From positions 158,102,001 through 158,166,000 of the forward strand of contig CM059431.1 in the NCBI GenBank assembly GCA_030390025.1: a stretch of DNA of 64,000 bases. Reading direction: 5' to 3'. Both the position numbers and the translations under genes were made by a program. This document shows positions 1 through 64,000 of this stretch, one piece after another (position 1 is the stretch's first letter; each line of letters opens with the position of its first letter). Origin of the DNA: Squalus acanthias (taxonomy: Eukaryota). The notes under the pieces are model-generated. The model was not told the origin of the DNA. It saw only the letters and a list, made by a program, of their open reading frames with translations, and made no database searches.

Positions 1-200
1 GCAGTGCCTGAAAGAATTGTGGAAGCAGATTCTATCGTTCCTTTCAAAAGGGAATTCGATAAATACATGAATGGGAGTTAATTGTAGGGCTATGGGGAAA
101 GAGCAGGAAAGTGGGCCTAATTAGAGAACTGTTTGGCAGTGCCGGCATGTGTATGATAAGCTGAATGACCTTCTTCAGTGCTGTAAGGTTCTGTGAAATT
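1..200 (+). mobile_element. Degenerate CR1-type LINE 3' end (inverted copy at ~26175-26410)
   Basis: Resembles the ORF2-end/3'UTR of the other CR1 copies in the window (ggctatggggaaagagcagg...gctgaatgaccttcttcagtgctgtaa). Confidence 0.65.
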
Positions 201-549
201 GCGATTTTTTCTGAAAGTAATCGAACATATGATGGTCTTATATCCCACTGGTTAATTCAGAGTCCCAGATGGTACAAAGAGTGCGCTAAATTCGGATGTG
301 ATGTTGTTAACATCCATTCTGATCACTTTAAATAAGCAGCACAAAGCTTCCAGGTATTTCTGCAACAGAAACACCAATGCCGTCTCTTGCCATTCCACTG
401 AACACATTGGAGTGAGAGAATGTGCTTATTAATGGGACAAATCGAAAATAGGTTTTGCTTTTCACCAATATTTTCCCACATACCAATAAAACAGTTGCTG
501 TTTCTAATGCAATTGTAACTATTTCTACGCAATACCTGAGTATTTTACA

Positions 550-816
550 GTAATACAAAAAAAAATACAGCAGATGCCGGAATATCTCTTAATTTCTCTC
601 AACCTCTTCCGCCTTCTATCCTATCACTGAACTTCCCTTTTGTTCTTTCCTCCCCTCTCCTCTTTCCCAGCCTCTACACTTGCTTAAAAATCTGTTCCAT
701 TTCGTGTTTTTTTACAGTTCTGAAGAAAGGTCATCGACCTGAAACGTTAACTCTGTTTCTCTCTTCACAGATGCTGCCTGACCTGCTGAGTTTCTACAGC
801 AGTTTCTGTTTTTAAT
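550..816 (+). mobile_element. Penelope-like-derived short element with a hammerhead motif, inserted at the NLR exon/intron boundary
   Basis: Flanked by an imperfect 15-bp duplication (cctgagtattttaca 535-549 / ccggaatcttttaca 817-831). Same family as 4455-5534, 21944-22200 and 56076-56558. Confidence 0.75.
715..752 (+). ncRNA. Minimal type I hammerhead ribozyme motif
   Basis: cagtt-CTGAAGA-aaggtc atc gacct-GAAA-c gtt-aact: CUGANGA and GAAA cores, helix II AGGUC/GACCU, palindromic AACGUU helix III, helix I agtt/aact. Confidence 0.75.
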
Positions 817-2850
817 CCGGAATCTTTTACATTTGTGCATCATGGGCTCCAGCTGACGGATCCCTTCATCTTGTACATCGCAAGTGTCCATATTCTGCTC
901 TTCCATGACTTCAACGGCCACGAACGTGGTTGAAAGAATCGCACAGTCACAAGGTTTAAGAGGACATTGTTTGAAAATTACTTTCTTTAGCGGTGTTAAT
1001 GCGGCCTGCATCAGGTCTGTGTCTCCGAAAACACGAAAATAATCCAATATTTTTAAGAACGTCCATTGGGTTTGCCCTTCTTCTAAGTTTTTAACACGCG
1101 TGTTGAAATATTTTTCGAGCCAAAGCAACAAACTAGCGATTGTTTCAGAAGGAATTGGACCCAATTTCAGCTCAAGCTGACAAGTTGAATAGCGTGAGCA
1201 AACAACAACAAGAAACCGTGAAAATGTCTTAAAATTGTCGTCAGCGCACGGTAATCCGTTATCGAGCAATCGTGTCAGTCCATTTCCTGCTGGACTTTAT
1301 GCAAGAGCAGCGAGAAAGTCCTGCATAACGCAGTGAGTGAATGTGTAGACAACAGTACACATGTCTTTGTCTGGAATCTCCATCATAAACGCACAGATAA
1401 GATTAGGAAGTTCGATTATGTGGCGATTGAATTGGTCTGACTTAATCAAAACGGTTTTGTTGCAAACTCCCTTGTCGGCTAACTCGCCCAAATTTAAGCA
1501 ACATGTCGCGAGAGTTTAACGCGTCACAAACGCATCTCTCCAAAAGGACAGTGACGTAACTGGATAACACCCGTGTGCTGGTTGAGAAAAACAATGGTCT
1601 CTCCCTCACTCCTTGTGACCGGCGTGACTCTAATAGCGAATCGAGGACCGAGCAGTACAGGGCATTATTGCACATGGTGGACAACATCTTATTCTGCTCA
1701 ATGTACTCGATTACATCTGTCCCAAATTGTTCATCTACAAAATAACGACGAAAGTATTGTTCAATTTTCTCAGAGGTGAAACGCTGGATTTCGACCGACA
1801 AATTTATGTTTGCCTTTCCCGCTGACTCCAGTTTCCACGGCCGGCTTGTGATCAGCACTGAGCAGCCTTTCAGCAACTCTCCCTGTATGAGGCAGCGCAC
1901 GATGTCTGAAACTTCACAGCAGCACTCGGGATCGAAACACAGATTTTTGGGGTCGTTGTTTCTCTGATTATCGGTGAAATCAATGGTTTGCTCAAATTGA
2001 TCTAAATCATCAAACATAAAGTAATATTTCCGTGCTGTTTGCAGAAAAGTTCCAAATCATTTTCGAAATCGGGGTAGGAATCCAGGTTCAGGCTATTTAG
2101 ACATGTTTTTCAGTTTATTGAATTAAATTGTCGAACCTTAAAAGGAAAGACACATCTAAACTGTTTGTATATTTTCCCAGCGGCCCAATCACGGATTATC
2201 TTCTGTATCATGGTGCTTTTCCCACACCCCGAGGCCCCAATTACTGCAGTTGTCCCAGACCTGCCTGTTTTAGCGAAACTCAACAATTGATCTATTTGAA
2301 TTTCTTACAGTTCGTTATCGATGTTTTTTCTCTGTAATTCTTCACGCTCTCTACCTCGGGCCTTCAGTTTATTTTCCACCTGTCTCCGCTCATGCAGAGA
2401 AGCAACAATCGCTATATTAGTGTATTTTTCATCCAGAAAAAATCTTCGATATCTTTGTTTTACTACAGTGGTTTTGACTGTCAGTTTCTCATTCTGTTTG
2501 CAGAGGGTATCTTTGTGCTGTAGTTCCATCTCTTGAATATGATCAACGTCATTTGTGTAGTCATTGTAATTCAGGAGACACATATTTAACAGATCAGTTC
2601 TATGAAGGACAAACTAATCGTCAAGAAATAAAAGGTCTAAAATGGTTCTGAACAATGAGTCAGCCTGTAGTCATTTTAAACTTTAGTGCCCAGACACTCA
2701 TAGAAATAAGCACAATAGCCGTACACATCATAAATTTCTGAAGTACCAGGAAACAAGCTTGAGGATAGTGGGCCGTCTGCTGTTGGTCATTGAGATTCTG
2801 CGAATAAAGGTTTCTAAATTACGACAGTAATTGCAGAAGTCGATCTTGGT
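817..2850 (-). pseudogene. NLR (FISNA-like + NACHT + helical domains) pseudogene, left copy
   Basis: Fragmented ORFs 2305..2583, 1442..2017, 1297..1491 and 712..1269 align with the intact NLR (CFDPEC, DIVRCLIQGELLKGCSVLITSRP, VVYTF.H...Q.FLAAL, HKCK). Walker A GASGCGKST lies near 2210-2240. There are several frameshifts and stops. The 5' limit is approximate. Confidence 0.9.
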
Positions 2851-2856
2851 AAATTG

Positions 2857-3215
2857 CTGGTATTTAATCTTCACAGGACAATATGCGTTATGAATGTCCC
2901 CTCCTTTCGTCATGTAACAAACAATGTTGTTATGTCACGGATCACGGCAGCAAATGTCTTCCGTCATTTTATTCTAACCCGGGGATTCCATTGTTTTATT
3001 CTGCTGCTCAATGCTTTAACCGTCAGACACATTTTAGTGGCCAGCAGAGATCGCAGGAGACTCTTGGGTCACAGCAGTGGGGAGAGTCCCAGAGACCCAG
3101 AGATTAAGAGACGAAGAAAATCCATTATTTTACTGTATGTTATACCTTTGAATTTGCTACTCTTATGGTCAATCTTTATGGTGTATTCTATATGGAGGCG
3201 AAATAGTTTTTCGGG
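2857..3215 (+). pseudogene. GPR139/GPR142-like class A GPCR fragment (end of TM4, ECL2, TM5, ICL3, TM6)
   Basis: The translation HFILT...ILLLNALTVRHILVASRDRRRLLGHSSGESPRDPEIKRRRKSIILLYVIPLNLLLLWSIFMVYSIWRR resembles the GPR139-like receptors expanded in cartilaginous fish. It is frameshifted and truncated at both ends. Confidence 0.75.
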
Positions 3216-3529
3216 TATCAGTAAGCATTACCACTTAGTTTTGTCCTAAAAATGCCATTCTCTTCATATTCTACATAAATAAAATATGTGTATGTCTGTA
3301 TATATGTTATATATATATATATACATACATCAACACATACATAATATATATATATAGGTAAAAAGCACAGACATGCATATATTTGTTTTCAAAATACAGA
3401 AAAAATGGCATATTTGGGACTGAAGTGGAGATTTCATACATCCATGAATACCAGTAATTTTCAGATTGACACCTCCGCTTCAAATAGTTAAACACATTAG
3501 GAGACCAGAGCACGGCACAAATTGCACCA

Positions 3530-3650
3530 ACTTCAAGCCGCCCGATACTCAGATCCATTGGTCAATGGAAGGCAACATGGACCGAGCGCATAACGGGCGG
3601 CAGATGTAATAAACCGCGTTTTACTTCCCGCCAAATTCGAATTTCACCCA
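3530..3650. mobile_element. Short palindromic MITE-like element (related to 60022-60185; inverted copy ~22710-22830)
   Basis: Shares the ccattggtcaatgg core, ataacgggcgg and the terminal aatttcaccc with 60022-60185. Confidence 0.45.
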
Positions 3651-4051
3651 TAATGTTTTAATCTAACTAATCTCAAAATACGTCCCGCTCAGTCACCAAC
3701 CTTCTCAGGGGCAATTTGTGTTGGGCAATAAATGCTGGCCTTGACAGCGACGCCCACATCCCTTGAATGAATGAATAAATATATATTTATATGGAAGCGT
3801 ATGTCATTAAAATGAACCTATAACTGTTCTAGACGATGATCTGAGACTACAGATTATATTTAATGCCTTGGAATCAGCAGATGCTGTTGAACAATTAACA
3901 TTAGTCGTGACTTTCATATGTTTGCCTAAAGAGCTAATATATAATATATAGCGATTCAAAGAATGAAGCGGTAAATGATGCACCTTTCTTGCTTTCTTTC
4001 TATCTTTCTTCTTTCTGTCTTTCTTTCTGTCTTTCCTATGGTCTTTCTGTC

Positions 4052-4454
4052 TCGTGAACCTTCGTTGCACTCCCTCTATTGCAAGTATATCCTACCTTAG
4101 GTAAGGAGACCAAAATTGTAAAAAGTCCTCCAGGTTTGGTCTCAACAAGGCCCTATATAATTGGAGTAAGACTTCTTTACTCCTGTACTCAAATTCTCCT
4201 GTAATGTAGGCCAGCAAACCATTTGCCTTCCGAATGGCTTGCTGCACCTGCACATTCACTTTCAGTGACTCATGTACAAGGATACCCAGTCCCTTTGAGC
4301 ATCTGCATTCCCCAATCTTTCACCATTTAGGAAACACTCTGCCTTTATTTTTTTTCAACCAACGTGTATAGCTTTATATATATCCACATTATATTCCATC
4401 TGCCATGTTCTCGCCCATTCACTGAGCCTGTCGAGATCCCATTGAAGCCTCTTC
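4052..4454 (-). mobile_element. CR1 LINE RT C-terminal fragment
   Basis: Reverse complement of 19028-19432, which encodes QWQMEYNV...LYRVLVRPHLEY-like sequence. Confidence 0.85.
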
Positions 4455-5060
4455 ATAGTAAACGTTTCATTTAGATTACTCTTCGTCAGGACTGGAAAAT
4501 GCTGGAGATCGAACTGGTTTTAAAGCAAGTGTAGGAGCAGGGAAAGAGGTGAGGGGAGGAAAGAACAAAAGGGAAGGTCTGTGAAAGGATGGAAGGCTGC
4601 AGATATTAAGAGGCATTATGAGATGGTGCAAGGCAAAGAGCGATGGTAATGGAGCAAGTTAAGAAACAAAAGATCGCTCTAGATGGAAGGCAGGAGATAT
4701 TAAGAGACATTAAGAGAAATTAAGAGATGGTGCAATGCAAAACGAGATGATAATGGGACAAGTTACGAAACAAAAGATGTCTTTAGATGAACTGTAAAAA
4801 AAATCTATCAATCTCTCCTGCCTTCCGTCTAGAGCTATCTTTTGTTTCTACCATGTCCTATTACCATCTCCCTTTGCCTTGCACCATCTCTTAATGTCTC
4901 CTGCCTTCCACCTAAAGCCATCTTTTGTTTCTTAACTTGACCCATTACTATCTCCTTTTGCCTTGCATCATCTCTTAATGTCTCTTAATCTCTCCTGCCT
5001 TCCATCTTATCACAGACCTTCCCTTTTGTTCTTTCCTCCCCTCCCCCTTTCCCTGCCCTT

Positions 5061-5362
5061 CACAGAATCACAGAATCCCCACAATGCAGATAGAGGCCAT
5101 TTCAGCCAATCGAGCCTGCACCGACACATATGCCACCAACCCCACGTATTTAATCCCCCCTAACACTAAAGGTCAATTTATCATAGCCAAATCAACCTAA
5201 CCCGCACATCTTTGGACTGTGGGAGGAAACCGGAGCACCCGGAGGAAACCCACGCAAACACGGGGAGAATGTGCAAACTCCACACAGACAGTCACCCGCG
5301 GCCGGATTCGAACCCGGGATCCTGGCGCTGTGAGGCAACAGTGCTCACCACTATGCCACAGT
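5061..5362 (-). mobile_element. tRNA-derived V-SINE (HE1-like)
   Basis: The minus strand has A/B boxes (tggcatagtgg; gggttcgaatcc), a V-domain (gtgtggagtttgcacattctccccgtg...ggtttcctccgggtgctccggtttcctcccaca) and a (ttctgtga)n CR1-type tail. Confidence 0.85.
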
Positions 5363-5397
5363 ATTGCTTAAAAACCTATTCGATCTCCAGCTTTTTC

Positions 5398-5435
5398 CAG
5401 TTCTGATGAAGAGTCGTCGACCTGAAACGTTAACT
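5398..5435 (+). ncRNA. Minimal hammerhead ribozyme motif
   Basis: cagtt-CTGATGA-agagtc gtc gacct-GAAA-cgtt-aact. Confidence 0.7.
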
Positions 5436-5559
5436 CTGTTTCTCTCTCCACAGATGCTGCCTGACCTGCTGAGTAATTCCAGAATTTTCTGGGGGTTTTT
5501 CAGGTTTCAAGCATACGCAGTTTTTTGCTTTTGTCCCAGAATAGTCTTACGTTCTCTCT

Positions 5560-6920
5560 TTTTGGTAATTTCTAACCAATCTGTCAGCTAATGGATTTCA
5601 CCTACCTATATCATCTCTGACTCATGTTGTAATAGTATATTAAAACAAAAAGGTTACCAGTCCTCCTCTTCCAGTTTCCTCTCCTTACTAAAGACATTAT
5701 AACCTAGAATATTTAAATCCTAATCCTGACCATCTTGCAGCGATATCTCAGTAATGGCCACCAAATCGCAGCCTCGAAGCTGTATGTCAGCCTCAATTTC
5801 ACTCAATGTATTTCTTATACTTCAAGCGTTAATATATAAGACAGAATTTTGTCCAAAGGACCCTAACCTATCCTTCCACCCTGATGCTGTTTTTGATAAA
5901 CTGTTAAACTGAACACGATTATTACTTGTCACGTCTCCTGTAACTACTTTAGTTGTTTCAGGATTCATTTCGTGTGTAGAATCTATATCACTCTTTGTGA
6001 CCTGAAATTTGCTTTTGGACCTTTTTTTAAAAGAATGAACTATCATTTTTACTACTGTGTCCGACGTAGTCCTTCTCCCATGTATTAGTTTACAGTCATT
6101 TTATTCCGCCTGGTAATCATTTCCGCTAAGATTATCGGAAACCCAGTGCACACCTGTCAGGATCCTGTTACACTGTGAAACCCCATACACATATGTTAGG
6201 ATGCTGATACACTCTGAAACAAAATACTCACCTGGTAGCATCGTGACACACTGTGAAACCCCAGGATTATCTGGCACGATCCCGAGAAACTGTGGAAAGT
6301 AACAGGGCAACCGGGCCCAATGGTACACCTCTTTCCTGTCCTAGTACTGTTGCTGATCTCCCACGAAATCGAACCCCACCTTCCCTTAAATACTCCTTTA
6401 GCCACGTGCTCATTTTCCTGGTCTATTTGTCCCGTTGCTGATTACTACGTGGCTCCGGTAATAATAATAAAATTAATACCCTTCATTTTCTGCGTTTTAA
6501 TTTAGCTGTGAAGTCCTGATAATTATTCTGCAGGAATTTCTACACTTCCTAACCTATGTCATTGGTTCCGTCATAGACCACAACAACTGGATCTTCCCCT
6601 TACTTTCCAAATTCCTTTTCAGAAGCATGGAGCTAAACCTTAACCTGGCATCATGTAGGAAGCACATCCTTCGCGTCTCTAGATCGTGGCTACAGAGGAT
6701 GCAATCTACCCCTCTAAATGTTGACTCCCTTATAACTATTAAGTTTCGAATCTGCTCCTCCCGTCTGCATAGATCAGCATTCTTGCTGTCCTTCCCGCAT
6801 TCGTTCTCCTTGTCCTGACAGGAATCAAGCACATCATACCTGTTGCATTGGAGCCGGGGTCTGCGGACCGTCCTCCTCCATCTCCACTGAGTTCCGCATA
6901 CCCTGCTAGCAGTCACACTC
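5560..6920 (-). mobile_element. Old CR1 remnant (ORF1 esterase part and APE N-terminus)
   Basis: ORF 6554..6922 (NRYDVL...IVIRESTFRGVD..LC) is a decayed version of CR1 ORF1 53406..54290. The region ~5680-5770 reads as DLVAITE...LNILGY (APE). Confidence 0.6.
6135..6295 (-). repeat. Short patch of the 39-bp minisatellite (inverted copy of the start of the 28107-29100 array)
   Basis: The reverse complement of 6141-6226 matches 28107-28195, including the variant unit tattttgtttcagagtgtatcagcatcc.aacatatgtgtatgggg. Confidence 0.8.
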
Positions 6921-6921
6921 A

Positions 6922-9900
6922 CCCCTGGTTACACAATGTCTGATCTCAGTGGGCCCATCCTCCCCGTGTGAAACACTGCCAGATATAACAGCACTCACCC
7001 TCCCGGGTTACACACTGTCTGATCTCAGTGGGCCCATCCTCCCCGGGTTACACACGGTCTGATGTCACTGGACCCATCTTCCCCGGGTTACACACTGTCT
7101 GATCTCACTGGGTCCATCTTCTACGGGTTACACACTGACTGATCTCAGCGGGACCAGCCTCCCCGGTTTACACAATGTCTCATCTCACTCGGCCCATCCT
7201 CCCCGGGTTACTCACTGTCTGATCTCACTGGGCAAATAGAAACACACTGTCTGATCTAAATGAGCACAACCTCCCCGGGTTACACACTGCCTGATTGACT
7301 GGGCCCATCCTCTCGGGTAACACACTGTGTAATCTCACTGGACCAATCCTCAACGGGAACACACTGTTTGGTCTCACTGAACCGATCCTCCCCGGGTTAC
7401 ATACTGTCTGATCTCACTGGGTCCATTCTCACATTGTTAAAAATTGTCTGATTTCATTGCGCCCATCGTCCCCAGGTTACACAGTGTCTGATATCACTGA
7501 GACAATTGTGAATTAGTTACACATTGTCTGATCTCACTGGGCACAGCATCCATGTTTTACACGCTGTGTGATTCCATTTTGCACATTTTCCATGGGTTGC
7601 ACACTGTCTGATCTCACTGGGGCATCCTCCCGGGTAACACAGTTTCTGATCTCACTGGGGTCACCCTCCCGGGTTACACACTCTCTGTACTCACTGTGCC
7701 CATCCTCCCTGGGTTACACACTGTCTCCTCCCACGGGATCCATTCTCTACGGTTTACTCACTTTCTGCTCTCACATGGCCCATCCTATATGGGTTACACA
7801 CTCTCTGATCTCACTTGGCGAATCCTCCCCGGGTCTGTTCCACTGGACCCATCCCCTACGTGGTACTCACTGTCTGCTCTCACTGGGCACATCCTCCCCG
7901 GATTGCACACTGCCTGGTCTCACTGGGCCCAACCTTCCCGTGTTACATACTGTCAATCTCAGTTAATCCATCCTCCCCGGGTAACACAATGTCTGATCTC
8001 ACTGGGCCGATCCTCCCCTTGTTACACATTTTCTGATCTCACTGGGCCCATCCTCCCCGGATGACACACTGTCTGATCTCACTGGCAGCTTCCTCCCCGG
8101 GAGACACACTGTCTGATCTCACTGGAACCCTACTCCCCTGGTTAAACACTGTCTGATCGCATTAGGCGCATCCTCCCCAGGTTATACACGGTCCAATCTC
8201 ACTCAGTCCATCTTACACGGGTAAAACACTGCCTGATCTCACTGGGCCCAACCTGTCCGGTTTACACACTGTCTGATCTCAGTGAGCCCATCCTCTCCAG
8301 TGAAAACACTGTCGGATTTCACTGTGCCCATCCTTTCCGGTTTAAACACTGTGCGATCTCACTGTACCAATCCTCGCAGGCGAACACATTGTCTGATCTA
8401 CTGGGCCGATCCCCCCCGGGTTACACACTGTCTGATATGAGTGGGCCCATCCAATACGGGTTACACACTGTCTGATCTCACATGGCCCATTCTCCTCGGT
8501 TTACACACTGTCTGATCTCACTGGGTAAATCGTCCCAAGTTAACACAGTGTCTGATATAAATGAGCCCATCCTCCCCGGGTTACACATGTGCTCATCTCA
8601 CTGGGTCCATCCTCTCGGGTAACACACTGTGTAACCTCACTGGACCAATCCTCAACGGGTTACAAATTGGCTGATCTCAGTGGGCCCATCCTCCCCGGAT
8701 TACACACCGTCTGCTCTCACTGGGCCCATCCCCTACGGATGACACACGGTCTGCACTCACTGGGTCCATGCTCCCCGGATTACAAACTGTCCGATCTCAT
8801 TGTGCACATCCACCCCGGTTTAAACACTGTCGGATCTCTCTGGACCCATCTTGCCCGGGTTACACACTGCCTGCTATCACTGGGCTCATCCTCTCCGAGT
8901 TAAACACTGTCTGATCTCACTGGCACCTTCCTCCCCGGATAAAAAACTGTCTTATCTCATTAGGCGCATCCTCCCCAGGTTATACACGGTCCAATCTCAA
9001 TGGTTCCATTTTACACGGGTTACAGACACCCTGATTGGGCTGATACACCCCGGATTACACACTGCCTGATCTCACTGGGCCTAACCTCCCCGGTTTACAC
9101 ACTGTCTGATTTTACTGGGCCCATCCTCCCCCGTGAAAGCACTGTCGGATCTCACTGTGCCCATCCTCCCCGGTTTACACACTGTCTGATCTCACTGGAC
9201 CAATCCTCCCCGGGTTACGCATTGTCTGATCTCACTGGGCCCATCCCCCCCGGGTTACACATTGTCTGATATCACTGGGCCAATCCTCCTCGGTTTACAC
9301 ATCGTCTGCTGTCACTGGGCCCATCCTCTACGGGTTATGCACTGTCTGATCTCACAGTGCCCTTCGTCACCGGGTTACACAATGTCTGATCTCAATGGCT
9401 CCATCCTCCCCGGATTACATATTGACTGATCTCACTGGACCCATCCTCCCCGGTATACACAATGTCTGATCTCACTGGAACCATCCACCCGGGTTACACC
9501 CTGTCTCATCTCACTGGAACCATCCACCCCGGGTTAAAAACTGTCTCATCTCACTGGGCCCATTGTCCCTTAGTTACACATTGTCTGATCTCACTGGGCA
9601 GCGCATCCATGGTTTACACGCTGTCTGATCTCAATGGGCCTAATCCTCCACGGGTTACACAAAGTCTGCTCTCATTTGGCCTAATCTCCCCGGGTTACTC
9701 ACTGTCTGATCTGACTGGGCCCATCCTCTCTGGTTACATACAGTCCAATCTCACTGGGTCCATCCTCCCGGGTTAAACACTGTCTGATTTCAATGTACCC
9801 ATCCTCGCCGTGTTATAGAATGACGATCTCATTAAGCCCATCAATCCCTTTGTTATACACTCTTTGATCTCAATCGCCCTATCCTGTCCCCCGGTTACAG

Positions 9901-10814
9901 ATTGTCTGATCTCACTGGACCCATTCTCCCAGGTTTACAAAATGATAGGTCTCGTTGGGCCAATCCTCCAGAGGTTACACATTGTCTGAAATCACTGGTT
10001 CCATCCTCCCCGGTTTATACATTGTCTGCTCTCACTGGGCCCATCCACACCGGGTTACTCACTGTCTGATCTCACTGGGCTCATCCTCCCTGGATACACA
10101 CTGTCTGATCTCACTGTGCCAAACTTCACAGGTTACATACTGTGCAATCTCACTGGGTTCAGCCTCCCCGGTTTACACAATGTCTGATTTCACGGTACCC
10201 ATCCTCGCCGGTTTATAGATGGTGCGATCTTACTGAGCCCATCCTCCTCTTTGTTATACACTGTTTGCTCTAATTCGCCCTATCCTCCCCGGGTTACAGA
10301 CTGTCTGATGTCACTGTGCCCATACTCCCAGGGTTACAAACTGATTGTTCTCGTTGGGCCCCTCCTCCCGGCGTTACACCTTGTCTGATCTCACTGGGTG
10401 CAACCTGCCCGGGTTACATGCTGTCTGATCTCACTGGGCCCACCCTCCCGAGGTTACACACGGTCTGATCTCACTGGACCCACCCTCCCAGAGTTACACA
10501 CTGTCTGATCTCACTGGGTACAACCTCCCCGGAATGCATGCTGTCTGATCTCACTGTGCCCATCCTCCCGGGATTACACAGTATCTGATCTCACTGGGCC
10601 CATCCTGCCCGGGTTACACACTGTCTGATTTCACTGGGCCCATCCTCCCCGGGTCACACACTGTATTATCTCGCTGGGACCCTCCTCCCCGGGCTACACA
10701 CTGTCTGCTCTCACTAGACTCATACTGTACGCGTCACACACTGTCTGCACTTACTGGACCCATGCTTCCCGGATTACACACCCTCTGATATCACTGGGCA
10801 CATCCTCCCCGAGT
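6922..10814 (+). repeat. 40-bp satellite array, block 1
   Basis: Consensus cacactgtctgatctcactgggcccatcctccccgggtta; units start at 7011, 7051, 7091 and 7131. Confidence 0.95.
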
Positions 10815-11806
10815 TAGAAACATACATAGAAGATAGGAGCAGTAGTAGGCCATTCGGCCCCTCGAGCCTGCTCCGCCATTCGATGAGATCATGGCTGATC
10901 ATCTAAACTCAGAACCCTGTACCTGCCTTCTCCCCAGATCCCTTGATACCTTTAGCTTTATGAAATATATCTAACTCATTCATGAATATATTTAATGACT
11001 TGGCCTCAACTAACTTCTGTGGTAGAGAATTCCACAGGTTCACCACTCTCTGGATGAAGCAATTCTTCCTCATTTCTGTCCTAAATGGCTTACCCCTTAT
11101 CCTTAGATTATGACCCCTGGTTCTGGACTCTCCGAGCATCGGGAACATTCATCCTGCATTAGTTTGTCCAGACCTGTCAGAATTTTATATGTTTCGATGA
11201 GATCCCCTCTCATTCTTCTATACTCCAGCGAGTATAAGCCCAATCGACCCAATCTCTCCTCATAAGTTATTCCTGCCATCCCAGGTATCAGCCTTGTGAA
11301 TCTTCGCTGAACTCCTTCCAAGGCGAAAACATCCTTCCTCAGATAAGGCGACCAAAACTGCACACAGTACTCAAGGTGTGGTCTCACCAAGGCCCTGTAC
11401 AACTGCAGCAGGAAATCTCTGTTCCTATACTCAAACCTTTTCGCTATGAAGGCCAACACACCATTTGACTTCTACACTGCCTGCTGCACCTGCATGCTTA
11501 CCTTCACTGGCTGATGCACAAGGACACCCAGGTCTCGTTGCACTTCCCCTTCTCCCAATCTATTGCCATTCAGATAATAGTCTGCCTTTCTGTTTTTTGA
11601 AACCAAAGTGGATAACCTCTTTTTTATCCACGTTATATTGCATCTGCCAAGCTTCTGCCCAATCACCCAACCTGTCCAAATCATCCTGGAGTTTCTCGGT
11701 ATCCTCATCGCAGCACACACGCCCACCCAGCTTTGTGTCATCTGCAAACTTGAAGATCTTACATTTAGTTCCCTTATCTAGATCATTAATGTATATTGTG
11801 AATAGC
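10815..11806 (-). mobile_element. 5'-truncated CR1 LINE inserted in the satellite
   Basis: FADDTK-region and RT C-terminal ORFs (11103..11459, 10909..11148), a 3' stem-loop, and an 8-mer tail (tagaaaca) at 10815. Confidence 0.92.
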
Positions 11807-13492
11807 TTTCTGATCTCACTGCGCCCATTCTACCCGGGTTACACACTGTCAGAGCTTACTGTGTCCATCCCCCCCAGGGTTAAACAATGTGTTTTCTCAT
11901 TGGAACCATTCTCCCCTTATTACACACTGACCGACATCAATGGACCCATTCTTCCTTTGTTACACTTTGCATGGTCTCACTGGGCTCATCCTCTCTTGGT
12001 TGCACACTGTCTGGTCTCCCTGGTACCATCCTCCCCGGTTTAAACACTTTCTGATCTCCCTGGGCCTATCCTCCCTGGGTTACATACTGTCGGATCTCAT
12101 TGGACTCATCCTCCCCGGTTGAAAACAGCCTAATCTTACTGGGCCCTTTATCCACGGATTACACACTGCTTGATCTCACTGGGCTCATCCTCCAGGGTTA
12201 CACACTGGCTGATCGCACTGGGACCATCCTCCCCGGGTTAAACCATTTCTGATATCACTGGATCCATCCGCCACGGATTACGCATTGTCTGATCTCACTG
12301 GGCCCATCCTCTCCAGTTACAGGCTTTCTGATCTCACTGGGCCAATCTTCCCCAGGTTACATACTGTGCAATCTCACTGGGTCCAACCTCCCCGGGTTAT
12401 AAACTGTCTGATCTCACTGGGCACAATCTCCCGGGGTTACACACTGCCTGATCTCACTTGTCCCATCCACCCCGGGTTACACACTTTCTGATCTCACTGT
12501 GCTGATCCTCCATGGATACACACTGTGTTATATCACTGGGGCACTCCTCCCCGGGTTACACTCTGTCTGCACTCACTGGCCACATCCTCCCCGGTTTTCA
12601 CACTCTCTGATCTCAGTGGGAACATTCTCCCCGTGTTTCCACTTTCTGATCTCACTGGGCCCATTCTCCCCGGGTTACACACTGTCAGATCTTACTGGGT
12701 CCATCCTCCCCGGGTTAAACAATGTGTGAACTTATTGGACCCATTCCCCACTGGTTACACACTGTCCGATCTCAATGGGTCCATTCATTCTTTGTAACAC
12801 TTTGCCTGGTCTTACTGGGCCCATCCTCCACTAGTTACACAATGTCTGGTCTCACTGGTCCCATCATCCCCCGGTTGAAAACAGCCTTATCTCACTGGGC
12901 CCATTAACCACGGGTTACACACTGCCTGAGCTCACTGGACTCATACTCCAGGGTTAGACACTTGCTGACCTCACTGGGTCCATCCTCCCCAGGTTACATA
13001 ATGACTGATCTCACTGGGCCCACCCTCCCTGGTTAACACAATGTCTGTTATCACTGGACCCGTCCAGCTCGGGTTACACACTGTCTGATCTCAGTGGGCC
13101 TCTCCTCTTCGGTTACACGCTTTCTGAACTCACTCGTTCCATCCTTCCCGGGATTACACACTGTCTGATCTCTCTGGGTCTATTCTCCATAGGCTACATA
13201 CTGTCCAATCTCATTGGGTTCGTCCTCCATTAGTTACACACGGTCTGATTAAACTGCACCCATCCTTCCCGGGTTATAGACTGACCGATCTCACTGAGTC
13301 CATCCTCCCCTTTGTTATACACTGTTTGGACTCATTCGTCCTATCCTCCCCGGGTTACAGACTGTCTGACCTCACTGGGCCTATTCTCCAAGGGACACAA
13401 AATGATTATTCTCGTTGGGCCCATGCTCCCGTGGTTACACACTGTCTGATCTCACAGGGTCCATTCTACCTGTGTTACATACTGTTTGATAT
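11807..13492 (+). repeat. 40-bp satellite array, block 2
   Basis: Same consensus and orientation as block 1. Confidence 0.95.
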
Positions 13493-16400
13493 GAGATGAG
13501 GTCCTAAAAGCTGAATAATGGGAGTTGGGAGGTAAATTTAAAAATAGGACCTCAAAGGTAGTAATCTCAGGATTGCGACCAGTGCCACGTGCTAGTCAGA
13601 GCAGAAATAGAAGGATATTTCAGATGAATACGTGGTTAGAGGAATGGTGCAAGTGGTAGGGATTCAAATTCGTGGGACATTGGAACCGGTTTTGGGGGAG
13701 GTGGGACCAGTACAAACTGGACGGTTTGCACCAGGGCAGGACCGGGACCGATGTCCTAGGGTGACAGTTTGCTAGTGGTGTTGGGGAGGCCTTGAAATGA
13801 AATGGCAGGGGGTTGAGAACCTGTGGAGGGATACAGAGGTTAGGGAAGCAAGGAAAGAAGCAAAAGACTGGAAGGAGAAAAGCAGAAGTGGAAGTCAGAG
13901 AAATCAAGGGTGTAAATGAAACATGACCACAGTAAACAATAAATCTAAAAGGTCTAAGAGTGTTAAAAACAAGCCTGAAGGCTTTGTGTCTAATGCGAGG
14001 AGCATTCGTAGTAAGGTCGATTAATTAGCTGTGCAAATAGATGTAAACGGAAATGATATATTTGGGATTACGGAGACATAGCTCCAGGGTGACCAAGGCT
14101 GGGATTTAACATCCAGCGGTATTCAATATTCAGGAAGCACAGGCAAAAAGGAAAAGGAGGTGGGGTCACATTGCTGTTTAAAGTGGAGATTAACACAATA
14201 GTAAGGAAGGATATTTACTCTGATGATGTGGAATCTGTATGGGTAGAGCTGAGAAAAACCAAGGGGCAGAAAACGTTGGTGGGAGTTGTATACAGAGCCC
14301 CAAACAGTAATGCTGAGCTTGGGGATGGCATTAAACGGGAAATTAGAGACGCGTGCAATAAGGGCACAGCAGTTATCATGGGTGACTTTTTCTTCATATA
14401 GAGTGGGCTAACCAAATTAGTAACAATACTGTGGAGGAGGAATTCCTAGAGTATATACGGGATGGTTTCCTGGAACAATATTTCGAGGAACCAACTAGAG
14501 ATCAGGCCATCTTGGACTGGGTATTATGTAGTGAGAATGGATTAATCAGTAATCTTGTCGTGCGAGGACCCTTGGGGAGGAGCGATCATAATATGATATA
14601 ATTTTTCTTTAAGATGCAGAGTGATGTAGTTGGCTCAGAGACTAGTGTATTAAATTTGAATTAAGGAAACTAAGATGGAATGAGGCGCGAGTTGGTGAGG
14701 ATTGATTGGGGAACGTTCCTTAAAAGGTTGACGGTGGAGATGCAATGGCAAACATTTAAAGATCGCATGGATGAACTACAAAATTTGCTCATCCCTCTTC
14801 GGCCTAAAAATAAAACAAAAAAGGTGACACAACCGTGGCTAACATGGGAAATTAGGGATAGCATAAGATCCAAGCAGAGGACTTATAAATTGTCCAGAAA
14901 AAGCAGCAAACTTGATGATTGGGACCAGTTTAGGATTCAGCAAAGCAGGACAAACGGTTCAATTAAGAGGAGGAAAATAGAGTATGAGAGTAAGTTTTCT
15001 AGGAACATAAAAACTGACTGTAAAAGCTTCTATACATCTGTGAAGAGAAAACGATTGGTGAAGTCAAGCATAGGTCCCTTGCAGTCAGAATCTGGGGAAT
15101 TTATAATGGGAACAAAGAAATGGCAGAGAGATTCAATACATACTTTGTTTCTGTCTTCACAAAGGAGGACACAAATAAACTCCCAGAGATTTTGGGGAAC
15201 AAAGGTTCGAATGAGAGGGAGGAACTGAATGAAATCAGTATTTGTAGGGCAATGGTGTTAGGGAAATTGACGGGATTGAATGCCAATAATTCCCCAGGGG
15301 CTGATAATCTACATTCTAGGTTACTTAAAGAAGGGTCGCAAGAAATAATAGATGCATTGCTGGTCATCTTCCCAAATTCTATCGACTTTGGAACAGTTCC
15401 CATGGATTGGAGAGCAGCTAATGTAACCCCACTATTTAAAAAAGGGGGTAGAGAGAAAACGGGGAATTATAGACCAGCAAGCCTGACATCGGTAGAGTGG
15501 AAAATGCTAGAGACCATTATAAAAGATGTAATAGCAGAGCACTTGCAAAACAGTGACAGGATCGGACAAAGTCAACATGGATGTACAAAAGGTAAATCAT
15601 GCTTGACTAATCTACTGGAATTTTTTGAGGACGTAACTAGTAGAGCAGATAAAGGAGAACCAGTGGATGTGGTGTATTTGGACTTTCAGAAGTCTTTCGA
15701 TAAGCTCCCGCATAAGAGATTAACGTGCAAAGTTAAAGCACATGGGATTGTGTGTAAGGTACTAACTTGGATAAACAACTGGTTGGCAGACAGGAAGCAA
15801 AGAGTTGGAATAAACATGTATTTTTCCGAGTGGCAGGCAGTGACTAGTGGTTTACCGCATGAATCGGTGCTAGGACACCAGCTATTCACAACATGTATTA
15901 ATGATCTAGACGACGGAACTAGATATAACATCTCCAAGTTTGCAGACGACACAAAACTGGGTGGGCGTGTGGGCTGTGAGGAGGATGCAGAGAAACTCCA
16001 GAATGATTTGGGCACGTTGGGTGATTGGACAGATGCATGGCAAATGCAGTATAATGTGTATAAATGCGAGGTTCTCCACTTTGGTGACAAAAAGAGAAAG
16101 GCAGATTATTATCTGAACGGCAATAGATTGGGAAAAGGGGAAATACAACGAGACCTGGGTGTCCTTGTGCACCAGTCGCTGAAGGTAAGCATGCAGGTGC
16201 AGTAGGCGGTTAAGAATTCAAATGATATGTTGGCCTTCATAGCGAGAGGATTCGCGTACAGGAGGAAGGATGTCTTGCTGCACTTGTACAGGGCCTTGGT
16301 GAGACCATACCTTGAGTATTGTGTGCAGTTTTGGTCACCTTATCTGAGGAAGGATGTTCTTGCCATGGAGGGAAAGCAGCGAAGATTCACCAGACTGATA

Positions 16401-16877
16401 CCTGGGAAGGCAGGAATGATGTATGAAGAGAGATTGTTTCGATTAGGCTTATATTCGCTATAGTTCAGAAGAATGAGAGCTGATCTCATTGAAACTTATA
16501 AAATTCTAACAGGACTGGACAGACTAGATGCAGGAAGGATGCTCCCTTTGGCGGGGGCGTCCCGAACCCGGGGTCACGGTCTAAAGTTAAAGGGTAAGCC
16601 ATTTAGGACTGAGATGAGGAGGAATTACTTCACCCAGAGAGTGTTGAAACTATGGAATTCTCAACCACAGAAGGCAGTTGAGGTCAATTCACTAAATATA
16701 TTCAAGAAGGAGTTAGATATATTCCTTAAGGCTAAGGGGATCCAGAGATATGGGGAGAAAGCAGGGAGAGGGTACTGAATTTGGATGATCAGCCATGATC
16801 GCATTGAATGGCGGTGCAGGCTTTAGCGGCCGAATGTCCGGCTCCTGCAACTATCTTCTATATTTCGATGTTTCTAT
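13493..16877 (+). mobile_element. CR1 LINE (ORF1 C-terminus, APE, RT, 3' UTR) inserted in the satellite
   Basis: ORF 15120..16205 encodes RT (NYRP.SLTS, VYLDFQK.FDK, KFADDTKLGG). APE motifs (IMGDF) lie upstream, and the 3' tail is ttctatatttcgatgtttcta. Possible TSD tgatat. Confidence 0.95.
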
Positions 16878-18665
16878 GATATCACTGGGCCCATCCTCCC
16901 CGGGTCATAAACTGACTGCTCTCACTTGGCAGTTCCTCCCCGGGTTATAAACTTTCTGCTCTCACTGGGCCCATCCTCCCTGGATTATACAATGTCTGAT
17001 CTCACGGTATCCAACCTCCCATGGTTACACAATGTCTGATCTCACTGGACCCATCCTCCCTGGATTAGACACTGTCTGATCTCACTGGGCCCATCCGCCC
17101 CTGGTTATAAACTGTCTGATCACACTGGGCCCATCCACCCCGGGTTACATACTGTCTGGTCTCACTGAGCCCATCATCCCCGGGTTACACACACCCTGAT
17201 CTCACTGGGCCCATCATGCCCGGAATTTAAACTGTGTGATCTCACTGGATCAATCCTCCCCGGGAATACACTGGCTGATCTCACTGTGCCCAACTCTCCC
17301 CGGGTTACACACGGTCTGATCTCAATGTGCCCATCCTCCACGTGTTACACACTGTCTCCTCTCACTGCCCAACCTCCCCGGATTATACACTGTCTGATCT
17401 GAATGGGCACATCTACACACTGTCTAGTCTCACTGGGCCCATCCTCCCCGGGTGACACACCATCTGCTCTCACTGGGCCCATCATCTACAGGTTACATAA
17501 TCGCTGCTCTCACTGGGCACATCCTCTCCGGATTACACACTGTCTGTTCTCACTTGGCCCATCCTGCCCGAGTTACACACTGTCTGATCTCACTTGGCCC
17601 ATCCTCCCCGTGTTACACAACGTCTGATCTCACTGGATATATCCTCTCCGGGTTACACACTTTCTGATCTCACTGTACCCACCCTCTAAGGGCTACACGC
17701 TGTCTGATCTCACGGAGCACATCCTCCCGGGTTACACACAGTCTGATCGCGATGGGTCCATCATCGCTGGGTTACAAAATGTCGGATCTCACTGGGCCCA
17801 AGCTCCGCGGGTTAAACATTGTCTGAACTCACTGGAACAATCCTCCAAGGGAACACACGGTCTCATTTCGCTGGGCATATAATCCCCTTGTTACACACTC
17901 TCTGCTCTCACTGGACCCATCGTCTGCGCCTTACACACTTGCTGCTCTCACTCTGCCTATCCTTCCCGGATTATACACGATCTGACCTCACTGTGCCCAG
18001 CCTCCCCGCGTTACACACTGTCATATTTAACTTGGTCCATTCTCTCCTGGTTAGACACTGCCTGATCTCACTGACCCATCCTATCTTTGTTACACCTTGT
18101 CTGTTATCACTGGGACCATCCGCCCCGTGCTACACACTGTCTGATCTCACTGGACCCATCATCCCCGCGTTACACACTGTCTGATCACAGTGGGTCCCTC
18201 CTCCCCGGGTTAAACACTGGCTGCTCTCACTGGACCCATCCTCAACGGCATTCACACTGTCTGCTCTCACTGGGCCCATATTCCGTCATTATACACTGTC
18301 AGATCTCACTGGGCCCATCCTCCCCGGGTTACAAACTTCCTGATTTCACTGGGCCCATCCTCCCCATGGTACACATTGTCTGATTTCAATGTACCGATCC
18401 TCCCCGGGTTACATACTGTCTGATCTCACTGGGCACATTTTCCCGGGGTTACAAACTGATTGTTCTTGTTGGGCCGATCCTCTCGGGATTACACATTGTC
18501 TGATCTCACTGGGCTCAACATCCCCAGATAATACACTGCCTGATCTCACTTGGCCGTTCCTCCCAGGTTACACAATGTCTGATCTCACTGGACCCATCCT
18601 CCACGGGATACACACTGACTGATCTCACTTGGCCCATTTTCCCCGGGTTACACACTGTCTGATCT
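16878..18665 (+). repeat. 40-bp satellite array, block 3
   Basis: Same consensus; ends abruptly at ...cacactgtctgatct|agaga, where the right duplication arm begins. Confidence 0.95.
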
Positions 18666-18988
18666 AGAGATTAAGAGATTTTCTTTTACAGTTCATCTAG
18701 AGCCAGCTTTTGTTTCGTAACTAGTCCCATTATCATCTCGTTTTGCCTTGCACCATCTCTTAATTTCTCTTAATGTCTCTTAATCTCTCCTGCCTTCCAT
18801 CTAGAGCGATCATTTGTTTCTTAACTTGCCCCATTTCCATCTCCCTTTGCCTTGCACCATCTCATAATGTCTCTTAATCTCTGCTGCCTTCCATCCTTTC
18901 ACAGACCTTCCCGTTTGTTATTTCCTCCCCTCACTTCTTTCCCTGCCCCTAAACTTGCTTAAAGACCAGCTCGAACTCCAGGTTTTTC

Positions 18989-19027
18989 CAGTCCTGACGA
19001 AGGGTTATCCACCTGAAACGTTGACTG
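18989..19027 (+). ncRNA. Minimal hammerhead ribozyme motif with a variant helix I
   Basis: cagtc-CTGACGA-agggttatccacct-GAAA-cgtt-gactg. Helix I is cagtc/gactg here and agtt/aact in the other copies. Confidence 0.65.
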
Positions 19028-19940
19028 TGAAGAGGCTTCAAGTGGATCTCGACAGGTTCAGTGAGTGGGCGAGAACATGGCAGATGGAATATAATGTGGG
19101 TATATATAAAGCTATACACGTTGGTAGAAAAAACATAAAGGCACAGTATTTCCTAAATGGTGAAAGATTGGGGAATGCAGATGCTCAAAGGGACCTGGGT
19201 GTCCTTGTACATGAGTCACTGAAAGTGAATGTCCAGGTGCAGCAAGCCATTCGGAATGCAAATGGTATGCTGTCTTTCATTACAGGAGAATTTGAGTACA
19301 GGAGTAAAGACGTCTTACTCCAATTATATAGGGTTTTGGTGAGACCACACCTGGAGTACTTTTTACATTTTGTTCTCCTTACCTAAGGTAGAATATACTT
19401 GCCATAGAGGGAGAGCAAAGAAGGTTCACGAGATTGATTACTGGGATGGCGGGATTGTCGTATGAGAAGAGATTGAGTAAACTAGGCCTGTATTCTCATG
19501 AATTCAGAAGAATGAAAGGGGATCTCATTGAAGCATACAAAATTATTACAGTGTTTGATAGGGTCGATCCTGGGAGAATGTTTCCCTTTGCTGGGGAGTC
19601 TAAAACCAGTGCCACAGCCTCAGGATAAAGGGTAGGCCATTCAGGACTGAGATGAGAAGTAATTTATTCACACAGAGGGTGGTGAATCTTTTGAATGCTC
19701 TACCCCTGAGGGCTGTGGAGCCTCATTCAGTGGGTATATTCAACACAGAAGTCGATAGATTTCTGACTAGTAAGGGCATCAAGGGATATTGCGATAGGGC
19801 CGGTGAATGGAGTTGAGTAAACTAGGCCTGAAAACTAGGGAGTTGAGAAGATCAGCCATGATCTCATTGAATGGCGGAGCAGGCTCGAAGGGCCGTATGG
19901 CCTACCCCTGCTCCTAATTCTTATGTTCTTATGTTGTTAT
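19028..19940 (+). mobile_element. CR1 LINE 3' fragment
   Basis: RT C-terminal ORFs (WQMEYNV, LVRPHLEY, MKGDLIEAYK), a 3' stem-loop and a (ttcttatg)n tail. Confidence 0.9.
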
Positions 19941-20274
19941 TTTCTAGCAAGGATTAGCCATCTTAACTTTCGGCCAAATGCAGGTAATGCACGGATTTAT
20001 ATGTAGTGGCCGAATAAATCACAGAATAACGATGCCAGTTAAATTGAAATATGTAACGTCACAAGGGATTGCTTACGAGACGTTTAAAAGACTAAACTTA
20101 CCTCCAATGACACTGAGGTTATTTTCTTAAAATTGGGAAGTTGCAGCTTTAGCTAAGCAGCGTCACCTGGTGGCAGCAGCGAGCAGCTGTCGCAGTGAAT
20201 TTGTGTTGATTCGCATTATAATTTGAACATATTGTAAAACCAGGTGAACTTCAGGTGGAGAACGGTAGATGCCT

Positions 20275-20490
20275 CATACCCTGGAATTCCCTCACGAAAC
20301 GCCTCCGCTCCTAAAAACGCTGTCATTCCTTAAGCATCTGCTTGAAACCTACTTTTTTGACTGCACTCTTATTATATATTTCAATGGTCCGGATGTGTGT
20401 GTTCTCCTGTTAATTAAAATTTACTGCAGGCACCTTGGAGTAATTACTTATCCACGTTGAACGCGCTATATAAATGCTAGTTGTTCTTGA
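20275..20490 (+). mobile_element. Degenerate L2-type LINE 3' end
   Basis: Resembles 45440-45660 (ctggaattccctc...gcgctatataaatgctagttgtt). Confidence 0.5.
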
Positions 20491-20779
20491 TGGCAAATTG
20501 TCTTTCATTAATAAAGCTATCCCTCGCGGCTTTCTCCACCCCATCCGTTTGAGTTTTGTTCTCAGGTATATTCAATTGTGGAATTGTAAAAGCTAACATC
20601 ATATTTTAGCTACATTGTTGATGATTGCTTGATTATTTTCTATTGATACGAATAACAATTACCCGAATGTTATTTTCTTGTACTCGGTGTATTGATATCC
20701 ATTACGTTTAATGTGAGTGCCATTGGCTACACAAGATTTCAAATTTGGGTTCTATTATCCCAATTTACTTTTCTTTGTA

Positions 20780-20928
20780 AGAAAGAAGGAAATAAAGAAG
20801 GAAAGAAAGAAACAAAGACAGAAAGAAAGAAAAAAGAAAGACAGAAAGACAGAAAGACAGAGATGAAGAAAGAAAGACAGAAAGAAAGACAGAAAGAAAG
20901 AAAGATAGAAAGAAAGAAAGCAAGAAAG
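20780..20928 (+). repeat. (GAAA/GACA)n microsatellite
   Basis: Direct reading; a shorter inverted copy lies at ~3985-4050. Confidence 0.9.
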
Positions 20929-20969
20929 GTACATCATTTAGCGCTTCATTCTTTGAATCTCTATATATT

Positions 20970-21689
20970 GGCCCAAAAATTCGTGAGGAAGCCTTCGTGC
21001 GAGGGTAAGGCCTCCCCGCGATCTCTCACTGCGCGTTGGCTTTTTCAGTTCCAGCTCGCACGAACTTGATGTTCTGGACAGCTGCTGTGCAGTGCTTGCG
21101 TATCCCACCGGCGTAGTTAATTCGTGCGAGCTGTGGGATCACGTGACTCAGTTAGAGCCAATGGCAGCACAGCATCTTCCATTCATACCTTTCACATAAG
21201 TGCTGTGAAAGCTATGAATACTATAGCCACCCAAAAGAACCTCTAAACCTCAATTAAATTTAAAAAAAACATCACATTAATAAAATAAGTATAGTTAAAT
21301 AAATTAACCATTTTAAATAAAAAATTAAATTTTTGAAAACATTTACAATCTTTTAAAAAGTTATAAAAATAAACTTACCTGTCTTTAACGTCTCTAAAAA
21401 AGATATACCTGTTAAAAAAAATTCAAAAGAATACTTAATTCACTACTTACCTTGTTAAAAGTGGGTCTTACTCCTCCTTTTTTTATGTGTAGAATCTTCC
21501 GTACTTACCTGCGCGTTGAAACCACTAAGTGCACTGCATGCGCGCAGCCTGTAGCGCGCACGCGGTTTACCTAGGACCCGCCCCCTTTTCCATTCACCAA
21601 GTGCCGGTTTTCAGCGCATGCGCAGTGCATGCAGAAAACCGGCAATTGGAGACAGAATACGCGAGAGTACGCACACTAATTTTTGTGCC
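20970..21689. mobile_element. PIF/Harbinger-type MITE, copy A
   Basis: TIRs ggcccaaaaatt / aatttttgtgcc, flanked by a 3-bp ATT duplication. Internal sequence is shared with 33277-34038. Confidence 0.75.
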
Positions 21690-21699
21690 ATTATATATT

Positions 21700-22425
21700 G
21701 GCCTAGACATTCGCGTGGCCGGCTATAGTAAAATAAATTAACCACCTTAAACAAAAATTTAAATTTTTGAAAAAATTAAAATACTTTTTAAAAGTTATAA
21801 AAATAAACTTACCTTTCTTTAAAGTATCTAAAAAAGATAAACCAGTTGAAAAAATATTACAATTATACTTTATTAACTACTTACCTTGTTCAAAAGGTGT
21901 CTTACGCCTCCTTTTTATTAGCGTAGAATCTTCAATACTTACCAAAATTACAACAGAAAACGCTGGAAAAACACAGCTGGCGAGGCAGCATCCCTGGAGA
22001 GAGAAACAGAGTTAACTTTTCAGGTCGAGACCTTTCATCAGAACTGGGAACAGCAGGAAATCAAACAGATTTAAGGCAAGGATAAACCTTGAAACGTTAA
22101 CTCTGTTTCTCTCTCCACGGATGCTGCCTCGCCTGCTGAGTTTTTCCAGCGTTTTCTGTTGTTATTTCGGATTTCCAGCATCTGCAGTATTTTGCTATCG
22201 CTTCAATACTTACCCTCGCGTTGAAACCTCAAAAAAAATCTAAGTGTGCTGCGTGCGAATTGCATATAGCGCGCACGCGGTTCCCCTAGGAACCGTCCCC
22301 TTCACCATACCGGAAGTTCGGGTTTCCCGCGCATGCGCAGTGCATGCAGGAAAACGACTCCTCGGGAAGGAATACGGGTGAGTACGGACTGTGTACTCAC
22401 CCGTGGACGGCCCAACTTTTGGGCC
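21700..22425. mobile_element. PIF/Harbinger-type MITE, copy B (contains a nested fold-back element)
   Basis: Ends ggcctagacattcg / ccaacttttgggcc, preceded by ATT; same family as copy A. Confidence 0.7.
21944..22200. mobile_element. Fold-back Penelope-like-derived element with a hammerhead motif
   Basis: Perfect 14-bp TSD cttcaatacttacc (21930-21943 / 22201-22214), inverted arms, an HHR motif on minus at ~22010-22046, and a ~33-nt unpaired 3' tail. Confidence 0.85.
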
Positions 22426-23034
22426 TTAGCATTAGGCAAACATATGAAAGTCACGACTAATGTTAATTGTTCAACAGCATCTGCTGATTCCAAGGCATTA
22501 CATATAATCTGGAGTCTCAGATCATCGTCTGGAACAGTTATAGGTTCATTTTATGGACATACGCTTCCATATAAATATATATTTATTCATTTATTCAAGG
22601 AAGGTGGGCGTCGCTGTCAAGGCCAGCATTTATTGCCCATCACAAATTGTCCCTGAGAAGGTTGGTGACTGAGCGGGACGTATTTTGAGATTAGTTAGAT
22701 TAAAACATTATGGGTGAAATTCGAATTTGGCGGGAAGTAAAACGAGCTTTATCACATCTGCCGCCCGTTATGCGCTCGGTCCATGTTGCCTTCCATTGAC
22801 CAATGGAACTGGGTATCGGGCAGCTTGAAGTTGGTGCAATTTGTGTCGTGCTCTGGTCTCCTAATGTGTTTAACTATTTGAAGCGGAGGTTTCAATCTGA
22901 AAATTATTGGTATTCATGGTTGTAAGAAATCTCCACTTCAGTCCCAAATATGCAATTTTTTTGTATTTTGATAACAAATATATGCATGTCTGTGCTTTTT
23001 ACATATACATACATATTATGTATGTTTTGATGTA

Positions 23035-23040
<6 letters not shown>

Positions 23041-23093
<53 letters not shown>
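23041..23093. repeat. (TA)n microsatellite
   Basis: Direct reading; the paralogous site in the left arm (~3309-3323) is much shorter. Confidence 0.95.
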
Positions 23094-23097
<4 letters not shown>

Positions 23098-23184
23098 CAT
23101 ATATACAGACAGACACATATTTTATATATGTAGATTATGAAGAGAATGGCATTTTTCGGACAAAACTAGGTGGTAATGCTTACT

Positions 23185-23547
23185 GATACCCGAAAAACGA
23201 TTTCGCCTCCATATAGAATACACCATAAAGATTGAGCATAAAAGTATCAAATTCAAAGGTATAACATACAGTAAAATAATGGATTTCCTTCGTCTCTCAA
23301 TCTCTGGGTCTCTGGGACTCTCCCCACTGCTGTGACCCCAGAGTCTCCTACGATCTCTGCTGGCCACTAAAATGTTTCTGACGGTTAACGCATTGAGCAG
23401 CAGAATAAAGCAATGGAATGCCCGGGTTAGAGTAAAATTAAGGAAGACATTTGCTGCCGTGATCCGTGACATAACAACATTGTTCGTTACATGACGAAAG
23501 GAGGGGACATTCATAACGCATATTGACCTGTGCACATTAAATGCCAG
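23185..23547 (-). pseudogene. GPR139/142-like GPCR fragment, right-arm copy
   Basis: ORF 23122..23550 encodes ILLLNALTVRNILVASRDRRRLWGHSSGESPRDPEIERRRKSIILLYVI. Confidence 0.75.
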
Positions 23548-25557
23548 CAATTTACCAAGATCGACTTCTGCAATTACTGTCGTAATTTAAAAATCTTCAT
23601 TTGCAGAAGCTCAATGTCCAACAGCAGACGGCCCATTATCCTCAAGCTTGTTTCCTGGTACTTGAGAAATGTTTGATGTGTACGGCTACTGTGCTTATTT
23701 CTATGAATGTCTGGGCAGTAAAGTGTAAAATGACTTTTGGCTGACTCATTGTTCAGAACCGTTTTAGACTTTTTATTTGTTGACGATTAATTCGTCCTTC
23801 ATAGAACTGATCTGTTAAATATGTGTCTCCTGAAATACAATGACTACACAAATGACGTTGATCATATTCAAGAGATGGAACTACAGCACAAAGATACCCT
23901 CCGCAAACAGAATGAGAAACTGACAGTCAATACCACTGTAGGCAAACAAAGATATCGAATATTTTTTTCTGGATGAAAAATACAATAATGTAACGATTGT
24001 TGCTTCTCTGCATGAGCGGAGACTGGTGGAAAAGAAACTGAAGTCCCGAGGTAGAGAGCGTGATGAATTACAGAGGAAAAACTTCGAGAACGAACAGTAA
24101 GAAATTCATCTCGATCAATTGTTGGGTTTCGCTAAAACAGGCAGGTCTGGGACAACTGCGGTAATTGGGGCCTCGGGGTGTGGGAAAAGCACCATGATGC
24201 AGAAGATAATCCGTGATTGGGCCGCTGGGTAATTATACGAACAGATTAAATGTGTCTTTCCTTTTAAGGTTCGACCATTGAATTTAATAAATTGAAAAAC
24301 ATGTCTAAATAGCCTGAATCTTGATTCCTACCCCGATTTCGAGAAGGAGTTGGAACTTTTCTGCCAAGAGCACGGAAATATTACTTTATATTTGATGATT
24401 TAGACCAATTTGAGGAAACCATTGATTTCACCGATAATCAGAGAAACAACGACCCCAAAAATCTGTGTTTCGATCCCGAGTGCTGCTGTGAAGTTTCAGA
24501 CATCGTGCGCTGCCTCATACAGGGAGAATTGCTGCTCAGTGCTGATAATAAGCCGGCCGTGGAAACTGGAGTCAGCGGGAAAGGCAAACATACATTTGTC
24601 GGTCGAAATCCAGGGTTTCACCTCTGAGAAAATAGAACAATACTTTCGTCGTTATTTTGTAGATGAACAATTTGGGACAGATGTAATCGAGTACATTGAG
24701 CAGAATAAGATATTGTTCACCATGTGCAATAATGCTCTGTACTGCTCGGTCCTCGCTTCACTATTAGAGTCACACCGGTCAGAAGGAGTGAGGGAGAGAT
24801 CATTGTTTGTCTCAACCAGCACATGGGTGTTATCGAGTTACGTCACAGTCCTTTTAGAGAGATGCGGTTGTGACGCGTTAAACTCTCGCGACATGTTGCT
24901 TAAAATTGGGCGTGGGAGTTTGCAACAAAACCGTTTTGATTAAGTTAGACCAATTCAATCGCCACATATTCGAACTTCTTAATCTTATCTGTGCGTTTAT
25001 GATGGAGATTCCAGACAAAGACATGTGTACTGTTGTCTACACATTCACTCACTGCGTTATGCAGGACTTTGTCGCTGCTCTTGCATAAAGTACAGCAGGA
25101 CTTGGACTGACACGATTGCTCAATGGCGCTGACGAGAGATTTAAGACATTTTCACGGTTTCTTGTTGGTGTTTGCTCACGGTATTCAACTGGTCAGCTTG
25201 AGCTGGAATTGGGTTCATTTCCTTCTGAAAAAATCGCTAGTGTGTCGCATTGGCTCCAAAAATATTTCAACACAGCGTGATAAAAACTTAAAAGAAGGGC
25301 ACACCCAATGGACGTTCTTAAACATATTGGATTATTTTCGTGCTTTCGGAGACACAGACCTGATGCAGGCCGCATTAACACTGATAAAGAAAGTAATTTT
25401 CAAACAATGTCCTCTTAAACCTTGTGACTGTGCGATTCTTTCAAACACGTTCGTGGCCGTTGAACTCATGGAAGAGCAGAATATGGACACTTGCGTTGTA
25501 CAAGATGAAGGGATCCGTCAGCTGGAGCCCATGATGCACAAATGTAAAAGGCTCAGG
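23548..25557 (+). pseudogene. NLR NACHT pseudo-exon, right copy
   Basis: FISNA-like ELQHKDTLRKQNEKLTV, Walker A VIGASGCGKSTMMQKIIRDWAAG (~24160-24230), FDDLDQ Walker B-like, CSVLIISRP and YTFTHCVMQDF. There are stops and frameshifts, including TAA 25086-25088, which is shared with the left copy. The 5' limit is approximate. Confidence 0.9.
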
Positions 25558-25823
25558 ATTAAAAACAGAAACTGCTGGAGAAACGCAGCAGCTCAGACAG
25601 CATCTGTGAAGAGAGAAACAGAGTTAACGTTTCAGGTCGATGACCTTTCTTCAGAACTGGAAAAAAGCACGAAATGGAATAGATTTTTAAGCAAGTGTAG
25701 AGGCTGGGAAAGAGGAGAGGGGAGGAAAGAACAAAAGGGAAGGTCAGTGATAGGCTAGAAGGCGGAAGAGTTTGAGAGAAATTAAGAGATATTCCGGCAT
25801 CTGCTGTATTTGTTTTGTATTAC
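25558..25823 (-). mobile_element. Penelope-like-derived element with a hammerhead motif (25622-25659, minus) at the NLR splice donor
   Basis: TSD tgtaaaaggctcagg (25543-25557) / tgtaaaatactcagg (25824-25838); the GT donor now follows the second copy. Confidence 0.8.
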
Positions 25824-27357
25824 TGTAAAATACTCAGGTATTGCGTAGAAATAGTTACAATTGCATTAGAAACAACAACTGTTTTATTTGTATGTGGGAA
25901 AATATTGGTGAAAAGCAAAACCTATTCTCGATTCGTCCCATTAATAAGCACATTCTCTCACTCCAATGTGTTCAATGGAATGGCAAGAGACGGCATTGGT
26001 GTTTCTGTTGCAGAAATACCTGGAAGCTTTGTGCTGCTTATTTAAAGAGATCCGAATGGATGTTAACAACATCACATCCGAATTTAGCGCACTCTTTGTA
26101 CCATCTGGGACTCTGAATTAACCAGTGGGATATAAGAACATCATCTGTTCGATTACTTTCAGAAAAAATCGCAATTTCACAGAACCTTACAGCACAGAAG
26201 AAGGTCATTCAGCTTATCATACACATGCCGGCTCTTCCAAACAGTTCTCTAATTAGGCCCACTTTCCTGCTCTTTCCCCATAGCTCTACAATTAACTCCC
26301 ATTCATGTATTTATCGAATTCCCTTTTGAAAGGAACGATAGAATCTGCTTCCACCATTCTTTCAGGCACTGCATTGCAGCTCCTATCAACTTGCTGCATA
26401 AAGCAAATTCTCCCCATCTCACCTCTGTTTTCTTTGCCAATTCACTTAAATCTTTGTCCTCCAGTAACTGCCATTGGTACCTGGTCATTAAGAAAATATT
26501 TAGCTTTGTGTTAAACAAAAAAACAAAGAAAATTGCTTTAATTTGGCAGTTTAATTAAATTACAAGCTGTTGGAAAATTCTAAATTCTCTGACAGAACGG
26601 ATTTGCCGAATCAGTAACTTTGTTGTTGAGCTCACTGATGCCAATTGAGACAATTGGATATATGTGCTCGTCTGCTCTTCCTCAAACTCTCAGCACTCTT
26701 TCCAGCGGCATCGCTATATTAAGGCATGATGAGAGGCCTGGAGGAAAAGAATATGACGTTGAATATGGCTCCACCTCTTCTTCTACATATTCGAGTGATA
26801 TGTTAAAATCAACCTGATTGGTTCGCCAATAAAGTTCTCAGCAAATCCTGTGTGTTTCGGCCAGTAATTTAGTGTATTTGTGAACCTCAAAGCATCGAAA
26901 AGATACATTTCCTAAAATAGAGAAAAGATCGGGGGTACGTTCCCCATATTTATCCTAAATGTACTTTATTGAATGAAGAGAATCATTCCCTGAGAGACAT
27001 TTGTAGTGAATTTATCTTCGTTGCAGACCAGACGTTTACAGCATTTAAACCGCCAACTAGTCATTGCTTACTTTACATGTATACGTTTCATAATGTGTGG
27101 TTACATTTTGACCTCGGGCGTTAGAGGAATTTCCGGGTTAAGCAACCACATTCTCTGCTGGTCACTGAATATACCGCATGCGCTATATACAATTAACTTA
27201 ATGCAAGTCATAGAATAGAAGTTGAATTGCGTGTCCTATATTCGAGACTTCGATGTGCACAACGTACCCCACGTTCGATATACTAATTAATTAGCAATAA
27301 TTTCTGCTTGATGCATTATTCCATATTCTTTACTGAGTTTTTTGATTTTGTGTTTAG

Positions 27358-27444
27358 ACTCAATGAGAATAAACTGGGAGATTCGGGAGTGAAACGGCTC
27401 TCTGCAGTTCTTAAGAAAAATTATTGTAAAATAAAGAGACTGGA
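27358..27444 (+). pseudogene. 87-nt LRR exon of the right-arm NLR
   Basis: ttttgtgtttag| ...LNENKLGDSGVKRLSAVLKKNYCKIKRLE |gtgagt. This is a ribonuclease-inhibitor-type LRR with the same length and phase as exon 51594-51680. Confidence 0.9.
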
Positions 27445-27707
27445 GTGAGTAGTTGTGTTAAAATATTGAGCAGCACCACCAGAAGGATATTTCTGGATAA
27501 AAATGTCTGGGTTATTGATGATCAGCAAATCTCTCTGTTCAATTAACTTTAAGACGGAATTAATCTTGAAAGGGAGAGAGCGTACAAACATCAGGAACAG
27601 GATTCCCCCGGAATTTTGCATTTCCACAAAATGATTTGCAAGTGGTGACTATTTTAACATGCGTGCGTTTTTTTATATTATCTCTGTTTATTTTTCGATC
27701 ACTGCAG

Positions 27708-27893
27708 GTTAAAATCTAACTATCTCTCAGATGATTGTATGGAAAGTATAATCTCTGCTCTCCGTGTAAATGGTTCACTGACGGAGCTGGACCTGAGTAA
27801 CGATAATTAGGATGACGAACAGGCCAACAGATTGACTGAAAATATCAGTTCCGTCATTTTGCCATCTCATCCAGTGAATCTCAAGGAAATCAG
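27708..27893 (+). pseudogene. Second LRR exon of the right-arm NLR, with an in-frame stop
   Basis: actgcag| LKSNYLSDDCMESIISALRVNGSLTELDLSNDN*DDEQANRLTEN...KEIR |gtgact, with TAG at 27808-27810. Paralogous to exon 51222-51413. Confidence 0.85.
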
Positions 27894-28106
27894 GTGACTT
27901 TCGCGGTTTATTATTAATTAAATGTTATTTCACGCGTACAATATATTTCATCCCTTTATTTTAATAAATGGACTTGTAATGGATAATAGTTATTTTTTGA
28001 AAATTTGACTCCTTCATAAGTGTAAACACGATTATTTTGAATGAATCTAAGAATATCGCTAATCACAGTGAACAGAATACTCCTTTTTGATTTTTTCTGA
28101 TTTCGT

Positions 28107-29100
28107 TATTTTGTTTCAGAGTGTATCAGCATCCAAACATATGTGTATGGGGTTTCACAGTGTATCAGGATCCTGACAGGTGTGTACTTGGTTTCAGTTG
28201 ATCTTGATCCTGTCAGGTGTGTATGCGGATTCACAGTGTATCAGGATCCTGACATCTGTGTACCAGGTTTCACAGTTTATTGGGATCCTGCCGGTGTGAT
28301 TGGGGATTCATAGTGCATCAGGAAAATGCCATGAATGTATGGGCTTTCAAATTTTGTAGGGATCATATCAGGTATCTTCGGATTCAACAGTGTATTAAAA
28401 TCCTGCTAGGTGTTTATGGTTTTCACACTGTATCAGCATCCTGCCAGGTATGTTTGAGGCTTCACAGCTTATCAGGCACCTGCCATTTGTGATTGGTGTT
28501 TTGATTGTAACGGGAATCTGCGAAAAATATTTTAAGGTTTAAAAGTTTATCAGGATCCTGTCATAATATTAAGGGTTTTTACTGTATATGGCGATCCTGC
28601 CAGGTGTGTATCGGGTTTCACAATTTATCAGGATCCTGCCACGTTTGCAAGGGTTTCACAGTGTATCGGGATTCTGCCAGGTGTGCAAAGGCTTCACAGT
28701 GTATGGGGATCCTGCCACATGTGCAAGGGTTTCACAGTGTATCGGGATCCTGCCAGGTGAGTATGGGGTTTCACAGTGCATCAGGATCCTGTCAGGTGTC
28801 TATGGGGTTTCACAGTGCATCAGGATCCTGCCAGGTGAGCAAAGGTTTTACAGTGTATTAGGATCCTGCCTGGTGTGTATGGGGTTTCAAAGTGTATCAG
28901 GAACCTGCAAGTTATATATGGTGCTTCACTGTAAATCGGTACGCTGCCAGGTGTGCACGGTGTTTCAAAAATTAACAGGTACCTGCAAATAATGCATGGG
29001 GTGTTAGAGTGTATTAGGATTCTGCAAGTTTTGTATGAAGATTCGCATTCTATCGAATCCTGCCAGTTTTGTATGGGGCCTCACAGTTTATCAGAACTCA
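28107..29100 (+). repeat. 39-bp minisatellite
   Basis: Consensus gtgtatcaggatcctgccaggtgtgtatggggtttcaca; ggatcc recurs at 28745, 28784 and 28823. Confidence 0.92.
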
Positions 29101-29417
29101 ATCAGTTTCTGCTCCAGCCGCAATACCGAAACGGCTATAATCAAAATCGCAAAAGACATGCTTTGTGACTATCACAAAGGTAAACTCTCTCTGCTCGTAC
29201 TCCACGACCTGCCTGCAGACTTTGAATCGGTTGACCACGCCATTTTCCTACAACGCCTCTCCACCGTCGTCCAGCTGGGTGTGACTGCAACACTCCGGTT
29301 CCATTGTTATCTCTCTAATAGTAGCCACCGAATCACCTGTAATGGCTTTTCTTCCCGCTCCCGCACCGTTCCCTCTGGTGCACACCCCTCCCAGGAATGT
29401 ATACTTGGCCCCCTCCT
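29100..29417 (+). mobile_element. L2-type LINE RT fragment
   Basis: TETAIIKI..D......LSLLVLHDLPADFESVDHAIFLQRL...VPSG....ILGPLL. Confidence 0.75.
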
Positions 29418-29925
29418 CATAGAGTCATAGAGTCATAACGGCACAGAACGAGGCCAATAGGCCCATCGAGTCCGTGCCGTCCCACTGTAGAGCAATTCAG
29501 TCAGTCCCTTTCCCCGCTCTTTCCCTGTAGCCCTGCAAACTTACTTCCCTCAAGTGCCTATCCAGTTTCCCCTGAAAAACATTGGTGTCTCCGCTTCCAC
29601 CACTTCCGTCGGCAGCGAGTTCCAGGTTCTCAACACTCGCTGTGGAAGAATGTTTTTTTTTTCTCAAATCCCCCTGTATCTCTTGGCAAGACCTTGTATC
29701 TGTGTCCCCTAGTCCTTGTTGCATCAAGTAGTGGGAACAGTCTTTCCCCATATAGCCTATCCAAGCCGGTCATAATCTTGTACACTTCTATCAAATCACC
29801 CCTCAACCTCCTTTGATCGAAAGAAAACAAATCCAGCTTTTCTAACTTGTCCTTGTAGCTAACATACCTCAACCCCTGAAACATTCTGGTAATTCTCCTC
29901 TGCACCCTCTCAAGAGCATTCACAA
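29418..29925 (-). mobile_element. CR1 3' fragment
   Basis: ALERVQRRITRM...RGDLIEVYKIM, with an (atagagtc)n tail at the left end. Confidence 0.85.
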
Positions 29926-32470
29926 TAGCAATACTTTTGGACAGAGTAAAAATCAACAAATAATGGAGGCCTGTAAAAAAGGTACGGTAATAATCATGGG
30001 TGATTTTAATCTCATTATTTATTGGACGAATCAAATTGGCCATGGTAGCGTTGAGCAGGAGTTCATAGAATGCATCCGGGATGGTTTCCGAGAACAGTAT
30101 GTAATGGAATCAAACAGGGAGCAGGCTATCTTGGATCTGGTACTGTGTAATGAGGCAGAATTAAGAACTCATCTCATAATAAAGGATCCTCTAGGAAAGA
30201 GTTGATTTAGCATGGTTGATTTTGAAATTTAGTTGCAGGGTGACAAAGTTGTATGTCAAACAAATGTCCTGATCTTAATCAAAAGCAATTACAATGGCAT
30301 GAGGGCAGAATTGGCTAAAGTGGACGTGAAAAATATGTTAAAGGGTAAGACAGTTGAAATGCTATGGCGGACATTGAAGGAGATATTTCATAACTCTCAA
30401 CAAAAATATATTCCAGTGAGAGAGAAAGATCTTAAGAGAAGGGAGCACCATCCGTGGCTAACCAAGGAAGTAAAGGATGGTATCAAATTGAAAACGAAGG
30501 CTTACGATATTGCCAAGATTGGTGGGAGTCCAGAGGATTGAATTTTTTTATTAACCAGCCAAGGATGACTAAAAAAAATTACAAAGAGAGAGCAGATGAA
30601 TTATGAGAGTAATCTGGCAAGAAATATTAAAACAGTTTGTAAGAGCTTCAATAGGAATATAAAAAGGAATAGAGTTGATAATGTAAACGTTGGTCCCGTA
30701 GAGGATGAGACTGAAGAATTAAGAATGCGGAACGGGGAAATGACAGAGTCTGTGAAAAAATATTTTGTATCATTCTTCATGGTGGAAGATACTAACAACA
30801 TCCCAATAATGGATAATCAGGGGGCCAGATGGAGGGGGGAACTAAAGACAATCGCTGTCACTAAGGAAAAGTATTAGTAAAATAATGGGAATAAAACATG
30901 ACAAGACCACTGGACCGGAATGCCTGCATCCCAGGGTCTTAAAAGAAGTTGCTGCAGAGATAGTGGATGCATTGCTTGCAATATACCAAAATTCCCTGGA
31001 CTCTGGAGAGGTCCCAGCGGATTGAAAAAAACCGCACATGTAACACCCCTATTTAAGAAAAGAGTGAGACAGAAAGCAGGCAACTATAGACCAGTTAGCC
31101 GAACATTTGTCGTTGGGAAAATGCTGGAGTCCTTCATTAAGGAAGCAGTAGCAGGGCATTTGGAAAATCATAATGCAGTCAAGCGAAATCAGCATGGCTT
31201 TATGAATGGAAAAACTTGTTTAACAACATTTCTGCAGTTCTTTGAGGATGTGACAAGCAGGTTGGACAAAGGTGAGCCAGTGGATGTGGTGCATTTGAAG
31301 ATACAGAAGGCATTCGATAAGGTGCAACATGAAATGTTATTGCATAAGGTAAGAGCTCACGGAGTTGGGGTTGATATATTAGAATGGATGGAGAATTGTC
31401 TAACTAACAGAAAGCAGAGAGTCGGGATAAATGGGGAATTTTACGGTTGGAAAACGGTAATTAGTGCGGTGCCACAAGAATCCGTGCTGGGGCCTCAACT
31501 ATTTCCAATCTACATTAATGACTTGGATGAATGGAGCGAGTGTAATGTAGCCAAGTTGGTGGATGATACAAAGATGGGTGGGATAGCAAGTTGTGGAGAG
31601 GACTCAAAGTATCTGCAACGTTATATAGACAGGCTATGTGAGTGGGCAAACATTTGGCAGATGGAGTATAATGTGGGAAAGTGCGAGGATATCCACTTTG
31701 GCAGGAAACATAAAAAAGCTTATTCTAATTTAAATGGAGAGAGATTACAAAATGCTACAGTTCAGAGGGACCTGGGGTGTCCTTGTGCATGGAACACAAA
31801 AAGATATCATGCAGGTGCAACACGTAATCAAAAAGGCAAATGCAATTTTGGCCTTTATTTCAAGGGGGTTAGAGTATTAAAGCAGGGACGTCCTGCTACA
31901 ACTGCACAGGGTATTGGTGAGACCACACCTTGAGTAATGCGTACAGTTTTGGTGTCCTTATTTAAGGAAGGATATAGTTGCATTGGAGACAGTTCAGAGA
32001 CGATTCACTAGGTTAATTCCAGAGATGAAGGGGTAAACTTATGACCAGGTTGGGTCTATAATATTTGAATTTAGAAGAATGTGAGGTGTTCTTATTGAAA
32101 CATATAAGATACTTAGCGATCTCGACAAGGTGGATGCCGAGAGGATGTTGCCCCTCGTTGGGAAATCTAGAACTCATGGGCATAGTTTCAGAATAAAGGT
32201 CGCCATTTTAGAACTGAGATGAGGAGGAATTTCTTCTCTCAGCGGATCGTAAACATGTGGAATTCTCTGCCGCATTGAGCTGTGGAGGCTGGGTCATTTA
32301 AGCTGGAGATAGAGACATTTTTTGCAAGATAAGGGAGTGAAGGGGTATGGGGAGCGGAGAGGGAAGTAGCTTAGAGCCCAAGATAAGCGATGATCTTATT
32401 GAATGGCGGAGTAGGTTCGAGGAGTCAAATGGGCTATTACTGCTCCTATTTTTAAGTTCTCAAGTTTTTA
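29926..32470 (+). mobile_element. Decayed CR1 ORF2 (APE C-terminus, RT) and 3' UTR
   Basis: IMGDFN, PLFKK...NYRPVS, QKAFDKV and VLGPQLF.IYINDL; many frameshifts. Confidence 0.92.
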
Positions 32471-33155
32471 TTCTCCCTAATGTGTAGTGACCAGAACTGG
32501 ATACAATACTCCAGTTTTCGCATAACCAGCGCTTTGTAAAGTTTCAGCTTAACTTATTTACTTTTGTAGTAAATACCTCTAATTATGAAGACCAAGATTC
32601 CATATGTTTTGTTAACCACTCTCTCACTATGACCTGCCACCTTCAGGGACCTATTCACATTAATTCCCAGGTCCTTCTGTCCTGCACACTCTTTAAAATG
32701 TTGCCATTAATTGTATATTGCCTCTCCCTGTTCCTTCTGCCAAAATGCATCACCTCACACTTCTCTGTATTAAATTCCTTCTGCCACTTGTCTGCCCATT
32801 CTGCTAGCCCTTCTATGTCCTGTTGCAGTCGATTGGTATCATCTTGACTTTTTGCACACACCCCGACGTTATGTGTCATCTGCAAATTTAGAAATTCTAC
32901 GCTGTATTCCAATATCCAGATTTTTATGTATATATAAAAAAATAGTGGCCCCAGCACTGAGCCTTGGGGAACACCACTGTCTACCATCCTCCACTCTGAA
33001 AAAAAGCCATTTACCACAACTCGCTGTTCTCTGTCCTTAAGCCAATTCCTTATCCAAGCAGCAACTGACCCAGCTATTCATGTAACTCCATTTTGTTAAA
33101 TAGACTTGCATGTGGTATTTTGTTAAACGCCTCCCGAAAATCCATGTAGACAACT
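32471..33155 (-). mobile_element. CR1 RT fragment
   Basis: [14 protein letters not shown]...WADKWQKEFNTEKCEVMHFG. Confidence 0.88.
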
Positions 33156-33199
33156 GTTCCTTTTATATACTCCGTTCTTGCACTGCTCCCTGCATGTCC

Positions 33200-34832
33200 G
33201 CTCCTTCCGATCTCAGAAGTGGGAATGACCGCTGATGATTTCAGTGCTCAGTTCCCTGCGCTACTGCTCAGATAATGGGTCGGAAATTCGGCTTTCCGAC
33301 TTCCTGCGGGTGCAAGCATCACGCGCGTACTTGCCTACTGCGCATGCAGTTGTGCTTTTTGCCCACGAGGACTTCGGGTCCTGGACCTCCTCCAGCTGCC
33401 AGCGGGCAGTGCCTGCGTATCCCAGGGGTGCAGTTAGGTCGAAGCGTCCCCTGGGATCACGTGGGCGATGGAGAGCAAATCCTAGCAGTGCATTTTCATT
33501 CATAGATTTGACAGGAAGACCTGTCAAATCTATGAATAGAGATCGGCCCCAAAACTAAACTTAAACTTCAAATACATTTAAAAAAAATCCCATTTTTAAA
33601 ATAACTACAAGTTAAATAAATTAACTACTTTAAACAAAAATTAAATTTTTTGAAAAAAATTATTATACATTTTAACGGTGCTAAAAACAAACTTCCCTTT
33701 CTTTAAAGTATCTGAAAAAGATAAACCTGTTGAAAAAATGTTTAAATTGTAATTAATTAACCACTTACCATGTTAAAAACAGGACTTGCACCTCGTCTTT
33801 AAAAGTGTAGCTTCTTCATAGTTACCTTTCCGTAGAAAACGGAAGAAAATACTGAAGTTCGCTGCGTGCGCGGAGTATCTCCCACCCACGCGTTCGACTT
33901 CTAAACCCTTCCGTTCAGGGGAACGGAAGTTCCGGTTTCCCACGCATGCGCAGTGCATGCAGGAACCCGGCACTTCAGATGGCCTGACAGTTGAGTACAC
34001 AACGCGTACTCACCCGACAACAGCCGAATTTCTGGCCCAATGAAGCAGTCTATACACGCATGCAGCAAGACATGGACGACATTCAGGCCTGCCATATGTG
34101 GCAAGTAATATTTGCGCCGCACAAGTTCCAGGCAATAAATATCTCCAACAGGAGAGCGTCTTACCACCGCCCCTTGACATTTAGTGGCATTAACATCTTG
34201 GGAGTGATCATTTTCCAAAAACTTAACTTGACTAGCCACTTTAATATGTAGCTACAAGTGCAGGTTAGAGTCTGGCTATTCTGCGGTGAGTGTCTCACCA
34301 CAATGCACAATTCAAGAGTGTGACGGAATAGTCTCGAATTGCTTGTATGAGTGCAGCTGTAACAACACTCAAGAAACTCGGCACAACCAGTGAAAAGCAG
34401 CCCGCTTGATTGGCACTCTATCCAACACCTTAAACTTTCAGTCCCTCCAGCACCGGCGCAACGTGGGTGCAGTGTATACCGTCTAAAACTTGCAGTGCAG
34501 CTCGCCAGGGCTTCTGCGACAGCACCTCCCAAACCGGCGACCTTCACGACCGAGAAGGACAACGGCAGCAGTTCACATGGGAATACCATCACATCCAAGT
34601 TACCCTCAAAGTCACACAACATCCTGACTTAGAAATATGTCTTCATTCCTTCATTGTCGCTGGGTCAAAATCCTGGTACTCCCTCCGTAACAGCACTGTG
34701 GGAGTACCTTCACCCCACAGACTGCAGCGTTTAAAAGGCAGCTCACCACCACCTTCTGAAGGGCAATTAGGGGTTTAAAATAAATGATGGCCTTACAGGT
34801 GACGCCCACATCCCAGTAACGAATGAAAAAAA
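33200..34832 (+). mobile_element. LINE 3' part of a different CR1/L2-group family, split by a MITE
   Basis: SEVGM.ADD...SDN|EAVYTRMQQDMDDIQA reads continuously across the MITE. The 3' end gggcaattaggg...gacgcccacatccc...aatgaaaaaaa also occurs at ~3690-3780 and ~22585-22670. Confidence 0.7.
33277..34038. mobile_element. PIF/Harbinger-type MITE, copy C (762 bp)
   Basis: TIRs gggtcggaaattcggct / agccgaatttctggccc with a 3-bp AAT TSD. Removing the element restores the host LINE sequence tcagataatgaagcagtc. Confidence 0.85.
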
Positions 34833-34839
34833 TGTAATT

Positions 34840-35620
34840 GGGAACGTAGATGGGGTATGCAAAGCGTCAGAGTAATCTGGGTTATTGAGCCCACAAGGGA
34901 CAGATTATCATGATGCAATTGGGACTGTAGCGCCTGAGCGTACGATGGGCTATGCAGCGGATCATAGTCTCTGGCATATTTCATCTGTAGTTGGTTTGAG
35001 TGCCGTAGGTTATGTAGAGGACCAGGGTACCTGCAGAGGGTCAGAGTACCTAGCAATTATGAACCTGCAGAGCATCAGACTCCCGTCATCTAAAGAGAAT
35101 CAGTGTGCCCTGGGCTACCGGGAAGGTAGAGGAACTACTTATCCTGCAGAGGTTCAAAATGCCTGCGGCTATTGGGACTGTAGAAGCTCAGAGTAACTTG
35201 TGCCATAGGGCTGCTAGGGGATAAGTGTGTCCTGGGCAATCGAGCTGGCAGAGTCGCAAAGTACCATGGGGTATAGTGTGTCTAGAGTTTGTGAGGACCC
35301 TGGGTTATGTAGAGGGTTGGATTTGCCTTGGCTATGCAAAGGATCAGAGTGCCCTGTTCTATGCAGAAGAATAGAATTACATCGGCTATTGCTTTTGCAG
35401 AGGTCCAGAGTACCATGGGCAATATAGAGGGTAAGATGCCATGGAATCATGGGTCTGTAGAGGTTTACACTGTCTATGCTTTTGGGCTCACACAGTATCG
35501 GAGTACCCTGGGCTATTGACCCTGCAATGGGTCCAAATAACCTGCGCTATTGGTCCTACAGCGGCTCAGAGTAACCCGAGCTATTGAGCCTACAGAGGAT
35601 ACAATTACCCTGGACTTTGC
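34840..35620 (+). repeat. Degenerate ~34-bp minisatellite
   Basis: g.gctatt recurs at 35510, 35544 and 35578; units resemble gggctatggg.ctgtagagggtcagagtaccct. Confidence 0.65.
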
Positions 35621-37055
35621 AACGTTAGTTGGTAGCCACGTGGGAGAGGCACCAGCGTTTCCAGGTGCTCCCCTTTTATAGAGGTGCTATCAATCAGACA
35701 TGCCACCCTCTCCTGATCACTATCTCGTGGCCACTGCTTAAAACTGCAATTGAGTTGCTGTCATTCCGGAATCCATCGTCTCGAATTTACTCTCCCTCAC
35801 AGAACATGCGGTGTGGTCTAACACTAAAGAACAATCGGAAGAGGGACTGCACGTGTTTCAGCTTCAGTTGAATCCAGGCCATTTGGTGATAGGCTGGTCT
35901 TCTGAGTGGAGGGGAGGAAACTACCTAAATTTGTATATGGTTACATTTTGGCCCGCTTTTGGTGAGTGTCCATCTTTCCAGAGACTTCAGGACAATGTCG
36001 ATGCCGGTACTCCAGTGTCCTGTCCAGTACATCGGGCAGAACTCCCCAGCTCTTCTTTCAAATTGTGACATTTTATCATTTAAGTCCAGTTGAGAAGCGA
36101 GAACTGGATTCGATTCAATATCTTATCCAAGAGTAGCACATCAAACAGTGAAATGCTCCTTCAGTACTGCGCAGAATTGTCAGCAAATATGCATCGTACC
36201 CCGTCGGTAACCTTATCTCCAACATGCCACAATATTACCGAGGAGAACTCGCCCATGAGTCACTTCTACAATTGAAGTCACAGAGCTACAGCCCGTATCT
36301 ACCAGACACTTCGTGAATCTCAGTAAGGTGCTCCATCTGTGACTACTGTTTCTCCCTGTCAGACTAGCAAAATGTCGCCAAAATCAGTTTATTTACACTT
36401 TATTTGTGCCCTGAGCTGTCCAGCACTGGCTATTGAATGACCACATTCTGAGCAGTGCGATCCACAATCCCTTTCTACCTTGCATAAATAAATCAGTGCA
36501 CGCACGTGCAATTCAGCCCCCATTGCGTTTATTTTATTATTATTTCAATAATTCGTGTATTAGATTTTTTGTAATATATAAAAAATTCTTATGTCTCTAT
36601 GCAGATATATTATACATTCTGATTTCCACATTTCTAATTGATCCTGCGTATCTAGTTATTAAGGTTTAATTACAACCTCGGCGCAGTGGCGGCGCTGCAG
36701 CGCCTCCGGATGACATTGTCCAACTCCTTGCAGAGAAATCCCATGTCATCGGTGAACTCTATCTCACTGCAAGCTAAATTATCTATAGATGTGTTATTAT
36801 GTATCAAATGTAACATGAAATCATAATATTGTGAACAGCGAATACAGTATAATGCATTGAAAGAAGTACTTGTATATCGCTATTTAACCTGGAAGGAGTA
36901 TTTGGGTCACTGAGCAGTGGGAAGGGAGGAAATGCGTCTACTGAGCTCATTTATGTTGTTTTTGTTTCTCTTTGGAATACGTCCCGACAACCAGTTCAAA
37001 AATGCAACTGATTCTGGAGTATCACCTAATTAACATAGTTTCATAATTTTTTTTT

Positions 37056-39469
37056 ACATAAGAACATAAGAACATAAGAAATAGGCGCAGGAGGAGACCA
37101 ATCGGCCCCTCGAGCCTGCTCCGCCATTCAATGAGATTATGGCTTATCTGATCCAACCTCAATTCTAAAGAACACAAGAAGCAGGAGCTGGACCAGGCCA
37201 CTCGGCCCCTGGGCCCGCTCCGCCACCCACAGGGCCTTGACCGATCCGAACTCAAACTCATGTCCAATTTCCAGCCCGCTCCCCGTAACCCCTGATTCCC
37301 TTTACTTCTAGGAAACAGTCTATTTCTGTTTTAAATTTATTTAATGAAGTAGCTTCCACAGCTTCCTGGGGTAGCAAATTCCACAGACACACTACCCTCT
37401 GAGTGAAAAAGTTTCTTCTCATCTCAGTTTTGAAAGAGCAGCCCCTTATACTAAGATTATGTCCCCTAGTTCTAGTTTCACCCATCATTGGGAACATCCT
37501 CACCGCGTCCAACCGATCAAGCCCCTTCACAATCTTATATGTTTCAATAAGATCGCCTCTCATTCTTCTGAACTCCAATGAGTAGAGTCCCAATCTACTC
37601 AACCTCTCCTCCTATGTCCACCCCCTCATCCTCGGAATTAACCGAGTGAACCTTCTTTGTACTGCCTCGAGAGCAAGTATGTCTTTTCTTAAGTATGGAC
37701 ACCAAAACTGTATGCAGTACTCCTGGTGCGGTCTCACCAATACCCTATACAACTGCAGCAATACCTCCCTGTTTTTATATTCTATCCCCCTAGCAATAAA
37801 AGCCAACATTCCATTGGCTTTCTTGATCACCTGCTGCACCTGCATATTAACTTTTTGATTTTCTTGCACAAAGACCCCCAGATCCCTTTGTACTGCAGTA
37901 CTTTCCAGTTTCTCGCCATTAAGATAATAACTTGCTCTCTGATATTTCCTGCCAAAGTGCATAACCTCACATTTTCCAATATTGTATTGCATCAGCCAAA
38001 TCTCTGCCCACTCACCCAGCCTGTCTATATCCCCTTGTAGGTTTTTTATGTCCTCCTCACTCTCTACTTTCCCTCCCATCTTTGTATCATCTGCAAACTT
38101 TGATATGTTACACTCGGTCCCCTCCTCCAAATCGTTAATATAGATTGTAAAGAGTTGGGGACCCAGCACCGACCCCTGCGGAACACCACTGGCTACTGGT
38201 AGCCAGTCCGAGAATGAACCATTTATCCCAACTCTCTGCTTCCTGTTAGATAACCAATCCTCCACCCATGCCAGAATATTAACCCCAATCCAGTGATTTT
38301 TTATCTTGAGTAATAATCTTTTATGTGGCACCTTGTCGAATGCCTTCTGGAAGTCTAAATACACTACATCCACTGGTTCCCCTTTATCCACCCTGTACGT
38401 TATGTCCTCAAAGAACTCGAGCAAATTTGTCAGACATGACTTCCCCTTCATAAAGCCATGCTGACTCTGTCCTATTAAATTATGTTTATCTAAATGTTCC
38501 GTTACTGTCTCCTTAATAATAGACTCCAAAATTTTACCCACCACTGATGTTAGGCTAACTGGTCTATAATTTCCAGCCTTCTGCCTACAACCCTTTTTAA
38601 ATAAGGTTTTTACATTAGCAGTTTTCCAATCTGCCGGGACCTTTGCTGAGTTCAGGGAGTTTTGGAAAATTATTACCAAAGCATCCACAATTCCTACTGC
38701 ACTTCCCTCAAGACCCTAGGATGTAAGCCATCAGGTCCAGGGGATTTATCCGCCTTGAGTCCCATTATTTTACTGAGTACCAATTCCTTAGTAATTTTAA
38801 TCGTATTTAGCTCCTCCCCCACTAGAGCCCCCTGTTTGTCCAGTGTTGGGATATTCTTAGTGTCCTCTAGCATAAAGACTGAAACAAAAAATTTGTTTAG
38901 CATTTTTGCCATCTCCATGTTTCCCAACATTAATTTCCTGTACTCATCCTCTAAGGGACCTACGTTTGCCTTAACCACCCTTTTTCTTTTTATATAACTA
39001 TAGAAACTCTTGCTATCTGTTTTTATATTTTTGCTAATTTATTTTCATTGTCTATTTCCCCTTTCTTAATCAATCCTTTAGCTACTTTTTGGTATCTTTT
39101 GAAGACTTCCCAATCTTCTATCCTCCCACTAACTTTGGCTACCTTATATGTCCTTGTTTTTAGTTGGATACTTTATTTAATTTCTTTACTTAGCCATGGA
39201 TGGCTGTCATTTCTTTTACACACTTTTTTCCTCATTGGAATATATTTATTTTGAAAGTTGTAAAATAACTCCTTGAATGAACACCACTGCTCACATACCG
39301 TCTTCCCCTTTAATCCCAGGAATTTGAATCCCTCCCCCTTGCACCATTCCTCTAGCCACGTATTCATTTGAAATATCCTCCTATTTCTACTCTGACTAGC
39401 ACGTGGCACTGGTAGCAAACCTGAGATTACTACCTTTGAGGTCCTATTTTTTAATTTACCTCCTAACTC
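37056..39469 (-). mobile_element. Young CR1 LINE (RT, 3' UTR) with an internal deletion joining the ORF1 C-terminus to mid-ORF2
   Basis: ORF 37612..38688 is a well-conserved RT, and an (acataaga)n tail lies at 37056-37081. ORF 39173..39517 is a chimera (VVISGLLPVPRA...FKFLG|LKGKTVCEQW). Confidence 0.93.
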
Positions 39470-39681
39470 CGGGAGCGGGCTGGAAATTGGACATGAGTTT
39501 GAGTTCGGATCGGTCAAGGCCTTGTGGGTGGTGAAGCGGGCCCAGGGGCCGAGTGGCCTGTTCCAGCTCCTGCTTCTTGTGTTCGTTAGAGTTGAGTTTG
39601 GATCAGATCAGCCATGATCTCATTGAATGGCGAAGCAGGCTCGAGGGGCCGATTAGTCTACTCCTGCTCCTATTTCTTATT
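39470..39681 (+). mobile_element. CR1 3' UTR copy, inverted relative to 37080-37290
   Basis: About 210 bp that are the reverse complement of the neighbouring element's own 3' UTR, including its duplicated stem-loop. Confidence 0.85.
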
Positions 39682-39840
39682 TGGTGATAAATATGGACAA
39701 TTTGGTGATAAGCATGAGCATTCCCCCCCCCCCTCATACTTTAAACAAAGATGTTTGAACATAAATGATCTTTTACCAGTAGTGTGATTCTTATCGACTC
39801 TAACAGATGTCCATTGGATATCTACCACTGCTCCCTTATA

Positions 39841-40131
39841 GCAGGCTCGAGGGGCTGAATTGCATCCTTCTATTCGAGTAACGGACTCGAGGACAACATT
39901 GGCCTTCTCCTTTTCCTATATATCTTGCTCTAGCGGCTGAATGGCCTACTCATGCTCTCATGTTCTAACATAAAAGGTTCAAGCGGCTGGATGATCTTCC
40001 CCTGTTCCTGTGTAACAGGCCCGAGGGACCGAATCGAAGACTGCTGTTGCTATGTAACATGTTCGAAGGGCTGAGCGGCCAATCTCTATTACAGTGTAAC
40101 ATGCCAGAGGAGCGGAATGGCCTACTCCCGT
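39841..40131 (+). repeat. Tandem ~41-42-bp repeat derived from the CR1 3'-terminal stem-loop
   Basis: About 7 degenerate copies of acaggctcgaggggctgaatggcct.ctcctgttcct.tgta. Confidence 0.7.
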
Positions 40132-41790
40132 ACGAATGAATAAATTGCATCTGTCTTCAATAGAGAAGAGGATGCTACGAATGTATCAGTAAAGGAGGAG
40201 GTAGTAGCGATATTGGATAGGATAAAAATAGATAAAGAGGAGGTACTTAAAATGTTAGCACTCCTCAAAGAAAAAAAGTCACCCGTTCTGGATGGGAGGC
40301 ATCCTAGGTTACTGAAGGAAATAACGGTGAAAAAGCAGAAGCAATGGCTGCATTCTGCCAATGATCCTTATATATGGTGTTGGTGGCGGAGGACTGGAGG
40401 ATTGCAAATGCTGCACCCCTGTTGAAAAAGGGGAGACAGATAAGTCGGGCAACTACAGGTCGGTCAGCCTAACGTCGGTAGTGGGAAACGTTGAGAGACA
40501 ATAATCCAGGACAAAATTTATTGGCATTTCGAAAAAAAAGAAACAATAAATTAAAGTCAGCACCGAGTTGTTAAAGGTAAACCATGTTTGGCTAACTTGA
40601 TTGGGTTCTTTGATGAAGTAGCGGAGAGGGTTGATGAGGATAATGCGGTTGACTTTGAGTATATCGACTTTCTAAAGACTTTGACAAAATACCACATGAT
40701 AGTCTTGTTAGCAAAATTAAAGGCCTTGAAATTAAAAGGACAGCGGCATCGTGAATACGAAATTCTTATGGTACAGATAGACATGTGTAGTGATGAATGG
40801 TTGCTTGTTTAGACTGTAGGAAATTATAACGTGGTGTTCCCCAGGGCTCGGACATAGGACCACTGCTCTTCTCGATATATATTTATGACCGCGACTTGGG
40901 GAAACTCCAATATGTAGTAAACAATAAGAAGTATAGGAACAGACTGCAGGAGGGCATAGACAGATGGATGAAATAGGCAGACACATGGCAGGTGAAATTT
41001 AACGGAGAAAAGTATGAATTCATTCATTATGGTGGGAAGCATGAGGAGACGCAATAAAAAATAAAAAGTACTGTTTTAAAGGAGTTACAGGGACAGAGAA
41101 TCCTAGGGGTGTCTGTACACAAATCTTTGCAGTTGGCAGGACAACTTGACAAGGCTGTTAAAAAATCAGATGGGAACTTTGTCTTTATTAATCGCGGAAT
41201 AGATTACAAATACAAGAAAGTTATGCTAAACTTTGTAAAATACTGATTAGGCCGTTGTGGAAGTCTTGTGCTCAAATCTGGGAAAAACATTTTAGGAAGG
41301 CGATCAAGTGCTTAGAGGGGGGGTAGAAGAAATTTACTGGAATTTATCATGGATCAGGGACTTCAGTTATGTGGAGAGAAAGGAGAAGCTGGGACTGTTC
41401 TCCTTAGAGCAGAGAAGGTGAAGAGGATGTGTGATATGTGTTCAAGATCATGAACTGGTTTGATAGAGTGAATAAGGAGAAACAGATTTCAGTGGTGGAA
41501 GGGTCGGAAACCAGAAGACACAGATTTAAGGTGATTGGGAAAAGAACCAGAGACGACATAAGGAAACATTCTTTACACACCGAACTGCTGTGATTTGGAC
41601 TGCACTGACTGAAATGGTGGTGGAAAAAGATTCAATGGTAATATTCAATACAGAAATGGATAAATGCTTGGGGGGAGATAGACATGACATGGCTATGGGC
41701 AAGAGCAGTAGAGTGGGATTAATTGGATAAATGTACCAAAGCGCTGGCACATGGGCCGAATGACCTCCTTCCGTACTGTGTAATTTTAGT
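40132..41790 (+). mobile_element. Decayed CR1 ORF2 and 3' end
   Basis: KSP..DG.HPRLLKEI, NLIGFFDEV and the C-terminal motifs; heavily frameshifted. Confidence 0.8.
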
Positions 41791-42439
41791 TTCAATGAAC
41801 TCCCCGGGAAATAGAGAGAAGAGACCAGGCTCAGCATCAGGCTACAAACGCTACCATTGAAACGGGCAAAATGTTAGTTGAAATAAGGTTTTCGATAACT
41901 GCAGCAGCAATAACAAAGTCCTTACTTAGTTTTGTCATGACACAGGGGCAAAAACAGGACCATAGGGTCGTTAAAGACACAACAGGGCAAACTCTAGCAT
42001 ATGGCTAAGACATTTCAGAGTTTTTGAGCGGCTAGGTAGCATCAGTCTTCACTCCAGTAGATGATGCTCTGTTACCATTAATGCAATGAATAGTTAGTAC
42101 TGGTGTTGATAATGCCAAAGTAGCTACACGTAAAATCCAGAATAAAATAATGGGAGTGGGGGATAGGAATTCATCTTGGGCGGCATTCCAGAAAGTGCTG
42201 GTGCGAATTGGCCGGCTGTTATATTCGCCGCCCCATATTCCGTTCTATTGAAGTCAGTGGAACATTGCTCTACCATCCAAGACGATTTGCTACCCCGGCG
42301 TTTCAAGTCTGACAGGGTTCATGTGCGTCTGGCATTCATCCCAAGGGATGTGTTAAGTATGCTCCTGTTCAATATGTTTAATTGCTCACTACAAATGGTA
42401 AATTACCGCATGAATTGCAGGGAAGTTAATAATGTTTCA

Positions 42440-42900
42440 AATTCAGATCCAGGAAATTATAAACCTATCAGGCTAACTTCCACTTAGTGAAAAGTTGTGA
42501 GAAGGGATAATTGCCGATAGCCTGTATGACAATTGGACAACATTGGAGTTATCAAATATACACTGCATGGCTTCTAAAATAGATTGTCATGTCTCATCAA
42601 CTTGGGGCATTGTTCTGAGGAAATAAACAGGTTTGTTGATGAACCTAGCCCTGTTGACATTAAATAATGGATCTTGAGGAAACGTTTGGCAAGGTGACTC
42701 ACAAGGCCTCACTTCATAACATGGATTCCTGCGGGAGAAGAGGCTAGATTTTGGATTTGATAGGTGCTTGGTAATATTTTCTCAGATGAAGGCTTGTGTA
42801 TTAATGGGAGCGGCTCCATGTGGATAACGGTTACTGGTGGAGTCCCGTAAGGCTTCGTGTAGGGACCACTGTTCATCATAAACTATTTCCATGCTATAGA
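42440..42900 (+). mobile_element. Old CR1-like RT fragment
   Basis: DPGNYKPIRLTS followed by decayed HGF...SCL and GVP.G.V.GPLLF-like sequence. Confidence 0.6.
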
Positions 42901-43864
42901 TCAGAGGTCCGCTAACTTTTATTGAGCACTTATTCGGATTCATGACCCGTTCGGGCCCCACATGTTTTTGTAAGCAACAGTATTTTGTGGTCCCCAGAAT
43001 GATATCACAGTTTAATTCTACTGGTATAAAAAGCTGGGAAAAAGTGAGAGAATTTCAAAATGCTCAACCTGCTTTCAGGGATTGTCTGCCTCCAACAGTC
43101 AACTACCTCAATGACATCTGTTTTTATGAGGCAATCAGGAAAAACTGCAAGAGTTGTCTTTTTCTTTAACTGACGCAGCCTCGCATAGGGACAGTCGGTG
43201 ATGAGGTGGCGATCTCAGCACAACACGGGAAGTTTGAGTCCCCGCCAATTCCTAGAAGCGGACATTGGACCTGTTGCTTCTGATGCAACAGTAATCAGTT
43301 TGTCTGCAGAAGAAGCAGCTCTGGTGGGTTCAATATTGGCCCATGTGGCCTTGAACCAGCCCGTGAGGAAACTGTGCCTCTTCTACAACTTAAGGTTAGA
43401 CAAGTGGACTCACTGCAATGGATGTGTTGAGGAACTGTTGTAGAATTTTGAGCTTGTGGGGCAGGGGCACACATATAAAACATTAATCTATGCCTGCAGA
43501 TGAGGTTACCGAGGGGCAGCCTCATGGTGATGAGGAGAAATGAGCAGGGATAAGGAGGAGAGTCAGATAAGTTCGAAAGTTCGTCCATTGAAAGAGATCT
43601 TCTACTTGCGTTCGAGTCGGTAGGATAGAAACCACACGATGAGCAGCATTATGGGAGTGGAAATTGGAGGCCAGGTAATGGAACAGGATTCTATGTGATA
43701 GAATAGCGAATGCTGTGGAGAGGTGAGAGACGACAAGGTTAACGCACCATGGACATAGTGACGGAGGATGTCATTCCCGACGCTGGTCGGGGCAGCTTGA
43801 AATACACAGGAACTACAGAACTGAAACCGGTCATTCGGCCCAAGTGGTCTATGGGCGTTTTTAT

Positions 43865-44433
43865 AATGCACACGAGACTACGCAAGATCCTGCAAATCCA
43901 TTGGCAGGATAGGCGCCCCAACATCAGTATTGTTGCTCAGGCCAACATCCCCAACATCGAAGCTTTGACCACGCTCGATCAGCTCCGATGGACGGGTCAC
44001 ATCGTCTGCATGCCCGATACGGGACACCCGAAACAAGAGCTGTACTCGGAGCTCCGACACGGCAAGAGAGCGCTAGGTGTGCAGAGGAAATGCTTCAAGG
44101 ACACCCTCAAAAACTCCTTGAAAAAGTTCAACATCCGCACCGGCACCTGCAAATCCGTGGCCCAAGACTGCACAAAGTGGAGGAGAAGCATCCGGGAAGG
44201 TGCCGAACACCTCGAGTCTCTTCGTCGGGAGTAAGTTGAAGCCAAGCGCAAACAGTGGAAGGAACACACGTCAACCCAAGAACCCCACCCACCCGCCCCT
44301 TCAACCACTGTCTGCCCCACCTGTGACAGAGACTGTAGGTCCCGCATTGGGCTCATCAGTCACCTGAGACCCCATTTTTAGTGTGGAAGTAAGTCATCCT
44401 CGGTTCCGAGGGACTGCCGAAGAAGAAGAAGAA
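43865..44433 (+). mobile_element. RTE-clade LINE 3' fragment
   Basis: LRKILQIHWQDRRPN...QLRWTGHIVCMPD...PKQ.LYSEL..GKR..G.QRKCFKDTLK, a C-terminal C2H2-like motif CPTCDRDCRSRIGLISHLRPH, and an (aag)n tail. Confidence 0.85.
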
Positions 44434-44989
44434 CTCCACACGAGACTCCTCCCAATCGAATTACCTAATTCCACTCTTCCCCGCACCCCTCTATTCCTAT
44501 CTTCTGCATAGACATAACAAGCCTCTCTTAATATTTGACAAAGCTGATTTCTTTCATCAGGGTGGAAGAAAGAATTAAGGGATTTGAACAGGAATTCTAG
44601 GGAGAGAGGCACAAGCGATTAGTTAATAACACGTTTCATGGCGTTAGATCAGTTACATCAATGTTAAATAGTGTTCATAAACCGGTGATCTAATCCTCCT
44701 GGAAAGAATTGCGTGGGTTTGCCACACTTCCCTCACTTAGAATCACGGAGTCATATAATGATATAGCGCAGAAGTAGGCCATTCGGCCATGGTGCCTGTG
44801 CTGGCTCTTTGGAAGAGCTATCTAATTAGTCGGAATCCTTTGCTCTTTCCCTGTAGTCCAGATGTATTTTACTTTGCAAGTAGTTATCGAAATCCCTTTT
44901 GAAAATTCTTATTGAATATGCTTCTATCATCCTTTCAGGCAGTCCACTCCTGATCATGACAACTCGCTGTGTAAGTTTTCTTTCCTCAG

Positions 44990-45680
44990 GCCGCCTTATT
45001 CCACCTCAGTAACATCGCCCGTATCCGCCCCGCCTCAGCTCATCCGCTGCTGAAACCATCATCCATGCCTCTGTTACCTCTAGACGTGAGGATTCCAACG
45101 CACTCCTAGCTGCTCCTCACATTCTACCCTACATAAACTTGAGTTCATCCAAAATTCGGTTCCCCGTGTCCTAACTCGCACGGAGTCCCATGTCCCGTTC
45201 ACCCATTACCCCTCTGCTCGCTGACATTCATTGGCTCCGCGTTAAGCAAAGCCTCGATTACAAAATTCTCATCCTTGTTTTCAAATCCCACCATAGCCTC
45301 GCCCCTCCCTATCTCTGTAATGTCCTTCAGCTCCACAACCCTCCGAGATAAATGCACTCCTGTAATTCTGCCCTCTTGAGAATTCCTGATTATAATCGCT
45401 CAACAATTGCTGGACATGCCTTCTCTTGCCTCGGCCCTAAGCTCTGAAATTCCCTGCCTAAAGTTCTCCGCCTTGCTACCTCTCTTTCTTCCTTTAAAAC
45501 GTTCCTTAAAACCTTACTCTTCGACCAAGCTTTTGGTAACCTGCCCCTAATTTCTCCTTATGTGGCTTGGTGTCATATTTTCTTTTCTTCTAATACTCCT
45601 ATGAAGCGCCTTGGGACGTTTTACTACGTTAAAGGCGCTATATAAATATAAGTTGTTGTTGCTGTTTTTGTTGTTTTTGT
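44990..45680 (+). mobile_element. L2-type LINE 3' fragment
   Basis: The C-terminal ORF2 remnant reads PITPLLADIHWL.VKQSLDYKIL.LVFK and ends ttaaaggcgctatataaatataagttgttgttg. Confidence 0.75.
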
Positions 45681-45790
45681 CATGTCGCCTTTCTGTTGCC
45701 AATAATCTTAAATATGTGTCCTCTGATTACCAGCACCTCTGCCAGTCGAAACATTGTCTCCTTATCTACTCTGTCAAAATCCTTCAAGAT

Positions 45791-46378
45791 GTGGAGATGC
45801 CGGTGTTGGACTGGGGTGAACAAAAATGAGAATTCGCACAACACCAGGTTATAGTCCAACAGATTTATTTAAAATTACAAGCTTTTGGAGCTGTCGCCCC
45901 TTCCTCAGGTAAAGTTACTGTGAGACAATCTCCCAGAATTCACAATATAAACACAGAGAAAATGCATTCAATCTTTCCCTACATCAAAGACACACTAAGA
46001 GCCCAGCCAAGACAATGAGATGTGTCCCAGGGGGTCCAACGTGTCAAAACACCTGCTGGCTGCATATCCTCTCCATTTGGGTTTGTTTCTTGTGTTTAAA
46101 AAAACAAACACAAGAAACAAACCCAAATGGAGAGGATATGCAGCCAGCAGGTGTTTTGACACGTTGGACCCCCTGGGACACATCTCATTGTCTTGGCTGT
46201 GCTCTTAGTGTGTCTTTGATGTAGGGAAAGATTGAATGCATTTTCTCTGTGTTTATATTGTAAATTCTGGGAGATTGTCTCACAGTAACTTTACCTGAGG
46301 AAGGGGCGACAGCTCCGAAAGCTTGTAATTTTAAATAAATCTGTTGGACTATAACCTGGTGTTGTGCGACTTCTCATT
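45791..46378. mobile_element. Fold-back Penelope-like element end (second family): 273-bp inverted arms plus a 34-nt tail, 15-bp TSD
   Basis: Arms 45825-46097 and 46106-46378, 8-nt spacer aaaaaaac, about 4 mismatches. TSD aaaatccttcaagat at 45776-45790 and 46379-46393. Confidence 0.9.
46291..46328 (+). ncRNA. Minimal type I hammerhead ribozyme
   Basis: ttac-CTGAGGA-aggggc gaca gctcc-GAAA-gc tt-gtaa: helix I ttac/gtaa, helix II ggggc/gctcc, palindromic AAGCUU helix III. The mirror copy on minus (~45875-45912) has GAAA changed to AAAA. Confidence 0.8.
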
Positions 46379-46440
46379 AAAATCCTTCAAGATTTTGAAG
46401 GCCTTTATCAATACACCCTTTGTAATCGATTCCAACATGA

Positions 46441-48845
46441 CCCTGTGAAACTGCCCCCTTTTAATCTCCCCCCTGTGAACACCATCCTGTGAAACTCCCC
46501 ACTGTGAAACACCCCCTGTGAATCTTCCCCCTGTGAAACTCACCACTGCGAAACACATCCTGTGAATCTCCTCCCTGTGAACTCCAACCTGTGAAACTCC
46601 CCACTGAGAAACACCCCCTGTGAATCTCCCCCCTGTGAAACTCACCACTGTGAAACACCCCCTGTGAATCTCCCCGCTGTGAACACCATCCTGTGAAACT
46701 AACACCTGTGAATCTCCCCCCTGTGAACTCCATCCTGTGAAACACCCAACTGTGAAACACCCCCTGTGAATCTCCCCCCTGTGAAACTCCCCCCTGTGAA
46801 ACTGCCCCTGTGAAACACCCACCTGTGCAACGTCCCCCTGTTAATCTCCCCCACCTGTGAAACACCTCCCCTGTGAAACTCCCCCTGTGGGACTCCCCGC
46901 TGTGAAACTCACGGTGTGAAACATCTCCCCTGTGAATACCACCCTGAGAAACTCCCGCCTGTGAAACTCCCCCTGTGAAAAACCCCTTGTGAATCTCCCC
47001 CCTGTGAACTTCATCCTTTGAAACTCCCACCTGTGAATCTCCCCCCTGTGAAACTCACCACTGCGAAACACCCCCTGTGAATCTCCCCTCTGTGAACTCC
47101 ATCCTGTGAAACTCCCCACTGAGAAACACCCCCTGTGAATCTCCCCCCTGTGAAACTCATCACTGCGAAACACCCCCTGTGAATCTCCCCCCTGTGAACT
47201 CCATCCTGTGAAACTACCACCGGTGAATCTCCCCCCTTTGAACTCCATCCTGTGAAACTCCCACCTGTGAATCTCCCCCCTGTGAACTCCAGCCTGTGAA
47301 ACTCCCACCTGTGAATCTCCCCCCTGTGATCTCCATCCTGTGAAACTCCCACCTATGAATCTCCCCCATGTGAACTCCATCCTGTGAAACTCACCACTGT
47401 GAAAAACCCCCTGTGAATCTCCCCCCGTGAACTCCATCCTTTGAAACTCCCACCTGTGAATCTCCCCGCTGTGAACTCCATCCTGTGAAACTCACCACTG
47501 TGAAACACCCCCTGTGAATCTCCCCCCTGTGAAAATCCCCCCTGTGAAACTGCCCCTGCGAAACACCCAGCTGTGCAACGCCCCCCTGTGAATCTCCGCC
47601 CCCCGCTGTGAAACTCCCCCCTGTGAAACACCCTACTGTGAAACATCCCCGTGATACTTTCCTTGTGAAACACCTCCCCTGTGAAACTCCCCCTGTGGGA
47701 CTCCCCGCTGTGAAACTCACGGTGTGATACATCTCCCCTGTGAATACCACCCTGTGAAACTCCCGCCTGTGAAACTCCCCCTGAGAAAAACCCCTTGTGA
47801 ATCTCCCCCCTGTGAACTCCATCCTTTGAAATTCCTACCTGTGAAACTCCCACCTGTGAAAATCCCCCCTGTGAAACTGCCCCTGTGAAACACCCACCTG
47901 TGCAACGCCCCCCTGTGAATCTCCCCCTCTGTGTATCTCCCCCCTGTGAACTCCATCCTGTGAAACTCCCCCCTGTGAAACACCCTACTGTGAAACACCC
48001 CCTTGATACTTTTCTTGTGAAACACCTCCCCTGTGAAACTCCCGCTGTGGGACTCCCCACTGTGAAACTCCCGCTGTGAAACATCACCCCTGTGAATACC
48101 ACCCTGTGAAACTCCCGCCAATGAAACTCCCCCTGTGAACACACCCCTGTGAAACTCCCACCTGTGAATCTCCCCCCTGTGGAAATCTCCACCTGTGAAT
48201 CTCCCCACTGTGAAACTCCCCACCTGTGAAACAGCCCCCTTGAATCTCCCCACCTGTGAAACTTGTCCCCCTGTGATACTCACCCCTATGATGCTTCCCC
48301 TTGTGATTCTCCCCACTGTGATACACCTCGCGTGCGAAACACGCCACCCGTGAAACTCCACCCTCTGAGTTCCACTTTGTGAAATTCCCCCGGGTGAAAG
48401 TCCCCTCTGTGAAACTGTCCCCTGTGGTACTATCTCCTGTGAAATATTCCCCCTGTAAAACTCCCCAGCCGTGAAATTCCCCCTGTGAAACTTCATTCCC
48501 TGTGAAACTCCATTCCCAGTGAAAACCCCTCCTGTGAAACTCCCGCCCTGGAAACTCTCGCCTGTGAAACTCCTCCCCTGTGAAACTCCCTCCTGTGAAA
48601 CTCCCGCACTGTGAAACACCTCCCGTGTAAACCACTCCACCCGTGAAACTCCCCACTCCTGAAACGCCCCCCTGTAATACTCCTCCCTTTGAAACTCCCC
48701 GCTGTGAAACTGACCCCTGTGAAACCCCCTCCTGTGAAACATCTCCCCTATGAAACTTCACCCCTGTGAAACAACCCCGCCTGTGAATCTGTACTCCTGT
48801 GAAAATCCATCTCCTGTGAAACTCCATTCCCTGTGAAACTCCCAT
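46441..48845. repeat. Strand-asymmetric ~14-17-bp minisatellite (ctgtgaaactcccc)n with higher-order duplications
   Basis: ctgtgaaa/ctgtgaat recurs throughout, separated by C-runs. Longer blocks also recur (e.g. cacccacctgtgcaacg at ~46816, ~47564 as a variant, ~47891). Confidence 0.92.
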
Positions 48846-48917
48846 ACGCTGCCACTCTCCGCCTCCTATCATTTCCCCTCCAACCCGTCCCCTGTAACCC
48901 CTCCCCCTGATGTTTGT

Positions 48918-49182
48918 GGAATTAATATTGACCAGGACAACCGGAAATATCTCCCCTGGCTCTTCCTCGAAATAGCACCATGTGATCTTTGACGTACAGC
49001 AGGGAGACCCGACGGGGCTTCGTTTTAACTTCAAATCCGAAAGACGGCACCTCCGGCAGTGCAGCGCTCCCTCAGCACTGCACCGGAATGTCAGCCTGAA
49101 TTTTGTGCTCAAATCTCTGCAGCAGAACTTTAACCACAATCTTCTGGCTGCAAGGCGAGGATGCTACCAACTGAGCCATGAA
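48918..49182 (-). mobile_element. tRNA-derived Deu-domain SINE (SacSINE1-like)
   Basis: Minus strand: tggctcagttggtagca (A box), then caggctgacattccggtgcagtgctgagggagcgctgcactgccggaggtgccgtctttcgga (Deu-domain-like). Confidence 0.75.
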
Positions 49183-49992
49183 ACACTGCCGAATTCTGGG
49201 AGTTGTATCCCTGAGAGAGGCTCAAACTGGTACAGGTACATTCTGGGTCTGTGCGACTTCGCTGAGCATCTTGATTGTGGAAATGCTGCAGAATATAAGA
49301 ATTCGGTCCCAGAGAGAGAGAGAGAAGCAAGGTTTGCGGTGAAAGTACTGAAGGTAATTCTCACAGATAATTGCTGATGTTCTGGGAATGTTACTTCTCT
49401 ATTCCAGTATTATTTCAATTTTCATCCATTTTTTTTTACAATTCTTACATTAACAGATTCCATCCCAAAGTCCCTTATTTTCACTTATTGCTGATTTTCA
49501 GGAGGCTTTCCAATAAATAAAGACATCAACAAAAAATATTTAAACAGCTTTGTCATTCTCGGTTTCCAATAAGGAAAAATCAGCCCCAAATCCGTCGCTC
49601 TCAGATATTCACTCCAGTTCGAGAGTGAGGCCTGTAGTGCAGACATTAACTGCAGATGGGGCCTTGAACCCAACGCCCGAAATCTCGGGAATTGCGGTTA
49701 AGAAGATCCAACTGCTCAGCAAGTGTAACTATTCATCAATTAACAGAAAAACAATTGGTTCATAAATTAAGTATAAACTGCAAGAATACACTTACAAGAT
49801 AATATTAACGTTTAATATAAAAAATAAACATATAACATTGCATGAATGGTACAACTTGTCCGTCAATAATAAAAAACAATATTTAAGTGCTCCTTCAGAA
49901 TCGGAGTATGACACATTTTGTGGCCTTCAGCCCAGCTCCGGTAGTCGATCCGGTTCGACATCCACCCGCACGCGAGCACTGTATTTCTGCAG

Positions 49993-50035
49993 TTATATTT
50001 GTCTGTGACGTTCCATTGATGTAAGATCAGACAGG
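49993..50035 (-). CDS. Candidate terminal coding exon of the minus-strand NLR
   Basis: Acceptor ctttatgttgcag|c is phase-compatible with exon 51222-51413 and gives RLSDLTSMERHRQI*. An alternative acceptor exists at 50887-50888. There is no homology support. Confidence 0.3.
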
Positions 50036-50459
50036 CTGCAACATAAAGTTAAATATTAAAAAATAAATGAATAAGTATGGCATGGATGCTAGCGGCAGAA
50101 GCGGACAAACGTTTAGCCTCTCCTACAGTATTCCTCAGTGCAGTAATTTCAGGGAGCCCTTAACAATTATAAAATAAAGTGTTTCAGGAGTGGGATTGTT
50201 TACAGCGGAACCAGTTAGTCATTGATCAGCGTGTATCCCTCTCAGCAACTTCTGCGCTGATACAACATCACTTTCGAAAGAATGGAAGTGACGTAAATGA
50301 TCAGTGCTCAGCAATGAAGACAATAATGGCAGATGCAGAAAAACTGCAAAAGCCGGAATCTGAAGTGAAAATAGAAACTCCCGGCAATCCACAGTATATC
50401 AGCTGCACCGGTAAACATAGCGAGAGTGGAAGACAGCGCAAGTGGGACAGGGAGACGGT

Positions 50460-50825
50460 TAAGGAGGAGCAGAAGATGAAGAATGATAAAAGAAGGAGAT
50501 GAGAAAGAAGACGACAAAGAAAATAAAAGAGAAGTTGAAGGAAAAGAAGGAGAAGGAGAAGCAGAGAAGGAGGAGAAGAAGAAGTAGTAGAAGAAGGAGA
50601 AGAAGAAGAAGATGGAGGAGGAGAAGTAGGAGAAGGAAAAGGAGAAGAACAAGAAGAAGGAGAAGAGAAGGAGAAGAAGAAGAAAGAGGAGGAGTATAAG
50701 AGAAAGAGAAGAAGAAGGAGGACCAAGAGAAGAGGAAGGATAAGAAAAGGAGAGGCAGACGATAGTGAAGAAGGAGAAGAAGAAAGAGACGAAAAGACGG
50801 AGGAAAAGATGTATAGAAGGAGGAA
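50460..50825. repeat. GA-rich low-complexity (AGA/GGA)n tract
   Basis: Direct reading. Confidence 0.9.
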
Positions 50826-51221
50826 CAGGTCACTTAAGCAGAAATCAGTCGTTGTTTCGGCTGCTGACTGACCTGTAGTGCATTCCCTGCAGGTTAAAAA
50901 GAAACAGCGAGTATGTGAATCTCCATAAATTACTTGAAACACAAACATTTCACTGGGTAGTGTCCAGCGTATATTAACGTCCCATTACATGATTAACTAG
51001 TTTACTCTCTTTCATTTTTTTAGTAGAATCTGGAGATATAAAACAACCCCGAACTGCACCAGTAACAGCGAGAAAGAAAACTGTTTCAATTATTCTCAAT
51101 TAACCCATCCTTCGACGCAACAATCGTCTAATGCCCCTTAGTCTGCTGCATAGACTGAAAATGCGGCTCACATGTCGTTATTCCACTAAATATATAACTA
51201 AACTTAAAGAAGGAAATTTAC

Positions 51222-51413
51222 CGGATTTGAATTTGATTCTTTCTATGTTTCGCGAGGTCCTCCAGCTGAAGATACGAATCAGATGTGAAACAATTTCTTC
51301 TCTCGCCGTAATTTTCATTCGAACTGAGTTCCACAATTTTCAGCAATTGGTTCTTGTTGAGTGCGGAGCAGAGTTCCTCGGTACAAGCGTCTGTGAGACC
51401 GTTGTTGTTCAAA
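51222..51413 (-). CDS. LRR exon 2 (192 nt) of the intact NLR
   Basis: aatgcag|t LNNNGLTDACTEELCSALNKNQLLKIVELSSNENYGERRNCFTSDSYLQLEDLAKHRKNQIQI cg|gtaaat; open and in phase. Confidence 0.88.
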
Positions 51414-51593
51414 CTGCATTACAAAGGTACCGGATGTAACGTCGTGATTCAGAACAAAATGGATGTTTTTTTTACAAGGAGCAACGAAAAGCAAAAATAG
51501 CAATTAATCTACAACAGCACTAGCGAAAGAGATCAGATTTGTGTCGGAATGACAGATGCAATACTTCCACCCAATCAAGCAGATTTTACTTAC

Positions 51594-51680
51594 TCCATTG
51601 TTTCTATTTTGCAGTCCGCTCTCGACAATATTTCACAAAGTCCGTGCACTCCAGCATCTTTCAAATTATTGTCTTTCAGG
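51594..51680 (-). CDS. LRR exon 1 (87 nt) of the intact NLR
   Basis: ttccctgtccttag|c LKDNNLKDAGVHGLCEILSRADCKIETM ga|gtaagt; phase 2-2, compatible with the NACHT exon. Confidence 0.9.
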
Positions 51681-51825
51681 CTAAGGACAGGGAAATACAA
51701 TTTAGTGATGGGGTCTGAAATAATAATAATTTCTCTATACGTAGATGGATTAGAAATGAATGGCTTTATTAGCAGGAAAGACATTTGGAGAAGATTCCCC
51801 TTTTCAATGTTTAAAGATAAACCAA

Positions 51826-54350
51826 CCTTGAAGAGAGGAACAACATTCGCCACTCTCCAGTCCTCTGGCACCATCCCCGTGGACAGTGAGGACCCAAAGA
51901 TCAAAGCCAAAGGCTCTGCAATCTCCTCCCTTGCCTCCCAAAGAATCCTAGGATATATCCCATCTGGCCCAGGGGACTTATCGACCCTCAGGTTCTTCAA
52001 AATTGCTAAAACATCTTCCCTCAGAACATCTACCTCCTCCAGCCTATCCACCTTTATCACACGCTCATCCTCAAAAACATGGCCCCTCTCCTCGGTGAAC
52101 ACTGACGAAAAGTATTCATTCATCACCTCTCCTATCTCTTCTGACTCCATGCACAAGTTCCCACTACTGTCTTTGACCGGCCCTACCCTCACCCTGGTCA
52201 TTCTTTTATTTCTCACATAAGAGTAAAAAGCCTTGGGGTTTTTCTTGATCCGACCCGCCAAGGACTTCTCATGCCCCCTCCTAACTCTCCTAAGCTCTTT
52301 TTTTTAGCTCATTCCTTGCTACCTTGTACCCCTCAATCGACCCAACTGAACCTTGTTTTCTCATCCCTACATACGCTTCCTTTTTCCTCTTGACTAGACA
52401 TTCAACCTCTTTTGTGAACCATGGTTCTCTCACTCGGCCATTTCCTCCCTGCCTGACAGGGACATACCTATCAAGGACACGCAGTAATTGCTCCATGAAA
52501 AAGCTCCACTTTTCGCTTGTGCCTTTCCCTGATAGTTTCTGTTCCCATCTTATGCTCCCTAATTCTTGCCTAATCGCATCATAATTACCCCTCCCCCAAT
52601 TATAAACCCTGCCCTGCCGTATGGCCCTATCCCTCTCCATTGCAATCGTGAAAGTCACCGAATTGTGGTCGCTATCTCCAAAGTGCTCTCCCACATACAA
52701 ATCAAACACTTGGCCCGGTTCATTACCCAGTACCAAATCCAATGTGGCCCCACCTCTTGTCGGCCTATCCACATATTGTGTCAGGAAAGCCTCCTGCACA
52801 CACTGTGCAAAAACTATCCCATCCGAACTGTTTGACCTATAAAGGTTCCAATCAATATTTGGAAAGTTGAAGTCACTCATGACAACTACTCTGTGACCTC
52901 CACACCTATTCATAATCTGCTTTGCAATTTCTTCCTCCACATCTCTATTACTATTTGGGGGCCTGTAGAAAACTCCTAACAACGTGACCGCTCCTTTCTA
53001 TTTCTAACTTCAGCCCATATTACCTCAGACAGCAGATCCCCCTCGAACTGCCTTTCTGCCGCTGTTAAACTATCCTTGATTAACAATGCTACTCCTCCAC
53101 CTTTCTTACCACCTTCCCTACTCTTACTGAAACATCTATACCCCGGAACTTCCAACAACCATTCCTGTCCCTGTTCTAACCATGTCTCCGTAATGGCCAC
53201 CACATCGTAGTCCCAAGTACCAATCCACGCTCCAAGTTCTCCTACCTTATTCTGGATGCTCCTTGCATTGAAGTAGACACACTTCAAGCCACCTTCCTGT
53301 CTGCCGGTACATTCCTGCGACCTTGATACCCTCCTCAGTACCTCCCTACACTCATCACTGGCTCCTGGACTACAGCCCTTTTTCCCATTCCCCTGACAAA
53401 TTAGTTTAAACCCCCCGAAGAGCCGTAGCAAATTTCCCTCCCAGGATATTGGTGCCCCTCTGGATCAGGTGCAAACCGTCCTGTTTGTACAGGTCCCACC
53501 TTCCCCAGAATGCGCTCCAATTATCCACATAACTGAAACCCTCCCCCCTACACCATTCCTGCAGCCACGTGTTAATCTGCACTCTCTCCCTGTTCCTCAA
53601 CTCGCTGGCACGTGGCACCGGCAACAAACCAGAAATTACAACATGGCTTATACTGGCTCTCAGCTTCCAACCTAGCTCCCTAAATTCCTGTTTTAAATCC
53701 CCGTCCCTTCTCCTACCTATGTCGTTGGTACCGATGTGTACCACGACTTGTGATTGTTCCCCCTCCCCCTTGAGGATTCTGAAAACACGGTCCGAGATGT
53801 CACGGACCCTGGCACCCGGGAGGCAACATACCATCCGTGAGTCTCTTTTGCTGCCACAGAACCTCCTATCTGTCCCTCTGACTATTGAGTCCCCAATAAC
53901 TATTGCTCTCCTGCTCTCCCCCCTTCCCTTCTGAGCCACAGGGACGGACCCAGCGCCGGAGATCCGGTCACCGCGGCTTACCACCGGTAGGTCGTCCCCC
54001 TCAACAGCATCCAAAGCGTTATACCTGTTACTGAGGGGAACGACCACAGAGGATCCCCGCACCGACCGCCTCCTCCTAGCCCCTCTCACCGTCACCCATC
54101 TATCTTCATTCTTTGGAGTAATTACATCCCTGAAGCTTCTATCTATGACCTCCTCTGCCTCCCGAATGATCCGAAGTTCATCCAGCTCCAGCTCCAGTTC
54201 CCTAACACGGTTTTCGAGGAACTGGAGATGGGTGCACTTCCCACAGGTGTAATCAGCAGGGACACCTACGGCGTCCCTCACCTCAAACATTCTGCAGGAG
54301 GAACCTTACACTGCCTCCCCTGCCATCCCCTCTAGCTAACTTGCGGATTA
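51826..54350 (-). mobile_element. 5' part of a CR1 LINE (ORF1, APE, ORF2 up to VPLFK), inverted relative to its 3' part
   Basis: ORFs 53406..54290, 52976..53431 (YFNARSI, VVAITETWL), 52290..52982 (SDFNFP, GDSDH) and the start of 51590..52261 (KSPGPDGIYPR, ANVVPLFK). Confidence 0.92.
53406..54326 (-). CDS. CR1 ORF1 protein (Cys motif, coiled coil, SGNH/GDSL esterase-like domain); N-terminus disrupted by a stop
   Basis: CGKC, LELELDEL heptads, VIGDSIVR, VHIGTND and DGLHL. An upstream ATG at 54326 is followed by an in-frame TAA. Confidence 0.85.
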
Positions 54351-54689
54351 AACTAGAACAGATTTAAACCAATCCACTGTTTTGTCTATTCAGGGGCGGA
54401 TCAGTTGTTGTCACCGAAGTAATCGGCTTCCCACAAAAGCTACAGAATCCCGGGAATACCTGCACCCTCCAGGGAATGAGTTGCCGTGATCTTGACATTT
54501 ACATTGTAATTATTTCTGTGGTGCCCAAGTTTAATATTCTCCTGAGACTCGTATTCCAATCCAGTTACAGTCCTATGCTGTGAGTGTGTGGGTGTGTCTG
54601 GTACAGTGGGTGTGACAGGCACTATGTCTGTGAGTGGGACAAATAAGATTTATCAGAGTAAAAGAGCGGGAACCGGCGCAGTTTAAAAG

Positions 54690-56066
54690 GAGCCGGTTAG
54701 TCTTACTTCGGTGGTTGGTAAGATAATGGAAAAGGTCCTGAGGGATAGGATTTATGACCATTTCGAAAGAGGCAACTTAATCAGGGATAGTCAACACGGA
54801 TTCGTGAAGGGTAAGTCTTGCCTAACAAATTTGATTGAATTCTTTCAGTAAGGTAACTAAGTGTGTAGATGAAGGTAGAGCAGTTGATGTCGTATACATG
54901 GATTTTAGTAAGGCGTTTGATAAGGTTCCCCATGTTCGGCTCATGAAGCAAGTAAGGAGCTGTGGGATAGAGGGAAATTTGGCCGATTGGATAAGTGACT
55001 GGCTATCTCATAGAAGGCAGAGGGTGGTGGTGGATGGAAAATTTTCGGACTGGAGATCAGTTACCAGCGGTGTGCCACAGGGGTCGGTGCTGGGTCCTCT
55101 GCTGTTTGTGATTTTTATCAATGACTTGGAGGAGGGGACTGAAGGGTGGATCAGTAAATTTGCTGATGACACCAAGATTGGTGGAGCAGTGGATGAGGTG
55201 CAGGGCTGTTGTAAGCTGCAAAGAGACATTGATAGGATGCAGAGCTGTGCCGAAAAATGGCAGATGGAATTTAACCCTGATAAGTGCGAGGTGATTCATT
55301 TTGGTAGGGCAAATTTGAATAAGCATTAGAGGGTCAACGGCAGGGTTCTGAGGAACGTGGAAGAACAGAGGGATCTGGGGGTTCATATCCACAGATCTCT
55401 GAAGGTTGCCACTCAAGTGGATAGAGCAGTAAAGAAGGCCTATAGTGTGTTAGCGTTTATTAACAAGGAGTTTGAGTTTAAGAACCGTGAGGTTATGCTA
55501 CAACTGTACAGGACCTTGGTGAGACCACATTTGGAATATTGTGTGCAGTTCTGGTCACCTCACTATAGGAAGGACGTGGAAGCATTGGAAAGAGTGCAAA
55601 GGAGATTTACCAGGATGCTGCCTGGTTTGGGGGGGAGGTCTTATGAGGAAAGATTGAGGGAGATAGGGCTTTTCTCTTTAGAGCGGAGGAGGATGAGAGG
55701 CGACTTAATAGAGGTTTATAAGATGATGAGGGGGATAGATAGAGTGGATGTTCAGAGACTATTTCCTCGGGTGGAGGTAGCTGTTACAAGGGGGCATAAC
55801 TATAAGGTGCAGGGGGGGGAGATATAGAAGGGATGTCCGAGGTAGATTCTTTACTCAGAGAGTGGTTGGGGTGTGGAATGGACTGCCTGCTGTGATAGTG
55901 GAGTCGGACACTTTAGGAACTTTCAAGCGGTTATTGGATAAGCACATGGAGCACACCAGAATGATAGGGAGTGGGATAGCTTGATCTTGGTTTCGGACAA
56001 TGCTCGGCACAACATCCAGGCCTGAAGGGCCTGTACTGTCCTGTAAGGTTCTATGTTCTATGTTCT
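54690..56066 (+). mobile_element. 3' part of the same CR1 (RT and 3' UTR)
   Basis: Starts at PVSLTSVVGK; contains [23 protein letters not shown] and KFADDTK; ends in a (ttctatg)n tail. Confidence 0.93.
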
Positions 56067-56075
56067 ACAAGTATG

Positions 56076-56558
56076 AAAGCAAAATACTGCGGATGCTGGA
56101 AATCTGAAATAAAAACAGAAAATGCTGTAAATACTCATCAGGTCAGGCAGCATCTGTGGAGAGAGAAACAGAGTTCACGTTTCAGGTCGATGACCCTTCA
56201 TCAGAACTGGAAAAAGTTGGAGATGGAACAGATTTTTATGCAAGTGTAGGGACAGGGAAATAAGTTAGAGTCATCTTTTGTTTCTCAAATTGTCCCATTA
56301 CCATCTCCTTTTGCGTTGCACCATCTCTTAATGTCTCTTAATCTCTCCTGCCTTCCATCCTATCACAGACCTTCCCTTTTGTTCTTTCCTCCCCTTCCGC
56401 CTTTCCCTGCCTCAACACTTGCTTAAAACCCGGTTCAATCTCCATCTTTTTCCAGTTCTGACGAAGGGTCATCGGCCTGAAACATTAACTCTCTTTCTCT
56501 CTCACTCCACAGATGCTGCCTGACCGGCTGAGTATTTCCAGCATTTTCTGCTTTTATT
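56076..56558. mobile_element. Fold-back Penelope-like-derived element with hammerhead motifs in both arms
   Basis: Inverted arms from ~56108 to 56558, a 32-nt unpaired tail (56076-56107), and TSD ta(c/t)aagtatg (56066-56075 / 56559-56568). HHR cores lie at 56172-56209 (minus) and 56453-56490 (plus). Confidence 0.82.
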
Positions 56559-56624
56559 TATAAGTATGGTTGTGTTGTGGTCATGATACTGGAAAAATAA
56601 TCCAAGACGACTAGGATAACAATT

Positions 56625-58323
56625 CAGAGGATTTTGCCGGCGCGCAGAGGGCGGGTTGAGAGGCAGGTCCGCTGTCAAAATATAACAGATTGACAGCAGG
56701 GCGGTATCCCGATCTGAACCCGCCTTCATGTAAGTTTCCCAAATGCTGGATCTGCCTGCGCATTGCAGACCCGGCACCAAGCGGCAGGTCAACCAATTGA
56801 AATTATTAAGCTTTTACCAGCTACTTACCATTTTCCCATCATTTTCCGGAGCTTCCCGTCGCTCGAGGATCACGTCATGTAAGTGTGTCGGGTTCTCAAT
56901 GACTCGTCATTGCTGTAATAGGTGTCAGCTGCATAAGTGGTATAGAAGCTACCATTTCACAGCTGTTCACTTTCCAATGTCAGAAGCTGGAGACTTCAGT
57001 ATTTGGAAGACACTTTTGAGCTTTATGCAGTTTGGAAGTGGTAGCAGTAAACGCTCTATCCACTGTCACCTTCTTGGAACAACCTTTCTCACCATTGACA
57101 GATCGCTTCTTTCATGTCAACTTCAGGTTCCATCTATTCCAGCAGCATCGGTGCCCTTGAAAAATATCTCACCTTGGTCCTCAGAATCACTCTACGATCA
57201 GACCCAGCACCAACATCACCAGGCACACCAGCATCACCAACAACAGCACCAACACAACAACCTTCTCCGCAATCACCTGGTGCTGCACAGGACACATGGC
57301 ATCAGCGCCTGACCACATTGCTGCCCGGGATACCAGCGATGGCCTCACCATGGCCAGATTTACTTCAGTTGATCCTGTACACCCTGGCTGCCACGTGATG
57401 CGCCAGGTTGACACCAACTCACACCAGCACCATAAAGCATCCCTACAATGTGAAAGACATTCCTTTCACACTCATCACCATTGTGTGTGTGTGTGTCGGG
57501 GGGGGGGAAGTTATGTCTCACCATTCACTGAAACTCACTAAGACACTTCCAAGGGTGCACACAGATCTGTCCAAGAAGACAAACTGCTGAAAATAAAGAT
57601 TTCAATGTTTGACAATACATCAACAGAAACTTTACATGACCTTTGCATAAAACACCCAAGTGCTTACCCTTTTGTGTTGTTAGTTGGTGTGATTGGACTA
57701 AGATGAGGTTGATTGTGAGGGGTGGCTATTGAGATGGAAAAGTGATAATGTACAAAGAGGGGGATGGGTGGAGGTGCAAGGTAAGTTGGTGGGTGTAAGG
57801 GTGTGCAGGGGTAGTGTAGGGAAGGCGGAGTGATGGGGATGTGATGAACAGTACAGCAGGATGAAGTTGAGTGTGGCTTTGCAGTAACTTTTCGTGATCT
57901 ACTGAGATCATTGAAAGGTTTGCGCCATTGCAGCCTGGTCCTCCTGACGACATTTCTGCTTGTGTCCTCCTATGCAATGTGCAACCAGGCTGCGTTGGTG
58001 TCTTGGGGAGGTCTCTTCCGCCCATTGGAAGGGAAGAGAACCTCCCTGTATACTGTGACTCCCTCCAGAATCATATGGAGGGTGTCCTTTGACAGCCTGG
58101 GTGCAGTCGTGCAGATCTGTGCAGTGCTTGACAGTGTTTGCAGCACCTCAATTTTATCAGACTCGTTTCCTTTTAATTAATCTGGAGCCTCGCAGGGCGG
58201 GGCTAAACAAGTCCAATTCGGCGAAAGTCATGTGGGAAGCCGGCATGGAGACAGGAGAGATTCTGGGACCAGCCAACGACCCCTCCTGCCGCCCTGCCGC
58301 CTCGGTAGAGGAAATCGCGGCCC
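56625..58323. mobile_element. Internally deleted Harbinger-like DNA transposon remnant
   Basis: GC-rich subterminal regions, a right end gaaatcgcggccc similar to the MITE TIRs, and a Myb/SANT-like pseudo-exon. The left boundary is uncertain. Confidence 0.5.
57889..58110 (-). pseudogene. Myb/SANT-like DNA-binding domain (Harbinger accessory protein, NAIF1/MSANTD-like)
   Basis: Manual translation gives TAPRLSKDTLHMILEGVTVYREVLFPSNGRKRPPQDTNAAWLHIA*EDTSRNVVRRTRLQWRKPFNDL, with one in-frame stop. Confidence 0.7.
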
Positions 58324-58630
58324 ATGAGTTCAAATCCCACTGTGGCAGTTTGAGAATTTGAATTCAGTTTAAACAAATCTGGAACTCCAAATCTGGTACC
58401 ACTAAACATTTCGATTATTCCGGAAACTCAATTGGTTCACGAACGCATTTTAAGGAAGGAATCCTGCCGGCCTTACCCAGTCTGGGTTATTTGTGAATCA
58501 TGTCCCACACCGACGTGGTTCACACTCAGTTGCCTTCTGAAGTGGCCCAGCAAGCCATTCAGTTGTACCAGTGATGGAGAATATATTTCGGCCTTGTGAG
58601 GGACTCTCAAATCCCGAGAATGAAATAAAA
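58324..58630 (+). mobile_element. Degenerate SINE-like element
   Basis: B-box-like gagttcaaatccc and an A-rich end (cccgagaatgaaataaaa). Confidence 0.45.
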
Positions 58631-60021
58631 TGGCGAGGTCTGCAAGCTTTTCACGCACCTGACCGCTTCTGCCGGTGGTTTTAATTTCCAGACATTGGGG
58701 TGAAATTGAACATGGTTAGTGGAAACCGCCCGTGCCTAATTTCACCCGAACACTTTAAGCACACGCGAGAGTGCGGAGATGGGAAAAATGATGAAAGCGC
58801 GCCCTCTGCCGATCCTTGTGCAGAGCGGGAGCTTATTGTAAAATAGCATTTCCAACGCTCACGATTTTCTGTCCATTATCGTCACTGGACAGACAGTGCC
58901 AAGCAGTGCACAGGGATATTCCTCTGACTGTTAGGCCACTGACTGTTCGACACCCCTCAGGGAGAAGATTCTTGGAAAATTGGCACAAATTATTGCAAAT
59001 ATAATCGTCTTCCGATTTCAAGCTAAAGAGACTTGCTGAGTTAGATAATCATCGTTACTGGCTGAGTATAAAGCAACATCTGCGCTGAACACAAAGTGCC
59101 TTTGCTTCTATTTAAATTAATGAAAGGATATTGACCAGGCTGAGTTACAACATATTGTATCCATCTATATTTGGTGTGTTTGTTTGTTTGTGTGTGTGTG
59201 TGTTTTATTTTTATTTGTTTTATCTATTATCTTCAATAAACCGCACGCTATTTTAAACGTAAATCTAGGAGTGACGTTTTGATGATTTTCTGATTATAAA
59301 AACAGGGTGATGCCTGTGAAGGGGCAGGTAAATTCCAGAGCTCACCTGGATCAGGTAGAACAGAACCAAGATGCGAGGTAAACAGCCTTGTACTGTGCAA
59401 CAAGTTTATCTAGTCTATTACTGCAATACACGTGTCAACTAATCGAATGGACAGTTTAACGCTTCTGGGAAAACAGTGAACAGAGGAATTTGGTAAAGAA
59501 TGCACTTAGAGTTGGCGTCCTTACAATGCAATCAGTAACTTACGAATTTAGATAAACATCAGCATATATAGTAGCAGATCGCTTGTGGTGTTGTTCAAGG
59601 TCATGGGGAGGGAATGCTGTTTTAAGAAAACGAAGATCTTGTCAGCAAAGTGTGAAGGGGGAAATGGGTCAAGGAAAGTGTTGCAGGAAATAGGTGGAAT
59701 TGCAGGATGTGCAAGCAATATGCAAGATCTGCACTATGTGATAACACGGATTTTCACGAATTCACAAAATGCATGTTTAGGATAATTAATGACACTCTGA
59801 AATAACTAATGTTTATGCGTTGGGAGACAATGATATAGTAGATTAAAGGTAGCTTTTAAGTGCCGGCTAAATTTTGTCCAAACTAGTTGAGTTCGAGTTT
59901 TACCTGACATGTAACGTACAGACTGCAACACATTTGCTGAAATCAACTCATTTCCACAGTCACAATTCGGTTTATGTTTTAGATTGGTTCAGGTAGATAT
60001 CCTAAAGGAAAGTCAGAAATC

Positions 60022-60185
60022 AAGGGGAAATTGAAAATGGGCGGGGACGTAAACAAGGTGGAATCGCATTTGCCGCCCGTTATACGTCACGCCATATATT
60101 CAGTTCCATTGATGTCAATGTATAACGGGCGACTGGGGTGATTCGAACTGTTTTACGCTCTCGTCCATGACCAATTTCAACCCCT
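60022..60185. mobile_element. Short palindromic MITE-like element
   Basis: ggggaaattg ... caatttcaacccc ends; internal inverted cgcccgttatac / gtataacgggcg. Confidence 0.55.
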
Positions 60186-60248
60186 CACCTTTTCAAGGAT
60201 ATAATTCAGTAAACGATAATGGATTTTTCCAGAACTGGATAAAAATAC

Positions 60249-61968
60249 CTGAGCATTTTGCATTTGTGTAACACAGGTAGAAGCCTCCGGATGTGTTCAC
60301 TTTCAATTCCACAGTAAACTATGTTCAGTTCCTCAATCATCTCACAGGGTTCCAGGACAGTCGCCAGTACTGTGCAGTCCATCATGTTCAGTGGAACACC
60401 GCTAAATTCAGTTTTCTTCATTGATCCAAGTAGCTCCCGCATGAGCTGCGTGTCCTGAGATTCATACAGGAGATAGAATGTGTTCAGGAGTGTTCTTTTG
60501 CTCTCCGCACTGTGCACGTTTTTGAAATCTTCGTCCAGCTTCGTCCTCAGCCAATCCTTGACCTGTTTGACTGAACTTTCAGGAAAGGAACCCAAATCAT
60601 CCTGAAGATTCTGGGCTGAAGAAGGCGAGGAGAGACCAATGAGGAAACGCAGAAATATCTCAAACCGACCATCACTGTAACTGTAGGCGTTATTCAGAAT
60701 GTGTTTTATATCTTGTGGAGGTGAGTTCAGAAGGACGGAGAGAGCCGCGAGGAACTCTTGGATGATGAGGTGAGGGAACGTGTAGACAACAGAATTGGTA
60801 GAGGAATCTTCCTCAAGGATTTCCATCATAAAAGCAGAGGTGAACTGTGAAGGCTGGAGACCCTGGCGACTGAAATCATCATCATAAAATATCAGTTTTC
60901 TCTTGCACACTCCTTCATAAGCCATCGCGCCAATCTTCAGTAAAAGTTCACGTCGGTCCTTTCTATCGCACCCCCACCGTTTTAAAAGGCCAGCGATGTA
61001 ATTTGAAAACAGATGGGAGACAGTTGCAGGCAATGATGTATCGTTTCCTTTGCGTTGTACAAGGAGAGGTCCGAGTGTAGAACAGCTGATGTAACAGTAG
61101 TAAGGATTAAGGCACAGGGTGTACAGGATGTCATTCTGCTCTACGTAAGCAAATACTTCATCAGCAAATTCTTCGTTTTGAAAAAATCTCTTAAAATATT
61201 CTCTTCTTTCTTCTTTAAAGAACCCCAAGATCTCCGCCCAGAGACTGACCCCAGCTTGACCCAGTGATTCCAGGGCAGTGGGTCGGCTCGTGATCAGCAC
61301 TGAACAGCCCTTTAGCAATTTCCCCTGGATCAGACACCGGACAATATCCGACACTTCACCCAGACACTCTGGATCGAAGCAGTGATACTCGATGGCCGCG
61401 TTTCTTTGTTGATCACTGAAATCAATCTTCTCTTTAAGTTCGTGCAAACCATCAAATATTATCAATATTTTATTTGGTTCTTCCCAAACATGCTGAAGGT
61501 ACTTCTGAAAATAAGGATATGAATCCAGAAGCATTTGATTCAGACTTGTCCTGTTTTCTATAGTATTCAAGTCCCGAAATTTAAAAAGAAAGACAAAGTT
61601 GAACTGTTGATATATTTTGTCTGCGGCCCAGTCATGAGCAATCTTCTGCACCATGGTGGTTTTACCGATTCCCGCCACTCCTGTTGCTAACGTGGTTCCA
61701 AATAGACTCGTTCGGTTGAAACTGCTTCTGAATAATTGATCAATCTGAACTTTCTCCAGCAGTTGTTTAACGTTCAGCCTCTGCCACTTTTCGTGTTCTT
61801 GACCTCTAGACAGCAGTTCGTGTTCTACAAGTGAACGTGGACGAGGAGAAGAAATTATTTTTAAGTCTGTGTATTTGTTAAGTGAAACAGACTCTTCGTT
61901 TCTACCATTTGTCACGGTTAGCTTCTCATATTGCTTGCAGATAACTTCTTTGTGTTTCTTTTGAATAT
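60249..61968 (-). CDS. NACHT exon (1720 nt) of an apparently intact fish-type NLR (NLRP3/NLRC3-like)
   Basis: Acceptor catttttaag|at, with the frame open upstream of the ORF-track start (IQKKHKEVICKQYEKLTV). FISNA-like region, Walker A GVAGIGKTT, FLFKFRDLN, Walker B ILIIFDGLHE, sensor LITSRP, winged-helix YTFPHLIIQEFLAAL, and FLRFLIGL. Donor ctcag|gtattt. The upstream exon(s) were not identified. Confidence 0.95.
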
Positions 61969-62663
61969 CTTAAAAATGTACATCCCCAAATCAAGAAAAA
62001 AAGCAGGAAAATAATTAATACAATATTTGATAAAGGGCGTTAGACGAAATGTTAGAAATTGAGTATAATGCTTGATTTGAAGTACAACTAACAGGTAAGA
62101 GACAATTCGCTTTCCCAATGTTTATTCGCACCATCCTTCTTTTCTAATTCTGCTTGCTGACCCCACGAAGAGACCTCATCTCCACTTCTCTCAACTTTCA
62201 TTCGTCACCTGTTAATCTGGGTGACTGTCAGGTGATTGTTTTCGCGTGGGTTGGAGAGTTGTCACAGCGGAATCTAAAGCTTTCTTTCGGGAACAATGGA
62301 TAGAAATAGGAGCTGGAATCCTGGGAGAGATTTCACCCTTTAGGCAGAGTTGTTGAGGCTTATTCTAGCATTTCTAGTGCCAACCTATTTACTTCGTTTC
62401 AGTCAATTGCAACTCGGTGCCAAGCCCCTCAAATATATCTCCCATTATTCGCTAATATATTCGAGAATTATAGCCACTGACTCCCTTGCCGCCCAATGCA
62501 AATAAAAGCAGCAATTAACATTTCACTGTCGGCGTAACTTGTTGTTTTCTAAACGGAAGCGCTTCTTCCTGTATTAGCTTTTCAGTGATCTCAAATATTT
62601 TCTTGAAGTCCAACTTGTCATTTGTCTTAAGAATCTTAAATAGTTAAATAAGACCCCTTCACT

Positions 62664-64000
62664 AATAGGAACATAGGAACATAGGGACAGGAGTAGGTCA
62701 TTTCGTCCCCCGAGCCTGTTCCAAAATTTAATGCAATCATGGCTGATCTGTGATCTTACTCCATAAACTTGTGTATGCCCCATATCCCTTAATACCTTTG
62801 GTTATCAAAAATCTATCAATCTCCGATTTAACATTGACAATTGATCCAGCATCAACTGCCGTGTGCAGAAGGGAGTTCCAAACCTCTACCGCCCTTTGCA
62901 TGTAGAAGTGTATCCTAACTTCACTTCTGAAAGGCCTGGCTCTAATTTTTAGACTAGGCCCGCTAGTCCTAGAATCCCCAACCAAAGGAAATCATTTCTC
63001 TCTATCTACCCAATCAGTTTCACTTAATATCTTGAAAACTTCTATAAAATCAACCCTTAACCTTCTAAATTCCAGGGAATATAACCCTAGGTGGTGCAAT
63101 CGAACCAAGGCCAATATATCCTTCCTAATGTGTGTCCCCAGAGCTGCTCACAGGAGTCAAGGTGTGGTTTTACCAGGGCTTCATATAGTTGTAGCATAAC
63201 TCCTACCCGCTTGCATTCCAGTTCTCGAAATATATAGGCTAGCATTTCATTAGCCTTTTTGATTATTTTCTGTACCTGTACATGACATTTTATTGAACTT
63301 TGTACGTGGACCCCAAGTCTCTTTCGACCTCCACTATTTCTAGCTATTCGCCATTATGAAATTACTCTGTCGTATCCTTCTTAAGTCCAAAGTGGATGAA
63401 CTCATATTTGCCAGCACAGAAATCCATTTGCCAGAGCTTTGCCCAATCGCTTAATCCATTAATATATCTTTGTAATTTTATGCATCTAGAACTACTAAAA
63501 ATGCTGTCTATCTTTGTGTCATCGGCAAACTAGGAGATGTGGCTTTCTATACCATCATCCAAATTTTAGTAATTACAGTGAATCGTTGAGGCCCCAGCAC
63601 AGATCATTGCGGGATACCACTAATCACATCCTGTCAATTAGATACCAGCCCATTATCCCAGAACTCTGTCGCCTGCCACTCAGCCAATTTCCTAACCAAA
63701 TCAATAGGTTGCCTTCAATTCCATGAGCTGAAAATTTAGTTAACAGTTTCTTATGTAGGACTTTCTGAAATGCCTTCCGGAAATCCATATTAATAACATT
63801 CAGACATTCCCCTGTCCACTACTTTAGTCAACTTATGCTTTATAAATCCTTGCTGGATCTCTCCGATAAGCTGCAAAATTTTCAAGCTTTTCAGTCACTC
63901 TATCCATAATTATAACCTCTATTAATTTTTCTACAATACACGTTAGGCTAACTGGTCTATAATTCACTGGTTTCTTTATTTCACTTTTCTTAAATAGCGG
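62664..64000 (-). mobile_element. Decayed CR1 3' part (runs off the window)
   Basis: (aacatagg)n tail, 3' stem-loop, and an RT remnant with FADDTK at ~63513-63530. Confidence 0.85.

Follow-up and report, generated by a model that had tools for sequence, protein, structure and literature searches.

The fold-back hairpins in the window (the whole 64-kb stretch of DNA that was analysed) exist but are nothing unusual, being short dead-end copies from two Penelope-type families that are common genome-wide. We hold it to be very probable that these stubs derive from two endonuclease-bearing Penelope-like families, of which they keep the 3' ends after 5' truncation, and that each fold-back was made during its own insertion, with both ends of the break priming reverse transcription (RT). 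An earlier note had read the same hairpins as possible self-propagating, retrozyme-like units that place ribozymes and double-stranded RNA in NLR transcripts. Its observation was partly confirmed and its interpretation partly supported.

Hammerhead cores and insertions in the window

Hammerhead-like sequence is present at 10/10 sites where the earlier note had placed minimal cores. We used a minimal type I descriptor (4-bp helix I, CUGANGA, helix II, GAAA, UH), which passes 8/10 sites, namely 716-752+, 5399-5435+, 18990-19026+, 46291-46328+, 56454-56490+, 56172-56208-, 25622-25658- and 22010-22045-, and gives 0 hits in each of 100 shuffled windows. The site at ~45875-45912- fails because GAAA has become AAAA, with loss of G12, and the site at ~4455-4493- fails because its helices have decayed. 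Seven of the eight passing sites carry H, not G, at the cleavage site; position 17 of 56172-56208- is G. The palindromic helix III (AACGUU or AAGCUU) that had been described is kept in some cores and lost at two that pass the descriptor, 56454-56490+ (ACAU) and 22010-22045- (AAGU). With these three defects and the two descriptor failures, core, palindrome and H17 are all kept in only 5/10 cores, and half of the window cores thus carry decay-type changes. Nor are the ten independent: 715+ and 25622- are twins within a 93% inverted duplication (1-3929 / 22432-26372), and 4455- and 18989+ are twins within a 92% duplication (4050-4816 / 18666-19433), which leaves five independent insertions and two twins.

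The type I search that the earlier note proposed therefore succeeds with the descriptor and finds nothing with Rfam, whose models gave no hammerhead match in the window at E<=1 or in two parent loci at E<=10, a comparison that presupposes their fit to motifs without helix III. The Rfam matches in the window are miRNA models on hairpins and repeats, all under the gathering score. Folds of single hammerheads (45 nt) are no more stable than shuffles (z -1.7 to +1.4), so folding energy is evidence neither way.

The three insertions described as complete were borne out in their coordinates, their target site duplications (TSDs) and their single tails. Insertion C (21944-22200) belongs to a young subfamily of family 1 and has an exact 14-bp TSD; its arms are 90% and 97% identical to an open-ORF parent, the tail-less - arm carrying the hammerhead at 22010-22045 with its broken palindrome, and the + arm (22090-22200) beginning within helix II and ending in the tail. 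Insertion D (45791-46378), the family-2 case, has a 34-nt tail (45791-45824), an exact 15-bp TSD and arms (45825-46097, -, and 46106-46378, +) that are 99% complementary; it carries the intact hammerhead at 46291-46328 and the G12-mutant copy at about 45875-45912, and is 94-95% identical to one full-length family-2 parent. Insertion E (56076-56558, family 1) has its tail at about 56076-56107 and a 10-bp TSD with one mismatch; its - arm, reaching 56260, holds the G17 hammerhead at 56172-56208, and its + arm (56266-56558) the palindrome-broken one at 56454-56490.

The remaining insertions are also of family 1. Insertion A (550-815, +) consists of a tail-less pLTR arm (~584-815) with the hammerhead at 716-752 and an inverted tail-only piece at its left end. 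Its twin in the inverted duplication (25558-25823, -; hammerhead 25622-25658) has a 15-bp TSD with two mismatches. Both follow the logic of the three complete insertions, but their second arm is tail-only. Insertion B (4454-5531) is a fold-back with no convincing TSD. Its left arm (-) is cut short just past the decayed hammerhead at 4455-4493; its right arm (+), with the hammerhead at 5399-5435 and a tail reaching 5531, is split by an unrelated ~300-bp sequence (about 5064-5363), and the insertion carries internal ~93-bp duplications. The twin of its left arm (18666-19029, +) has the hammerhead at 18990-19026, with a rare C-G pair in helix I.

Parent elements of the two families

Judged by sequence, both window families consist of the pLTR and tail that close the 3' side of full-length Penelope-like elements (PLEs) in the same genome, as the earlier note had supposed from their minimal hammerheads. 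The search for RT- and GIY-YIG-encoding parents recovered full-length elements of both, each encoding an RT and a GIY-YIG-type nuclease together with a CX4CxxC linker. Of 30 loci, many have a GIY-YIG match 150-200 bp upstream of the family-1 arm and on its strand. This family also forms full-length 3.2-kb head-to-tail tandem arrays (L196-L198) with a 1004-codon open frame that starts inside the pLTR hammerhead. Partial tandems (L199, L201, L205, L208) occur as well. Family-2 arms continue into RT frames of 687-860 codons. Pfam matches in the parents are mostly under the curated cut-off: RVT_1 and GIY-YIG are weak in family 1, and in family 2 RVT_1 exceeds the cut-off while the nuclease has no match, although it aligns to family 1 through the YIGET region (E 7e-120 overall). 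The two parent proteins are 33% identical to each other, and their translations both show cysteines between the two core motifs and two downstream histidines. Neither protein found a match in PDB by sequence.

An initial assignment of family 1 to the Poseidon type was abandoned on account of its CX4CxxC linker. Neptune and Nematis PLEs are described as having a CX2-5CxxC linker upstream of GIY-YIG that is absent in Penelope and Poseidon (passages of PMC8557442), and both parents probably resemble the Neptune/Nematis type, a placement made by this linker motif and not by a tree. The two families are compared with endonuclease-bearing (EN+) PLEs by description. Shared with these, as portrayed in parts of PMC8557442 and, for Pen2a_Av and Pen2_Av, of PMC3846280, are the single RT plus C-terminal GIY-YIG ORF, tandem or partial-tandem arrays forming pLTRs, the inverted truncated copy, the TSD, a one-sided tail of 30-40 bp and an ORF that begins in the pLTR or directly behind it. 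The TSDs differ, being mostly 12-15 bp here against the 8-10 bp quoted for Adineta. PAc, the Poseidon of Anolis, shares an ORF that starts at the hammerhead (family 1 here), a tail lying between two preferred 3' ends, and A+T-rich targets, although its clade sets it apart from our CX4CxxC-bearing parents (passages of PMC11167929).

The hammerheads resemble the minimal motifs of metazoan PLEs (PMC4209133) in their 4-5-bp helix I, the unpaired base before helix II, palindromic positions 15-16 without helix III, and their mostly solo occurrence or opposite-strand pairing 100-700 bp apart; they differ in a 5-bp helix II. They are also abundant, with at least 35,000 motifs of one family in the genome. 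One family-1 35-mer occurs 34,191 times exactly, compared with ~4,000 motifs in coelacanth and ~9,000 in Xenopus counted by a different method. Helix I had been described as varying with its pairing preserved; the two families differ in its sequence, and both versions pair. Within family 1, the pair is U-A in 34,191 copies, U-G in 1,209, C-A in 163 and C-G in 19 (5.8 expected), and the A-to-G change also leaves the amino acid encoded by the ORF unaltered. The cagtc/gactg form is sporadic; its last base abuts flanking LINE-like sequence, and with 19 scattered copies against 34,191 we rejected it as a subfamily marker. Twelve hand-picked family-2 copies, with relatedness uncontrolled, show C-G, U-A and U-G, with 98% of cells paired and 10/500 shuffles equally high.

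Formation of the fold-backs

An inverted 5'-truncated copy with a one-sided tail is a published layout (PMC8557442, Fig. 2 legend; passages of PMC3846280). Across this genome, exactly one tail occurs in 51/52 distinct TSD-bounded fold-backs, on either arm. These 52 include seven fetched by their likeness to insertion E and two from the window itself, without which 42/43 are one-tailed. The sole exception has flanks inverted around a palindrome, and so no true TSD. Since 30/61 arms are tailed in an unbiased sample, independent choice of tail at each end would leave only ~50% of fold-backs one-tailed; in L147, one of eight unbiased pairs, the tail-less end is unusually short. Compared with what the consulted descriptions of EN+ PLEs offer, the asymmetry is here counted and is independent of arm length. 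Among 14 family-2 cases the tail sits on the shorter arm in seven (for example 688 vs about 2360 nt, and 350 vs about 2240 nt), on the longer arm in six, and one has equal arms.

The one-tail pattern suggests coupled priming from two start sites. Passages of PMC11167929 report that two RT start sites bound the tail, that both strands are cut, that a dimer is predicted and that insertion in vitro needs no hammerhead cleavage; start-site coupling within one insertion is not stated in its passages on PAc. The element protein would cut both target strands 12-15 nt apart, in keeping with TSDs that are mostly 12-15 bp and A+T-rich. One DNA 3' end would prime at the end of the tail, the other some 33-34 nt inward of it, and both cDNAs would stop at random and join head to head with 0-5 nt of overlap. 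Some junctions show gaps, not overlaps, partly through reference mismatch. We lean modestly towards Penelope integration being such a coupled, asymmetric two-ended reaction, with the outer start used on one strand of every fold-back insertion and the inner, 33-34 nt away, on the other, never the same start twice, and with either arm free to be the longer. The hammerhead would be a pLTR passenger, under selection in source elements and decaying in stubs. That its cleavage sets the ends of copies was not supported: none of 29 near-full-length copies has its 5' end within 10 nt of the predicted cut, and 3' ends cluster about 54-102 nt past it.

The same elements could instead acquire the inverted arm by self-priming, through snap-back of the first cDNA or an antisense template as in PMC3846280. 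Sister arms do belong to one lineage (family 2: 6.2 shared and 0.19 discordant subfamily alleles per pair, vs 0.8 and 6.4 in random pairs), and those of L075, L207 and L215 are identical over 350-600 nt, unlike all other sampled copies; some centres, such as that of L049, are short palindromes. We nevertheless consider this route improbable. Under simple snap-back the tail-less arm could at most equal the tailed arm that it copies, whereas the tailed arm is the shorter in 7/14; together with the one-tail rule this disfavours it, and the tail-only arms of insertion A (seen by eye) and L059 also speak against it. Tail-only second arms are what classical single-RNA twin priming would be expected to leave, and they are rare here (1/26 unpaired arms with a candidate TSD; 39 further unpaired arms lack a candidate TSD).

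That the hairpins are transcribed, cleave themselves and reinsert whole as non-autonomous units, as the earlier note proposed, is in our view very improbable. Their small size and common layout would suit it, and animal non-LTR retrozymes, also pLTR-related, non-coding and bearing a type I hammerhead, have been argued to be pLTR-derived (bioRxiv 10.64898/2026.07.22.740005). Those retrozymes, however, are defined as tandem units each with a hammerhead, whereas the elements here stand alone or head to head, vary in length and form a continuum with coding parents. Fold-back arms range from about 30 bp to >2.3 kb, junctions differ between copies, and the copies grade into full-length RT-endonuclease elements; all mapped family-2 fold-backs differ in centre, and the check for a fixed hairpin centre found centres and arm lengths differing in every copy examined, which argues against mobile hairpins or retrozymes. 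The two hammerheads of a fold-back also lie on opposite strands, so that one transcript has a single sense hammerhead, and same-strand cores in the window stand 3.6-27 kb apart with no tandem same-strand units. One fixed-centre family-1 hairpin outside the window has been amplified at least 885 times, but it lies inside a larger repeat, its copies share at least 1.9 kb of flank and its hammerhead core is lost, and we regard it as a passenger; one frame of the carrying repeat gave no Pfam match.

NLR context and significance

Insertion E lies between the open NACHT exon of an NLRP3-like gene (60249-61969, -) and two predicted LRR exons of the same gene (51594-51680 and about 51220-51413, -), within a predicted intron (51681-60248). 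The reading frame stays open when spliced at GT/AG sites, and the placement of E in the intron of an intact NLR thus holds as a prediction. A search for RNA data sets containing this stretch listed none. Two contigs among those listed, from four weakly matching runs of relatives, have alignments that end exactly at the predicted donor, 60249; such breakpoints, with the contigs continuing elsewhere, are a weak hint. A joint from 60249 to an LRR exon is absent from the alignments listed. Insertion A coincides with the splice donor of the NACHT exon in a frameshifted NLR copy (-), the TSD of its twin duplicates the splice-donor region of a second frameshifted copy (+), and D is found some 5 kb past the final coding exon of the open NLR.

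These positions invite the idea that the NLR cluster kept or accumulated stubs because they regulate NLR RNA by self-cleavage or dsRNA signalling, and descriptor-passing hammerheads are indeed denser than background (8 per 64-kb window vs 18 per 800 kb of random sample, or 1.4 expected). We think this very unlikely. The density of insertions is near background, at five independent vs 3.6 expected per 64 kb (P about 0.25-0.29) or seven when twins are counted (P about 0.06-0.07), in a window itself picked for having such insertions, and a special tie to the cluster is not borne out. Insertion E is predicted to fold into a long hairpin (-235 kcal/mol, z -18.7), so a dsRNA hairpin in NLR pre-mRNA survives as an in silico expectation. 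A working ribozyme is not supported: in E the hammerhead in sense orientation carries G at its cleavage site, and almost every base of it is expected to pair with the antisense arm, so it is predicted to be buried in the hairpin and not to cut NLR pre-mRNA. In A and its twin the intact cores run antisense to the respective NLR copies, and the decay of half the cores likewise weighs against regulation. The stubs probably have no effect, beyond at most a dsRNA hairpin within an intron.

As background repeats, the stubs carry little weight as an immune-gene or retrozyme story, and since the fold-back layout is already published, the one-tail count is a modest addition. The near-absolute one-tail rule and the often shorter tailed arms constrain how Penelope-like elements finish insertion, a step left unvalidated in the relevant passages of the 2024 in vitro paper (PMC11167929). 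The genome also holds intact, near-identical full-length parents, and the wealth of motifs in one family offers a large natural collection in which to ask where selection acts on the hammerhead. If the coupled two-ended reaction is true, tens of thousands of scars from two young families would be a direct record of second-strand synthesis, and the intact parents would be ready substrates for the study of these telomerase relatives.

Hammerhead motifs and parent elements

The inverted-arm stubs in this NLR cluster are real, and they are ordinary insertion scars of Penelope-like elements (PLEs) from two families. The earlier note had listed ten minimal hammerhead cores, and hammerhead-like sequence is indeed present at all ten. 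As type I hammerheads, eight of the ten sites pass a minimal descriptor that has no match in 100 shuffled windows. An Rfam search of the window and two parent loci listed no hammerhead. The core at ~45875 has lost G12, the helices at ~4455 have decayed, the 56172 core has G at position 17, and the palindrome is broken at 56454 and 22010; five of the eight descriptor-passing cores retain every feature. Under the standard hammerhead numbering, the six-base palindrome as previously described takes in A14 and U17; only its inner four bases would form helix III of a dimer, and GUU or CUU are the cleavage triplets. Two pairs of cores, 715+/25622− and 4455−/18989+, are segmental-duplication twins (93% and 92% identity), leaving five independent insertions: A (550-815), B (4454-5531), C (21944-22200) and E (56076-56558) of family 1, and D (45791-46378) of family 2. 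According to the accessible text of PMC4209133, metazoan PLEs carry minimal hammerheads, some of them as opposite-strand pairs separated by 100-700 bp; monomers showed no cleavage and dimers a low level of it.

Genome searches linked the arms of both families to ORF-bearing Penelope-like elements, the parents that the earlier note had proposed to look for. A GIY-YIG search of the 3.7-Gb assembly gave 31 matches at 30 loci, at many of which a family-1 arm follows in the same orientation, 150-200 bp downstream. When the 5' portion of one family-1 ORF is searched against the genome, its best 40 matches are all 100% identical, so this young family is probably recently or still active. They include head-to-tail 3.2-kb arrays with intact open frames of 1004 codons (L196-L198; C7:118.06 Mb, C15:26.58 Mb); the frame starts in the pseudo-LTR, its methionine codon lying within the hammerhead core. 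At L207:6854-7918, a family-2 fragment sits ~300 bp past the point where a young, full-length copy of family 1 ends on its 3' side. Family-2 arms continue into reverse transcriptase (RT) frames of 687-860 codons, with the start codon a few bases after the tail. For C, identity to the young family-1 parent is 90% and 97%; A, B and E are closer to an older ORF-linked family-1 copy (85-94%) than to the young parent, and D is 94-95% identical to one RT-frame-bearing family-2 element. The parent proteins are 33% identical and share YIDD, the nuclease motif YIGET and a CX4CxxC linker; family 1 has weak Pfam support, and the family-2 nuclease has no Pfam match. By the motif rule for PLE type in the accessible text of PMC8557442, both parents would be of the Neptune/Nematis type.

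In 12 hand-picked family-2 copies of uncontrolled kinship, one position pair in helix I is variously C-G, U-A and U-G, and one in helix II is A-U or G-U. For one family-1 pair, the genome holds 34,191 U-A, 1,209 U-G, 163 C-A and 19 C-G, the last against 5.8 expected under independence. The wobble excess in family 1 fits selection on pairing, yet the change is also synonymous in the ORF. The pattern suggests that the hammerhead is selected in source elements, not in stubs.

NLR genes around the stubs

An open NACHT exon at 60249-61969 (−) has shark and ray NLRP3-like proteins as its closest relatives, which points to a cartilaginous fish as the likely host; two others, at ~817-2532 (−) and ~23860-25557 (+), are broken into several frames. 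E lies between the NACHT donor at 60249 and LRR exons at 51680-51594 and 51413 to ~51220. The predicted exons splice at GT/AG and the frame stays open, in agreement with the intronic position claimed for E; RNA support for this splicing is absent, save a weak hint from relatives' RNA. On the gene's strand, E folds in prediction into a long hairpin in which its sense hammerhead, carrying G17, has nearly all bases paired with the antisense arm (predicted probability at least 0.95). With G17 and this predicted pairing, self-cleavage of the NLR pre-mRNA by E is unlikely, contrary to the suggestion of a ribozyme there.

In 800 kb sampled at fixed steps from 12 large contigs, we counted 45 PLE insertions, which corresponds to 3.6 per 64 kb. 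Five independent insertions lie in the window (P 0.25-0.29), seven if the twins are counted (P 0.06-0.07), and the adjoining 40 kb has two. Descriptor-passing motifs are ~5 times denser than in the sample (8 vs 1.4 expected); they occur as pairs and twins, in a window picked for having them. A role of the stubs in NLR regulation is unsupported, given G17, the buried sense core, and five independent insertions against 3.6 expected.

Matches resembling NLR N-terminal exons flank the window, on the plus strand 12-18 kb ahead of it and on the minus strand 3-14 kb beyond it (L081-L083); they are probably 5' exons of these NLR copies. If those on the plus strand belong to the plus-strand copy, its intron would hold three intact plus-strand cores in sense orientation, but the reading frame of that copy is broken by frameshifts. 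Insertion A (within 535-830 and 25543-25838) hit the splice donor of the NACHT exon in an NLR gene ancestral to two copies, both now frameshifted. Its target-site duplication repeats the donor region in both broken copies, and the GT now lies downstream of the insert, so that the exon would gain ~280 nt of antisense element sequence. Elsewhere in the window are long minisatellite arrays with 70-75% self-similarity (~6920-10820, 11800-13500 and 16880-18665, which are related to one another, and 46430-48845) and LINE fragments with three RT frames, an AP-endonuclease frame and a GDSL-esterase-like frame (15024-16205, 30902-31933, 37612-38715 and 52290-54305).

Fold-back architecture and insertion mechanism

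The complete insertions C, D and E have the ends originally described, a single tail each, and target-site duplications (TSDs) of 14, 15 and 10 bp, respectively. A consists of an arm without a tail and an inverted tail-only piece, and its 15-bp TSD, with two mismatches, is clearest in the twin. In B the left end is missing, and no TSD is convincing. B and its twin (4588-5007, 18694-18895) contain a tandem duplication of ~93 bp from the family-1 3' region. An unrelated stretch of ~300 bp (5064-5363), presumably a SINE or LINE 3' end, splits B's right arm. Inverted 5'-truncated copies, often with a 30-40-bp tail at only one end, are described in the accessible text of PMC8557442, and inverted inserts of this kind with TSDs in that of PMC3846280.

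The stubs had been proposed to move as retrozyme-like hairpin units, a reading that their centres do not support. Every family-2 fold-back mapped differs in arm length and junction, from ~110 nt to full length, and sister arms of both families span ~30 nt to 2.3 kb; the elements in the window belong at the short end of a size range that grades up to full-length copies. The exception, outside the window, is a small family-1 hairpin whose centre is fixed, with 885 exact junction matches genome-wide (for example L092:9742-9886, L098:263-415, L130:9271-9415, L132:824-956 and L226-L231). Its copies have at least 1.9 kb of flank in common (~80-86% identity) and their hammerhead core is cut away, so this hairpin spread as a passenger of another, older repeat. 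One frame of the carrier may be Myb/SANT-like, as in Harbinger transposons; Pfam gave no match for it. Part of the carrier resembles window 57668-58070 at 73%.

A scripted scan of the collected loci, minus 15 duplicates, for inverted arm pairs flanked by a direct repeat returned 53 pairs, 52 of them distinct. One end is tailed and the other tail-less in 51 of 52, and none has two tail-less ends; the lone two-tail case has inverted flanks round a palindrome, not a TSD. Seven of the 52 had been selected for similarity to E and two come from the window itself; without these the count is 42/43. In the unbiased 800-kb sample, 30 of 61 arms carry a tail; each of the eight TSD-bounded pairs has a single tail, and in one of these pairs the partner is unusually short. 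The TSD measures 12-15 bp in 45 of the 52 fold-backs, and TSDs have 68% A+T against a background of 55%. Sister arms belong to the same subfamily, and readable junctions have 0-5 nt of overlap, with some gaps that are due in part to reference mismatch. Simple truncated single arms are common, tailed as well as tail-less; tail-only partner arms are rare.

For an Anolis element, the accessible text of PMC11167929 describes a protein, predicted to be a dimer, that extends both target strands, prefers A+T-rich DNA, uses two reverse-transcription start sites bounding the tail, and inserts in vitro without need for hammerhead cleavage. On the simplest reading of our fold-backs, a staggered break of 12-15 nt would prime synthesis at both ends, each DNA end using one of the two start sites, and the two truncated cDNAs would then be joined head to head. 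Antisense self-priming has been put forward as an idea in the accessible part of PMC3846280. Simple snap-back copying would also make an inverted arm, but it predicts a tail-less arm that is never longer, and fails in half the cases: among 14 family-2 fold-backs, the shorter arm carries the tail in seven and the longer arm in six, and the arms are equal in one. As for the template of such two-ended priming, none of 29 near-full-length copies starts within 10 nt of the predicted hammerhead cut and many run through it, in line with an uncleaved RNA. A literature search covering few subscription papers found no count of tail asymmetry and no shark PLE hammerhead study; the supplements of PMC4209133 and PMC11167929 may hold shark motifs or tail counts. 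The one-tail rule counted here adds a small point on mechanism.
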